A stretch of DNA of 64,000 nucleotides from Schmidtea nova (taxonomy: Eukaryota): the NCBI GenBank assembly GCA_044892505.1, contig CM097882.1, forward strand, positions 440,200,001 through 440,264,000, given 5' to 3'. How positions within the stretch are numbered: position 1 is the first letter of the stretch; every line of letters starts with the position of its first letter. The notes under the pieces were generated by a model. That model was not told the origin of the DNA and did no database searches. It saw only the letters and a list, made by a program, of their open reading frames with translations. Made by a program: the position numbers and the translations under genes. Positions 1 through 64,000 of this stretch are shown here, one piece after another.

Positions 1-930
1 CCAGGCTGTACAAACAACAATTGATTGAAAAGGGGCTACGTCGATCAGTATTCCATCAACCGGGTATGAAAGTACAAGAGTTACATGTATTCTTGCCATT
101 GATTTTAATGACAAGAAATTAACGCCTGTGCTGATTACGAAAGGAAAAAGGGAAATGATCAATTGTATTTCTGGAATTTACGTCTTAGAAACTGAAACGC
201 TTGGTTTACCCAAGGTGTTATTAAAAAATGGATCAATTTGATGTTTCCACCAGTTTAATGGCACAATCAAAAGAAGCTACTGGTGTGGGACTCTGCCAGT
301 ACACACCGAGCTAAAACAATGAAAGAGTATCTCTCGAATCAGAATATTGATCAAGTCATGATTCCATCCGGCATGACAGCATATTTACAAAGTTTGGATA
401 TAGGCATAAATAAGCCATTTAAGAATTATCTTCGGGAAGAAATTAACATCTATATTGAAACCAAAAGAGAACGTAATGTGAAAGGTAATTATATCAAACC
501 TAAATTACAGGATGTTGTTGGTTGGGTAAAAGCAGCTTGGAGTAAAATCACAAATTAATGCGGTTTCAACTCTTTACGTGCCGGTTATTTGGACAGATCC
601 TTTTCATTCGAGACTTCAGCAATTGCTAAACATGAACGTTTTGGTCCGTTGATTTTAAGGGAGTTAGAATCACAAACAAGACCTGCTGATTTTTTCAATT
701 TTAAATGATCAAGACAATGTTTTAGAAGAAGATGATATGGTTGCACTAGAATAAAAACATTTTAAATGATTAAATTTTTATTTTGAATATTTGTATAATT
801 TTTAAAAGTTTTAAATAGTTTTAAAGTTTTTAAATAGAAAACCTCCCGAAATTAAGCCCTAAGTGTATTTTTGCCAAAATATTTAAAAAAAATATATTTA
901 AGCCCGGGGCTTAATTTCGGGGAAACACGG
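1..930 (+). mobile_element. Degenerate pogo-type (Tc1/mariner superfamily, DDE_1) DNA transposon, 3' part with right end
   Basis: ORF 283-558 carries pogo DDE_1 motifs WDSASTH and LQSLDIGINKPFK. Upstream frame-shifted pieces read TGYESTRVTCILAID...KKLTPVLITKGK. There is an in-frame stop at 556-558. The end ...ggggcttaatttcggggaaacacgg (to 930) resembles a pogo TIR and has an inverted subterminal copy cccgaaattaagccc near 845-859. Confidence 0.85.
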
Positions 931-1481
931 ATTATCAAATTGTTATCAAATTTACTAAAACAAAAATATTACTAATTTAACTAATGTGTCTCTTCATGTT
1001 GGCGCCGCTCTGAGTATTAGCAAGAATAATTCATTGATTTTAAACAATCGAATTTATTCTTAATCTATTTTTATTCTTATTTCGGTGATTTTAACGTTAT
1101 TTCAGTGGGGATTTTTACTATAATTTTTAATAAATAATTTTTTTATTTGCGACCATACAACTGATATTTGGAACTCTGATGGTTTTTACCATTTTAAATG
1201 CTTTCAAATTTTTTGGAGAATATTCATAATTTCTACTTTGATGTAAATTCAACCCCATTTCATTTAAAATACTTAATTAGAGATGGCTTAAATGGATAAT
1301 TTTTTATCAATTTTTCTCACTACTTCCGTTTATCTTACAAATATTTTAAATTCAAGAAAGAATCGTTCTGAGATGGACAAGGATTATGGTTAAATTAGTT
1401 GATTTAGGGTTCTCTGTCTTGAGAATTATATATTTTTAATTTTAATGGAGCATATTATCGGATAAAATAATTATTATTTAG

Positions 1482-1666
1482 AGCAACTGGAGCAACTCAC
1501 GTTCATGATCAGAGTAGTAGAAGTCATGCCATTTTGACAATTTATTATCAACATGTTTTACTATTTTTAATATATGACAAGCTTATTATGTTTTAAAGGT
1601 TGTGCTGGATTCAGAAGCTCCTCAAGACTTTAAAAGCAAATTTCACCTTGTTGATTTGGCAGGCAG
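1482..1666 (+). CDS. Kinesin motor exons: switch I and start of switch II (1482-1554, 1599-1666)
   Basis: Translation [24 protein letters not shown] / [28 protein letters not shown] and DLAGS are canonical kinesin motifs. The 44-nt intron 1555-1598 is GT...AG. Confidence 0.95.
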
Positions 1667-2467
1667 GTTAGTTTGCAATTTGAAATGCTATTTATCTTTA
1701 AATCTAATATATTAAATATAAATATTTTTTTTAATATTTTCATTATATTAATATATTAATTTAATTAATCTTTCGCGAGAAGCAAGTCAATATTTAGACT
1801 TATTTCACTTTTCATTTCCGAGCGGTAAGTCTAAATATAGACTGAAATGCTTATTTTTGACGTGGGAGCGATATTCTTACTTTAGTTTATATTTAGACTG
1901 GAATCTTACTCCCACCTTATGGGTACGTATTCATATACTTTTTATTGCCTCTCCAAAATATTTTCATACCAGTAGATGATTTCCTGTCTGTGTGGGAGGG
2001 CTGCGTGCTTCATGATAGCATGTAGAAATNNNNNNNNNNNNNNNNNNNNNNNNNNNNNNNNNNNNNNNNNNNNNNNNNNNNNNNNNNNNNNNNNNNNNNN
2101 NNNNNNNNNNNNNNNNNNNNNNNNNNNNNNNNNNNNNNNNNNNNNNNNNNNNNNNNNNNNNNNNNNNNNNNNNNNNNNNNNNNNNNNNNNNNNNNNNNNN
2201 NNNNNNNNNNNNNNNNNNNNNNNNNNNNNNNNNNNNNNNNNNNNNNNNNNNNNNNNNNNNNNNNNNNNNNNNNNNNNNNNNNNNNNNNNNNNNNNNNNNN
2301 NNNNNNNNNNNNNNNNNNNNNNNNNNNNNNNNNNNNNNNNNNNNNNNNNNNNNNNNNNNNNNNNNNNNNNNNNNNNNNNNNNNNNNNNNNNNNNNNNNNN
2401 NNNNNNNNNNNNNNNNNNNNNNNNNNNNNNNNNNNNNNNNNNNTTTATTGATATAAATATAAATAAG

Positions 2468-2505
<38 letters not shown>

Positions 2506-5500
2506 TAGTTCATATAGTTTTTTGTTATTTTCTTTCTTGAATATGCATTTATTCTGTGTCTCTATTTTAATTCAGTTACCCCCTATTTATTTATTTTCAA
2601 ATTTTTGTGACAATTGATGAAATTTATTTGGGGTCGTTTCAGCCACCTAAACCCCCTCACCCTCTTTTGACTTTTCTAATCAAATTCGGATGTTATTTTT
2701 GAATTCAGCTGCCCCATATTAATTTTTTTTCGACAATCGGAAGAACTTTATTTTACCCATTTCAGAAATTTTGAAGGCGACCTGTGTCCCCTTTATGCAA
2801 TTTGTAAAATAAATGGACTTCAAAACTTGAATTAAGTGATCCCCAAAAATAATTTGAGAAATTAAATAAAATTTTTTTTGGGGAGAGGGTTGAAAAATCT
2901 ACATTTCAGTCCCCTTTAACCCCCTTAGGAACCCCTAAATCAAATATCTGACCCCATTTTCATCGATAAAATTACTAGATACCTACTAGGGCCACTTTTT
3001 GTAGACAAATTTTAATTCCATATAGAAGAACATTAGACAACGTACTTTCTCAAATTTAATTCCCGCTCACAATAGGTTAATGTTTTAACANNNNNNNNNN
3101 NNNNNNNNNNNNNNNNNNNNNNNNNNNNNNNNNNNNNNNNNNNNNNNNNNNNNNNNNNNNNNNNNNNNNNNNNNNNNNNNNNNNNNNNNNNNNNNNNNNN
3201 NNNNNNNNNNNNNNNNNNNNNNNNNNNNNNNNNNNNNNNNNNNNNNNNNNNNNNNNNNNNNNNNNNNNNNNNNNNNNNNNNNNNNNNNNNTGACTATAGA
3301 TCAAAATTTTGTTTATAAACAATAACACAATATTTCGGCACAGCCTTTATCAAGTGTGTATTTCTTGATAAAGGCTGTGCCGAAATATTGTGTTATTGTT
3401 TATAAAAAAAATTTTGATCTATAGTCATTATGAGAATTATTGATAATAATAATAAAAAAAGATCAAANNNNNNNNNNNNNNNNNNNNNNNNNNNNNNNNN
3501 NNNNNNNNNNNNNNNNNNNNNNNNNNNNNNNNNNNNNNNNNNNNNNNNNNNNNNNNNNNNNNNNNNNNNNNNNNNNNNNNNNNNNNNNNNNNNNNNNNNN
3601 NNNNNNNNNNNNNNNNNNNACCTTTGATCTTTTTTTATTATTATTATCAATAATTCTCATAATGACTATAGATCAAATTTTTTTATAAACAATAACACAA
3701 TATTTCGGCACAGCCTTTGATAAAGGCTGTGCCGAAATATTGTGTTATTGTTTATAAAAAAATTTGATCTATAGTNNNNNNNNNNNNNNNNNNNNNNNNN
3801 NNNNNNNNNNNNNNNNNNNNNNNNNNNNNNNNNNNNNNNNNNNNNNNNNNNNNNNNNNNNNNNNNNNNNNNNNNNNNNNNNNNNNNNNNNNNNNNNNNNN
3901 NNNNNNNNNNNNNNNNNNNNNNNNNNNNNNNNNNNNNNNNNNNNNNNNNNNNNNNNNNNNNNNNNNNNNNNNNNNNNNNNNNNNNNNNNTAAAATATTTT
4001 CATTTTTCTTTTTAATGAATTATTTGTTTACAATGTAGTGAGCGTGCAAGTTTAGATTCTCCTAATTATTCTTATGAGAGACAAAGAGAGGGGTCAAACA
4101 TAAACAAGTCATTAATGAATCTTGGTACAGTTATTGATGCATTGGGTATGATATTGGAATTATGAAGGTTTATTTTAATGTCAACATTCAGCTAAATTAA
4201 GCTTGAAACCAGACAAAACTTCTCACATTCCTTATCGAAACTCCAAATTGACTTGGATATTAAAGGATTCTCTTGGGGGAAATTCCTTAACAACAATGAT
4301 TGGAAGTGAATATTATTTTCTATAGAATTTAAGAATGTTAAATATTGACATTGGTCTTCTTGCATATTTCCTTGCCTGTTGTTTTTCTTTTCGATAGGTA
4401 ATAATTATCCGTTAATTTTTGCATTTTATATTAATCAGATAGCATTTACTTGATTTCTGCATATGTTTATTTTCCATCATCTCTCGTAGCTCTTTGGATT
4501 TAATATTCGTTCCTGTTTTTTTTGTTGCTTTACATTTTCTATACACTTTGTTCTTTAAAGTGTTGCAACATGAGATGAAAGTGCGCGATGATTGGGGGCA
4601 AATACATAAAAATACTGAAGAGTGAAAAATTTACAATTGATAAAAAAGTACAAAAAATAATTAAAAATTACAAAATATTAAGTCTAAATAGCGTGGGAGA
4701 AATTGGCATGTACGGGTGGCAAATCAGAAGACGAGTACAAATATGATAGTAAAATGAGGGGTCTTCCGAAAGAGATATTCAATAAATAAAAATTTATTGG
4801 AAAAATAATGAACAATTTATTAGTTATGTAGATAACCTGAACAAAAGGAAAACCCTATATAAAATTAGATTAACAAAATCGCAAGCCGAAATAAATAAAA
4901 CTAGAAGGAGTAATAATCCTTCAATGTGATTGATTTTGTTAATGCTGTATATTTTTATTATTTCTGTTACTTTTATTGTAATTATCAATATGCATATTGT
5001 TGTCGCATTTATATGGGTTGATGACCTTGCGGACACCAGGTAACCTTCCTTTTTATTTTTGCTTTGCTGTGGTCGACAATTTGGTCGAGAAAAATTATGA
5101 CAAAAATAAAATAAAATAATAAAAATTCAAAAAAAAATCAATGAAAGATTAACAACAGCAATTCTAAAACTATAGAAGATTGACAAGAAGAAATTGATTA
5201 AAAATAAAACTAAGGAGAATTAAATAAAAAAATTTGCTACCAAACAACGGAAAATAATAAACCAAAGAAATAGGAAATTGATTAGAAAATAAAATTAAAG
5301 AAAATATAAAATCAGAAGTAAGAACGGAAGAGTGATATAGACAGGAAACTTCAGATTAAAAAGAAACGATCTATTGTAATTAAAGAAAACTGATTTCGCC
5401 GATTTCTCCATAAAACTGACAAAACAAAGAAATGACACAGATCCTTTTTTTGAATTGACATTCTATTATCATACGTGAGTACCTGTTTTAGCTTTCGTTA

Positions 5501-8500
5501 AATTTTATTGCTATATTTTCAATAAACTAATTAGTTAAAAATTTGTTATTTGTGAATATTACATCTCACATACTAATATACACACGCACGCACTCACACA
5601 AGTATAGAAGCACACACCCCGAGTGTCTCCGAACGATTTTTGGAAGACTTTCTCGGGCTCTAAAAATTCCTCCCACTACACACATTCCTACTAGTCAAAA
5701 ACATTACCAAACATAATCCACACAACCCACTATTTACATAACAGATTTCATCATATATTCCATTGATTCTTATACCCCCGTAGAAAATATTACACATAAT
5801 AATATTCCACATCACTGATATTTTGGCTTTCTATTTTTTTCTTACAAGTTCTTGCTCATAACTTTTCTTATTCGATTGCAAGATCAATCTAACTGCATTT
5901 TGAATCTCTTTGCTAGTAATAGTTGACATTTTGTTGTAAGTTGCAAATTTGCTAGTGTTTCTATATGGGTAGTTAAAAATTGTTTTCCTAGCGATTACTG
6001 CAACACACATACCATCATGAAGATGTTAAATCTCCCTCACTTCTGTACCAATAGTTACTTCTTGGTAATCTATGTTGGTAATGTACACAATGGTGCAAGA
6101 ATTCGTTGAGCAGGTGAGTTTCGTTGCCAAAACTACTCCTTATTGCATTCCCTCTAACGGGTTCCTGCTGCCGATAGAAGGTCTTACGCTCATATTTAAT
6201 TTAAAGGTCCACTTAAATTTATCAGCTCTTAACTTTCTAAAACATTGCTTTATTATATTTAATATCTTATCTTATCTGTTCCCAAAAATATTCGAATAAC
6301 ACCCTGTTTATTCCTCATGGTTTCCGTCCAATTACATCCTCTAATTTACCTTTACTCTAGCTAATCTATATAATTTAATAAACGATGGTTAGAAGACTAG
6401 ACTGACTATTGGCATAATAACTTCCACTGATCAGTAACTCACGGCCTGTGAGCAGACAGAGCTTTTCCTAAAAAGGTTTAGTTTGGAATTCATCTGAGAC
6501 AGAAGAAAAAACGATTTTCAATTTTTTTATCAAATTCCAAGCATTAACAATTACCTTTGTACAGTACATAGAAACATAAAACATAAGCATACTTACTGAT
6601 TCTGTAATCAGACGTTCCGCAAGAATGATTAACAACAATACTGCTGTGGGCTTGCGAGTGAGAAAATAATTGATAATAATTGAAAATAATTACGTAGTCC
6701 ATTATCAAAACTAAGTGTTAATAGTTAAAAATTATGATTTTTCAACGTCTATTTATACTGTTTTTTTTTCGTTTTATCTCTAACTCAACCGACTTATGAA
6801 ATACGGTTCGTATGCCTACTATTTGCGATTTAATATTCTATTTACTTTTATGCTATTTTTCTGTTTAATGCTCTTATGTGTTATCGTGCACTTTAAATTC
6901 TCTTTTTGTGTTTATTTATTTTACGATGCATTAAAACAAAAAAAATTTATTTATTTTTTACTTTTTTCAAAAAAATACAATAAAAATATTTTTTTTTGAC
7001 AGTCATGTTTTAGGGCATGTCAGTTCTCGATGTCTTTGACATTCGATGATTTTGACAGTCAATATTTTAAAAATCTATTTTTTCGTAGTCGATATTTTAG
7101 GGGTGCGCCGTTTAAGTCGCAAGTGTTAAAATAATAACTAAATTTATTTTCTTAATCTCATCTACTACTTATGATTGAAAGTAGACGCAGTTCAGTATTA
7201 TATAAATATTTTATCTTTGCCAAATAATTGAAATTTTGTAGCAATTACGCCAAATGGAAAATTTTACAACGAAACTATTGCAACTCTGCGATTCGCTAAA
7301 AGAACCAAAGAAATAGAGAACATGCCGATTATTAACGAAGTATTAAAAAGCTTTAAATAATTTTTAATCCTTGGAATTAAATAAAGGATCCGAATGTCAA
7401 ACTGATCAGAGAATTGAGAGAGCAGATAATAATATTACAAAATCAGCTGAATAGCAAAGTAATAATTGGAAATTTTCCATCAGTGTTAACTTAAATGTTT
7501 CAGCAAATGCCAGAGGATTTGCTCGTAAGATCACAGAAGGTGATCAATTTATATTTCAGAAATTATATTAATTATAATAAATGGATGCAATAATAAATAG
7601 GTCGACGAGATGTCCCGAAACTGGACGAAACAAAGAAAGAACAGTATATCATACAAAAAATACAGTTCAGCAGTAAGTGCTAAATTGAAAAAAAACATTA
7701 TTTTCGAAACTGACCAAGTACCATGTAGATTGGGAAATAATTTTTTTGTCTAAGTAACTGCTAAATATTTATTGTTTACAAAACTAAAAATTATGAAACA
7801 TTTTAAAATTTAAAAAATATATTTTTTCCAACTAAAATAAATAATAATGTTGGCGTTGCTTAAATTAATGCAAAAACACAGTTAAATGCTCAGAGAAGTT
7901 TGTGCAGATTAATAAAAGTGTTGGGTTATTAATGAGAAGTCGGTTGGTATCTGACTCCGTTTTTCTTTCGTTCACAAAATAAATTAGACCCAACACAGTA
8001 ATCTTTATTTTAAGTTACAATAGTTGTCTGCACTCTTCTGCGTTAGGGTAGAACACCCAATGGGATATCTCCCTTTCTGGTACGAAAGAAGATCGAGTAA
8101 ATTCAGATTCTACCTTTGGTTTTCTCTTAGAGTTTCCACCTCTTGCTTCCACTAGTTGCTCAATTTTCAATTCTCAAGATTTATCTTCGACAACTTTGTC
8201 AATATTGGAAACTTGTCCTTAGTTTATATACTGCCTTTTTCATTTCATCCTGTCGCCTTAATTGGATCTATCAAAATAAAATAATCAAATTGCCTCTGCC
8301 GCTGCGTAATTGAATTTTGCTGACAATGGGTTTGCGACTTTTCCCGGAGCATTCTTTGCTCATCCAATTTATTTGGATAATTATATGATTTTGTTGATGC
8401 CCCGGATTTCCCACATCGCTCGGGTTTCCCATTTGGCAATTAATTATTTTAAATTAATTTATATTTTCTTAATATTTCTTTCTGGGTGTCTCTTTTTAAT

Positions 8501-11500
8501 TTTATATACCCATATTTTAATTCGTCTCATCATTTGGCATCCTCTCATACCGGTTTCCCCTTTAAGGCTTTATTTTTGAATTTCATAAATTTTTTAATTA
8601 ATGTTTGCACTTTAATTATTATTTTTCCAAATTTGTGTTTTTATTGATTTGCACATAGCTTTTGTGCCTTTTAATTTAATTTTCTGTTTATTTTAAAAAC
8701 CCCAACAAAGGGCAAAATTAATAATTGAAGTACAAAAATTAATTAAAAATTGAAAAAATTTATATTTTTCTTGGGAAACAAATTTTGGTGGATGACAAAT
8801 GATGAGATAAACATAATAATTAAAATAGTTTTTTTTTTAAAATACAATTTAATTAAAAATCAATTTAATTTCTGTTTGAAAACTCCGATCTATCACTAAG
8901 ATTATTAAGTTATTAAAAATTTACTTTTAAGGAGACCGGTGACCGTTACAGACCAGACGCACATGCAAAAATCAAATTGTTTTTGTTTTTTTTAAATTTT
9001 GATTATTAGATTACGAGGAGAATGAGAGAGAGAATCTTATATAATGAATGGCAAGTTTTAGATAGTTGCCGCTTGGTCGAAAAGAAAAAAAAGAATAAAA
9101 CAAGACTATAGAAGATTTAAAAAAGAAAGCGAAAGAACCAATTTAAAGTCAACGTATTTTCAAATAATCGTGAAGACGTTCAACCTTTGGGTCATCTACT
9201 ATATTTAATTGAATTGCAGATTTTCAATAAATTTATTGTCTTGGGTATTACCTTTGTTCAATTTGCAAAAAAGCAAGAAGAATTAGATTTCGATACCGAC
9301 TAAAGCAAATTTATTCCAGCAATAATTATAAATCAAATGTCAGTGAAGCCTTTTATCTTTTCCACCATTGATCTATTTTCATTTAGAGTTCCTTTTATAT
9401 TCATTTCTTTTCAGACTTCATCAATATTTTGTTTTATATTTAATATGAATTTTTATTACAGACTTTCATTTTTTTACTTCGAACACTGTGAATGAGTTGT
9501 GACGAAAATTCGTGTAATATATAAAAGCAACATAATGATATATAATAGAAAAGGTCATTTATTAAATATGATCCGATATTTCGAGAGCGATCAATGAAAT
9601 AAAAGTTAATTAAAGTTGTTTTTAAAAACTATATTTTTATACTGTATATTTGTATATAAATAATAAATAATAGCGTTTCCTATAGCGTTTTCATATTTGT
9701 CTATATTAACAAATTTAATTTGTTATTTTATTATAAATATTAATTACTAAATTATATATATCTAGGTTTTGTATTTAAATAGTAAATAATACTTGTTAAA
9801 TTTGAAAAAAATTCAATAAATGACAAAATTAATTGAGACAATGAAATATCCTTTTTTGTTAATATTTTTATTTCTCTAATCCAGCGGTTCTCAAAGTGGG
9901 GTCCATGGTCCCATGGGGGCCGCGAAATGGTTTTGGCAGAACCATGGAAAACGAAGTTTTAATCACTACTTTTTTTTATTAAAGAGGTCCGCAAGCTATC
10001 AAAAAATTTAAAGGGACTCCCGCTGAGGAAATTTTAAAAAGTTTCAGAACCGCTGAAATATTAGAATTCAAATGCAACCAGATTATAATCAATTAACCGT
10101 TTCGATAAGCTATCATACTCACCAAAAACATATGAATGCTCAGTAAAGCGTTTAATTTATCAGATTTTCCAGGTCAGTAAAAAAATAACATTAATAAGTT
10201 TGTTGTTATTTATAAGTGAGATTCCTTATAAAAGGTCTAATGTTATAAAATATTAATTAAATTGTGATTTTTAATATAGCGAAAACTTCAAATTTATTTG
10301 CTTAACTAAATAGTTAAATATATCTTATCCAAGACTCAAAATTTATAAAAAATATTCTTACACAAAAATCAAAATTAATTAAAAGTAACATGACTTGTAA
10401 AAATGTGCAGAATAATAACTCATCAATCACTTAAAAACCTTAACTACAAAATAATAACATTTAACACTAGCTACAATGACTTTAGTAATTTCTTACAAGG
10501 TCATACAAATAAAACTGATAGTTTAAAACAAGATTGAAATTATTATATAAGAAATCAATAAGTAATTCTAAAATATTTTTAAAAAATAATAAATTGGTAT
10601 TCTTAGGTAAAATAATTTAAAAATATATTAATTTTTAAATATATTAAAATTATTTTCTTATTTCAAGGAAGAAGATGGATCGCATGATGCTGGTATGAAA
10701 ATAAATTATTAATATTTTATTAAAAATTTTTAGATGAAGGGTCAATTAATAAAGGCAGTCAGGTAATTTTAAATAATTTAATTATATTATCAAATTCCTA
10801 ATGATTTTAAAAGGGGCTTTTCATAAGTAACGTTCAACATCTGGTTCTTTTTAATCATCCTTTTATTAAACAACAAAATTTTAATTCTTTAATATTTTGA
10901 CACACGAAAATATATAAATAAAACTATAAAAAAACTATAAAACGATTACAAAAATAACACTAATAAATGAAGATTTCACACATTTTCTAATTCAAAGGTC
11001 ATTATATCAAATGAGAAACCCTATCTCGTTCTTTTAAACTCTTGATCATAATTTTGAATCCTGTGTATGAAATGCACACCAAAATATTTTTCATTAACAT
11101 TCACAGATGAAAAGTTTTAAAATTCAATTTGGTTCCTATTTAAATAAATACCTAAATGGCATAAACATTAAAAAAAAATTTTAATTTCGGAGTTATTTTA
11201 CTATATTTCAACATACACACATTTGAATCCTGAAATTAAAGTTAAATTAACTTTTAAATGTATTTTATTTTCAAACAAAAACAAATTATGAAAATTATAT
11301 TTTTTAACGATAAGCCGAAGAACATTTGAATTACTAATATATGATAAATGATTCTTGTAATCCAAGGTTCTCCAACCTTTAATACTCTTTGGAATCTTTG
11401 AAATGATATTTATGTTTCAAATAACCTTAACATAAATTAATTTAATATATAATTAAGAAATCTTCTTTTATTAACGTGACATTCATAAGGAAAACATAAT

Positions 11501-14500
11501 ATTTTTACTATTTCATGGTTTGGCCAAAACTAATTTAAGTAAAAAATTGCTTAAACAGAGTCAAGTATAACATCAAAATAGTTATCTTAAATTCTTAACC
11601 ACTTCATGCTTGGGCTCGTACTGTTACGGGTGAATTGAACATGTTGTTAGGCTTACGCTCGTATCCATACAAGCGATCACTTGACTTTATGCTTTCTATC
11701 ACGGATATTATCAATTTCTAAATATAAAAGTGGATCAGTGTTCCCACGGCGCGTCGTATGTATTAGTCTATATCGATTCGTTTTTGACAATTTCTTGAGA
11801 AAAACCAAGCATGAAGTGGGTAAAATAGACGTCACAACTCTATTTTTCAGGTGAACTCTCAACTTTCAACAAATAGTTGAGATTGACGATGTATTAAAAA
11901 TTATGAAAAGTTGGGACAGTCTAAAAAACTATTTATTTTTGGGAAAGATTTATAAAAATGACAATTAAAATTTAGTCTAATATATATTTAATTAAAAATC
12001 AATTAATATTTAAATGATCTCAAATTTGTTTAAATACATATGCAGAATTAATGTTTGCATTTCAAATAATTTCATCATTTGACATTTATTGAGTGTAAAA
12101 TACATAAAAAACAATTTGATCGAAATGACAAACTTCAAAAAGCAAACAAAAGTCATTTTATTATGCTCTTATTTATGAACGTATAGATTGCTGCGCACGA
12201 CGCAAGTAATTAATTTTATAAAGAAATTTCAATTATAACAAACAATAAAATTAAAGTTCATTAAGTGAGATAAATTTTTACTTTTAACTCTTTGGTAAAA
12301 TTTTTTATTAGTTTTTAAATTAATTTAATTTTTATGAATTTTATTAAGGTTACAAAAAACTAATTTAAATTTGATTAATTAAAACAAAGATGACTGAATT
12401 GTTTGTTTCGAGGAAACGATAGAATAAATAAGTAAATAAAAAATAAAAGTAGGGGGGTGTTTATTGTCACAAGTCATCGCAATCGGCTTAATAAACATCG
12501 TTCTTTGACAATGAAAACAAATTAAGATATCAAAAGAATGTTTATGATTAAAAGAATCCAAGAATTTAAATGGTAATTAATTAAAATAATTGATTATGTC
12601 GAAAATTTGCACATATAAAGAAGAGTAAATTTCCTCACGTTGCATCTTTTTAGAAAAAGAACAGATGTAAACTTTTTGATTTTAATTAAAAAAGAGAGGA
12701 AAAGTAATATCAAATTAAAATATAATTCCCCAACTTGGATAAATAAATTGGTACTCTTCCATTGGCAAGTGCTAGCAATAATAAGGAGTACGGAATTGTG
12801 TATTGTGATTTATATTGAATATATATTGTGAAAACTTGAAATATAAATGCAGTGACCATGCGTTTGTTGAGAATACCTAAATAATAAATTAAATATTATC
12901 ACAAATTAATAAAATGATTAGGGAAAAATAGACAGAGCAAATGATGTCGTGTTTTTAAATTCGGAGAAGGAGGAAGTAAGAGCAAAAATTGAGAAATGAG
13001 AAGATAGCAGTGAAAAAAAAGAAATAAAATAATTAGCCAGAAAAGGTCATTCATAATTAAAAAGTACTAAAAGGATAAAGCAATTCCAAAATCGAAAAAC
13101 AAAAACAAGAAGAAAAATTATATCTTGACAGTTTATCAGAGATACCAGGATTGCAGGAGAAAAAGTTGGAAGAACAAATTATAAAGGAAGCATGGCATAT
13201 CTCGACAGCTTTCAGAGATAATGCAGGAGCTATGGAGAATGCTAGACGCAAAAACGGGGGGGGGAAATTATCTCAAGCACCACAAATTTTTGGAACCATA
13301 AAAGGAAAAAACAACAGTAGATGAGAGAGAAGCTATAGTGTAAAATTCAAAAAGGAATTCTGCGGAGAAAATTGAAATTGAGAAGAATCAAAGTATATTA
13401 TTAAAAAACGTGGATCAAAGAAAAAAAATTTTGAGAAGATTCTAGTGAATTTAGTGAATTAAGATATTAATTGAATAAAAGAGTCGAAATATATTAAGTC
13501 AATTTCCAAATCAAAGCAAGAAAACAATTAGTCAGTTACCCATTGTTGAATCTAAATCGGTAGATGGTGATCGTTAAACGGAGATATTGTACACGAGTGC
13601 TACTCCTCACAGAGTGTTGTAATAAAAACTCTCTAATTATTTGTCATATTATTGAATTGGTCGTACCAGTGTAATTTGTGAATCCAGCTGTGATATCAAT
13701 AAAGGTTCTTATTATTAATTGTTATTTTATTGATCAAATAAACACACATAGAGTCAGAAAATTAATTGGTAAACTTTAAATTTCAAGAACAAACTAATAA
13801 CCCAACACGTATTTTATTTAAGATAGCTGTCCTTTATTTTATTTTCTGTCTTTTACCTTTATTTATTCTCGAAAATCACTATTTTTCCCTATTAGTTTGT
13901 GAATTGATATTATAAATTGAATATCGGCACGTAATACCGAGTCCATAAACTACACGCGCTTGTTATTTTACTCACTATCGGCGGGCGGTGACGTAGATGT
14001 ACATTCATACGTATAATGTTGATGTGCTTGCTTAAATAACTATAATGTACTTGACTATGTGTACTGTAGAATCTGTGGTAGGAGTAAATAGATATCTTGA
14101 AGTTGTGAGTGTAGGACTTAACAATAAATAAATGCTCAAGGAGCTTATTTAAAACATTTTAATATTCTAGCAGGTTTGTTTAATACATTCAAACAAAATG
14201 GTGTAATGCAGCAGTGGACAACGAATTAGACATTTTATTTTCACCTGAATGCCTTTCATTACTTTTTTTCCGAGACCTATTGTTCCAGCTAAATTTAGAA
14301 GTGGTGACTTTTTTAAGTTCGTGTGTAGAAAGTACCAATGAAAAGGTAGTCGTGGAAAAAAGTTTTTATGATAATAAAGGCAAACTGATTTTTTTATTAT
14401 TTAACTTTTAGATTTGTCCTTTCTTTTTTCTAAAACAAATATGGTTACCGTAATTATATCAGATTTAATGGGCTTGATAGAGATTACAAGAAATTTATAT

Positions 14501-17500
14501 TTTGCTTCTTGAAATGCTGATAATACCACTAAAAGCGCAAAATAGTCATTTTGACAATTTTTAAATTTTAGACGTTGCTGTCTTCAAAACGGTAATTTAG
14601 GTAATCAAAATATTTTGTGAATTTTCAAGTTATCAAGAGATGAATTACGGATTAAAATGAGTACTATTACCTTTCTAGTAGTTTTTTCTACGCTGTGAGT
14701 CTTAATACGTTTCTAAAGTTTACTGACAAATCTTATTTTTTTATTTTTGTCTTTCTTAATGGTAAATTATTTCCGTCATTTTGTTCACTCAAAGTTGTGT
14801 AGCTATGATTTCTAGCGCCCGGGGGTAAGCTATAAAAATGCGCACTTTCCTATTTATGTATAATATACTTCCGATAAAATAGAAAGTTCAATTTTACTAG
14901 AATGGAAAATTTTAATTTAAAAAAATAAATTTTTAGCTATTTTGAAACTTTTTTAAACTATTGTCACCCAGCGTGTATGCACAGGGCCGGCTTTAACTAG
15001 AAGCGGTGGACCCTATTTAATATGTCAATATCAATAAAATGTATAATCTAATTCATAATGTAAATCAGGGGTCGGTAACCTATGGCCACGCGGTGGAGTT
15101 GTCAATGGCATTTTATGTTGTTTGTTTTTCAATGAAATATATTTAAAAGATAATTTTGGGATCAAATTATTTTCATAAATAACTGCATTATTTAAAGTGA
15201 CAGATATATACCATTACTTATTTTTAAAAAGAAATAAGTTGGAACCCGGAATTAATTGGCGGAGTGGATTGGCACACCACAGCTAAAAAGTTGCCGACCC
15301 CTGATGTAAATGATGAATTTGCAAGTTTAAAAGCTAGAAAAGTAAATATCTAAAATAAAAGTTTTGTCTTTTTTATACAAAATTTTATTCATTTTATGTT
15401 ATGTTACAGAATAATATTATGTTTCAATAAAATAAACAAAATATATAAACAAAATAAAACCTGTATTTCATTTGAAAAAGAATTATTAATTTTTCAATGC
15501 TTTTATTACACATTTAACTTTGCCAATTGAATTAAGTTAAGTCCAAAAAACCAATAAAATAATACTTATAGAAAATGGGCGTTTAAAATGAGTTTCGCAT
15601 CGAGGCGCTACTAATGCTAGAGCCGGCCCTGTGTATGCACAAATTTATGTAGCTAAATAGAGCCTTGATTGTTTACTTTCATTAAAATTATATTTATATA
15701 AAAAAAGTTATTCTTTGGTAGGAAAAAAATATTTCTTATTTGTTTTGGCTACCCTGCTTTCCGCACCCTTAGTACATGCCTCCACTTGCCGCCCCCTATT
15801 GTTACGCCACTTCATTTCTCAATAATGTCTTTTTATTGAAGTGTTGTTTTTAGCTATTATTTTAATTTTATTCGGTTATTTCATCGATTAAAATATATAT
15901 TCGAGGTCTTTTGTAAAAAAACTAAGAATTTCTGAATAAGAATATTCATCCAATCAGATGCAGCCCGTTGGTAATCATTTAAAACTACTTGATACAAGAT
16001 AAGAACTAAATAAAACTAATTATTCAAATTAAAATTTAATGTTAATTATTCCATTCTATTTTATTTTTTAATGATTTTCAAATATGTAATGTGACAGAAA
16101 AATTAAGTTCCAATGATACGAATTTCAGAGGGTGCAGTCCATAATGTCTGGAGCACATCGAAACGCGGTTATACAAATTCAGACTGTTAATCACATATTC
16201 AAGATTTGTATTAATCATGTTTGCATTATTGTAATTATCAACTTTTTGCACTGAACTGCTTCGTTACTGTGCTGTTTGCACAACACGCCAGCACTGAGTG
16301 CAATTTACTATTCACATTATTCAATTTATTTTATCTTAGATGCAGAAAATTAACGAATCTAAGGAATCTTTACTTCAAAGGTATGAATAGTTTTTACTTT
16401 TTAATTTGGAAATTCGGTTTTATAAAGGTTTTTTCAGCGATTACTTTTAATAAATGACTAAATTGGTTTCTAAAATAAATTCCGGCTGCCTATTTCTGTG
16501 TTTCGAAAGCACTGTGAAAATATACGTTTTCTTGCACCAAATTTATTTTGTACAATTTCCTTGATAAGGGCTTCAACTTCCTACATCTGTCGTCGTGATA
16601 TTTTGCCCTTCTAATCTCGGCGAAATCACTGGTTAAAATATTTAATTCCTCATATAAGGTACAATTGCCTCGAATCTGACTATGTCCATAGTAGTTAAAA
16701 AAATCCATTTGTTTACATTGTGTTTTAGTATTGTGCATTTGAAACTNNNNNNNNNNNNNNNNNNNNNNNNNNNNNNNNNNNNNNNNNNNNNNNNNNNNNN
16801 NNNNNNNNNNNNNNNNNNNNNNNNNNNNNNNNNNNNNNNNNNNNNNNNNNNNNNNNNNNNNNNNNNNNNNNNNNNNNNNNNNNNNNNNNNNNNNNNNNNN
16901 NNNNNNNNNNNNNNNNNNNNNNNNNNNNNNNNNNNNNNNNNNNNNNNNNNNNNNNNNNNNNNNNNNNNNNNNNNNNNNNNNNNNNNNNNNNNNNNNNNNN
17001 NNNNNNNNNNNNNNNNNNNNNNNNNNNNNNNNNNNNNNNNNNNNNNNNNNNNNNNNNNNNNNNNNNNNNNNNNNNNNNNNNNNNNNNNNNNNNNNNNNNN
17101 NNNNNNNNNNNNNNNNNNNNNNNNNNNNNNNNNNNNNNNNNNNNNNNNNNNNNNNNNNNNNNNNNNNNNNNNNNNNNNNNNNNNNNNNNNNNNNNNNNNN
17201 NNNNNNNNNNNNNNNNNNNNNNNNNNTTATGTCGTTTAAGATCCGTTCAAAGACCTGACTCCTCGTGTCCTTTAATAATCGAAAATTAATGAAACCCAAC
17301 AGAGAAACAATTTATTTGATTATCACAACATATAAAATTTATCTTTTATCTCAACATGTTTTAATCAATATACTTTACACTTTTTGCAATTTGCACTTCC
17401 CCTCCTTTTTTGGATTTGATTCTTACGTTAGGGCTTAAAACCAAATGAGTAATGGCCCTTTCTTGTACGTATTTTCGAATAACTGTTACTAAAATCTTTT

Positions 17501-20500
17501 CTCACTTCGTCTATTGTCTTCAAGATTCCGCAATTTTGTTTTCACATTTTAGTTTTTTGACCGAACTGGCAATAATAATTCTCGTTTTCTAAATTTCCTC
17601 AACTGACCAAGTATTGTAAATTTCTCTTAGTTAATCTCTTTCCGTCCTTTACTTTGCGCTGCCTTTTATACATTTCTCAAATGACAATTAAATTTAAACA
17701 AAACCGTAAAGTTACCCAATCTCTGGCTGAATTGGTCCATCAACAAATTATCATATTTGCGCTCGGTGCATTTTTCTTAATTGCCCTACACAATCTACCG
17801 ATTTTGATCTCCCAAGTCTCTACTGCCGTCGGGTTTTCTTCATTGCTCGGGCTTCCCATTGAGCGATTAATTAATTTTAATTAGTTTATTTTTACATTAT
17901 AACTTTCTCTGGGGATACCTTTCTAAATTTTTATTATTAATTTTGGATTTGTCTTTTGATTTGGCATTCAACCATACCCATTTCCCCCGATGAATATTAA
18001 TTTTGAACTTTTGTTTATTTTGATATTTCTTTGATTTTACTATTATTTCTTTTTAATTTTGTGACNNNNNNNNNNNNNNNNNNNNNNNNNNNNNNNNNNN
18101 NNNNNNNNNNNNNNNNNNNNNNNNNNNNNNNNNNNNNNNNNNNNNNNNNNNNNNNNNNNNNNNNNNNNNNNNNNNNNNNNNNNNNNNNNNNNNNNNNNNN
18201 NNNNNNNNNNNNNNNNNNNNNNNNNNNNNNNNNNNNNNNNNNNNNNNNNNNNNNNNNNNNNNNNNNNNNNNNNNNNNNNNNNNNNNNNNNNNNNNNNNNN
18301 NNNNNNNNNNNNNNNNNNNNNNNNNNNNNNNNNNNNNNNNNNNNNNNNNNNNNNNNNNNNNNNNNNNNNNNNNNNNNNNNNNNNNNNNNNNNNNNNNNNN
18401 NNNNNNNNNNNNNNNNNNNNNNNNNNNNNNNNNNNNNNNNNNNNNNNNNNNNNNNNNNNNNNNNNNNNNNNNNNNNNNNNNNNNNNNNNNNNNNNNNNNN
18501 NNNNNNNNNNNNNNNNNNNNNNNNNNNNNNNNNNNNNNNNNNNNNNNNNNNNNNNNNNNNNNNNNNNNNNNNNNNNNNNNNNNNNNNNNNNNNNNNNNNN
18601 NNNNNNNNNNNNNNNNNNNNNNNNNNNNNNNNNNNNNNNNNNNNNNNNNNNNNNNNNNNNNNNNNNNNNNNNNNNNNNNNNNNNNNNNNNNNNNNNNNNN
18701 NNNNNNNNNNNNNNNNNNNNNNNNNNNNNNNNNNNNNNNNNNNNNNNNNNNNNNNNNNNNNNNNNNNNNNNNNNNNNNNNNNNNNNNNNNNNNNNNNNNN
18801 NNNNNNNNNNNNNNNNNNNNNNNNNNNNNNNNNNNNNNNNNNNNNNNNNNNNNNNNNNNNNNNNNNNNNNNNNNNNNNNNNNNNNNNNNNNNNNNNNNNN
18901 NNNNNNNNNNNNNNNNNNNNNNNNNNNNNNNNNNNNNNNNNNNNNNNNNNNNNNNNNNNNNNNNNNNNNNNNNNNNNNNNNNNNNNNNTATTTCTACCTT
19001 TATTTCACTGTTTATTATAAAAAGTCAAGAAAAGTATCATTTTAAAGTTTGCTGCTTCCATAGTTGGCCTGCTTCATCTGTATTAAACTTATAACGAGCC
19101 GCATTTGCATTTAATAAAAGATGAATTGATATTCTGAGAATTTATTAACTGTCTTGCCTGTATTTTTAGTAGGACCTTGTATTTTATCTCTTAAAAATTT
19201 TTTGATAACTTTTATTTTGATCCGATCTGTAAAACAAATGTTATTTAACCTCCAAAACCTTTTATAGTTCTTTTATTTTGTTTCAATGTAGAAACTGCAA
19301 GGTGTCTTGTGCATATTGTGTTTAATACATGTTAATCTATCTCCAATAAACTTTTCTGTTATTACTTTAAGGTATGCTTGAAGGTACCCTAATCTTCTTA
19401 TAGCAGGTTAAGCGCTACCTCGGATGTCAAAGCCTCAAACTTTTCTCCAAGTTTTCCTCATAATTTTCACCATATTAAGACATAAAATCATTTATAATGT
19501 GATTAATAAATTTTTTAATTTTTAATAATAATTGAATAAAATTTATCCACAGAGAGAACTCTCGAAGCTCTTTTGAAGAGTTGCAATATGAAGGTATATA
19601 TCAATAATTATATTTTATACATACAAAATTTGAACAATTTAAGATTCTCTTAATGAATCAACCTCAGGAAACGTAACTAAATCTGCCACCTATTTAACCA
19701 CTAAACAAACTGCATTTAATTTCGAAAAGAAATATTTTATAAGCACTCCCAGTTTACTAGATGAAACGCTAAAATCGGAAGCTGAAATAATTTCAAATGA
19801 TAAATTGACGGGGATTCAAAAATCCGAGAAAAAGTACCAGTCTATTGGAGTGTCGACTGAGTTGTTAGGGAAAGACATTGAAATGAAATCTTCTCTTCAT
19901 AATTTAAACCAAAACCGATCTCTACAAAGAATTTCACAGGAGTGTCTGAAAAATATCTATCCTCATTCAATAATGAAGCAAACATTTGGAGAAAGTTTGC
20001 CAAATTTATCTTTTGCTCGTTCTTCCTCAATTGTCGGAATATCGTCTGAAAATTCGCCTATTTATCAAATACCGAGAGGCAGATCGTCTATCAGGTTCTC
20101 TCTCAATACACTATCTGAAAGTTCACTGAGTCACGTCGAGACGGACAGTTTAGATGAGGCTATACTTAATTCCGGAAATAAAAGGTAAACTTTGTAGATT
20201 TCTTAAATTGAAATATTTTTAGATGCCCAACCAATTCTTGGGGTCTAAATTTAGATAGAAAATTACCTAGAAAATTTTGCCAAGACTCCGTCTTTAATGC
20301 GTTTTAAACAACTAGTTTCCATCTATAAAACATATTTAATGTTTGCATTTTCGACGTAGTTAACAAATCAAAAATATCACATTTGTCAACCCAACATTAT
20401 CTATTCTCTGTAAACTGTCTAATAACCCTTCACGGGGAAGTGTATTTAAAATAGGGGGTTCGAGAATTATTTTTGAATTTGTTAAAGATGAAATAAATAT

Positions 20501-21044
20501 TTAGCAAATTATTATTTATATTATAAAAATTTGTATAAATGCCATTTGAATAAAATAAATTCGTGCAGAAAGCGTGTAAAAAATCTAAATATTTCTATTT
20601 AAGTTTTGAATTTTGGTTAATATTTTTACAGAAATATTAGTAAAAAGCAGGGTTTCCCAAAGTTTTACTCCGGGGGCAAAATTCTAAATTCCAAAATATT
20701 TCGCTGGCCAAAATATAAAAAAACTTAAAAAAGTAATATATATATATATACAGGCCCGAAGAGAGCTTCAATGGGGCCCGGGCCAAAAATATTTCTCGGG
20801 GCCCACATATTATGTTTTAAAAAAATGTTTAATTTTCTGTAATTTGGTCTTGATATTTGATATTTGATATACAAAAAGTATTAAGCTTCATAAAAAATGG
20901 TATAAATAAGCATGTAATAATTTTTTTCGGATTATTTTTTATTACTTCAGAATTTTTAAATTTTCAAAAGAAGCTTAATGAACTATTTATGACATGAAAT
21001 ATTTTTCTTCGTTAAAAAATTAAAATTTTTATCCTGATTAATTT

Positions 21045-21114
<70 letters not shown>

Positions 21115-24100
21115 TTATATAACAACAAAATGTATGTACATTATAATGCATGCATATTATAATTACATTAACTATTAAATAAAACAAATAAAACAGTAAA
21201 GTTTACTAAGAAGTTATATTTTCTATTGCTTGAAATTTGTTTTTATATAAATTTTTGAAGTCATAAGTATAAATAGATTTGCATTTAGCCTGAATTCACT
21301 TGAACTGAACTTTTTTTTTAAATGAAAATACAAAATATTTTTTTAAAATTAAGATCTCCTGTCTCACATTGGCGATTCGTGAGCCGCATTTCAACAGTTT
21401 GAGGGTCACACTTAGGGAACCCCTGTTATAAAGTATTAAATTATTTCACTTGATAAAAAGATAATCGAAATTATTTCTAATTACTTCTCTTTTTTATATC
21501 AATAAATTAGCCCTTTTAATGATTTATTTTACAAAAATTTCTAATTATTAATATCTTATGAGATTTATTAACAAATTGTGTTGCAAAAAGGTAGATTATT
21601 AAAAGAACTTAAATATTTCTTGAAAAAAGAGAGGTTTGGGATTATTGAAAGTGTTTTATGCATTATATGGATAAGATAAGGAATGTGTTAGAACTTGTTG
21701 TGTAATAAGCATGTCGCTCTATTGATAATTAATAAAAATGAGTTGATTTGCTGAAAATTAAAAAAGTTTTGGAAAATTTGAAAAAAAAGTTATCATTGAA
21801 ATAAATTAGAAAAATGACATCTTTTATTCACAAATCAGAATGAATTGAAGTAACTATACTTCATAATATATTTCATAATATTATAATTTATATTTCTATA
21901 ACTGCTGAATACAACAGCCTATAACTGACTGCTCATTAGCACCAAGAATTATGTTAATGAAATAACCTGATTATGTTATATTTATCTATTTGTGCAGTTT
22001 ATATTGATGGTATTATATTAACGTTTCAAATTCCGCTTAACTATTGAAAATAAAAGTTTTTCTTTACCCTCAGAAAATATAAACTTCTTTCATATTCTTC
22101 CACAGTTTAAAAGTTTTTAGCATATAATACATAAAGTGAATATTTTTTCAAAATTTTTAATACATTTCAAAACAAACTTATAAAAAACCGTATTTGTCAG
22201 AATATAAAACGACATGTTATTTTTCAAAAATAAAAAGCCCGCAGAAGATTTTCTATTTTTATCAATGTTTTAATGTAGTTTTAATATATTGTAGCGTATT
22301 TGTATGGTGAACGAACGGACAGGACACTGTAGTAATGAATGGCATACTGTAGCAACACATTTTTTATTAATACAATATATGTATATGTTACGGTTATAGT
22401 ACAAAATGTCAAAATGTACACATTCGCCGGTAAATGTACACATAGACCACACCAATGGGTAAATGTAAGTTTACTATTTCGAAAAAGTTTGTTATACATA
22501 CATTTACGGGTAAATGTATACATTATATCAAGGTCGAAATAATGTCGATGAAATCTTGGCTACTTTTGTATTCTCGCATTTACCAACTCAAGGCTTCAGT
22601 TTCAAAATTATCAATGTAGTATATCTGATTAATAATAGACATTATATCCTTAAAATGTTGACGATTCAGTTTGCACAATTTCTAATGATGTAGCGACGCT
22701 AAGTTAAATTGTGCACTGTTGGCTTCACAAAATAGACTCTCCATTGAGTTAATTAGAGAATCTAAGTATGGAATGTAAACTGCTTGTCTGAAGTACTCTT
22801 CAACACTTATGGTTCCCGGATTACTTCAATACTTTTGTCTTCCACACTGCCTCGAGATATACAGTTCAATATACACTTTCTGTGCGAATTGTACTGTTTT
22901 TTCAAAATTATCCCTGAAATAGTTATCGAATCACCTCGGTGAAGTTTTACTACACTGAGCAGGTTTTGAACTTGCAGTTGGACTTCTTGGAGATCAATTT
23001 GAACAGCTTGAAGAGCCGGAGTAACTATTTCCAGTATGGCAGAGTACTGCGAAATAATATTGAGACAAAATAAAAACGTGCTGGACTTTGATGAACAATA
23101 TAACTGATATGCAGCCTGTCATGTATTTCCACTTGCATGCAATGAAAATTCTCACAGTTGACAATGAATATCTTCAAATTTGATAGTACCAATAGTATTT
23201 CGTATCACTGCAGCATTATTAAGATCATTTACTACGAGATTCAGTCTATGCGAGGCACAGTGAACAAATGCAGCTTTGGGGTAAATACTTTGAATTTTTG
23301 CCTGAACACTATCTCTTTTTTTCCGGCCATTGTCGAGCACCCACCATAAAACAATGAAAAAGAGTAAAAAAGAAAGAACAAAAAAGAAGAAACAAAAAAG
23401 AAGAAACAAAAAAGAAGAAAACTTAAACTAAAAGTAAAACCCAACCAGTATCCATAGGCTTGGTAGAAATTAAAATAAATACAAGTTAAGAAACAAAAAA
23501 AATGATCGGCCCGAGCAATGAAGCGCGGGCCCGAACGCTTGATGCTCACTTCAAACCGGTGCATCACAAACCTGGCGATGATGTTGCTCCAGGCTGGCCA
23601 ATGTTATGTCTCTCCACACTTTTTTATGCTAACACAAAGTGATTTAAAATAAAAGTAANNNNNNNNNNNNNNNNNNNNNNNNNNNNNNNNNNNNNNNNNN
23701 NNNNNNNNNNNNNNNNNNNNNNNNNNNNNNNNNNNNNNNNNNNNNNNNNNNNNNNNNNNNNNNNNNNNNNNNNNNNNNNNNNNNNNNNNNNNTTGTCTGG
23801 TTATTTATTTTCTTTAAATGTACGTGTAAGAGAAGAAAAATTGTAGGGCCCGAGAGAGTCAGCCCGATTATTGTGGGGACACTCGGGGTGTATGTTATGT
23901 TGTGAAATTGCGGAAATTTGAAACAATAAAATAATAACAAACTAATAACAATTCCATTAATATCACAATAGATATATAGGAGTTAATTGAAAATATTAAA
24001 GTACAAATAGTAACCTCTTCAATTGGAGGATTAATTGGAGGGATCTGTATTAATTTTCGAATATTATTTGGAGGGATCTGTATTCTTTCAAAGATTTTAA

Positions 24101-27100
24101 TTAGAATATTAATTGGAGGGATCTGTATTCTTTCAAAGATTTTAGTTAGAATATTAATTGGAGGGATCTGTATTCTTTCAAAGATTTTAATTGGAATATT
24201 AATCGGAGGGATCTGTATTCTTTCAAAGATTTTCTTTTCGTAAGCTTGATAATATTTGTTGCAGATATTGGAGGGATTTTAATTGGAATATTAATTGGAG
24301 GGATCTGTATTCTTTCAAAGATTTTCTTTTCGTAAGTTTGATAATATTTGTTGTAGATATTGGAGGGATCTGTATTCTTTCAAAGATTTTAATTAGAATA
24401 TTAATAGGAGGGATCTGTATTCTTTCAAAGATTTTAATTGGAATATTAATCGGAGGGATCTGTATTCTTTCAAAGATTTTCTTTTCGTAAGCTTGATAAT
24501 ATTTGTTGCAGATATTGGAGGGATTTTAATTGGAATATTAATTGGAGGGATCTGTATTCTTTCAAAGATTTTCTTTTCGTAAGTTTGATAATATTTGTTG
24601 CAGATATTGGAGGGATTTTAATTGGAATATTGAGAATTTCAAAATCTCAATTTTTAGTTTTCAGTTGTCTATTAGCGTTTTATTCCTTTTTTAACTATTA
24701 AGAATCTCTATCATCATCTATTTGCTTCTTTAGGCTTTTTAATTTATTTGGTTATTGATTTTTTTAATTTTTCAATTTGGCTTACTATAGCTTTTGCTAT
24801 TGCAAGCCAAATTTGAATTTTAAATTAAATAATAATAATATTAATAATAAAAATACATATTAGCATTCACCGATGAAAGGGGGGGTCCCCGGTGACCGCA
24901 AAGGCACCGTCCATAACAATGACGGCGATTACAACATCATAAACGAATAACAATATAAAAATAACAATAAAATATGACATTCACAATATATATATATTGT
25001 AAAATCTGTATTAATATTAATATTATTATTATTGTTATTATCGTGGGCATCCTCTCGGACACAGGTGACTCCTCCTCTTTTTATAAGGTGATTTGTGCGT
25101 ATTATTTTTTTCCAAATTACTCTGCTGGGCTCTACAACTTTCTTCAGCAATCATCAGTTAAATATCAAAAACATAACTGAATATAGTTATATACATTACC
25201 ACTAACTATCTTATTACACACAAGCCGCATTTACTCTTGAGGGACCCAAGGCTAAAAATCTTATGGGGCCTTTTATAATTTTTTAAAAAAAGGTTAATTT
25301 GTTTCCTGCTGTTATAGTTAAAATAATAATTTAATTTCGAAAATAATATTATATTATGTAATATTATTTTCGAAATATAATAATCTGCAAATAATTAAAA
25401 GATGTAATAAGTTTTTATTATAATAAAACAAAATTTGGGGTCCCCATCACTCGGGGGCCTACGCTTTAGCCTTTTCAGCACTATTGTTGATTGTATTTTT
25501 AATTATTTATTGGTTATAGTTTTAATTTGAAATGAATTTCTATTTTCGACAAATTTATGTCCACGAAGCAAAATGTTTAATAATCGATTTCTGAGAAATG
25601 TACATAATAATAAAACGTCTTGCTTGATTCACACATAACAAATGTATAATATTTCTGTATTGTTTTAACCTTTATCTAACAACAGAGTTTCAAGGCCACC
25701 ACAAACTGATTTTAACAATGGACAATCTGAATCATCTGACAGCATCAAACTTCGCATCGATAACCAAGGTAATAACAAATTAATTTTGATTCAATTATAA
25801 TAAAGTCACTAATTTATTAATTATTATTTTTCAATGTTATGTTCTAAAAATAGACATTTTTTAATTTGCATTTAAATATCCAATCAACAATTGGTAATTT
25901 CAATTTATGTTCGTTGAGAAATATTGATTCATTATCTAAATAAATGGAATTTATTTTACTATGGGCTTGACTTCGTCATGTACACGTGGTAAATTTTATT
26001 TTTCTATTTAAATATCAGGTAATATAATTTTCAATGGTTATTAAAATAAATTGAAAATGTTTTAATGTTTTGATTAAGCAATAATTTATAAATGATGTAT
26101 TTAAATAATGATTCAATTCTTTATTTATTAAATGACTTGTGTTATTAAATTGATTTTTTTGTAAAATTTTAGGATATTTAATTCATTTTAAACGCATTTT
26201 AATTGTTTAGTTATATGATTTAATTAATTTAACTAAACTTATCTTTGTAATATCTATTATTGATACGGATTTATTTTCAATTCCAAAAACATCGTTAAAT
26301 TTATATATATATAGTATTAGGAGTACCGAAAAATAATAAATTATTATTTAACCACTTTAAATATTTATTTTATTTTAAAAATAAAGGTATACCAAAAAGT
26401 AATAAATTATTTTCAAAATCTATAATTTGAAATAATCTGGATTGTAGTGTCTGTCATTGAAGTTAATGAAACTCATTTAAGACATTGTATGTAGTTTTTA
26501 TTTTGTCAAAATGTGAGTGCAACTGAAGCTACCGGAAACATCTGTGCAACAAATATCAGGTCCACAAATACGTTGATTTGTGATTTTGAACTTTCTGATG
26601 GTGAAAATATTGGAAGGCCATTCAAGCATCATTAGTAGAGTCTGATCCACATCAAGACATACATGAATTATCTGATAAACTCAACTCATGATAAAGCACT
26701 CAGGAACATTTAAAGAATATTGGAAAGATGAATATTTTGCTTCCTCACAATCTTTCCGAAAACAATAAATCACGGCAACGAATTATTTGTAATACTTTGT
26801 TACTGAGGAATAAAGAATGGGTTCAAGATTCAAATATTAAACGAAAAAAACAATTATTTTTTCCCGGATAAGTGCCGATTCAAATATCTGAAGCTGGAAT
26901 AAATCCATAGAAGGTTCTTTTATGTGCTTGCTAAGATTGTGTTGGCATAATTAAATATGAGCTTATGCATCCTGTTCAGACTATTACAGCGGACATTTAT
27001 TGTGAACAATTAAATTGGTTCAATCCGGCAACAAGATAACGGAAAAACCGCATACAGCTAGAATGACTCAGGAGAAAATAATTTTTGAAAGTCTTACCAT

Positions 27101-30100
27101 ATGCTCCGTTTTCACCTAACATACCTCCTGGATACAGGGCCGGCCCTAGACCATGCGGGGCCCATTTCCAAGGCAAAAATTTGTAATTCTACATATATTA
27201 AAATAATGGGAAATAAAAAATTAAATTACTTAAATTTTTACTCTATAGCAGCGTTGATACATCAATAATTACAGTTTTATTCATTTAACTGACGATCATA
27301 AAACTAAAAAAAAATGTACAAATTTAAAATTAAAATGTTTTTTTTGGCATGCTAATTGACAGTTCACTGTTCCTAACATTATAAACTATATATATACACT
27401 ATATAGCGTTGGTTTGGTTATATCTTCTATACTTCCACCTTGTTTTTACAATTAGGCCTACAAGCAAATCTTGCGAGCTTTGGCTGCTGCAAAATCTGAA
27501 ATAAGTTCATTATAGTCAAGATCCTTAGCAACTTCATTCTCAATTGACAAAATAGCTAAGTTACTGAGCCGATCTTGAATCATTGTTGATCGCATATAGG
27601 TTTTAATAAGTTTTAGTTTCAAAAAGCTTCTTTCTCCTGAACTTACAGTGACAGGAATAGTTAGAAGTATTCGAAGTGCAATGTGTGTGTTAGGAAAGTC
27701 ACTATAACGCTTGTTCACTAACAGAAACTGCAAAATCTTAACAGGATCGTTGTAGGTGGCTGCAGGAATTATGGAACTCAATGATTGCAACTCTTCAGCA
27801 ATATCCTTTCAGCAAAACCATCAATATCCTTACTTTCGCCGGCTGTGAGCTTTTTCTCTAGATTCATACTGTTATTGAGTAAATCAATTTTTTGTAATTG
27901 ATGAAATTTATAAAAAAATCCAAACGAGTTATGATGCATTCGTAGTTGTTCAAATCGACTGTCCATCGACACGATTGCAACATCAACAATCTGGTTAAAA
28001 AAATCTGCGCGAAATTTTTCTTGTGGATCTACAAATCCTTCATCTTCTCCTTCATATGTAAATTGTTTTTTTCTTTTTCGCACTCTCGTCTCATTGAAAA
28101 TAGGTTCAACTTCTAAGTCCGTAGCAATTTCTTTTGCAATTGCTATTGCTGTTTCAAAACCGCCATCTCTGTAAGATTTCAACCATTTGCAAGTACGTTC
28201 CATGCTGTCAATTGCAGTTACTAGATCAACAGAAATATTTTGTAATTCTTTGCTGATGTAATTAAACTGGAACAATATGTCATACCAAAAAGCAATTGAA
28301 ACAATGAAATTGAAGTTCTTAAGTTGTTTGCACAATGACTCAGCTTCACTTCGAGCTTTTGGATCACTACTTTGATCTGCAACTTCGAAAAGTGTATCAT
28401 AGATTTCGACTGCTTGATATCGCACAGCCTTTACACTTTCCACACGGCTTTCCCATCTTGTTTCACAAACTGGTTTTACTGAAATATTTCGAACATACTT
28501 GGAAAAGATAGCCCATCGCTTTGTTGAAGCAGAAAATAAAACATAGATTTGTTGAATTATACCAAAAAACGTCATTGCATCAGGACAAGTTTTTGCCATA
28601 TCACATAGCAGCAAGTTGTAGCTGTGACAGGTACGAGGGGTAAAAAATGCCCTAGGATTTAATTGTAAAAGACGAGCCTGTACTCCTGACTTATGCCCCT
28701 TCATGTTCGCACCGTTGTCGTATCCTTGACCGCGGATATCAGAAACATCTAGGCCCAATCTTGTCAGTTCCAATAGTAAGACATCAAGTAGGTGTTGTCC
28801 AGTACTTTCTTCTACTTCTAGAAAACGAATGAAGTGCTCGTGAATTACTTCAGAACATTCTCCTTCTGGGCTTACATAGCGAATTGTCAGTGAGATCTGT
28901 TCTTGGTGACTTTGGTCGGGTGTGCAATCAAGTATTACTGAAAAGTATTTAGCAGATTTTACTCTTTCTATAATAATTTCCCTTACCTTATTTCCCATCA
29001 ACGAAATGAGCTCGTTTTGAATTCGCTTTCCCAAGTAGTGATCATGAATTTCATCAGTCTGTATTCTTCGTATATGTTCTTGCAAAACCGGATCAAATTT
29101 TGCCAGCAATTCAACGAGACCCAAAAAGTTTCCATTGTGTGCCATATGTAGTTTATCGACTGAACTACGAAAAGCCATGTTGTGCTCAGAAAGAAATTGG
29201 ACGATAGCCATTAGACGTTGAAATACACTATGCCAACGAGCCTTTTTACTGTTTATTAATTTTTGGCTCTGTTTGTCAATTGTGCATCCTTTTGTCAGCC
29301 TATTTTCCAGCTCAAACCATTGCAAAGTAGATGTCATATGTCCCTTTGATTTCTCATGATCAGAGAGTCTAACACTTGCATTTTTCCAGTCACAAATCCC
29401 GTCGGATCCCAGAGCAGACAAAGTGTTGCCAAAAAGTTTGCAACAAAAACAAAACATTTTGTTGTTAGCTGCTGAATATATAAGCCATTTTCGGTTGACA
29501 ACTTCTCCATTTTCCATATGTCGTTTGCAGTAGGTTGTTGAAAATTTCCTTCTATTGCTATCTGCTGGAAAATCTTTTTCTTCAATTTTTTTTGGCCCCT
29601 TGCAAACAATTATAGAACGAGTGTCTGCATTCAAATGTTTTGGCCAAGTTGCTGGATCACTAAAATCATCACTTACATTTGTCAAATTAACCAACTCTTC
29701 TGTTTCTTAGTTTGCCGATGTCCGTGTCCCTGTAATCTTTGAAGAATCAACAATCCTAACATCAGAAGTATCGATACTAGACTCTGTCTCTATGTTATTT
29801 TCATAAGTTGCTGCATCTTTGTATTCTTCAGAAGTTGACGATGTTGACGAACTTTGATGTTGTTGTACAAGAAATTTATTGAGAGATTGGGTTAATGCCT
29901 TAATTTGGGTTTCTTGCGTTGTTTTTTGTTTTTTCTTTTCATTGCCACTTTTATATTTTCTGCCAAAATCGCGATCTCGTTTTGGTGGCATATCCCCTCA
30001 GGTCCTCAACTAATTGTCGTACTGACTCGTACAGTTATATTATAATTAAATGTTTTCTGTATAACATTTTTTTTCAACATGTATATAATAAAAAATCAAG

Positions 30101-33100
30101 TTAATAACGAAGTTATTATAATTAATTATTATATATTACATTTTAATGATGATCAATGGCAATAATTTAAATTGCATCGGTATTAAATTTAGATGACGCA
30201 ATAAAAAACGTTCCAAAACGTTTAGACGACCAAAGAGTCCCAAACTTAATTTGAGTGGCGACCTATTTTTTTCATTTATTTTTTTACTTTTCTTAATATT
30301 AATGGTAATATTTCTAAATAAATGTCATAATTGTCAGTGTCAGATTGCAGATAGTTAATTTTATTATATTAGTACGCTATTTTTCAAATTATTTTATCCT
30401 GAAAAAATTAAATATAAAGTTGTCTTCATACTTTGTTATAATGTTATATAAAAGACAAGTATTACGCAGTATTACGCAATAGTATTAAAATTTTAAAATG
30501 TAGTAAAAAATGTTTAGTCAAAGCGCGGGGCCCAAGGCAGTCGCCTTGTTCGCCTTGCCCTAAGGCCGGGCCTGCCTGGATACATAATTTAAAAAACAAA
30601 ACACCCAGGAATTTTGCTTATGTCAACTCTAGTTTAAACTTTTTTTCCGTCGAAAAATGGAATAGAAAAGCTTCTGGAACGTTGGCAAACCAATTATAAA
30701 TAATGATGGGTAGTCGATTTACATCTCTGAATTTGTGTGAAAGTTGTGATTGGAGTTTTCTGATTCGGTGCATCTGTGTGCGACCAATCTGTTTGAAAAA
30801 TTTTAAAAATTGGTAAGGGAATTTTTATTGGTCAGTTTTTTGAGTATGGACTTGGTGGATAATTTGAGCGTGATTAATGTGTTAACCTATATTTTAAAAA
30901 AATTAAAAGAATTTTAGTTTTTAAATTAATTAGTAAATAAGTAACAAAATATGCCTTGGCTGCAAAAACAATTTTATTAAGTGAGAAAATTTTCGATTAT
31001 AAAATAATCCTCGTCAATCTCTAATTCGGCAAATAACTGATATCTTCATTCATTCTGTTGTTTCTATTTTCGTGATTTCTCTTCTTTTTCATTGGTTGTT
31101 AATCTGATTAATATAAATTTTTAAAATTTTTAATTGTTTTTTAAATGTTTTTTGTTAAAAATTTAAAAATATAAAATAAAAACTCTAAAAACTCTTAAAA
31201 ACTTTTTCTAAAATTTTTTTCAGAATAAATAAATTTATCCTATTTTTTAAAAATTGAAAATTTTTAAATTTTTTCTATTGTCTGTATTCTAAACTTTAAT
31301 TTTCCAACCCTTTATATTTGAATTTTATTTTTTTATTTTAAAATTTAATTATATCTCTTTGAAATGCCCAGAAATTCTCTGTACTATCACTTTTCTTTCT
31401 TCTTTTTATGTCTTCCTTTTACTTTTATACTTTCTTCTTTGTAGAACCACATGTTTTTTAACAAGATAACAAGTGGGCGATTTCGCTAGCTTCCTCTTTA
31501 GAGTTAATTTTTAGGTGTTTGTCTCTAATGAGAATAGCTTCTTTAAGTCTGAGATTTTTTTCGTCGTTTTCGTTTGTCAATATTCTCACTGATATTAATT
31601 TTTTCCTTATTTTCTGTCTGACATTGGTGAAGATGTCTATATACAGATGACTTTCCACCAGGATCAAAATGTTCTTTAATTCTCTGATGCAAAGTCCGAA
31701 GGGTGCTTTCGATGTAAATTTCTTCGCATTTATTACACATGATGCTATAGACAATGTTCTTGCGAAAGCATATTTTCTTTGGTGTTTGGCAATTTTCCAT
31801 CTTACATGTATTTTCCTTTCTCGTGTTATTACCTAGAGCTTGCCTTAATGTCTTAGATCTATGTGCCAAACGAATCGGAAGGCCAGTGAGATTAAGTTCT
31901 TTGATGATCATGAAATTTATTCGGTTACTGATGAAAGGAATTCGAAGGTAGAAATATTTTTTTTCCTTTTGCAGGTCTTTCTGCCGTCTCTGGTTGAATT
32001 TTACTTTGTTAATCTCGTTAATATTATGGTGTTTGGCTGCCGTATGGGATCGTGCATTGTCGTGGAGATAGTGAATTTGATGAAACCCACCACCAAGAAA
32101 ACGGCGTCACTTTTGCTGTATTGCCGTCACCAGACGGGACAGCTGTTCGTAGTAAACATTGGCAGTGATTGTAGCACCCTGTGGCAGAATATCAATCATA
32201 GTCACACCTTTACATCAAAGTTTCCTTCCTTGAAGTTTGCAACCAAGCGTCGACAAGTGTGCTAATTTGTTGTGTCCTTCCCCAGTGTCAAATTTATTTC
32301 ATTTGCGGATATCCTCTCGTGCGAAATTCATTTCAAATCGACGTATTCTAATGAAAACAAAAAGTATTTCAGTCAATCAAGAAATTTATTAAAAGTGCTT
32401 GATCCATGTAAGATATATTAAAGTTAATAGCAATGTTAAAAATTATTAATAAGTGATTTTTTTTAATTTTACAAATCTACAACATATATAGCATAGACAC
32501 ACAAAGTTGCAGACCTATACACTCATTACAGCATTAGAAAGTTGAGTATGAGCACCGGACAAAACTTATTTGTTTATCCTGTATTTTTCATGGATCTTGG
32601 TTGGATATGTAATCTATTCTTTTATTTATCTGGAACATACCGCTTTGTATTCATGGGTTTTGTTCTATAAATTGATATATAAATTCCTATCGATGTTTGT
32701 ATTTATTACGATGACACATCGGTTATTTATGAAATATAAAATGAAATCAGTCAGTCATCTTCCATAGAGAAAATTGACATATAAAGCTTTAGAATCCTTC
32801 GTTAATAATATATTTAAATTTGTTATCAAAATATCAATCTTATACCTGATTAGTAAAGCTGCAGATGAATTATTTAAAATGCTGGAAATGGAAGAAGAAG
32901 GGATACAGTTATTTCTGTATTTTCCAATAATCAAGATCTGCCTCATGCAATGTCCTTTGTACAAATTGCATATAAATTAAGACTTCATAATTTGAAATTA
33001 TTTCACGAAGAACATTCACTGGTTGACTGAAGCTTTTATCAATTCAAATGCTAACAGATAAAAGACGACTCCACTCGTTGTTTGGAACTTTCAATGCTCA

Positions 33101-36100
33101 AATTATCTATGTCTCTATTCAAGCTGTGCTGTTTTTATGATTCTGGAAGAATAACTGGTATTGTTTTAGATTTCGGAGATTGTGTAACCCACAAAGACAT
33201 TTACCTTATGCTATTGGCAGAATTGATTTAGCATGAAAAGACTTAACTGATTATCTAATGAAAATTATGAGGAGAGGGGACAGTTTTACAACTACTACCG
33301 AGAGAGAAATTGTTAGAGATATTAAAGAAAAAAAATCATATATCGCTTTAGATTTCTAACTTGAAATGTAATCACCTGTCTTTACATCTTCTTTAGAAAA
33401 AAGGATGTCTACGATCAATCAAATGGGAATTACATAATTGATTAACATGTACTTTTTCTAATAAAATAATTGTTTAAAAAAGTTATTAAATAATAATTGA
33501 TTACTTTCCAGTACTGCTAATAATTACAAAGGAAAGGGTTTTGAGGATATCTATGTTTATAAATAAATAGTCACATAAAACAAACAAAACTGCACTATTC
33601 TTTCTTTTTTTATTTTAATAAAATGATATAAATGTAAGAATGCAAGCGACAAAAGGCTAAATAAAAATTTATCTCAGTTAAGTTTCGTTTCGGTTAGGCT
33701 TTCCTAATAATTAATGATAAGTAAATTAAAGCTATAAGCTACCCAAAACACAACTCAAAATCAACCTCAGATGTACGATAAAATTGCTAAATAGAAATTT
33801 GAAATTTATTTTATTTTTAAAATTAATTAAATTTAGGTAAAAGGCACAGAAGAAAACGGATTAAGCAGAGAAAGAAATCTGAAAAATCAAACAATGAATT
33901 TACCGGGAAAAAGAATATAATTACTACGGATCATATTGTTATCGATACAGATCAGTGCCAACAGATCGAATTGTCCACCAGCGATAGCAATAATCTGTCA
34001 TCGTCTTTTGAATACATTCAGGAGAACTTTTATCCGACTTTTTGTTTTGAATCTAATCCAGAAATATCTTTATCGAAAGATGAATGTAGCAACAATATCA
34101 GCAAAGATAGACCAAAGAAGTCAATCAAAACAAATTTCTCAAATTTTATCAGTGATGATTATGAAAAATTTAAAAAATCCGATCAATTGCTTACGAATTT
34201 CTCGGAAAATAAAGATAATTCACAGAGGCAAAAGCTTGACTCTGAGAATGTCAGTAAATCTCGTGAAAATAATACAAGTTTAATTAATTATTTATTAACA
34301 AAACAATTCACGGACAAATCTCCAATATCGAGGTTGGGTAAATTAATGAAACAGGTGAATAATGAAGTTCCGGAAGTAATTAAGAAAGAATCCTTTGTAA
34401 AATTAAATTCACTAATAAGTCATTCACGAGCTAATATTAATGAAGAGTTCGACATTTATTGCGAATCAGAAATATCAGATACATTCGACTCTCGAACTGA
34501 ATCTATGAATTCTCTGGAATTCGAAAGTGATTTTGACATGAGTGAACAGTTGAATCTTCATATAACAAATTACAGTCAACCAGAAAACCATGAATTCACA
34601 TTCACAATAGAGCACAGATATGATCCAATTAAAAGCGTGACAAAGAATCTGACAAAAAAATTAAAAAAATCGTCATTAGTCTTCAGTTATCTAACTAAAG
34701 ATTCCTGTGAAATCTTAAATGAAAACTACCAACTAGTTAAAAACTCTTTAAACAACATTTTACAACAGAAAGAGCAAATAAAAAATAAAACTGAATATAC
34801 AAAATTGTTTTTAGATCAAATAAAAAAAGACGGATACCGTGGGAATAGGGTGGAGAGCATATTCGACCTTGTGAACTCTGTCAATGAACAAAATGAAGAA
34901 GACACTGTTTATCAAATAATGGAATACTATAATGATACACCGAATGAAAGTGATGACGACGAAGATCCTTTAGAATATTCTGAGGAAACTAAATTATTAG
35001 TTTGTGGATCAGAAATTTCCAACGTAAAGCAAAAATTAAAAACAATTGAAAATGTTTCGAAAAAATTAAACGATGTTCTGCTTGAAAATACTGAAGATAA
35101 AAATGAAATTATTTTAGATCGGCCTTTAGTGAAAGAATTAGAAAATCTCATCAATATTTACGGAAAAGAAGTACAAGAGAATAATGCAGGATTTTTGCAA
35201 GAAGAAGAAACGAAAATTATTGATGAAGCTTATGAAATATTAAATCATGCAATGAAAAAAAAGAAACAAACAACAAATGATATTTTATTAAAATTATCCC
35301 AAGACGAAGCCAATAAATTGCTAGAGGCGCTGAAGATTTTAAAAATTAATACGGCAATTATAAAGCATATGAAAGAAAATGAAAATTTTGAAAGTTTTAA
35401 TTTAAAAAATGCGAAAGAAGTTAGAAACATTGTAAATCAAACCATTGAGATAAATTGTAATGAAAATCTCGTAAAGTCTCTAAAATCTATTGTCAGCAAA
35501 AGTATAGGTATTCACAAAAATAAAAGCACAATTTTTGAATTAATTGAAGTTATAGAAAAACTAGAAAATAAGGGAGAAAACAATAAAATAAAATGCAACG
35601 AAAAAGAAACCCAAATAATAAATGAGGTACTTGACACAATCGAAGAGGCAGATGAAACAAGAGTAGACTTTCAAATAGAAAATGAAATAGTTTTAGAAAT
35701 GACAGATAGCATCGATATTCAGCTGCAGGAAATAGAAGACACGATTGTGAACAATTCGGAGAATCAAAAAGAATTTGGAAAAAATAAAAATAAAAATGTA
35801 AAAATGCTAAACAATAAATTTGAGCAAAAATCCAATCAACAAAATAAAAAAAATAAAACAGAAAACATTAAACAAAATAAAGAAACATTATCAACAAAAG
35901 AAAACAAAATAATAGAACAAGAAATATATAAGGATGTTAAAAAAAACAAAATGAAAAAAGACAAAAATAAAAATGAATTATTTTTAAAAGTAGAAGAGAA
36001 AGAAAAAAAGAAAATCCCAATCGAAATAATTTTAAAAGAATTGGTGGAAACGTCAAAGAGCGATCAAATAAAATTGAAAGGCCAAGATTTATCAAAATTG

Positions 36101-39100
36101 TCAAAAGCTATTGATACAATTGAAAGTAGGATTAACGAAACTCCAGACGCTGAAAGATCCAAGGAGTGGAAAGCAAATAAATCTTTACTGGAATCTATTC
36201 TCCCTAAAGTACAAGAAGTCGTTGATTGCAAATCAAAAGAATTAGATCTGAACAAAGACGAAGCACAAAGACTAAGCAAATTGTGCAAAGATGTTGCAGA
36301 ATCCCATCTTCCAGATTCGACAGTAATTAGAAATGCAGACATAGTAGATGACATCGTTGATGAAGTAACTGAGGAACGTAAAGTTGGGCTTGAAAATGGA
36401 CAAAAGTTGTTATTTGATGCATTGGATAAGGGTGAGTTAGACAATCTCAAAGGCAAAGAACTAGTTGAAAGTTTAGAAATAATGAAAGCATTGATTCCGA
36501 AATCCAAAGCGGGAGAGAAAGAACGGAAATTTCTAGACGACGTAATAGACGATTTGAAAAAGTCTTTAAAAAGTGGATCAAAAGTGAAAATCGACAAGTC
36601 TGTTTGTGAACAATTAAAAGCTTTAGGTAAAAAGAGTGAAAAGAGATTAGTTAATTCCGATGAGGATAGCAACAAACTGCTCGAAGCAATTAGATGTTTA
36701 TTTGATGAGGAAGAAGGCGAAAAAGAAAAGTTACTGAACCGGAAAGATATTGACAATTTACTGTGTGGAATAAAAGTCGCAAAAGATGCATTGAAAAATG
36801 AAATAAGTGAAGCGAAACTGATAGAGTTAGAAGAGATATTATTGAAGGAAGTCTCTGATGGAAAAGATCTCATTAGACTAGAAGCGACAGTCAATGAACC
36901 TCTCATTGGTATTCTATGTGAAGCTGTCCAAATTCAATCGAGCATTCCGGATATTGCGGAACGTATAAGAAAATCTCGACAAGACGAAATTGAAAACAGT
37001 CGACGAACAATTGAAACAATCTTGAAAGAATTAGTGGAAACGTCAAAGAGCGATCAAATAAAATTGAAAGGCCAAGATTTATCAAAATTGTCAAAAGCTA
37101 TTGATACAATTGAAAGTAGGATTAACGAAACTCCAGACGCTGAAAGATCCAAGGAGTGGAAAGCAAATAAATCTTTACTGGAATCTATTCTCCCTAAAGT
37201 ACAAGAAGTCGTTGATTGCAAATCAAAAGAATTAGATCTGAACAAAGACGAAGCACAAAGACTAAGCAAATTGTGCAAAGATGTTGCAGAATCCCATCTT
37301 CCAGATTCGACAGTAATTAGAAATGCAGACATAGTAGATGACATCGTTGATGAAGTAACTGAGGAACGTAAAGTTGGGCTTGAAAATGGACAAAAGTTGT
37401 TATTTGATGCATTGGATAAGGGTGAGTTAGACAATCTCAAAGGCAAAGAACTAGTTGAAAGTTTAGAAATAATGAAAGCATTGATTCCGAAATCCAAAGC
37501 GGGAGAGAAAGAACGGAAATTTTTAGACGACGTAATAGACGATTTGAAAAAGTCTTTAAAAAGTGGATCAAAAGTGAAAATCGACAAGTCTGTTTGTGAA
37601 CAATTAAAAGCTTTAGGTAAAAAGAGTGAAAAGAGATTAGTTAATTCCGATGAGGATAGCAACAAACTGCTCGAAGCAATTAGATGTTTATTTGATGAGG
37701 AAGAAGGCGAAAAAGAAAAGTTACTGAACCGGAAAGATATTGACAATTTACTGTGTGGAATAAAAGTCGCAAAAGATGCATTGAAAAATGAAATAAGTGA
37801 AGCGAAACTGATAGAGTTAGAAGAGATATTATTGAAGGAAGTCTCTAATGGAAAAGATCTCATTAGACTAGAAGCGACAGTCAATGAACCTCTCATTGGT
37901 ATTCTATGTGAAGCTGTCCAAATTCAATCGAGCATTCCGGATATTGCGGAACGTATAAGAAAATCTCGACAAGACGAAATTGAAAACAGTCGACGAACAA
38001 TTGAAACAATCTTGAAAGAATTAGTGGAAACGTCAAAGAGCGATCAAATAAAATTGAAAGGCCAAGATTTATCAAAATTGTCAAAAGCTATTGATACAAT
38101 TGAAAGTAGGATTAACGAAACTCCAGACGCTGAAAGATCCAAGGAGTGGAAAGCAAATAAATCTTTACTGGAATCTATTCTCCCTAAAGTACAAGAAGTC
38201 GTTGATTGCAAATCAAAAGAATTAGATCTGAACAAAGACGAAGCACAAAGACTAAGCAAATTGTGCAAAGATGTTGCAGAATCCCATCTTCCAGATTCGA
38301 CAGTAATTAGAAATGCAGACATAGTAGATGACATCGTTGATGAAGTAACTGAGGAACGTAAAGTTGGGCTTGAAAATGGACAAAAGTTGTTATTTGATGC
38401 ATTGGATAAGGGTGAGTTAGACAATCTCAAAGGCAAAGAACTAGTTGAAAGTTTAGAAATAATGAAAGCATTGATTCCGAAATCCAAAGCGGGAGAGAAA
38501 GAACGGAAATTTCTAGACGACGTAATAGACGATTTGAAAAAGTCTTTAAAAAGTGGATCAAAAGTGAAAATCGACAAGTCTGTTTGTGAACAATTAAAAG
38601 CTTTAGGTAAAAAGAGTGAAAAGAGATTAGTTAATTCCGATGAGGATAGCAACAAACTGCTCGAAGCAATTAGATGTTTAATTGATGAGGAAGAAGGCGA
38701 AAAAGAAAAGTTACTGAACCGGAAAGATATTGACAATTTACTGTGTGGAATAAAAGTCGCAAAAGATGCATTGAAAAATGAAATAAGTGAAGCGAAACTG
38801 ATAGAGTTAGAAGAGATATTATTGAAGGAAGTCTCTAATGGAAAAGATCTCATTAGACTAGAAGCGACAGTCAATGAACCTCTCATTGGTATTCTATGTG
38901 AAGCTGTCCAAATTCAATCGAGCATTCCGGATATTGCGGAACGTATAAGAAAATCTCGACAAGACGAAATTGAAAACAGTCGACGAACAATTGAAACAAT
39001 CTTGAAAGAATTAGTGGAAACGTCAAAGAGCGATCAAATAAAATTGAAAGGCCAAGATTTATCAAAATTGTCAAAAGCTATTGATACAATTGAAAGTAGG

Positions 39101-42100
39101 ATTAACGAAACTCCAGACGCTGAAAGATCCAAGGAGTGGAAAGCAAATAAATCTTTACTGGAATCTATTCTCCCTAAAGTACAAGAAGTCGTTGATTGCA
39201 AATCAAAAGAATTAGATCTGAACAAAGACGAAGCACAAAGACTAAGCAAATTGTGCAAAGATGTTGCAGAATCCCATCTTCCAGATTCGACAGTAATTAG
39301 AAATGCAGACATAGTAGATGACATCGTTGATGAAGTAACTGAGGAACGTAAAGTTGGGCTTGAAAATGGACAAAAGTTGTTATTTGATGCATTGGATAAG
39401 GGTGAGTTAGACAATCTCAAAGGCAAAGAACTAGTTGAAAGTTTAGAAATAATGAAAGCATTGATTCCGAAATCCAAAGCGGGAGAGAAAGAACGGAAAT
39501 TTCTAGACGACGTAATAGACGATTTGAAAAAGTCTTTAAAAAGTGGATCAAAAGTGAAAATCGACAAGTCTGTTTGTGAACAATTAAAAGCTTTAGGTAA
39601 AAAGAGTGAAAAGAGATTAGTTAATTCCGATGAGGATAGCAACAAACTGCTCGAAGCAATTAGATGTTTAATTGATGAGGAAGAAGGCGAAAAAGAAAAG
39701 TTACTGAACCGGAAAGATATTGACAATTTACTGTGTGGAATAAAAGTCGCAAAAGATGCATTGAAAAATGAAATAAGTGAAGCGAAACTGATAGAGTTAG
39801 AAGAGATATTATTGAAGGAAGTCTCTAATGGAAAAGATCTCATTAGACTAGAAGCGACAGTCAATGAACCTCTCATTGGTATTCTATGTGAAGCTGTCCA
39901 AATTCAATCGAGCATTCCGGATATTGCGGAACGTATAAGAAAATCTCGACAAGACGAAATTGAAAACAGTCGACGACCAATTGAAACAATCTTGAAAGAA
40001 TTAGTGGAAACGTCAAAGAGCGATCAAATAAAATTGAAAGGCCAAGATTTATCAAAATTGTCAAAAGCTATTGATACAATTGAAAGTAGGATTAACGAAA
40101 CTCCAGACGCTGAAAGATCCAAGGAGTGGAAAGCAAATAAATCTTTACTGGAATCTATTCTCCCTAAAGTACAAGAAGTCGTTGATTGCAAATCAAAAGA
40201 ATTAGATCTGAACAAAGACGAAGCACAAAGACTAAGCAAATTGTGCAAAGATGTTGCAGAATCCCATCTTCCAGATTCGACAGTAATTAGAAATGCAGAC
40301 ATAGTAGATGACATCGTTGATGAAGTAACTGAGGAACGTAAAGTTGGGCTTGAAAATGGACAAAAGTTGTTATTTGATGCATTGGATAAGGGTGAGTTAG
40401 ACAATCTCAAAGGCAAAGAACTAGTTGAAAGTTTAGAAATAATGAAAGCATTGATTCCGAAATCCAAAGCGGGAGAGAAAGAACGGAAATTTCTAGACGA
40501 CGTAATAGACGATTTGAAAAAGTCTTTAAAAAGTGGATCAAAAGTGAAAATCGACAAGTCTGTTTGTGAACAATTAAAAGCTTTAGGTAAAAAGAGTGAA
40601 AAGAGATTAGTTAATTCCGATGAGGATAGCAACAAACTGCTCGAAGCAATTAGATGTTTATTTGATGAGGAAGAAGGCGAAAAAGAAAAGTTACTGAACC
40701 GGAAAGATATTGACAATTTACTGTGTGGAATAAAAGTCGCAAAAGATGCATTGAAAAATGAAATAAGTGAAGCGAAACTGATAGAGTTAGAAGAGATATT
40801 ATTGAAGGAAGTCTCTAATGGAAAAGATCTCTTTAGACTAGAAGCGACAGTCAATGAACCTCTCATTGGTATTCTATGTGAAGCTGTCCAAATTCAATCG
40901 AGCATTCCGGATATTGCGGAACGTATAAGAAAATCTCGACAAGACGAAATTGAAAACAGTCGACGAACAATTGAAACAATCTTGAAAGAATTAGTGGAAA
41001 CGTCAAAGAGCGATCAAATAAAATTGAAAGGCCAAGATTTATCAAAATTGTCAAAAGCTATTGATACAATTGAAAGTAGGATTAACGAAACTCCAGACGC
41101 TGAAAGATCCAAGGAGTGGAAAGCAAATAAATCTTTACTGGAATCTATTCTCCCTAAAGTACAAGAAGTCGTTGATTGCAAATCAAAAGAATTAGATCTG
41201 AACAAAGACGAAGCACAAAGACTAAGCAAATTGTGCAAAGATGTTGCAGAATCCCATCTTCCAGATTCGACAGTAATTAGAAATGCAGACATAGTAGATG
41301 ACATCGTTGATGAAGTAACTGAGGAACGTAAAGTTGGGCTTGAAAATGGACAAAAGTTGTTATTTGATGCATTGGATAAGGGTGAGTTAGACAATCTCAA
41401 AGGCAAAGAACTAGTTGAAAGTTTAGAAATAATGAAAGCATTGATTCCGAAATCCAAAGCGGGAGAGAAAGAACGGAAATTTCTAGACGACGTAATAGAC
41501 GATTTGAAAAAGTCTTTAAAAAGTGGATCAAAAGTGAAAATCGACAAGTCTGTTTGTGAACAATTAAAAGCTTTAGGTAAAAAGAGTGAAAAGAGATTAG
41601 TTAATTCCGATGAGGATAGCAACAAACTGCTCGAAGCAATTAGATGTTTATTTGATGAGGAAGAAGGCGAAAAAGAAAAGTTACTGAACCGGAAAGATAT
41701 TGACAATTTACTGTGTGGAATAAAAGTCGCAAAAGATGCATTGAAAAATGAAATAAGTGAAGCGAAACTGATAGAGTTAGAAAAGATATTATTGAAGGAA
41801 GTCTCTGATGGAAAAGATCTCATTAGACTAGAAGCGACAGTCAATGAACCTCTCATTGGTATTCTATGTGAAGCTGTCCAAATTCAATCGAGCATTCCGG
41901 ATATTGCGGAACGTATAAGAAAATCTCGACAAGACGAAATTGAAAACAGTCGACGACCAATTGAAACAATCTTGAAAGAATTAGTGGAAACGTCAAAGAG
42001 CGATCAAATAAAATTGAAAGGCCAAGATTTATCAAAATTGTCAAAAGCTATTGATACAATTGAAAGTAGGATTAACGAAACTCCAGACGCTGAAAGATCC

Positions 42101-45100
42101 AAGGAGTGGAAAGCAAATAAATCTTTACTGGAATCTATTCTCCCTAAAGTACAAGAAGTCGTTGATTGCAAATCAAAAGAATTAGATCTGAACAAAGACG
42201 AAGCACAAAGACTAAGCAAATTGTGCAAAGATGTTGCAGAATCCCATCTTCCAGATTCGACAGTAATTAGAAATGCAGACATAGTAGATGACATCGTTGA
42301 TGAAGTAACTGAGGAACGTAAAGTTGGGCTTGAAAATGGACAAAAGTTGTTATTTGATGCATTGGATAAGGGTGAGTTAGACAATCTCAAAGGCAAAGAA
42401 CTAGTTGAAAGTTTAGAAATAATGAAAGCATTGATTCCGAAATCCAAAGCGGGAGAGAAAGAACGGAAATTTCTAGACGACGTAATAGACGATTTAAAAA
42501 AGTCTTTAAAAAGTGGATCAAAAGTGAAAATCGACAAGTCTGTTTGTGAACAATTAAAAGCTTTAGGTAAAAAGAGTGAAAAGAGATTAGTTAATTCCGA
42601 TGAGGATAGCAACAAACTGCTCGAAGCAATTAGATGTTTATTTGATGAGGAAGAAGGCGAAAAAGAAAAGTTACTGAACCGGAAAGATATTGACAATTTA
42701 CTGTGTGGAATAAAAGTCGCAAAAGATGCATTGAAAAATGAAATAAGTGAAGCGAAACTGATAGAGTTAGAAGAGATATTATTGAAGGAAGTCTCTGATG
42801 GAAAAGATCTCATTAGACTAGAAGCGACAGTCAATGAACCTCTCATTGGTATTCTATGTGAAGCTGTCCAAATTCAATCGAGCATTCCGGATATTGCGGA
42901 ACGTATAAGAAAATCTCGACAAGACGAAATTGAAAACAGTCGACGACCAATTGAAACAATCTTGAAAGAATTAGTGGAAACGTCAAAGAGCGATCAAATA
43001 AAATTGAAAGGCCAAGATTTATCAAAATTGTCAAAAGCTATTGATACAATTGAAAGTAGGATTAACGAAACTCCAGACGCTGAAAGATCCAAGGAGTGGA
43101 AAGCAAATAAATCTTTACTGGAATCTATTCTCCCTAAAGTACAAGAAGTCGTTGATTGCAAATCAAAAGAATTAGATCTGAACAAAGACGAAGCACAAAG
43201 ACTAAGCAAATTGTGCAAAGATGTTGCAGAATCCCATCTTCCAGATTCGACAGTAATTAGAAATGCAGACATAGTAGATGACATCGTTGATGAAGTAACT
43301 GAGGAACGTAAAGTTGGGCTTGAAAATGGACAAAAGTTGTTATTTGATGCATTGGATAAGGGTGAGTTAGACAATCTCAAAGGCAAAGAACTAGTTGAAA
43401 GTTTAGAAATAATGAAAGCATTGATTCCGAAATCCAAAGCGGGAGAGAAAGAACGGAAATTTCTAGACGACGTAATAGACGATTTGAAAAAGTCTTTAAA
43501 AAGTGGATCAAAAGTGAAAATCGACAAGTCTGTTTGTGAACAATTAAAAGCTTTAGGTAAAAAGAGTGAAAAGAGATTAGTTAATTCCGATGAGGATAGC
43601 AACAAACTGCTCGAAGCAATTAGATGTTTATTTGATGAGGAAGAAGGCGAAAAAGAAAAGTTACTGAACCGGAAAGATATTGACAATTTACTGTGTGGAA
43701 TAAAAGTCGCAAAAGATGCATTGAAAAATGAAATAAGTGAAGCGAAACTGATAGAGTTAGAAGAGATATTATTGAAGGAAGTCTCTGATGGAAAAGATCT
43801 CATTAGACTAGAAGCGACAGTCAATGAACCTCTCATTGGTATTCTATGTGAAGCTGTCCAAATTCAATCGAGCATTCCGGATATTGCGGAACGTATAAGA
43901 AAATCTCGACAAGACGAAATTGAAAACAGTCGACGACCAATTGAAACAATCTTGAAAGAATTAGTGGAAACGTCAAAGAGCGATCAAATAAAATTGAAAG
44001 GCCAAGATTTATCAAAATTGTCAAAAGCTATTGATACAATTGAAAGTAGGATTAACGAAACTCCAGACGCTGAAAGATCCAAGGAGTGGAAAGCAAATAA
44101 ATCTTTACTGGAATCTATTCTCCCTAAAGTACAAGAAGTCGTTGATTGCAAATCAAAAGAATTAGATCTGAACAAAGACGAAGCACAAAGACTAAGCAAA
44201 TTGTGCAAAGATGTTGCAGAATCCCATCTTCCAGATTCGACAGTAATTAGAAATGCAGACATAGTAGATGACATCGTTGATGAAGTAACTGAGGAACGTA
44301 AAGTTGGGCTTGAAAATGGACAAAAGTTGTTATTTGATGCATTGGATAAGGGTGAGTTAGACAATCTCAAAGGCAAAGAACTAGTTGAAAGTTTAGAAAT
44401 AATGAAAGCATTGATTCCGAAATCCAAAGCGGGAGAGAAAGAACGGAAATTTCTAGACGACGTAATAGACGATTTGAAAAAGTCTTTAAAAAGTGGATCA
44501 AAAGTGAAAATCGACAAGTCTGTTTGTGAACAATTAAAAGCTTTAGGTAAAAAGAGTGAAAAGAGATTAGTTAATTCCGATGAGGATAGCAACAAACTGC
44601 TCGAAGCAATTAGATGTTTATTTGATGAGGAAGAAGGCGAAAAAGAAAAGTTACTGAACCGGAAAGATATTGACAATTTACTGTGTGGAATAAAAGTCGC
44701 AAAAGATGCATTGAAAAATGAAATAAGTGAAGCGAAACTGATAGAGTTAGAAGAGATATTATTGAAGGAAGTCTCTGATGGAAAAGATCTCATTAGACTA
44801 GAAGCGACAGTCAATGAACCTCTCATTGGTATTCTATGTGAAGCTGTCCAAATTCAATCGAGCATTCCGGATATTGCGGAACGTATAAGAAAATCTCGAC
44901 AAGACGAAATTGAAAACAGTCGACGACCAATTGAAACAATCTTGAAAGAATTAGTAGAAACGTCAAAGAGCGATCAAATAAAATTGAAAGGCCAAGATTT
45001 ATCAAAATTGTCAAAAGCTATTGATACAATTGAAAGTAGGATTAACGAAACTCCAGACGCTGAAAGATCCAAGGAGTGGAAAGCAAATAAATCTTTACTG

Positions 45101-48100
45101 GAATCTATTCTCCCTAAAGTACAAGAAGTCGTTGATTGCAAATCAAAAGAATTAGATCTGAACAAAGACGAAGCACAAAGACTAAGCAAATTGTGCAAAG
45201 ATGTTGCAGAATCCCATCTTCCAGATTCGACAGTAATTAGAAATGCAGACATAGTAGATGACATCGTTGATGAAGTAACTGAGGAACGTAAAGTTGGGCT
45301 TGAAAATGGACAAAAGTTGTTATTTGATGCATTGGATAAGGGTGAGTTAGACAATCTCAAAGGCAAAGAACTAGTTGAAAGTTTAGAAATAATGAAAGCA
45401 TTGATTCCGAAATCCAAAGCGGGAGAGAAAGAACGGAAATTTCTAGACGACGTAATAGACGATTTGAAAAAGTCTTTAAAAAGTGGATCAAAAGTGAAAA
45501 TCGACAAGTCTGTTTGTGAACAATTAAAAGCTTTAGGTAAAAAGAGTGAAAAGAGATTAGTTAATTCCGATGAGGATAGCAACAAACTGCTCGAAGCAAT
45601 TAGATGTTTATTTGATGAGGAAGAAGGCGAAAAAGAAAAGTTACTGAACCGGAAAGATATTGACAATTTACTGTGTGGAATAAAAGTCGCAAAAGATGCA
45701 TTGAAAAATGAAATAAGTGAAGCGAAACTGATAGAGTTAGAAGAGATATTATTGAAGGAAGTCTCTGATGGAAAAGATCTCATTAGACTAGAAGCGACAG
45801 TCAATGAACCTCTCATTGGTATTCTATGTGAAGCTGTCCAAATTCAATCGAGCATTCCGGATATTGCGGAACGTATAAGAAAATCTCGACAAGACGAAAT
45901 TGAAAACAGTCGACGACCAATTGAAACAATCTTGAAAGAATTAGTGGAAACGTCAAAGAGCGATCAAATAAAATTGAAAGGCCAAGATTTATCAAAATTG
46001 TCAAAAGCTATTGATACAATTGAAAGTAGGATTAACGAAACTCCAGACGCTGAAAGATCCAAGGAGTGGAAAGCAAATAAATCTTTACTGGAATCTATTC
46101 TCCCTAAAGTACAAGAAGTCGTTGATTGCAAATCAAAAGAATTAGATCTGAACAAAGACGAAGCACAAAGACTAAGCAAATTGTGCAAAGATGTTGCAGA
46201 ATCCCATCTTCCAGATTCGACAGTAATTAGAAATGCAGACATAGTAGATGACATCGTTGATGAAGTAACTGAGGAACGTAAAGTTGGGCTTGAAAATGGA
46301 CAAAAGTTGTTATTTGATGCATTGGATAAGGGTGAGTTAGACAATCTCAAAGGCAAAGAACTAGTTGAAAGTTTAGAAATAATGAAAGCATTGATTCCGA
46401 AATCCAAAGCGGGAGAGAAAGAACGGAAATTTCTAGACGACGTAATAGACGATTTGAAAAAGTCTTTAAAAAGTGGATCAAAAGTGAAAATCGACAAGTC
46501 TGTTTGTGAACAATTAAAAGCTTTAGGTAAAAAGAGTGAAAAGAGATTAGTTAATTCCGATGAGGATAGCAACAAACTGCTCGAAGCAATTAGATGTTTA
46601 TTTGATGAGGAAGAAGGCGAAAAAGAAAAGTTACTGAACCGGAAAGATATTGACAATTTACTGTGTGGAATAAAAGTCGCAAAAGATGCATTGAAAAATG
46701 AAATAAGTGAAGCGAAACTGATAGAGTTAGAAGAGATATTATTGAAGGAAGTCTCTGATGGAAAAGATCTCATTAGACTAGAAGCGACAGTCAATGAACC
46801 TCTCATTGGTATTCTATGTGAAGCTGTCCAAATTCAATCGAGCATTCCGGATATTGCGGAACGTATAAGAAAATCTCGACAAGACGAAATTGAAAACAGT
46901 CGACGACCAATTGAAACAATCTTGAAAGAATTAGTGGAAACGTCAAAGAGCGATCAAATAAAATTGAAAGGCCAAGATTTATCAAAATTGTCAAAAGCTA
47001 TTGATACAATTGAAAGTAGGATTAACGAAACTCCAGACGCTGAAAGATCCAAGGAGTGGAAAGCAAATAAATCTTTACTGGAATCTATTCTCCCTAAAGT
47101 ACAAGAAGTCGTTGATTTCAAATCAAAAGAATTAGATCTGAACAAAGACGAAGCACAAAGACTAAGCAAATTGTGCAAAGATGTTGCAGAATCCCATCTT
47201 CCAGATTCGACAGTAATTAGAAATGCAGACATAGTAGATGACATCGTTGATGAAGTAACTGAGGAACGTAAAGTTGGGCTTGAAAATGGACAAAAGTTGT
47301 TATTTGATGCATTGGATAAGGGTGAGTTAGACAATCTCAAAGGCAAAGAACTAGTTGAAAGTTTAGAAATAATGAAAGCATTGATTCCGAAATCCAAAGC
47401 GGGAGAGAAAGAACGGAAATTTCTAGACGACGTAATAGACGATTTGAAAAAGTCTTTAAAAAGTGGATCAAAAGTGAAAATCGACAAGTCTGTTTGTGAA
47501 CAATTAAAAGCTTTAGGTAAAAAGAGTGAAAAGAGATTAGTTAATTCCGATGAGGATAGCAACAAACTGCTCGAAGCAATTAGATGTTTATTTGATGAGG
47601 AAGAAGGCGAAAAAGAAAAGTTACTGAACCGGAAAGATATTGACAATTTACTGTGTGGAATAAAAGTCGCAAAAGATGCATTGAAAAATGAAATAAGTGA
47701 AGCGAAACTGATAGAGTTAGAAGAGATATTATTGAAGGAAGTCTCTGATGGAAAAGATCTCATTAGACTAGAAGCGACAGTCAATGAACCTCTCATTGGT
47801 ATTCTATGTGAAGCTGTCCAAATTCAATCGAGCATTCCGGATATTGCGGAACGTATAAGAAAATCTCGACAAGACGAAATTGAAAACAGTCGACGACCAA
47901 TTGAAACAATCTTGAAAGAATTAGTGGAAACGTCAAAGAGCGATCAAATAAAATTGAAAGGCCAAGATTTATCAAAATTGTCAAAAGCTATTGATACAAT
48001 TGAAAGTAGGATTAACGAAACTCCAGACGCTGAAAGATCCAAGGAGTGGAAAGCAAATAAATCTTTACTGGAATCTATTCTCCCTAAAGTACAAGAAGTC

Positions 48101-51100
48101 GTTGATTGCAAATCAAAAGAATTAGATCTGAACAAAGACGAAGCACAAAGACTAAGCAAATTGTGCAAAGATGTTGCAGAATCCCATCTTCCAGATTCGA
48201 CAGTAATTAGAAATGCAGACATAGTAGATGACATCGTTGATGAAGTAACTGAGGAACGTAAAGTTGGGCTTGAAAATGGACAAAAGTTGTTATTTGATGC
48301 ATTGGATAAGGATGAGTTAGACAATCTCAAAGGCAAAGAACTAGTTGAAAGTTTAGAAATAATGAAAGCATTGATTCCGAAATCCAAAGCGGGAGAGAAA
48401 GAACGGAAATTTCTAGACGACGTAATAGACGATTTGAAAAAGTCTTTAAAAAGTGGATCAAAAGTGAAAATCGACAAGTCTGTTTGTGAACAATTAAAAG
48501 CTTTAGGTAAAAAGAGTGAAAAGAGATTAGTTAATTCCGATGAGGATAGCAACAAACTGCTCGAAGCAATTAGATGTTTATTTGATGAGGAAGAAGGCGA
48601 AAAAGAAAAGTTACTGAACCGGAAAGATATTGACAATTTACTGTGTGGAATAAAAGTCGCAAAAGATGCATTGAAAAATGAAATAAGTGAAGCGAAACTG
48701 ATAGAGTTAGAAGAGATATTATTGAAGGAAGTCTCTGATGGAAAAGATCTCATTAGACTAGAAGCGACAGTCAATGAACCTCTCATTGGTATTCTATGTG
48801 AAGCTGTCCAAATTCAATCGAGCATTCCGGATATTGCGGAACGTATAAGAAAATCTCGACAAGACGAAATTGAAAACAGTCGACGACCAATTGAAACAAT
48901 CTTGAAAGAATTAGTGGAAACGTCAAAGAGCGATCAAATAAAATTGAAAGGCCAAGATTTATCAAAATTGTCAAAAGCTATTGATACAATTGAAAGTAGG
49001 ATTAACGAAACTCCAGACGCTGAAAGATCCAAGGAGTGGAAAGCAAATAAATCTTTACTGGAATCTATTCTCCCTAAAGTACAAGAAGTCGTTGATTGCA
49101 AATCAAAAGAATTAGATCTGAACAAAGACGAAGCACAAAGACTAAGCAAATTGTGCAAAGATGTTGCAGAATCCCATCTTCCAGATTCGACAGTAATTAG
49201 AAATGCAGACATAGTAGATGACATCGTTGATGAAGTAACTGAGGAACGTAAAGTTGGGCTTGAAAATGGACAAAAGTTGTTATTTGATGCATTGGATAAG
49301 GGTGAGTTAGACAATCTCAAAGGCAAAGAACTAGTTGAAAGTTTAGAAATAATGAAAGCATTGATTCCGAAATCCAAAGCGGGAGAGAAAGAACGGAAAT
49401 TTCTAGACGACGTAATAGACGATTTGAAAAAGTCTTTAAAAAGTGGATCAAAAGTGAAAATCGACAAGTCTGTTTGTGAACAATTAAAAGCTTTAGGTAA
49501 AAAGAGTGAAAAGAGATTAGTTAATTCCGATGAGGATAGCAACAAACTGCTCGAAGCAATTAGATGTTTATTTGATGAGGAAGAAGGCGAAAAAGAAAAG
49601 TTACTGAACCGGAAAGATATTGACAATTTACTGTGTGGAATAAAAGTCGCAAAAGATGCATTGAAAAATGAAATAAGTGAAGCGAAACTGATAGAGTTAG
49701 AAGAGATATTATTGAAGGAAGTCTCTGATGGAAAAGATCTCATTAGACTAGAAGCGACAGTCAATGAACCTCTCATTGGTATTCTATGTGAAGCTGTCCA
49801 AATTCAATCGAGCATTCCGGATATTGCGGAACGTATAAGAAAATCTCGACAAGACGAAATTGAAAACAGTCGACGACCAATTGAAACAATCTTGAAAGAA
49901 TTAGTGGAAACGTCAAAGAGCGATCAAATAAAATTGAAAGGCCAAGATTTATCAAAATTGTCAAAAGCTATTGATACAATTGAAAGTAGGATTAACGAAA
50001 CTCCAGACGCTGAAAGATCCAAGGAGTGGAAAGCAAATAAATCTTTACTGGAATCTATTCTCCCTAAAGTACAAGAAGTCGTTGATTGCAAATCAAAAGA
50101 ATTAGATCTGAACAAAGACGAAGCACAAAGACTAAGCAAATTGTGCAAAGATGTTGCAGAATCCCATCTTCCAGATTCGACAGTAATTAGAAATGCAGAC
50201 ATAGTAGATGACATCGTTGATGAAGTAACTGAGGAACGTAAAGTTGGGCTTGAAAATGGACAAAAGTTGTTATTTGATGCATTGGATAAGGATGAGTTAG
50301 ACAATCTCAAAGGCAAAGAACTAGTTGAAAGTTTAGAAATAATGAAAGCATTGATTCCGAAATCCAAAGCGGGAGAGAAAGAACGGAAATTTCTAGACGA
50401 CGTAATAGACGATTTGAAAAAGTCTTTAAAAAGTGGATCAAAAGTGAAAATCGACAAGTCTGTTTGTGAACAATTAAAAGCTTTAGGTAAAAAGAGTGAA
50501 AAGAGATTAGTTAATTCCGATGAGGATAGCAACAAACTGCTCGAAGCAATTAGATGTTTATTTGATGAGGAAGAAGGCGAAAAAGAAAAGTTACTGAACC
50601 GGAAAGATATTGACAATTTACTGTGTGGAATAAAAGTCGCAAAAGATGCATTGAAAAATGAAATAAGTGAAGCGAAACTGATAGAGTTAGAAGAGATATT
50701 ATTGAAGGAAGTCTCTGATGGAAAAGATCTCATTAGACTAGAAGCGACAGTCAATGAACCTCTCATTGGTATTCTATGTGAAGCTGTCCAAATTCAATCG
50801 AGCATTCCGGATATTGCGGAACGTATAAGAAAATCTCGACAAGACGAAATTGAAAACAGTCGACGACCAATTGAAACAATCTTGAAAGAATTAGTGGAAA
50901 CGTCAAAGAGCGATCAAATAAAATTGAAAGGCCAAGATTTATCAAAATTGTCAAAAGCTATTGATACAATTGAAAGTAGGATTAATGAAACTCCAGACGC
51001 TGAAAGATCCAAGGAGTGGAAAGCAAATAAATCTTTACTGGAATCTATTCTCCCTAAAGTACAAGAAGTCGTTGATTGCAAATCAAAAGAATTAGATCTG

Positions 51101-54100
51101 AACAAAGACGAAGCACAAAGACTAAGCAAATTGTGCAAAGATGTTGCAGAATCCCATCTTCCAGATTCGACAGTAATTAGAAATGCAGACATAGTAGATG
51201 ACATCGTTGATGAAGTAACTGAGGAACGTAAAGTTGGGCTTGAAAATGGACAAAAGTTGTTATTTGATGCATTGGATAAGGGTGAGTTAGACAATCTCAA
51301 AGGCAAAGAACTAGTTGAAAGTTTAGAAATAATGAAAGCATTGATTCCGAAATCCAAAGCGGGAGAGAAAGAACGGAAATTTCTAGACGACGTAATAGAC
51401 GATTTGAAAAAGTCTTTAAAAAGTGGATCAAAAGTGAAAATCGACAAGTCTGTTTGTGAACAATTAAAAGCTTTAGGTAAAAAGAGTGAAAAGAGATTAG
51501 TTAATTCCGATGAGGATAGCAACAAACTGCTCGAAGCAATTAGATGTTTATTTGATGAGGAAGAAGGCGAAAAAGAAAAGTTACTGAACCGGAAAGATAT
51601 TGACAATTTACTGTGTGGAATAAAAGTCGCAAAAGATGCATTGAAAAATGAAATAAGTGAAGCGAAACTGATAGAGTTAGAAGAGATATTATTGAAGGAA
51701 GTCTCTGATGGAAAAGATCTCATTAGACTAGAAGCGACAGTCAATGAACCTCTCATTGGTATTCTATGTGAAGCTGTCCAAATTCAATCGAGCATTCCGG
51801 ATATTGCGGAACGTATAAGAAAATCTCGACAAGACGAAATTGAAAACAGTCGACGACCAATTGAAACAATCTTGAAAGAATTAGTGGAAACGTCAAAGAG
51901 CGATCAAATAAAATTGAAAGGCCAAGATTTATCAAAATTGTCAAAAGCTATTGATACAATTGAAAGTAGGATTAACGAAACTCCAGACGCTGAAAGATCC
52001 AAGGAGTGGAAAGCAAATAAATCTTTACTGGAATCTATTCTCCCTAAAGTACAAGAAGTCGTTGATTGCAAATCAAAAGAATTAGATCTGAACAAAGACG
52101 AAGCACAAAGACTAAGCAAATTGTGCAAAGATGTTGCAGAATCCCATCTTCCAGATTCGACAGTAATTAGAAATGCAGACATAGTAGATGACATCGTTGA
52201 TGAAGTAACTGAGGAACGTAAAGTTGGGCTTGAAAATGGACAAAAGTTGTTATTTGATGCATTGGATAAGGATGAGTTAGACAATCTCAAAGGCAAAGAA
52301 CTAGTTGAAAGTTTAGAAATAATGAAAGCATTGATTCCGAAATCCAAAGCGGGAGAGAAAGAACGGAAATTTCTAGACGACGTAATAGACGATTTGAAAA
52401 AGTCTTTAAAAAGTGGATCAAAAGTGAAAATCGACAAGTCTGTTTGTGAACAATTAAAAGCTTTAGGTAAAAAGAGTGAAAAGAGATTAGTTAATTCCGA
52501 TGAGGATAGCAACAAACTGCTCGAAGCAATTAGATGTTTATTTGATGAGGAAGAAGGCGAAAAAGAAAAGTTACTGAACCGGAAAGATATTGACAATTTA
52601 CTGTGTGGAATAAAAGTCGCAAAAGATGCATTGAAAAATGAAATAAGTGAAGCGAAACTGATAGAGTTAGAAGAGATATTATTGAAGGAAGTCTCTGATG
52701 GAAAAGATCTCATTAGACTAGAAGCGACAGTCAATGAACCTCTCATTGGTATTCTATGTGAAGCTGTCCAAATTCAATCGAGCATTCCGGATATTGCGGA
52801 ACGTATAAGAAAATCTCGACAAGACGAAATTGAAAACAGTCGACGACCAATTGAAACAATCTTGAAAGAATTAGTGGAAACGTCAAAGAGCGATCAAATA
52901 AAATTGAAAGGCCAAGATTTATCAAAATTGTCAAAAGCTATTGATACAATTGAAAGTAGGATTAACGAAACTCCAGACGCTGAAAGATCCAAGGAGTGGA
53001 AAGCAAATAAATCTTTACTGGAATCTATTCTCCCTAAAGTACAAGAAGTCGTTGATTGCAAATCAAAAGAATTAGATCTGAACAAAGACGAAGCACAAAG
53101 ACTAAGCAAATTGTGCAAAGATGTTGCAGAATCCCATCTTCCAGATTCGACAGTAATTAGAAATGCAGACATAGTAGATGACATCGTTGATGAAGTAACT
53201 GAGGAACGTAAAGTTGGGCTTGAAAATGGACAAAAGTTGTTATTTGATGCATTGGATAAGGATGAGTTAGACAATCTCAAAGGCAAAGAACTAGTTGAAA
53301 GTTTAGAAATAATGAAAGCATTGATTCCGAAATCCAAAGCGGGAGAGAAAGAACGGAAATTTCTAGACGACGTAATAGACGATTTGAAAAAGTCTTTAAA
53401 AAGTGGATCAAAAGTGAAAATCGACAAGTCTGTTTGTGAACAATTAAAAGCTTTAGGTAAAAAGAGTGAAAAGAGATTAGTTAATTCCGATGAGGATAGC
53501 AACAAACTGCTCGAAGCAATTAGATGTTTATTTGATGAGGAAGAAGGCGAAAAAGAAAAGTTACTGAACCGGAAAGATATTGACAATTTACTGTGTGGAA
53601 TAAAAGTCGCAAAAGATGCATTGAAAAATGAAATAAGTGAAGCGAAACTGATAGAGTTAGAAGAGATATTATTGAAGGAAGTCTCTGATGGAAAAGATCT
53701 CATTAGACTAGAAGCGACAGTCAATGAACCTCTCATTGGTATTCTATGTGAAGCTGTCCAAATTCAATCGAGCATTCCGGATATTGCGGAACGTATAAGA
53801 AAATCTCGACAAGACGAAATTGAAAACAGTCGACGACCAATTGAAACAATCTTGAAAGAATTAGTGGAAACGTCAAAGAGCGATCAAATAAAATTGAAAG
53901 GCCAAGATTTATCAAAATTGTCAAAAGCTATTGATACAATTGAAAGTAGGATTAATGAAACTCCAGACGCTGAAAGATCCAAGGAGTGGAAAGCAAATAA
54001 ATCTTTACTGGAATCTATTCTCCCTAAAGTACAAGAAGTCGTTGATTGCAAATCAAAAGAATTAGATCTGAACAAAGACGAAGCACAAAGACTAAGCAAA

Positions 54101-57100
54101 TTGTGCAAAGATGTTGCAGAATCCCATCTTCCAGATTCGACAGTAATTAGAAATGCAGACATAGTAGATGACATCGTTGATGAAGTAACTGAGGAACGTA
54201 AAGTTGGGCTTGAAAATGGACAAAAGTTGTTATTTGATGCATTGGATAAGGGTGAGTTAGACAATCTCAAAGGCAAAGAACTAGTTGAAAGTTTAGAAAT
54301 AATGAAAGCATTGATTCCGAAATCCAAAGCGGGAGAGAAAGAACGGAAATTTCTAGACGACGTAATAGACGATTTGAAAAAGTCTTTAAAAAGTGGATCA
54401 AAAGTGAAAATCGACAAGTCTGTTTGTGAACAATTAAAAGCTTTAGGTAAAAAGAGTGAAAAGAGATTAGTTAATTCCGATGAGGATAGCAACAAACTGC
54501 TCGAAGCAATTAGATGTTTATTTGATGAGGAAGAAGGCGAAAAAGAAAAGTTACTGAACCGGAAAGATATTGACAATTTACTGTGTGGAATAAAAGTCGC
54601 AAAAGATGCATTGAAAAATGAAATAAGTGAAGCGAAACTGATAGAGTTAGAAGAGATATTATTGAAGGAAGTCTCTGATGGAAAAGATCTCATTAGACTA
54701 GAAGCGACAGTCAATGAACCTCTCATTGGTATTCTATGTGAAGCTGTCCAAATTCAATCGAGCATTCCGGATATTGCGGAACGTATAAGAAAATCTCGAC
54801 AAGACGAAATTGAAAACAGTCGACGACCAATTGAAACAATCTTGAAAGAATTAGTGGAAACGTCAAAGAGCGATCAAATAAAATTGAAAGGCCAAGATTT
54901 ATCAAAATTGTCAAAAGCTATTGATACAATTGAAAGTAGGATTAACGAAACTCCAGACGCTGAAAGATCCAAGGAGTGGAAAGCAAATAAATCTTTACTG
55001 GAATCTATTCTCCCTAAAGTACAAGAAGTCGTTGATTGCAAATCAAAAGAATTAGATCTGAACAAAGACGAAGCACAAAGACTAAGCAAATTGTGCAAAG
55101 ATGTTGCAGAATCCCATCTTCCAGATTCGACAGTAATTAGAAATGCAGACATAGTAGATGACATCGTTGATGAAGTAACTGAGGAACGTAAAGTTGGGCT
55201 TGAAAATGGACAAAAGTTGTTATTTGATGCATTGGATAAGGATGAGTTAGACAATCTCAAAGGCAAAGAACTAGTTGAAAGTTTAGAAATAATGAAAGCA
55301 TTGATTCCGAAATCCAAAGCGGGAGAGAAAGAACGGAAATTTCTAGACGACGTAATAGACGATTTGAAAAAGTCTTTAAAAAGTGGATCAAAAGTGAAAA
55401 TCGACAAGTCTGTTTGTGAACAATTAAAAGCTTTAGGTAAAAAGAGTGAAAAGAGATTAGTTAATTCCGATGAGGATAGCAACAAACTGCTCGAAGCAAT
55501 TAGATGTTTATTTGATGAGGAAGAAGGCGAAAAAGAAAAGTTACTGAACCGGAAAGATATTGACAATTTACTGTGTGGAATAAAAGTCGCAAAAGATGCA
55601 TTGAAAAATGAAATAAGTGAAGCGAAACTGATAGAGTTAGAAGAGATATTATTGAAGGAAGTCTCTGATGGAAAAGATCTCATTAGACTAGAAGCGACAG
55701 TCAATGAACCTCTCATTGGTATTCTATGTGAAGCTGTCCAAATTCAATCGAGCATTCCGGATATTGCGGAACGTATAAGAAAATCTCGACAAGACGAAAT
55801 TGAAAACAGTCGACGACCAATTGAAACAATCTTGAAAGAATTAGTGGAAACGTCAAAGAGCGATCAAATAAAATTGAAAGGCCAAGATTTATCAAAATTG
55901 TCAAAAGCTATTGATACAATTGAAAGTAGGATTAACGAAACTCCAGACGCTGAAAGATCCAAGGAGTGGAAAGCAAATAAATCTTTACTGGAATCTATTC
56001 TCCCTAAAGTACAAGAAGTCGTTGATTGCAAATCAAAAGAATTAGATCTGAACAAAGACGAAGCACAAAGACTAAGCAAATTGTGCAAAGATGTTGCAGA
56101 ATCCCATCTTCCAGATTCGACAGTAATTAGAAATGCAGACATAGTAGATGACATCGTTGATGAAGTAACTGAGGAACGTAAAGTTGGGCTTGAAAATGGA
56201 CAAAAGTTGTTATTTGATGCATTGGATAAGGATGAGTTAGACAATCTCAAAGGCAAAGAACTAGTTGAAAGTTTAGAAATAATGAAAGCATTGATTCCGA
56301 AATCCAAAGCGGGAGAGAAAGAACGGAAATTTCTAGACGACGTAATAGACGATTTGAAAAAGTCTTTAAAAAGTGGATCAAAAGTGAAAATCGACAAGTC
56401 TGTTTGTGAACAATTAAAAGCTTTAGGTAAAAAGAGTGAAAAGAGATTAGTTAATTCCGATGAGGATAGCAACAAACTGCTCGAAGCAATTAGATGTTTA
56501 TTTGATGAGGAAGAAGGCGAAAAAGAAAAGTTACTGAACCGGAAAGATATTGACAATTTACTGTGTGGAATAAAAGTCGCAAAAGATGCATTGAAAAATG
56601 AAATAAGTGAAGCGAAACTGATAGAGTTAGAAGAGATATTATTGAAGGAAGTCTCTGATGGAAAAGATCTCATTAGACTAGAAGCGACAGTCAATGAACC
56701 TCTCATTGGTATTCTATGTGAAGCTGTCCAAATTCAATCGAGCATTCCGGATATTGCGGAACGTATAAGAAAATCTCGACAAGACGAAATTGAAAACAGT
56801 CGACGACCAATTGAAACAATCTTGAAAGAATTAGTGGAAACGTCAAAGAGCGATCAAATAAAATTGAAAGGCCAAGATTTATCAAAATTGTCAAAAGCTA
56901 TTGATACAATTGAAAGTAGGATTAACGAAACTCCAGACGCTGAAAGATCCAAGGAGTGGAAAGCAAATAAATCTTTACTGGAATCTATTCTCCCTAAAGT
57001 ACAAGAAGTCGTTGATTGCAAATCAAAAGAATTAGATCTGAACAAAGACGAAGCACAAAGACTAAGCAAATTGTGCAAAGATGTTGCAGAATCCCATCTT

Positions 57101-60100
57101 CCAGATTCGACAGTAATTAGAAATGCAGACATAGTAGATGACATCGTTGATGAAGTAACTGAGGAACGTAAAGTTGGGCTTGAAAATGGACAAAAGTTGT
57201 TATTTGATGCATTGGATAAGGATGAGTTAGACAATCTCAAAGGCAAAGAACTAGTTGAAAGTTTAGAAATAATGAAAGCATTGATTCCGAAATCCAAAGC
57301 GGGAGAGAAAGAACGGAAATTTCTAGACGACGTAATAGACGATTTGAAAAAGTCTTTAAAAAGTGGATCAAAAGTGAAAATCGACAAGTCTGTTTGTGAA
57401 CAATTAAAAGCTTTAGGTAAAAAGAGTGAAAAGAGATTAGTTAATTCCGATGAGGATAGCAACAAACTGCTCGAAGCAATTAGATGTTTATTTGATGAGG
57501 AAGAAGACGAAAAAGAAAAGTTACTGAACCGGAAAGATATTGACAATTTACTGTGTGGAATAAAAGTCGCAAAAGATGCATTGAAAAATGAAATAAGTGA
57601 AGCGAAACTGATAGAGTTAGAAGAGATATTATTGAAGGAAGTCTCTGATGGAAAAGATCTCATTAGACTAGAAGCGACAGTCAATGAACCTCTCATTGGT
57701 ATTCTATGTGAAGCTGTCCAAATTCAATCGAGCATTCCGGATATTGCGGAACGTATAAGAAAATCTCGACAAGACGAAATTGAAAACAGTCGACGACCAA
57801 TTGAAACAATCTTGAAAGAATTAGTGGAAACGTCAAAGAGCGATCAAATAAAATTGAAAGGCCAAGATTTATCAAAATTGTCAAAAGCTATTGATACAAT
57901 TGAAAGTAGGATTAACGAAACTCCAGACGCTGAAAGATCCAAGGAGTGGAAAGCAAATAAATCTTTACTGGAATCTATTCTCCCTAAAGTACAAGAAGTC
58001 GTTGATTGCAAATCAAAAGAATTAGATCTGAACAAAGACGAAGCACAAAGACTAAGCAAATTGTGCAAAGATGTTGCAGAATCCCATCTTCCAGATTCGA
58101 CAGTAATTAGAAATGCAGACATAGTAGATGACATCGTTGATGAAGTAACTGAGGAACGTAAAGTTGGGCTTGAAAATGGACAAAAGTTGTTATTTGATGC
58201 ATTGGATAAGGGTGAGTTAGACAATCTCAAAGGCAAAGAACTAGTTGAAAGTTTAGAAATAATGAAAGCATTGATTCCGAAATCCAAAGCGGGAGAGAAA
58301 GAACGGAAATTTCTAGACGACGTAATAGACGATTTGAAAAAGTCTTTAAAAAGTGGATCAAAAGTGAAAATCGACAAGTCTGTTTGTGAACAATTAAAAG
58401 CTTTAGGTAAAAAGAGTGAAAAGAGATTAGTTAATTCCGATGAGGATAGCAACAAACTGCTCGAAGCAATTAGATGTTTATTTGATGAGGAAGAAGGCGA
58501 AAAAGAAAAGTTACTGAACCGGAAAGATATTGACAATTTACTGTGTGGAATAAAAGTCGCAAAAGATGCATTGAAAAATGAAATAAGTGAAGCGAAACTG
58601 ATAGAGTTAGAAGAGATATTATTGAAGGAAGTCTCTGATGGAAAAGATCTCATTAGACTAGAAGCGACAGTCAATGAACCTCTCATTGGTATTCTATGTG
58701 AAGCTGTCCAAATTCAATCGAGCATTCCGGATATTGCGGAACGTATAAGAAAATCTCGACAAGACGAAATTGAAAACAGTCGACGACCAATTGAAACAAT
58801 CTTGAAAGAATTAGTGGAAACGTCAAAGAGCGATCAAATAAAATTGAAAGGCCAAGATTTATCAAAATTGTCAAAAGCTATTGATACAATTGAAAGTAGG
58901 ATTAATGAAACTCCAGACGCTGAAAGATCCAAGGAGTGGAAAGCAAATAAATCTTTACTGGAATCTATTCTCCCTAAAGTACAAGAAGTCGTTGATTGCA
59001 AATCAAAAGAATTAGATCTGAACAAAGACGAAGCACAAAGACTAAGCAAATTGTGCAAAGATGTTGCAGAATCCCATCTTCCAGATTCGACAGTAATTAG
59101 AAATGCAGACATAGTAGATGACATCGTTGATGAAGTAACTGAGGAACGTAAAGTTGGGCTTGAAAATGGACAAAAGTTGTTATTTGATGCATTGGATAAG
59201 GGTGAGTTAGACAATCTCAAAGGCAAAGAACTAGTTGAAAGTTTAGAAATAATGAAAGCATTGATTCCGAAATCCAAAGCGGGAGAGAAAGAACGGAAAT
59301 TTCTAGACGACGTAATAGACGATTTGAAAAAGTCTTTAAAAAGTGGATCAAAAGTGAAAATCGACAAGTCTGTTTGTGAACAATTAAAAGCTTTAGGTAA
59401 AAAGAGTGAAAAGAGATTAGTTAATTCCGATGAGGATAGCAACAAACTGCTCGAAGCAATTAGATGTTTATTTGATGAGGAAGAAGGCGAAAAAGAAAAG
59501 TTACTGAACCGGAAAGATATTGACAATTTACTGTGTGGAATAAAAGTCGCAAAAGATGCATTGAAAAATGAAATAAGTGAAGCGAAACTGATAGAGTTAG
59601 AAGAGATATTATTGAAGGAAGTCTCTGATGGAAAAGATCTCATTAGACTAGAAGCGACAGTCAATGAACCTCTCATTGGTATTCTATGTGAAGCTGTCCA
59701 AATTCAATCGAGCATTCCGGATATTGCGGAACGTATAAGAAAATCTCGACAAGACGAAATTGAAAACAGTCGACGACCAATTGAAACAATCTTGAAAGAA
59801 TTAGTGGAAACGTCAAAGAGCGATCAAATAAAATTGAAAGGCCAAGATTTATCAAAATTGTCAAAAGCTATTGATACAATTGAAAGTAGGATTAACGAAA
59901 CTCCAGACGCTGAAAGATCCAAGGAGTGGAAAGCAAATAAATCTTTACTGGAATCTATTCTCCCTAAAGTACAAGAAGTCGTTGATTGCAAATCAAAAGA
60001 ATTAGATCTGAACAAAGACGAAGCACAAAGACTAAGCAAATTGTGCAAAGATGTTGCAGAATCCCATCTTCCAGATTCGACAGTAATTAGAAATGCAGAC

Positions 60101-63100
60101 ATAGTAGATGACATCGTTGATGAAGTAACTGAGGAACGTAAAGTTGGGCTTGAAAATGGACAAAAGTTGTTATTTGATGCATTGGATAAGGGTGAGTTAG
60201 ACAATCTCAAAGGCAAAGAACTAGTTGAAAGTTTAGAAATAATGAAAGCATTGATTCCGAAATCCAAAGCGGGAGAGAAAGAACGGAAATTTCTAGACGA
60301 CGTAATAGACGATTTGAAAAAGTCTTTAAAAAGTGGATCAAAAGTGAAAATCGACAAGTCTGTTTGTGAACAATTAAAAGCTTTAGGTAAAAAGAGTGAA
60401 AAGAGATTAGTTAATTCCGATGAGGATAGCAACAAACTGCTCGAAGCAATTAGATGTTTATTTGATGAGGAAGAAGGCGAAAAAGAAAAGTTACTGAACC
60501 GGAAAGATATTGACAATTTACTGTGTGGAATAAAAGTCGCAAAAGATGCATTGAAAAATGAAATAAGTGAAGCGAAACTGATAGAGTTAGAAGAGATATT
60601 ATTGAAGGAAGTCTCTGATGGAAAAGATCTCATTAGACTAGAAGCGACAGTCAATGAACCTCTCATTGGTATTCTATGTGAAGCTGTCCAAATTCAATCG
60701 AGCATTCCGGATATTGCGGAACGTATAAGAAAATCTCGACAAGACGAAATTGAAAACAGTCGACGACCAATTGAAACAATCTTGAAAGAATTAGTGGAAA
60801 CGTCAAAGAGCGATCAAATAAAATTGAAAGGCCAAGATTTATCAAAATTGTCAAAAGCTATTGATACAATTGAAAGTAGGATTAACGAAACTCCAGACGC
60901 TGAAAGATCCAAGGAGTGGAAAGCAAATAAATCTTTACTGGAATCTATTCTCCCTAAAGTACAAGAAGTCGTTGATTGCAAATCAAAAGAATTAGATCTG
61001 AACAAAGACGAAGCACAAAGACTAAGCAAATTGTGCAAAGATGTTGCAGAATCCCATCTTCCAGATTCGACAGTAATTAGAAATGCAGACATAGTAGATG
61101 ACATCGTTGATGAAGTAACTGAGGAACGTAAAGTTGGGCTTGAAAATGGACAAAAGTTGTTATTTGATGCATTGGATAAGGGTGAGTTAGACAATCTCAA
61201 AGGCAAAGAACTAGTTGAAAGTTTAGAAATAATGAAAGCATTGATTCCGAAATCCAAAGCGGGAGAGAAAGAACGGAAATTTCTAGACGACGTAATAGAC
61301 GATTTGAAAAAGTCTTTAAAAAGTGGATCAAAAGTGAAAATCGACAAGTCTGTTTGTGAACAATTAAAAGCTTTAGGTAAAAAGAGTGAAAAGAGATTAG
61401 TTAATTCCGATGAGGATAGCAACAAACTGCTCGAAGCAATTAGATGTTTATTTGATGAGGAAGAAGGCGAAAAAGAAAAGTTACTGAACCGGAAAGATAT
61501 TGACAATTTACTGTGTGGAATAAAAGTCGCAAAAGATGCATTGAAAAATGAAATAAGTGAAGCGAAACTGATAGAGTTAGAAGAGATATTATTGAAGGAA
61601 GTCTCTGATGGAAAAGATCTCATTAGACTAGAAGCGACAGTCAATGAACCTCTCATTGGTATTCTATGTGAAGCTGTCCAAATTCAATCGAGCATTCCGG
61701 ATATTGCGGAACGTATAAGAAAATCTCGACAAGACGAAATTGAAAACAGTCGACGACCAATTGAAACAATCTTGAAAGAATTAGTGGAAACGTCAAAGAG
61801 CGATCAAATAAAATTGAAAGGCCAAGATTTATCAAAATTGTCAAAAGCTATTGATACAATTGAAAGTAGGATTAACGAAACTCCAGACGCTGAAAGATCC
61901 AAGGAGTGGAAAGCAAATAAATCTTTACTGGAATCTATTCTCCCTAAAGTACAAGAAGTCGTTGATTGCAAATCAAAAGAATTAGATCTGAACAAAGACG
62001 AAGCACAAAGACTAAGCAAATTGTGCAAAGATGTTGCAGAATCCCATCTTCCAGATTCGACAGTAATTAGAAATGCAGACATAGTAGATGACATCGTTGA
62101 TGAAGTAACTGAGGAACGTAAAGTTGGGCTTGAAAATGGACAAAAGTTGTTATTTGATGCATTGGATAAGGATGAGTTAGACAATCTCAAAGGCAAAGAA
62201 CTAGTTGAAAGTTTAGAAATAATGAAAGCATTGATTCCGAAATCCAAAGCGGGAGAGAAAGAACGGAAATTTCTAGACGACGTAATAGACGATTTGAAAA
62301 AGTCTTTAAAAAGTGGATCAAAAGTGAAAATCGACAAGTCTGTTTGTGAACAATTAAAAGCTTTAGGTAAAAAGAGTGAAAAGAGATTAGTTAATTCCGA
62401 TGAGGATAGCAACAAACTGCTCGAAGCAATTAGATGTTTATTTGATGAGGAAGAAGGCGAAAAAGAAAAGTTACTGAACCGGAAAGATATTGACAATTTA
62501 CTGTGTGGAATAAAAGTCGCAAAAGATGCATTGAAAAATGAAATAAGTGAAGCGAAACTGATAGAGTTAGAAGAGATATTATTGAAGGAAGTCTCTGATG
62601 GAAAAGATCTCATTAGACTAGAAGCGACAGTCAATGAACCTCTCATTGGTATTCTATGTGAAGCTGTCCAAATTCAATCGAGCATTCCGGATATTGCGGA
62701 ACGTATAAGAAAATCTCGACAAGACGAAATTGAAAACAGTCGACGACCAATTGAAACAATCTTGAAAGAATTAGTGGAAACGTCAAAGAAGGATCAAATA
62801 AAATTGAAAGGCCAAGATTTATCAAAATTGTCAAAAGCTATTGATACAATTGAAAGTAGGATTAACGAAACTCCAGACGCTGAAAGATCCAAGGAGTGGA
62901 AAGCAAATAAATCTTTACTGGAATCTATTCTCCCTAAAGTACAAGAAGTCGTTGATTGCAAATCAAAAGAATTAGATCTGAACAAAGACGAAGCACAAAG
63001 ACTAAGCAAATTGTGCAAAGATGTTGCAGAATCCCATCTTCCAGATTCGACAGTAATTAGAAATGCAGACATAGTAGATGACATCGTTGATGAAGTAACT

Positions 63101-64000
63101 GAGGAACGTAAAGTTGGGCTTGAAAATGGACAAAAGTTGTTATTTGATGCATTGGATAAGGGTGAGTTAGACAATCTCAAAGGCAAAGAACTAGTTGAAA
63201 GTTTAGAAATAATGAAAGCATTGATTCCGAAATCCAAAGCGGGAGAGAAAGAACGGAAATTTCTAGACGACGTAATAGACGATTTGAAAAAGTCTTTAAA
63301 AAGTGGATCAAAAGTGAAAATCGACAAGTCTGTTTGTGAACAATTAAAAGCTTTAGGTAAAAAGAGTGAAAAGAGATTAGTTAATTCCGATGAGGATAGC
63401 AACAAACTGCTCGAAGCAATTAGATGTTTATTTGATGAGGAAGAAGGCGAAAAAGAAAAGTTACTGAACCGGAAAGATATTGACAATTTACTGTGTGGAA
63501 TAAAAGTCGCAAAAGATGCATTGAAAAATGAAATAAGTGAAGCGAAACTGATAGAGTTAGAAGAGATATTATTGAAGGAAGTCTCTGATGGAAAAGATCT
63601 CATTAGACTAGAAGCGACAGTCAATGAACCTCTCATTGGTATTCTATGTGAAGCTGTCCAAATTCAATCGAGCATTCCGGATATTGCGGAACGTATAAGA
63701 AAATCTCGACAAGACGAAATTGAAAACAGTCGACGACCAATTGAAACAATCTTGAAAGAATTAGTGGAAACGTCAAAGAGCGATCAAATAAAATTGAAAG
63801 GCCAAGATTTATCAAAATTGTCAAAAGCTATTGATACAATTGAAAGTAGGATTAATGAAACTCCAGACGCTGAAAGATCCAAGGAGTGGAAAGCAAATAA
63901 ATCTTTACTGGAATCTATTCTCCCTAAAGTACAAGAAGTCGTTGATTGCAAATCAAAAGAATTAGATCTGAACAAAGACGAAGCACAAAGACTAAGCAAA
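1482..64000 (+). CDS. Multi-exon gene model: kinesin-3 (STARD9/KIF16-like) motor joined to a giant tandem-repeat tail; 5' and 3' ends lie outside the window
   Basis: 15 exons with GT-AG boundaries read by eye: 1482-1554, 1599-1666, 4039-4145, 4192-4305, 7242-7339, 7387-7458, 7504-7539, 7601-7672, 10668-10692, 10734-10762, 19553-19593, 19644-20184, 20223-20300, 25686-25768, 33837->64000. Reading phase is consistent at 13 of 14 junctions. The exception is 10762/19553, across an 8.8-kb intron containing N gaps. Confidence 0.65.
2472..2501. repeat. (TA)n microsatellite
   Basis: Perfect TA dinucleotide run. Confidence 0.95.
3291..3775. repeat. Chain of alternating inverted repeats (palindromes), bounded and interrupted by N gaps
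   Basis: Arm 3291-3354 is nearly the reverse complement of 3364-3427 (9-nt spacer). A second palindrome is centred at 3719-3721. Segments 3428-3467 and 3623-3662 are reverse complements flanking the gap 3468-3620. Confidence 0.9.
3321..3362 (-). ncRNA. Candidate type I hammerhead ribozyme (U3:A8 variant, Penelope-type)
   Basis: Minus strand reads aauacacac UUGAUAA a GGC ugu GCC GAAA UAUU / guguuauu. This gives a core with compensatory U3-A8, a 3-bp stem II, palindromic AUAU stem III, and stem I of 4 bp + 1-nt bulge + 4 bp. Predicted cut between 3329 and 3328. Folded by eye only. Confidence 0.55.
4039..4305 (+). CDS. Kinesin motor exons (4039-4145, 4192-4305)
   Basis: Translation [36 protein letters not shown] / [38 protein letters not shown]. 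[13 protein letters not shown] is typical of kinesin-3. The 46-nt intron is 4146-4191, and the phase joins exon 1599-1666. Confidence 0.95.
5879..5956 (-). pseudogene. Histone H2B-derived fragment
   Basis: [26 protein letters not shown] aligns to canonical H2B [26 protein letters not shown] at 18 of 26 positions. Flanking codons do not resemble H2B. Confidence 0.75.
7242..7672 (+). CDS. Kinesin motor end, neck and first coiled coil (exons 7242-7339, 7387-7458, 7504-7539, 7601-7672)
   Basis: Translation [33 protein letters not shown] / [24 protein letters not shown] / [12 protein letters not shown] / [24 protein letters not shown]. ETxxTLRFA and [20 protein letters not shown] motifs are kinesin-3 hallmarks. 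Introns are 47, 45 and 61 nt. Confidence 0.92.
9882..10055. mobile_element. hAT (Charlie/Buster-like) MITE, 174 bp
   Basis: TIRs cagcggttctcaaa and tttcagaaccgctg (13/14 match). No intact 8-bp TSD is seen. Confidence 0.7.
10668..10762 (+). CDS. Two putative micro-exons (10668-10692, 25 nt; 10734-10762, 29 nt)
   Basis: GC-richer islands in AT-rich DNA with ag/gt boundaries and a 41-nt intron. Together they give 18 in-frame codons [18 protein letters not shown], and phase 0 matches the preceding exon. Confidence 0.6.
11599..11819. mobile_element. piggyBac-type MITE, 221 bp
   Basis: Perfect 15-bp TIRs CCACTTCATGCTTGG / CCAAGCATGAAGTGG. TTAA lies at 11595-11598 and GTAA (one mismatch) at 11820-11823. 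Confidence 0.8.
14982..15631. mobile_element. Non-autonomous hAT element (650 bp) with perfect 8-bp TSD
   Basis: TIRs CAGGGCCGGCT on both ends, with TSD tgtatgca at 14974-14981 and 15632-15639. It retains a hAT C-terminal remnant [13 protein letters not shown] just after 15311. Confidence 0.92.
15066..15303. mobile_element. hAT (Buster/Charlie-like) MITE, 238 bp, nested in the previous element
   Basis: TIRs caggggtcggtaac / gttgccgacccctg, with perfect TSD atgtaaat at 15058-15065 and 15304-15311. Confidence 0.93.
19553..20300 (+). CDS. Ser-rich linker exons of the kinesin gene (19553-19593, 19644-20184, 20223-20300)
   Basis: The three exons are separated by 50-nt and 38-nt GT-AG introns and are mutually in phase. 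The middle exon contains the track ORF 19805-20188 (…[45 protein letters not shown]…). Confidence 0.7.
20648..21425. mobile_element. hAT-type MITE with internal insertion and (TA)n
   Basis: Ends cagggtttcccaa and ttagggaacccctg are inverted. Flanks gtaaaaag / ttataaag match at 6/8, consistent with a decayed TSD. A caggcccg...gggcccgggcc end of another element starts at 20751. Confidence 0.6.
21050..21110. repeat. (TA)n microsatellite
   Basis: Perfect TA run of about 60 bp. Confidence 0.95.
22540..23350 (-). mobile_element. Degenerate hAT transposase fragments (internally deleted)
   Basis: Minus-strand pieces [35 protein letters not shown] (hAT CxxH motif) and [22 protein letters not shown]. 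Stops and frameshifts are present. Confidence 0.8.
24022..24630. repeat. Modular minisatellite built on ttggagggatctgtattctttcaaagatttt
   Basis: About a dozen core copies with two recurring linkers: aattagaatattaa (giving a 45-bp unit) and cttttcgtaagcttgataatatttgttgcagata. Confidence 0.9.
25686..25768 (+). CDS. Isolated 83-nt exon of the kinesin gene
   Basis: acag/…/gtaata boundaries; translation [29 protein letters not shown]. It starts in phase 2 (matching 20300) and ends in phase 1 (matching 33837). Confidence 0.7.
27135..30574 (-). mobile_element. Near-intact autonomous-type hAT DNA transposon (3,440 bp)
   Basis: TIRs CAGGGCCGGCCCTAG and CAGGCCCGGCCTTAG (13/15). Perfect 8-bp TSD cctggata at 27127-27134 and 30575-30582. 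Encodes a transposase on the minus strand. Confidence 0.95.
27458..29991 (-). pseudogene. hAT transposase (TTF-type Zn finger, ZMYM1-like DUF4371 core, hAT dimerisation domain) with two lesions
   Basis: Track ORFs 29707-29991, 27778-29694 and 27458-27790. Motifs: [71 protein letters not shown]. One in-frame TAA at 29707-29709 and one frameshift near 27810. Confidence 0.92.
30976..31025 (-). ncRNA. Candidate type I hammerhead ribozyme 3' of a Penelope-like element
   Basis: Minus strand reads auuagaga UUGACGA g GAUUAU uuu AUAAUC GAAA AUUU / ucuc acu uaau. This gives a U3:G8 core, 6-bp stem II, palindromic AAUU stem III, and stem I of 4 bp + 3-nt bulge + 4 bp. Predicted cut between 30987 and 30986. 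Confidence 0.55.
31458..32025 (-). mobile_element. Penelope-like retroelement 3' fragment (GIY-YIG endonuclease), degenerate
   Basis: [20 protein letters not shown]…TCKMENC…[34 protein letters not shown]…SSVYRHL, then in another frame [31 protein letters not shown]. This is the Penelope GIY-YIG layout, with the YIG glycine mutated to E and a frameshift. Confidence 0.85.
32026..32330 (-). mobile_element. Internally deleted mariner fragment
   Basis: Minus-strand [10 protein letters not shown] (N-terminal region) joined to [21 protein letters not shown]…[13 protein letters not shown]. Confidence 0.8.
32985..33402 (+). pseudogene. act: Actin pseudogene fragment (central part), no introns seen
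   Basis: Pieces EEH…[65 protein letters not shown]…[17 protein letters not shown]…YIALDF*LEM…SSLEK match conserved actin. Multiple stops and frameshifts. Confidence 0.92.
33837..64000 (+). CDS. Giant coding exon, open for at least 10,054 codons (frame +2), running off the window
   Basis: Acceptor atttag at 33831-33836. Codons start at 33839 ([13 protein letters not shown]…). Frame read without a stop through 726 unique codons into the repeats. K/E/D/L/I-rich codon usage; no indel in any repeat copy. Confidence 0.9.
36017..64000 (+). repeat. Coding tandem array: 28 full + 0.27 copies of a 990-bp (330-aa) unit, >99% identical
   Basis: Unit starts at 36017 + 990n (checked at 37007 and 63737). 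Unit protein [55 protein letters not shown]…[21 protein letters not shown]. The exact 990-bp periodicity is also visible in the ORF track. Confidence 0.98.

What the first reader, a model, noticed from the sequence alone, without database searches (positions are those of the whole stretch)
1482..64000. A kinesin-3 (STARD9/KIF16-like) motor apparently spliced to the giant repeat tail: a >10,500-aa motor protein
Seen: motor exons chain through linker exons in matching phase (20300 to 25686 phase 2; 25768 to 33837 phase 1, CAA G|GT AAA), with no other intact host gene in between. Established: THVH..SSRSHAI, [13 protein letters not shown] and [16 protein letters not shown] resemble human STARD9 (about 4,700 aa, C-terminal START domain) and KIF16B. 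Repeat-tailed kinesins exist (Leishmania K39, 39-aa repeats). Inference: a kinesin-3 with a titin-scale tail of 330-aa repeats, more than twice the length of STARD9. It could act as a tether, ruler or cytoskeletal scaffold. I know of no such protein.
Basis: partly seen in the sequence, partly recalled or inferred. Interest (0 to 1): 0.9.

Follow-up and report, generated by a model that had tools for sequence, protein, structure and literature searches.

The report
Giant repeat gene beside kinesin motor
A flatworm-like genome holds a real open reading frame of over 10,000 codons, built from 28 or more near-identical 330-residue helical repeats, just downstream of the back half of a kinesin-3-type motor gene on the same strand; that the two are spliced into one record-size motor protein is possible but not shown.

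Summary
Both objects are real. Exons at 1482-7458 encode a collinear kinesin motor from profile position 190 to its end, plus a kinesin-3-type neck. The four early assembly gaps lie inside one intron, and DLAG|SER reads through across it. From 33837 to the window end runs one unbroken frame of 10,058 codons: a 726-codon unique part, then 28.3 copies of a 990-bp unit, each 0-6 bases from consensus.

The giant frame has 173 open codons before its first ATG (chance about 2.5e-7), so it needs upstream coding exons. Exons 25686-25768, 19644-20185 and 19553-19593 fit in phase and carry no usable start.

The link from 7.5 kb to 19.5 kb is unresolved. That stretch has two gaps and no FHA domain was found. 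The repeat has no family. I put one fused gene at about 0.45 and two genes at about 0.42. Kinesin-3 is weakly supported; STARD9/KIF16 identity is not. The scan noted other giant repeat ORFs elsewhere in this genome.

The parts
1482..1554 (+). Motor exon A (switch I: [24 protein letters not shown])
   Evidence: Pfam Kinesin profile 190-209, E 0.0012. AG/GT borders read. Switch I reads HDQSSRSH, i.e. H where N is usual.
1599..1666 (+). Motor exon B ([22 protein letters not shown] + AG); the preceding intron is 44 nt
   Evidence: Sequence read. Joins exon C to give the switch II motif DLAGSER.
1667..4038 (+). Intron holding the four assembly gaps 2030-2443, 3091-3290, 3468-3619 and 3776-3989
   Evidence: The flanking exons join in frame with no motor residues missing.
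4039..4145 (+). Motor exon C (S)[35 protein letters not shown]
   Evidence: Pfam Kinesin 244-269 (232-270). Its only PDB hit is the Neurospora kinesin-3 2owm.
4192..4305 (+). Motor exon D ([38 protein letters not shown])
   Evidence: Pfam Kinesin 269-301, E 7e-12. PDB hits are spread over many kinesin families.
7242..7339 (+). Motor exon E (T)[32 protein letters not shown], the end of the motor domain
   Evidence: Pfam Kinesin 304-327 of 327. Sequence.
7387..7458 (+). Neck exon F ([24 protein letters not shown]); the preceding intron is 47 nt
   Evidence: Pfam Kinesin_assoc PF16183 positions 6-28, E 0.015, below the cut-off. Only kinesin-3 chains match in the whole PDB (5djn E 0.0044; KIF13B E 0.43).
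7504..7672 (+). Candidate post-neck exons G (7504-7524 or 7504-7539) and H (7601-7672). Inferred only.
   Evidence: Phase-0 continuation after a 45-nt intron, ending at a GTAAGT donor at 7673. No domain match.
10668..10762 (+). Two candidate mini-exons (10668-10692 and 10734-10762) split by a 41-nt intron, open in two frames
   Evidence: The frame [18 protein letters not shown] fits the kinesin exons' phase but not 19553. The frame [17 protein letters not shown] fits 19553 and holds an ATG at 10675.
19553..19593 (+). Linker exon ([13 protein letters not shown]). No in-frame ATG; needs a phase-2 donor upstream.
   Evidence: codon score in the top 1-2% of AG..GT decoys. A 50-nt intron leads to the next exon.
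19644..20185 (+). Linker exon, 181 serine-rich codons. Donor AAAAG|GTAAAC; an in-frame TAA follows if it is left unspliced.
   Evidence: Open stretch found. Highest coding score on either strand between 7.3 and 20.4 kb. No Pfam family.
20223..20300 (+). Doubtful.
   Evidence: In phase, but its codon score sits at the decoy median. Skipping it keeps the frame. The donor GTTTTA resembles that of exon A.
25686..25768 (+). Bridge exon ([27 protein letters not shown]), no in-frame ATG
   Evidence: Ranks 1-2 of 366 phase-compatible open AG..GT bridges between 20185 and 33837.
27461..29997 (-). hAT transposase gene lying inside the putative 8-kb intron
   Evidence: Pfam DUF4371 1.1e-14 and Dimer_Tnp_hAT 1.9e-11.
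33837..35991 (+). Unique N-terminal part of the giant exon. It opens with a basic [13 protein letters not shown] cluster; the first in-frame ATG is at 34346.
   Evidence: 0 stops in frame against 72 and 94 in the other two frames; 173 open codons before the first ATG, P about 2.5e-7. No Pfam family.
35992..64000 (+). Tandem array of the 990-bp (330-aa) unit: 28 full copies plus 263 nt, running off the window
   Evidence: 0-6 differences per unit, no indels, 8 synonymous and 11 non-synonymous variants. Predicted all-helical at low confidence.

Best explanation
One very large gene on the + strand. A kinesin-3-type motor, whose first half lies upstream of the window, is followed by its neck. Small serine-, asparagine- and lysine-rich linker exons follow (19553-19593, 19644-20185, 25686-25768). 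Last comes a giant exon starting at 33837 that encodes a 726-residue unique region and at least 28 near-identical 330-residue alpha-helical units.

Shown: both ends exist; the giant exon cannot start translation by itself; its coding exons reach upstream at least to 19553.

Inferred: the join between about 7.7 kb and 19.5 kb, and therefore the fusion itself.

If fused, the protein would have more than 10,500 residues. It would act as a motor carrying a very long modular helical rod, that is, a motor-positioned tether or scaffold. The rod length would be set by a recently expanded or homogenised repeat count.
For: - The motor and neck exons are collinear with Pfam Kinesin 190-327 and then Kinesin_assoc, with intact GT-AG introns and no frame breaks.
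- The giant frame is open for 10,058 codons. It has 173 codons before the first ATG, with 0 of 200,000 shuffles open and an analytic P of 2.5e-7.
- The bridge exon 25686-25768 ranks 1-2 of 366 phase-compatible candidates and beats every ATG-first-exon alternative.
- Exons 19553-19593 and 19644-20185 carry no usable start and are joined by a 50-nt intron, the same size class as the motor introns of 44-47 nt.
- Same strand, correct order, and only transposon ORFs in between.
- The kinesin has no visible tail of its own: no strong coding signal on the + strand between 7.7 and 19.5 kb apart from one fragment at 13079-13318.
- Four small runs of one study (291-528 M letters) hold 60-100% of the words of 33837-36000. 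For a genome this size that suggests transcripts rather than shotgun DNA. This is inference only.
Against: - There is no transcript or junction evidence.
- The 12-kb stretch between 7.7 and 19.5 kb has two gaps totalling 1.4 kb and no resolved exon chain.
- The frame of exon 10734-10762 that joins 19553 is the lower-scoring of its two open frames. That frame contains an ATG at 10675 in a good initiation context with an in-frame stop 9 codons upstream, which is a natural start for a separate gene.
- No FHA or other kinesin-3 tail domain was found.
- The splice sites of this gene carry little information.
- The codon score is weak: a wrong frame over true exon F outscores the true frame, 13.3 against 10.3.
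Confidence: 0.45

Rival explanations
1. Two adjacent genes on the same strand. The kinesin ends somewhere between 7.7 and 19.5 kb. The giant repeat protein is a separate non-motor protein that starts there, for example at the ATG at 10675 ([22 protein letters not shown]...), and runs through 19553, 19644-20185 and 25686-25768 into the giant exon.
For: - The ATG at 10675 sits in AAGATGG, has an in-frame stop 9 codons upstream, and lies in exactly the frame that joins 19553.
- The other open frame of the same mini-exons fits the kinesin's phase but cannot join 19553.
- No FHA domain was found.
- Other giant tandem-repeat ORFs without motors are noted elsewhere in this genome (unchecked notes).
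- The repeat unit has no kinesin-linked relatives. Its only relative is a 118-residue stretch in a retroelement-like protein.
Against: - The kinesin would be left with little or no tail. A start at 10675 leaves only 3 kb for the tail, the 3' end and a promoter.
- Coding signal between 7.7 and 19.5 kb is sparse.
- The mini-exons at 10.7 kb are themselves unproven.
Confidence: 0.42
2. The kinesin exons are the relic of a truncated or decaying duplicate, and only the giant repeat gene is functional.
For: - Switch I reads HDQSSRSH, with H at the usually conserved N.
- Exon E scores weakly: 14.9 bits, and kinesin-3 is not its top PDB match.
- A pogo-type transposase remnant lies at 29-705, just upstream.
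- The front half of the motor is not visible.
Against: Six consecutive exons keep frame, phase and GT-AG borders, and keep the [24 protein letters not shown] and TLRFA motifs.
Confidence: 0.08
3. The array is a young satellite or an assembly over-expansion that merely happens to be open, and is not translated as 10,000 residues.
For: - The units are about 99.9% identical, so openness of the whole array needs only one open 330-codon unit.
- The copy number cannot be checked here.
- A 280-289-codon antisense frame is also open in every unit.
Against: - One 330-codon unit being open has P of about 3e-13 at this composition (own calculation, done the same way).
- The frame continues seamlessly from 726 unique open codons, against 72 and 94 stops in the other frames.
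- The unit length is a multiple of 3 and no indel occurs in 28 kb.
- Synonymous variants are 8 of 19, against about 21% expected.
- A distant protein relative of the unit exists: 34% identity over 118 residues without gaps.
Confidence: 0.05

Closest known systems
STARD9 (KIF16A), vertebrate kinesin-3
   Same: N-terminal kinesin-3 motor followed by a very long tail. Described as a protein of about 517 kDa with motor, FHA and C-terminal START domains (PMC3383713).
   Different: - The tail here would be more than twice as long and made of near-identical 330-residue helical repeats.
- No FHA domain was found.
- A START domain cannot be tested, as it would lie beyond the window.
- STARD9 is reported as conserved only in vertebrates (PMC3383713).
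- The fusion itself is unproven.
KIF16B / KIF13 / KIF1 kinesin-3 motors
   Same: The neck exon [14 protein letters not shown] matches only kinesin-3 chains in the PDB (5djn, KIF13B) and matches Pfam Kinesin_assoc. The [13 protein letters not shown] motif resembles these motors (from my own knowledge).
   Different: - The other motor exons do not rank kinesin-3 first.
- Loop 12 is short, with 3 lysines.
- No FHA, PX or PH domain was found in the window.
Leishmania K39 kinesin
   Same: A kinesin whose tail carries tandem repeats: 39-residue repeats used as a diagnostic antigen (PMC8480608, PMC6355020).
   Different: The repeat unit there is 39 residues, not 330. The organism is a protist, the scale is far smaller, and there is no sequence relation.
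Other giant tandem-repeat ORFs of this same genome (scan note s1-356147)
   Same: Tens of kilobases of unbroken frame made of near-identical long units.
   Different: That one is a basic 190-residue unit read as a secreted glue or mucus protein. Here the unit is acidic overall (net about -13 per unit), helical, has no signal peptide in view, and lies behind a motor gene. I did not check that note.

Membership tests
Kinesin superfamily (motor domain PF00225) | Collinear match to the motor-domain profile with the switch I, switch II and microtubule-binding motifs | tested here: met
   Exons A, C, D and E match profile positions 190-209, 244-269, 269-301 and 304-327. [21 protein letters not shown] and LGGNS are present. 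No single exon except D passes the whole-protein cut-off.
Kinesin superfamily (motor domain PF00225) | P-loop (GQTGSGKT) and the N-terminal half of the motor | not testable with these tools
   Profile positions 1-189 would lie upstream of window position 1. Nothing motor-like was seen in 706-1481.
Kinesin-3 | Family-specific neck linker and neck coil (NEDxNxKLIREL) and the Kinesin_assoc region | tested here: met
   INE|[14 protein letters not shown]. The only PDB hits are kinesin-3 chains (5djn E 0.0044; KIF13B E 0.43). PF16183 positions 6-28, E 0.015, below the cut-off. The support is weak.
Kinesin-3 | FHA domain after the neck | tested here: inconclusive
   None found by Pfam on the longer open stretches or by motif search. 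Small exons and 1.4 kb of gaps could hide one.
Kinesin-3 | Lysine-rich K-loop in loop 12 | tested here: inconclusive
   Loop 12 reads [12 protein letters not shown]: three lysines and short.
STARD9 | C-terminal START domain | not testable with these tools
   The reading frame runs off the window at 64000, still inside the array.
KIF16B | C-terminal PX domain | not testable with these tools
   Same reason: the C-terminus lies beyond the window.
Single transcription unit (motor plus repeat tail) | Spliced RNA joining the motor exons to 33837 | not testable with these tools
No RNA run is on record. No related proteins or transcripts turned up among 1.84 billion representatives.

The most novel reading that the evidence does not exclude
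The motor and the repeat tail are one protein of more than 10,500 residues. It would be the largest kinesin known: a kinesin-3 motor dragging a rod of 28 or more identical 330-residue helical modules, whose length, and so its reach as a tether or ruler, is set by a fast-evolving repeat count.
Probability: 0.45. Interest if true: 0.8.

Novelty: new variant of a known kind. Interest (0 to 1): 0.55.

Why it matters
If fused, this would more than double the size record for a kinesin. It would be a natural case of a motor joined to a titin-scale modular rod, useful for asking how tail length and repeat number tune cargo tethering or cytoskeletal spacing in flatworm cells.

Even if not fused, the window holds an orphan intracellular-looking giant protein. 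It has at least 10,058 codons, no known family and no signal peptide in view. Its repeats are about 99.9% identical, which is a clear example of very recent in-frame expansion or homogenisation of a 990-bp coding unit.

Tried and rejected
- **Homologues of the giant ORF.** The exhaustive search of 1.84 billion representatives gave one weak hit, P0001. The Atlas gave none. A metagenome locus scan gave none.
- **Fold.** AlphaFold on two units from a single sequence gave pLDDT 49. It is usable only as 'all-helical', so I ran no fold search.
- **Sub-repeats.** An HMM built from six hand-cut modules and a circular BLOSUM autocorrelation showed no period near 55 beyond shuffled controls. Self-BLAST found nothing.
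- **Kinesin subfamily from single exons.** Exons A, B, D and E do not discriminate.
- **FHA search.** Pfam on the long open stretches and motif patterns found nothing.
- **Exon chaining by codon score with short introns.** This has little power. A wrong frame over a true exon outscores the right one, so I did not build a full model for 7.5-19.5 kb.
- **Spliced-leader start at 33837 with translation from the ATG at 34346.** Rejected, because the 173 upstream codons are open at P of about 2.5e-7.
- **Direct 20185 to 33837 splice.** Rejected, because it creates a TAA.
Full report
**What is in the window**

The window is AT-rich (24-37% G+C) and has the look of an animal genome, with short introns and transposon remnants. 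Earlier notes of this scan call the genome a flatworm's; I did not check that.

Two objects on the + strand are real.

**The kinesin**

Six exons were read directly from the DNA:
- A 1482-1554
- B 1599-1666
- C 4039-4145
- D 4192-4305
- E 7242-7339
- F 7387-7458

All have AG/GT borders and matching phases, and three of the introns are 44-47 nt. Taken exon by exon, Pfam places A at Kinesin profile 190-209, C at 244-269, D at 269-301 and E at 304-327, which is the end of the model. F falls on Kinesin_assoc positions 6-28, with E 0.015, below the cut-off.

So the window holds only the back half of a motor plus its neck. Positions 1-189, with the P-loop, would lie upstream, and nothing motor-like is visible in 706-1481. 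The switch I, switch II and microtubule-binding motifs are intact, except that switch I reads HDQSSRSH, with H where N is usual.

**The assembly gaps**

The four gaps between 2030 and 3989 all lie inside the intron between B and C. B ends ...HLVDLAG plus AG, and C begins T GAG CGT. The junction therefore reads DLAGSER with no residue missing. Those gaps do not affect the reading frame.

The gaps at 16747-17226, 18066-18988 and 23659-23792 lie in regions that would be introns of the proposed gene. They may hide exons, and I made no attempt to fill them.

**Which kinesin**

In the whole PDB the neck exon matches only kinesin-3 chains (5djn E 0.0044; KIF13B E 0.43). Exon C matches only a Neurospora kinesin-3. 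Exons A, B, D and E do not discriminate.

Kinesin-3 is therefore weakly supported. A specific STARD9 or KIF16 identity is not:
- no FHA domain was found;
- START or PX domains would lie past the window;
- STARD9 is described as vertebrate-only (PMC3383713).

**The giant frame**

From 33827 to 64000 there is no stop for 10,058 codons. The first 726 codons after the acceptor at 33837 are unique sequence. That stretch has 0 stops in frame, against 72 and 94 in the other two frames.

From about 35992 the sequence is a tandem array of a 990-bp unit: 28 full copies plus 263 nt, cut by the window end. Every unit is exactly 990 bp and lies 0-6 bases from the consensus, with no indels. Some variants are shared by non-adjacent units, and 8 of 19 variants are synonymous against about 21% expected.

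The unit is rich in K, E, L and D, has a net charge of about -13, shows 3.4-3.7-residue hydrophobic periodicity, and is predicted all-helical at low confidence (pLDDT 49). It matches no Pfam family and no Atlas cluster.

Among 1.84 billion representative proteins it has a single relative, P0001, which shares 34% identity over 118 residues without gaps. P0001 comes from a 2-kb metagenome contig and looks like a retroelement polyprotein carrying a foreign insert. I found no support for an internal six-module structure.

**Does the giant frame need upstream exons? Yes.**

Its first in-frame ATG is codon 174 (34346). A stretch of 173 open codons at that composition has P of about 2.5e-7, and none of 200,000 shuffles stayed open. 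A start at 34346, including one after spliced-leader addition at 33837, is therefore rejected.

A direct splice from 20185 would create a TAA. It has no in-frame ATG.

The 181-codon exon 19644-20185 has the top coding score on either strand in 7.3-20.4 kb. It supplies the needed phase-2 donor, and it has its first methionine only at about codon 80. It is preceded, across a typical 50-nt intron, by 19553-19593, which has no ATG and a codon score in the top 1-2% of decoys.

So the gene that owns the giant exon reaches upstream of 19553.

**The unresolved link**

Between the last kinesin exon (7458, or candidate followers up to 7672) and 19553 lie 12 kb, including 1.4 kb of gaps.

That exon and its neighbour 10668-10692 are open in two frames:
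- The better-scoring frame ([18 protein letters not shown]) enters in phase 0, as the kinesin exons would require. It leaves in phase 0, which cannot join 19553.
- The other frame ([17 protein letters not shown]) does join 19553. It contains an ATG at 10675 in an AAGATGG context, with an in-frame stop nine codons upstream. That is just what the first coding exon of an independent gene would look like.

Splice sites in this gene carry little information. My codon score is weak too: a wrong frame over true exon F scores 13.3 against 10.3 for the true frame. I therefore did not force a model.

**Arguments each way**

For one gene:
- same strand and correct order;
- only transposon ORFs in between (hAT transposase 27461-29997; other remnants);
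- a kinesin head with no visible tail next to a tail with no visible head.

For two genes:
- the candidate start at 10675;
- no FHA domain found;
- other motor-less giant repeat ORFs are noted in the same genome (unchecked).

**Read evidence**

Four runs of one study hold 60-100% of the words of 33837-36000, but none is on record as RNA. Their small size (291-528 M letters) makes shotgun DNA of a genome this large an unlikely source, so transcription is plausible. That is inference only.

**Verdict**

I put one fused gene at about 0.45, two adjacent genes at about 0.42, a kinesin relic beside a functional giant gene at about 0.08, and an untranslated or mis-assembled array at about 0.05.

If fused, the protein would be the largest kinesin known. 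It would most plausibly work as a motor-positioned tether or scaffold, with a rod length set by repeat number. The repeat array and the need for upstream exons are shown; the motor-tail join and any function are inferred.

Noticed in passing
window 27461-29997 (- strand): An apparently intact hAT-type transposase gene: a 642-codon open stretch with DUF4371, then the hAT dimerisation domain in an adjacent 116-codon stretch. It lies inside the putative 8-kb intron before the giant exon.
   Followed up: partly
window 29-705 (+ strand): Remnant of a pogo/Tigger-type DDE_1 transposase (E 5e-14), broken into several frames, just upstream of the first visible motor exon.
   Followed up: partly
L001 (JGI metagenome contig, 2071 nt), P0001 residues 265-382: A retroelement-like polyprotein with a protease-like start and an integrase-like end by eye, and no Pfam hit of its own. 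It carries a 118-residue ungapped stretch 34% identical to unit residues 148-265. This is either a captured host fragment or a shared origin. It is the only relative of the repeat found anywhere.
   Followed up: partly
window 36064-63636 (- strand), once per unit: Every repeat unit also has an ATG-started 280-codon antisense ORF (289 open codons). This is most likely a by-product of the purine-rich coding strand.
   Followed up: no
window 12922-13427 (+ strand): A cluster of K/E-rich, coding-like segments in three different frames, including an 81-codon open stretch at 13079-13321 with a G8 run. No Pfam match. It could be a decayed retro-copy, or exons.
   Followed up: partly
window 24059-24631: A nested minisatellite with periods of 45, 92 and 247 nt; the 247-nt copies are 98% alike. 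It lies in the putative intron between 20300 and 25686.
   Followed up: no
window 31546-32106 (- strand): A 187-codon open stretch with a mariner-like HDNARSH motif followed by a GIY-YIG-like motif, both judged by eye. No Pfam hit at E 0.1. Probably a composite transposon remnant.
   Followed up: partly
window 33839-33890: The giant exon opens with a dense basic cluster ([13 protein letters not shown]) that looks like a nuclear localisation signal or a microtubule-binding patch.
   Followed up: no

Follow-up and report, generated by a model that had tools for sequence, protein, structure and literature searches.

A 23,639-codon open frame in the planarian Schmidtea nova is very probably coding sequence built from near-identical repeats of an orphan domain

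We describe a plus-strand frame in the genome of the planarian Schmidtea nova that stays open for 23,639 codons, consists mostly of near-identical tandem copies of a 330-codon unit and, judged by its codon statistics, is very probably coding sequence. It begins in a stretch of 64,000 nucleotides of assembly GCA_044892505.1 (contig CM097882.1, positions 440,200,001 to 440,264,000 of the forward strand), hereafter the window, to which coordinates refer unless stated otherwise. We consider it probable that the frame represents a true coding exon, amplified in frame, of a plus-strand gene with several exons, whose product may be a helical scaffold. A stronger version of this reading, in which the exon would be transcribed and translated as assembled, i.e. 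as a single exon of ~70.8 kb and ~23,600 codons specifying a 2.66-MDa protein of a helical domain without known family, is put forward more tentatively, at somewhat less than an even chance. In kind, the locus would be a giant tandem-repeat protein gene, a type of gene that is already known, though here unusually large and built from an orphan domain.

Translation of the window shows that frame +2 is free of stop codons from 33827 to 64000, corresponding to 10,058 codons (10,054 when counted from 33839), as had been claimed up to base 64000; the longest open run in any other frame of the window reaches at most 642 codons. To follow the frame beyond the window, 240 kb of the same contig were examined downstream. 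The frame continues to contig position 440304743 and meets its first in-frame stop, a TGA, at 440304744 (window-equivalent 104744), giving a total of 23,639 codons or 70.9 kb. The original prediction had proposed such an extension, and the frame proved to be far longer than claimed. A protein search of the genome, which provides a separate readout of the same open frame, likewise returns 23,639 amino acids. From 5' to 3' the frame comprises 726 unique codons, 69.2 tandem units of 990 bp ending at contig position ~440304520, and a short diverged tail. For the part within the window, 726 unique codons followed by 28.3 copies had been predicted, and the same division is obtained here (unique codons from 33839 to 36016, then 28 full units and 264 nt). 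The features of the locus are collected in Table 1.

Table 1. Features of the giant-exon locus. Coordinates are window positions; window-equivalent positions continue the same numbering beyond base 64000.
Feature	Position	Strand	Description
Candidate exon a	19553..19593	+	41 nt, AG acceptor, GTATAT donor; from sequence reading and splice phase
Candidate exon b	19644..20184	+	~180 codons, Ser/Thr/Asn-rich, donor AG/GTAAAC, phase 2
Unique 5' part of giant exon	33837..36016	+	726 codons from 33839; from open frame and codon test
Tandem array, units 1-28 and first 264 nt of unit 29	36017..64000	+	990 bp = 330 codons each
Reference unit, identical to array consensus	42947..43936	+	37.2 kDa, pI 5.0, net charge -13
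Antisense 280-aa ORF, once per unit (copy in reference unit)	42994..43836	-	Shadow, not a gene
Donor-like site	104690 window-equivalent (440304690)	+	Possible 3' donor
Candidate 3' exon	104938-105558 window-equivalent	+	Coding-like, 207 codons; follows donor-like site
Further candidate stretch (perhaps)	108437-108583 window-equivalent	+	Coding-like

Because the units are near-identical, the independent evidence for an open frame amounts to ~1,056 distinct codons and not to 23,639. The earlier statement that ~28 kb of repeat contain no stop is thus true, but as independent evidence it counts for much less, the copies being ~99.9% identical. Given the local base composition, the unique part would be free of stops by chance with a probability of 5e-31 and a single unit with one of 4e-13; the longest open run among 2,000 shuffled sequences reached 135 codons. 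A chance origin of the open frame is excluded.

Codon usage was evaluated with a model trained on an independent intronless HSP70 ORF located 39 kb downstream (Pfam HSP70, 3.5e-82). The sense frame scores +0.38 bits/codon in the unit and +0.09 in the unique part, compared to -0.34 to -0.93 in the other five frames, and two flanking candidate exons show the same sense-frame preference under this model. The GC content by codon position is 0.50/0.28/0.28 versus 0.50/0.32/0.33 in the HSP70 ORF (GC1>GC2~GC3), and synonymous codon choice correlates with that of HSP70 with r = 0.84-0.86. These statistics point to the plus strand and to this frame only, in line with the real, large coding exon that had been proposed. 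No AT-rich GT..AG intron-like segment was found within the unit, and the array thus gives no sign of hidden introns.

Two non-genic identities for the repeat were considered and rejected. Non-coding satellite DNA is ruled out by the open frame in the unit and in the 726 unique codons, together with the frame-specific codon score. A transposable element or other dispersed repeat is ruled out by protein searches of the genome, in which all 70 of 70 matches to the unit fall in one array with none elsewhere, and the unique 726-codon part matches only itself and has no paralogue. The array occupies one locus only.

The first in-frame methionine lies ~175 codons into the open frame, and the start codon must therefore be located in an upstream exon; the unique part itself opens with a basic stretch. 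Upstream on the same strand, candidate exons a and b are separated by an intron of 50 nt with 86% AT, and the frame stays open when the two are joined in silico. Exon b corresponds to a stop-free stretch of 181 codons whose sense frame is the best of six in the codon model; it has no match in Pfam. The 13.6-kb gap between exon b and the giant exon contains an ORF of a hAT-type transposase. The splice acceptor predicted at 33836/33837 does have an AG at 33835-33836, but its phase does not match the donor of exon b. As this donor is in phase 2, leaving two codon bases, it fits an AG at 33842-43 or 33848-49 and not the one at 33835-36, which would require another upstream exon in phase 1. The acceptor of the giant exon may hence lie at 33836/37, 33843/44 or 33849/50. 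At the 3' side, a donor-like site is followed by a candidate exon and perhaps a further coding-like stretch; neither candidate has a match in Pfam or in the database, which was covered by a word-indexed search that included the candidate 3' exon. All exons were searched singly. As read from the sequence, the flanking candidate exons fit with canonical splice sites and in compatible phase.

The translated unit of 330 residues is dominated by Lys (46), Leu (44), Glu (43) and Asp (31), while Ser (27), Thr (7) and Pro (7) add up to 41 residues (12%). The predicted content of six Cys, one Trp and no Tyr was reproduced by translation. Each unit further contains 12 Gly besides the 7 Pro, two N-x-S/T sequons and an Arg-Arg at its end. 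AlphaFold, run on the single sequence of one unit, returns an all-helical model of ~15 helices of 7-35 residues with a pLDDT of 49; when residues 141-265 are modelled together with P0001, the metagenomic relative described below, the pLDDT is 62 and three helices reach 70-88. Gly and Pro interrupt the predicted helices every 15-35 residues. The hydrophobicity spectrum of the unit lies below that of shuffled sequences for every period between 2 and 8 and lacks coherence at 3.5/3.6 residues (heptad), so that the unit is not one long coiled coil. A coiled-coil rod or single alpha-helix polymer was therefore rejected, given the missing heptad periodicity, the shortness of the predicted helices and the Pro/Gly breaks. 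According to the models, the unit is more likely a chain of short helical bundles than one long rod; the original prediction had suggested a rod- or spring-like helical polymer.

By eye, a helix-turn-'phi-x-L-x3-[DE]-phi-x2-L' motif recurs about every 55 residues of the unit. Internal modules of ~55 residues were examined as a candidate architecture and rejected: circular self-comparison, BLASTP self-matches and a module HMM applied to the pre-array region did not exceed shuffled controls, and neither did Smith-Waterman alignment against shuffles, in which the best z of 4.5 concerned one segment. The recognition score of a protein language model likewise falls within the range of shuffled sequences.

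The original prediction did not recognise the repeat as a known domain, and our searches lead to the same result, with no credible match in Pfam, the PDB, the ESM atlas or Foldseek. Pfam searches with the unit, two units, the unique part and the flanking exons gave nothing credible (for the unit, no sensible match at E <= 1), and sequence searches of the PDB and the ESM atlas with the unit and the unique part gave no match. Foldseek on the predicted unit structures retrieves generic helical bundles only, at E > 0.4. A phmmer search with the unique part and one unit against 1.84 billion representative proteins yielded one match, P0001, at an E-value of 8.2e-5, which aligns ungapped to residues 141-265 of the unit over 125 amino acids with 32% identity and 57% positives. 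The unique part has no homologue in the genome or among these 1.84 billion proteins, and a metagenome scan with the alignment of unit and P0001 found no further match. Based on these searches the unit is an orphan, acidic domain without known family, predicted with low confidence to be helical.

P0001 is an ORF of 524 amino acids on a 2,071-bp JGI metagenome contig. At its ends it resembles the protease and the integrase of retroelements, and many S. nova elements share ~50% identity with the integrase portion. None of three S. nova retroelements that share the integrase of P0001 contains a unit-like part. The presence of integrase relatives lacking the unit part in S. nova implies either that a retroelement of another animal took up part of a homologous gene or that the unit derives from an accessory domain of a retroelement. 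Judging from this alignment, the unit may share ancestry with a retroelement accessory domain.

The 990-bp period begins in frame at the first base of the array, 990 being 3 x 330, and runs through 69 full units and one partial, 70th unit. The latter is identical to the others for ~190 nt, after which the agreement falls to 30, 28, 20, 17 and 10 matches per 30 nt; the 3' tail of the array beyond the identical part is diverged yet unit-like. The individual units differ from the consensus by 0-5 nt, and the 69 copies contain 24 distinct variants in 18 distinct unit sequences. The array had been described as devoid of indels and nonsense changes, and this holds for the units in the window as well as for all 69. 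Synonymous changes make up 10 of the 24 variants and non-synonymous ones 14, compared to 21% synonymous expected at random, and there are no stops (5.9% expected, ~1.4 stops) and no indels. The synonymous excess, which concerns 24 sites in very young copies with 4 of the sites at the 5' edge of the array, is to be taken as suggestive, not conclusive.

The variation is unevenly distributed along the array. Divergence is highest in units 1-6 and in the last units, so that the edges differ more than the core. Variants common to several units cluster locally and irregularly, as do G139D (units 13-27) and E324K (units 45-68). As far as the assembled sequence can be read, irregular clustering together with edge divergence is the pattern of an array homogenised naturally by unequal crossing-over, unlike that of a looped assembly path. 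The longest stretch of the array free of marker variants is ~8 kb. For the schNov1 assembly, DNA was sheared to 14-22 kb, and the resulting HiFi reads were assembled with canu and combined with Hi-C data (PMC11410931); since the marker gaps are shorter than such reads the array is resolvable in principle. The supplementary tables of that study, in the part available, hold no entry for the giant-exon locus.

Several other readings of these data have to be weighed against an exon amplified in frame. Gene and unit could be real and the copy number a product of the assembly, canu having over-expanded or mis-tiled a shorter or different 990-bp array. The 99.9% identity of the units, with 36 of the 69 equal to the consensus, speaks for such an error, as does the length of the array, which at 68 kb exceeds any HiFi read. 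We nevertheless consider it unlikely, as the marker variants are irregular with gaps below read length, the periodic block pattern of a looped path is missing, the divergence from edge to core looks natural, and HiFi accuracy has resolved nested tandem repeats of >1 Mb (PMC11410931). The same near-identity would also result from a very recent neutral or harmful in-frame expansion, or from a decaying gene, in which the frame is open by descent from one unit and no 2.7-MDa protein is made. A divergence of ~0.1% leaves little time for stops or indels to appear, with 1.4 stops expected among the variants, and a period divisible by three has a prior of one in three. On the other side, the flanking exons and the 726 unique codons each have an open, coding-like frame independently of the array, the diverged 3' partial copy and P0001 suggest that both the unit and its repetition predate the last homogenisation, and the share of synonymous variants is twice the random expectation. 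Taken together these observations leave the expansion reading with a low probability.

The nature of the product can be read differently as well. The even number of cysteines, the Arg-Arg end and the two sequons per unit would suit a secreted or granule-stored structural protein of mucus, rhabdites or a cocoon, or a polyprotein that is cut at Arg-Arg into 37-kDa helical proteins. Profilaggrin and the nematode polyprotein allergens are precedents for the latter. Such a product appears quite improbable here: the unit is acidic (pI 5.0), in contrast to the Lys-rich genes of the flatworm glue type, its low content of Ser, Thr and Pro is not mucin-like, and the Arg-Arg is followed by Pro and is not embedded in an R-x-K/R-R furin motif. 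Finally, the minus strand might be the coding one, with a separate 280-aa gene in each unit and thus a tandem gene array. The ORF lister indeed reports one ATG-to-stop ORF of 280 amino acids per unit on this strand; it shows nothing but these minus-strand ORFs, since ORFs running off the window end are omitted. The probability of this reading is close to nil. Its product is a low-complexity string rich in Ser, Phe and Leu, all antisense codon scores are negative, the sense frame continues without a stop across the unit borders and over the 726 unique codons, and shadow ORFs on the antisense strand are typical where the sense strand is purine-rich. These ORFs had been interpreted as such shadows from the outset.

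Among known systems the array most resembles, by analogy, the repeats of C. elegans ANC-1, without belonging to that family. The ANC-1 repeats comprise six units of 903 residues that are near-identical at the nucleotide level and predicted to be highly helical, lack a recognisable Pfam repeat or spectrin match, and are needed as a long spacer in the cytoplasm (PMC8139857). The S. nova array likewise consists of near-identical orphan units of hundreds of residues in one frame that are predicted to be helical. It differs in having 69 units of 330 residues instead of 6 of 903, the repeat region being ~4 times as long. There is no sequence similarity between the S. nova unit and ANC-1, a giant KASH protein and orthologue of Nesprin-1/2. 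The CH domain (PF00307) has 92 matches in the S. nova genome, none of which falls in C1:421.9-460.1 Mb, i.e. within 18 Mb of the locus at 440.2 Mb. The KASH profile (PF10541) has no match in the S. nova genome and likewise none in control genomes, and the unit does not match the spectrin repeat (PF00435).

Very large, repetitive proteins are known from flatworms in the form of the adhesive proteins Mlig-ap1 and Mlig-ap2 of Macrostomum lignano. These proteins are secreted and consist of Lys-rich domains or of extracellular domains of known type, whereas the S. nova unit has a pI of 5.0 and a net charge of -13 and contains neither a Pfam domain nor a glycosylated linker. In profilaggrin, units of ~324 amino acids lie in one exon. 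Mucin VNTR exons are described as one very large exon of tandem coding repeats that vary in copy number (PMC13345508). The S. nova locus shares with both the arrangement of one huge exon of tandem coding repeats. Unlike them, its unit is neither Pro/Thr/Ser-rich nor His-rich, and the terminal Arg-Arg is the single sign of a protease linker. A mucin-type VNTR was rejected on composition, with K, L, E and D dominating over the 41 Ser, Thr and Pro residues.

If the locus is a coding exon amplified in frame, its history may be outlined as follows. An older coding exon would have contained a segment of ~330 codons encoding a helical structure. Through unequal crossing-over or gene conversion, this segment would have multiplied in frame or been homogenised time and again. 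This could have produced the 69 near-identical tandem copies of the assembly and an exon of ~23,600 codons (~2.66 MDa), which would be transcribed and translated as one piece. By analogy, the product may consist of small helical bundles joined into an acidic chain and serve as an intracellular scaffold or spacer with a length set by copy number, and could work like the six near-identical 903-residue repeats of ANC-1.

If true, this would place the exon and its polypeptide among the largest proposed for any animal. If expressed, the gene would offer a planarian system for studying the encoding and transcription of megadalton proteins and the maintenance of their reading frame, as well as concerted evolution inside a coding exon. 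A further question would be whether a mechanical or spacing role is adjusted through the number of repeats, as has been suggested for ANC-1. For genome annotation, repeat maskers and ORF callers that drop frames running off the window would hide such a gene.

As a side observation, four read runs comprise 298-528 million letters each, which is well below the genome size of 1.25 Gb, yet they contain 75-98% of the sampled words. This run size relative to the word content might point to an enriched library, for example cDNA, but the value of 75% fits equally well a run with everything except the repeat unit.

The 28 antisense ORFs that lie within the array of 330-aa units are shadows of the sense frame and not genes. 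An annotation relying on ORFs would nevertheless score these as genes.

Features within the window, in the downstream pieces (L) and on chromosome 1 of the S. nova assembly (G000:C1); window-equivalent positions continue the window numbering past 64000
Feature	Position	Strand	Description
pogo/Tigger-type transposase fragment	window 259-555	+	DDE_1, 5e-14
Short-period tandem repeat	window 23898-24700	both	open frames on either strand
hAT-type transposase open frame	window 27781-29706, pieces to 29997 and 27461	-	642 aa, Pfam DUF4371
Antisense ORFs	window 36064-63636	-	280 aa, ATG-initiated, n=28, identical, one per unit
(AAT)n-type microsatellites	L007, L010, L016, L023 (window-equivalent 126.1-127.1, 159.2-159.5, 219.9, 287-289 kb)		very long
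HSP70-family ORF	L008:9385 to L009:1301 (G000:C1:440343385-440345301)	+	intronless, 639 codons, Pfam HSP70
Retroelement	L012-L013 (window-equivalent 180.9-184.9 kb)	+	long open frames, protease- and reverse-transcriptase-like text
Element with P0001-like ends	G000:C1:324739052-324740590	-	both ends spaced as in P0001

The metagenomic protein P0001 derives from a JGI metagenome contig of 2,071 bp, in which protease-like and integrase-like retroelement ends flank the stretch homologous to the 330-aa unit. The S. nova element with P0001-like ends is 33% identical to P0001 over residues 2-176 of the latter and 48% identical over residues 423-514.

Candidate exon b and the giant exon are separated by 13.6 kb, and the hAT-type transposase frame falls inside this gap; the frame matches DUF4371 at 1e-14 together with a weak zinc finger. 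The HSP70-family ORF, used as codon-usage reference, lies ~39 kb downstream of the array, and its first 205 residues match Pfam HSP70 at 3.5e-82. As the open stretch starts inside the HSP70 domain, this ORF may be truncated or a retrocopy.

The short-period tandem repeat adjoins a masked N run (23659-23792), and its frames read [15 protein letters not shown]... on one strand and [10 protein letters not shown]... on the other. Downstream of the array the (AAT)n-type microsatellites, giving poly-Asn in one frame, occur at a density of several per 100 kb.
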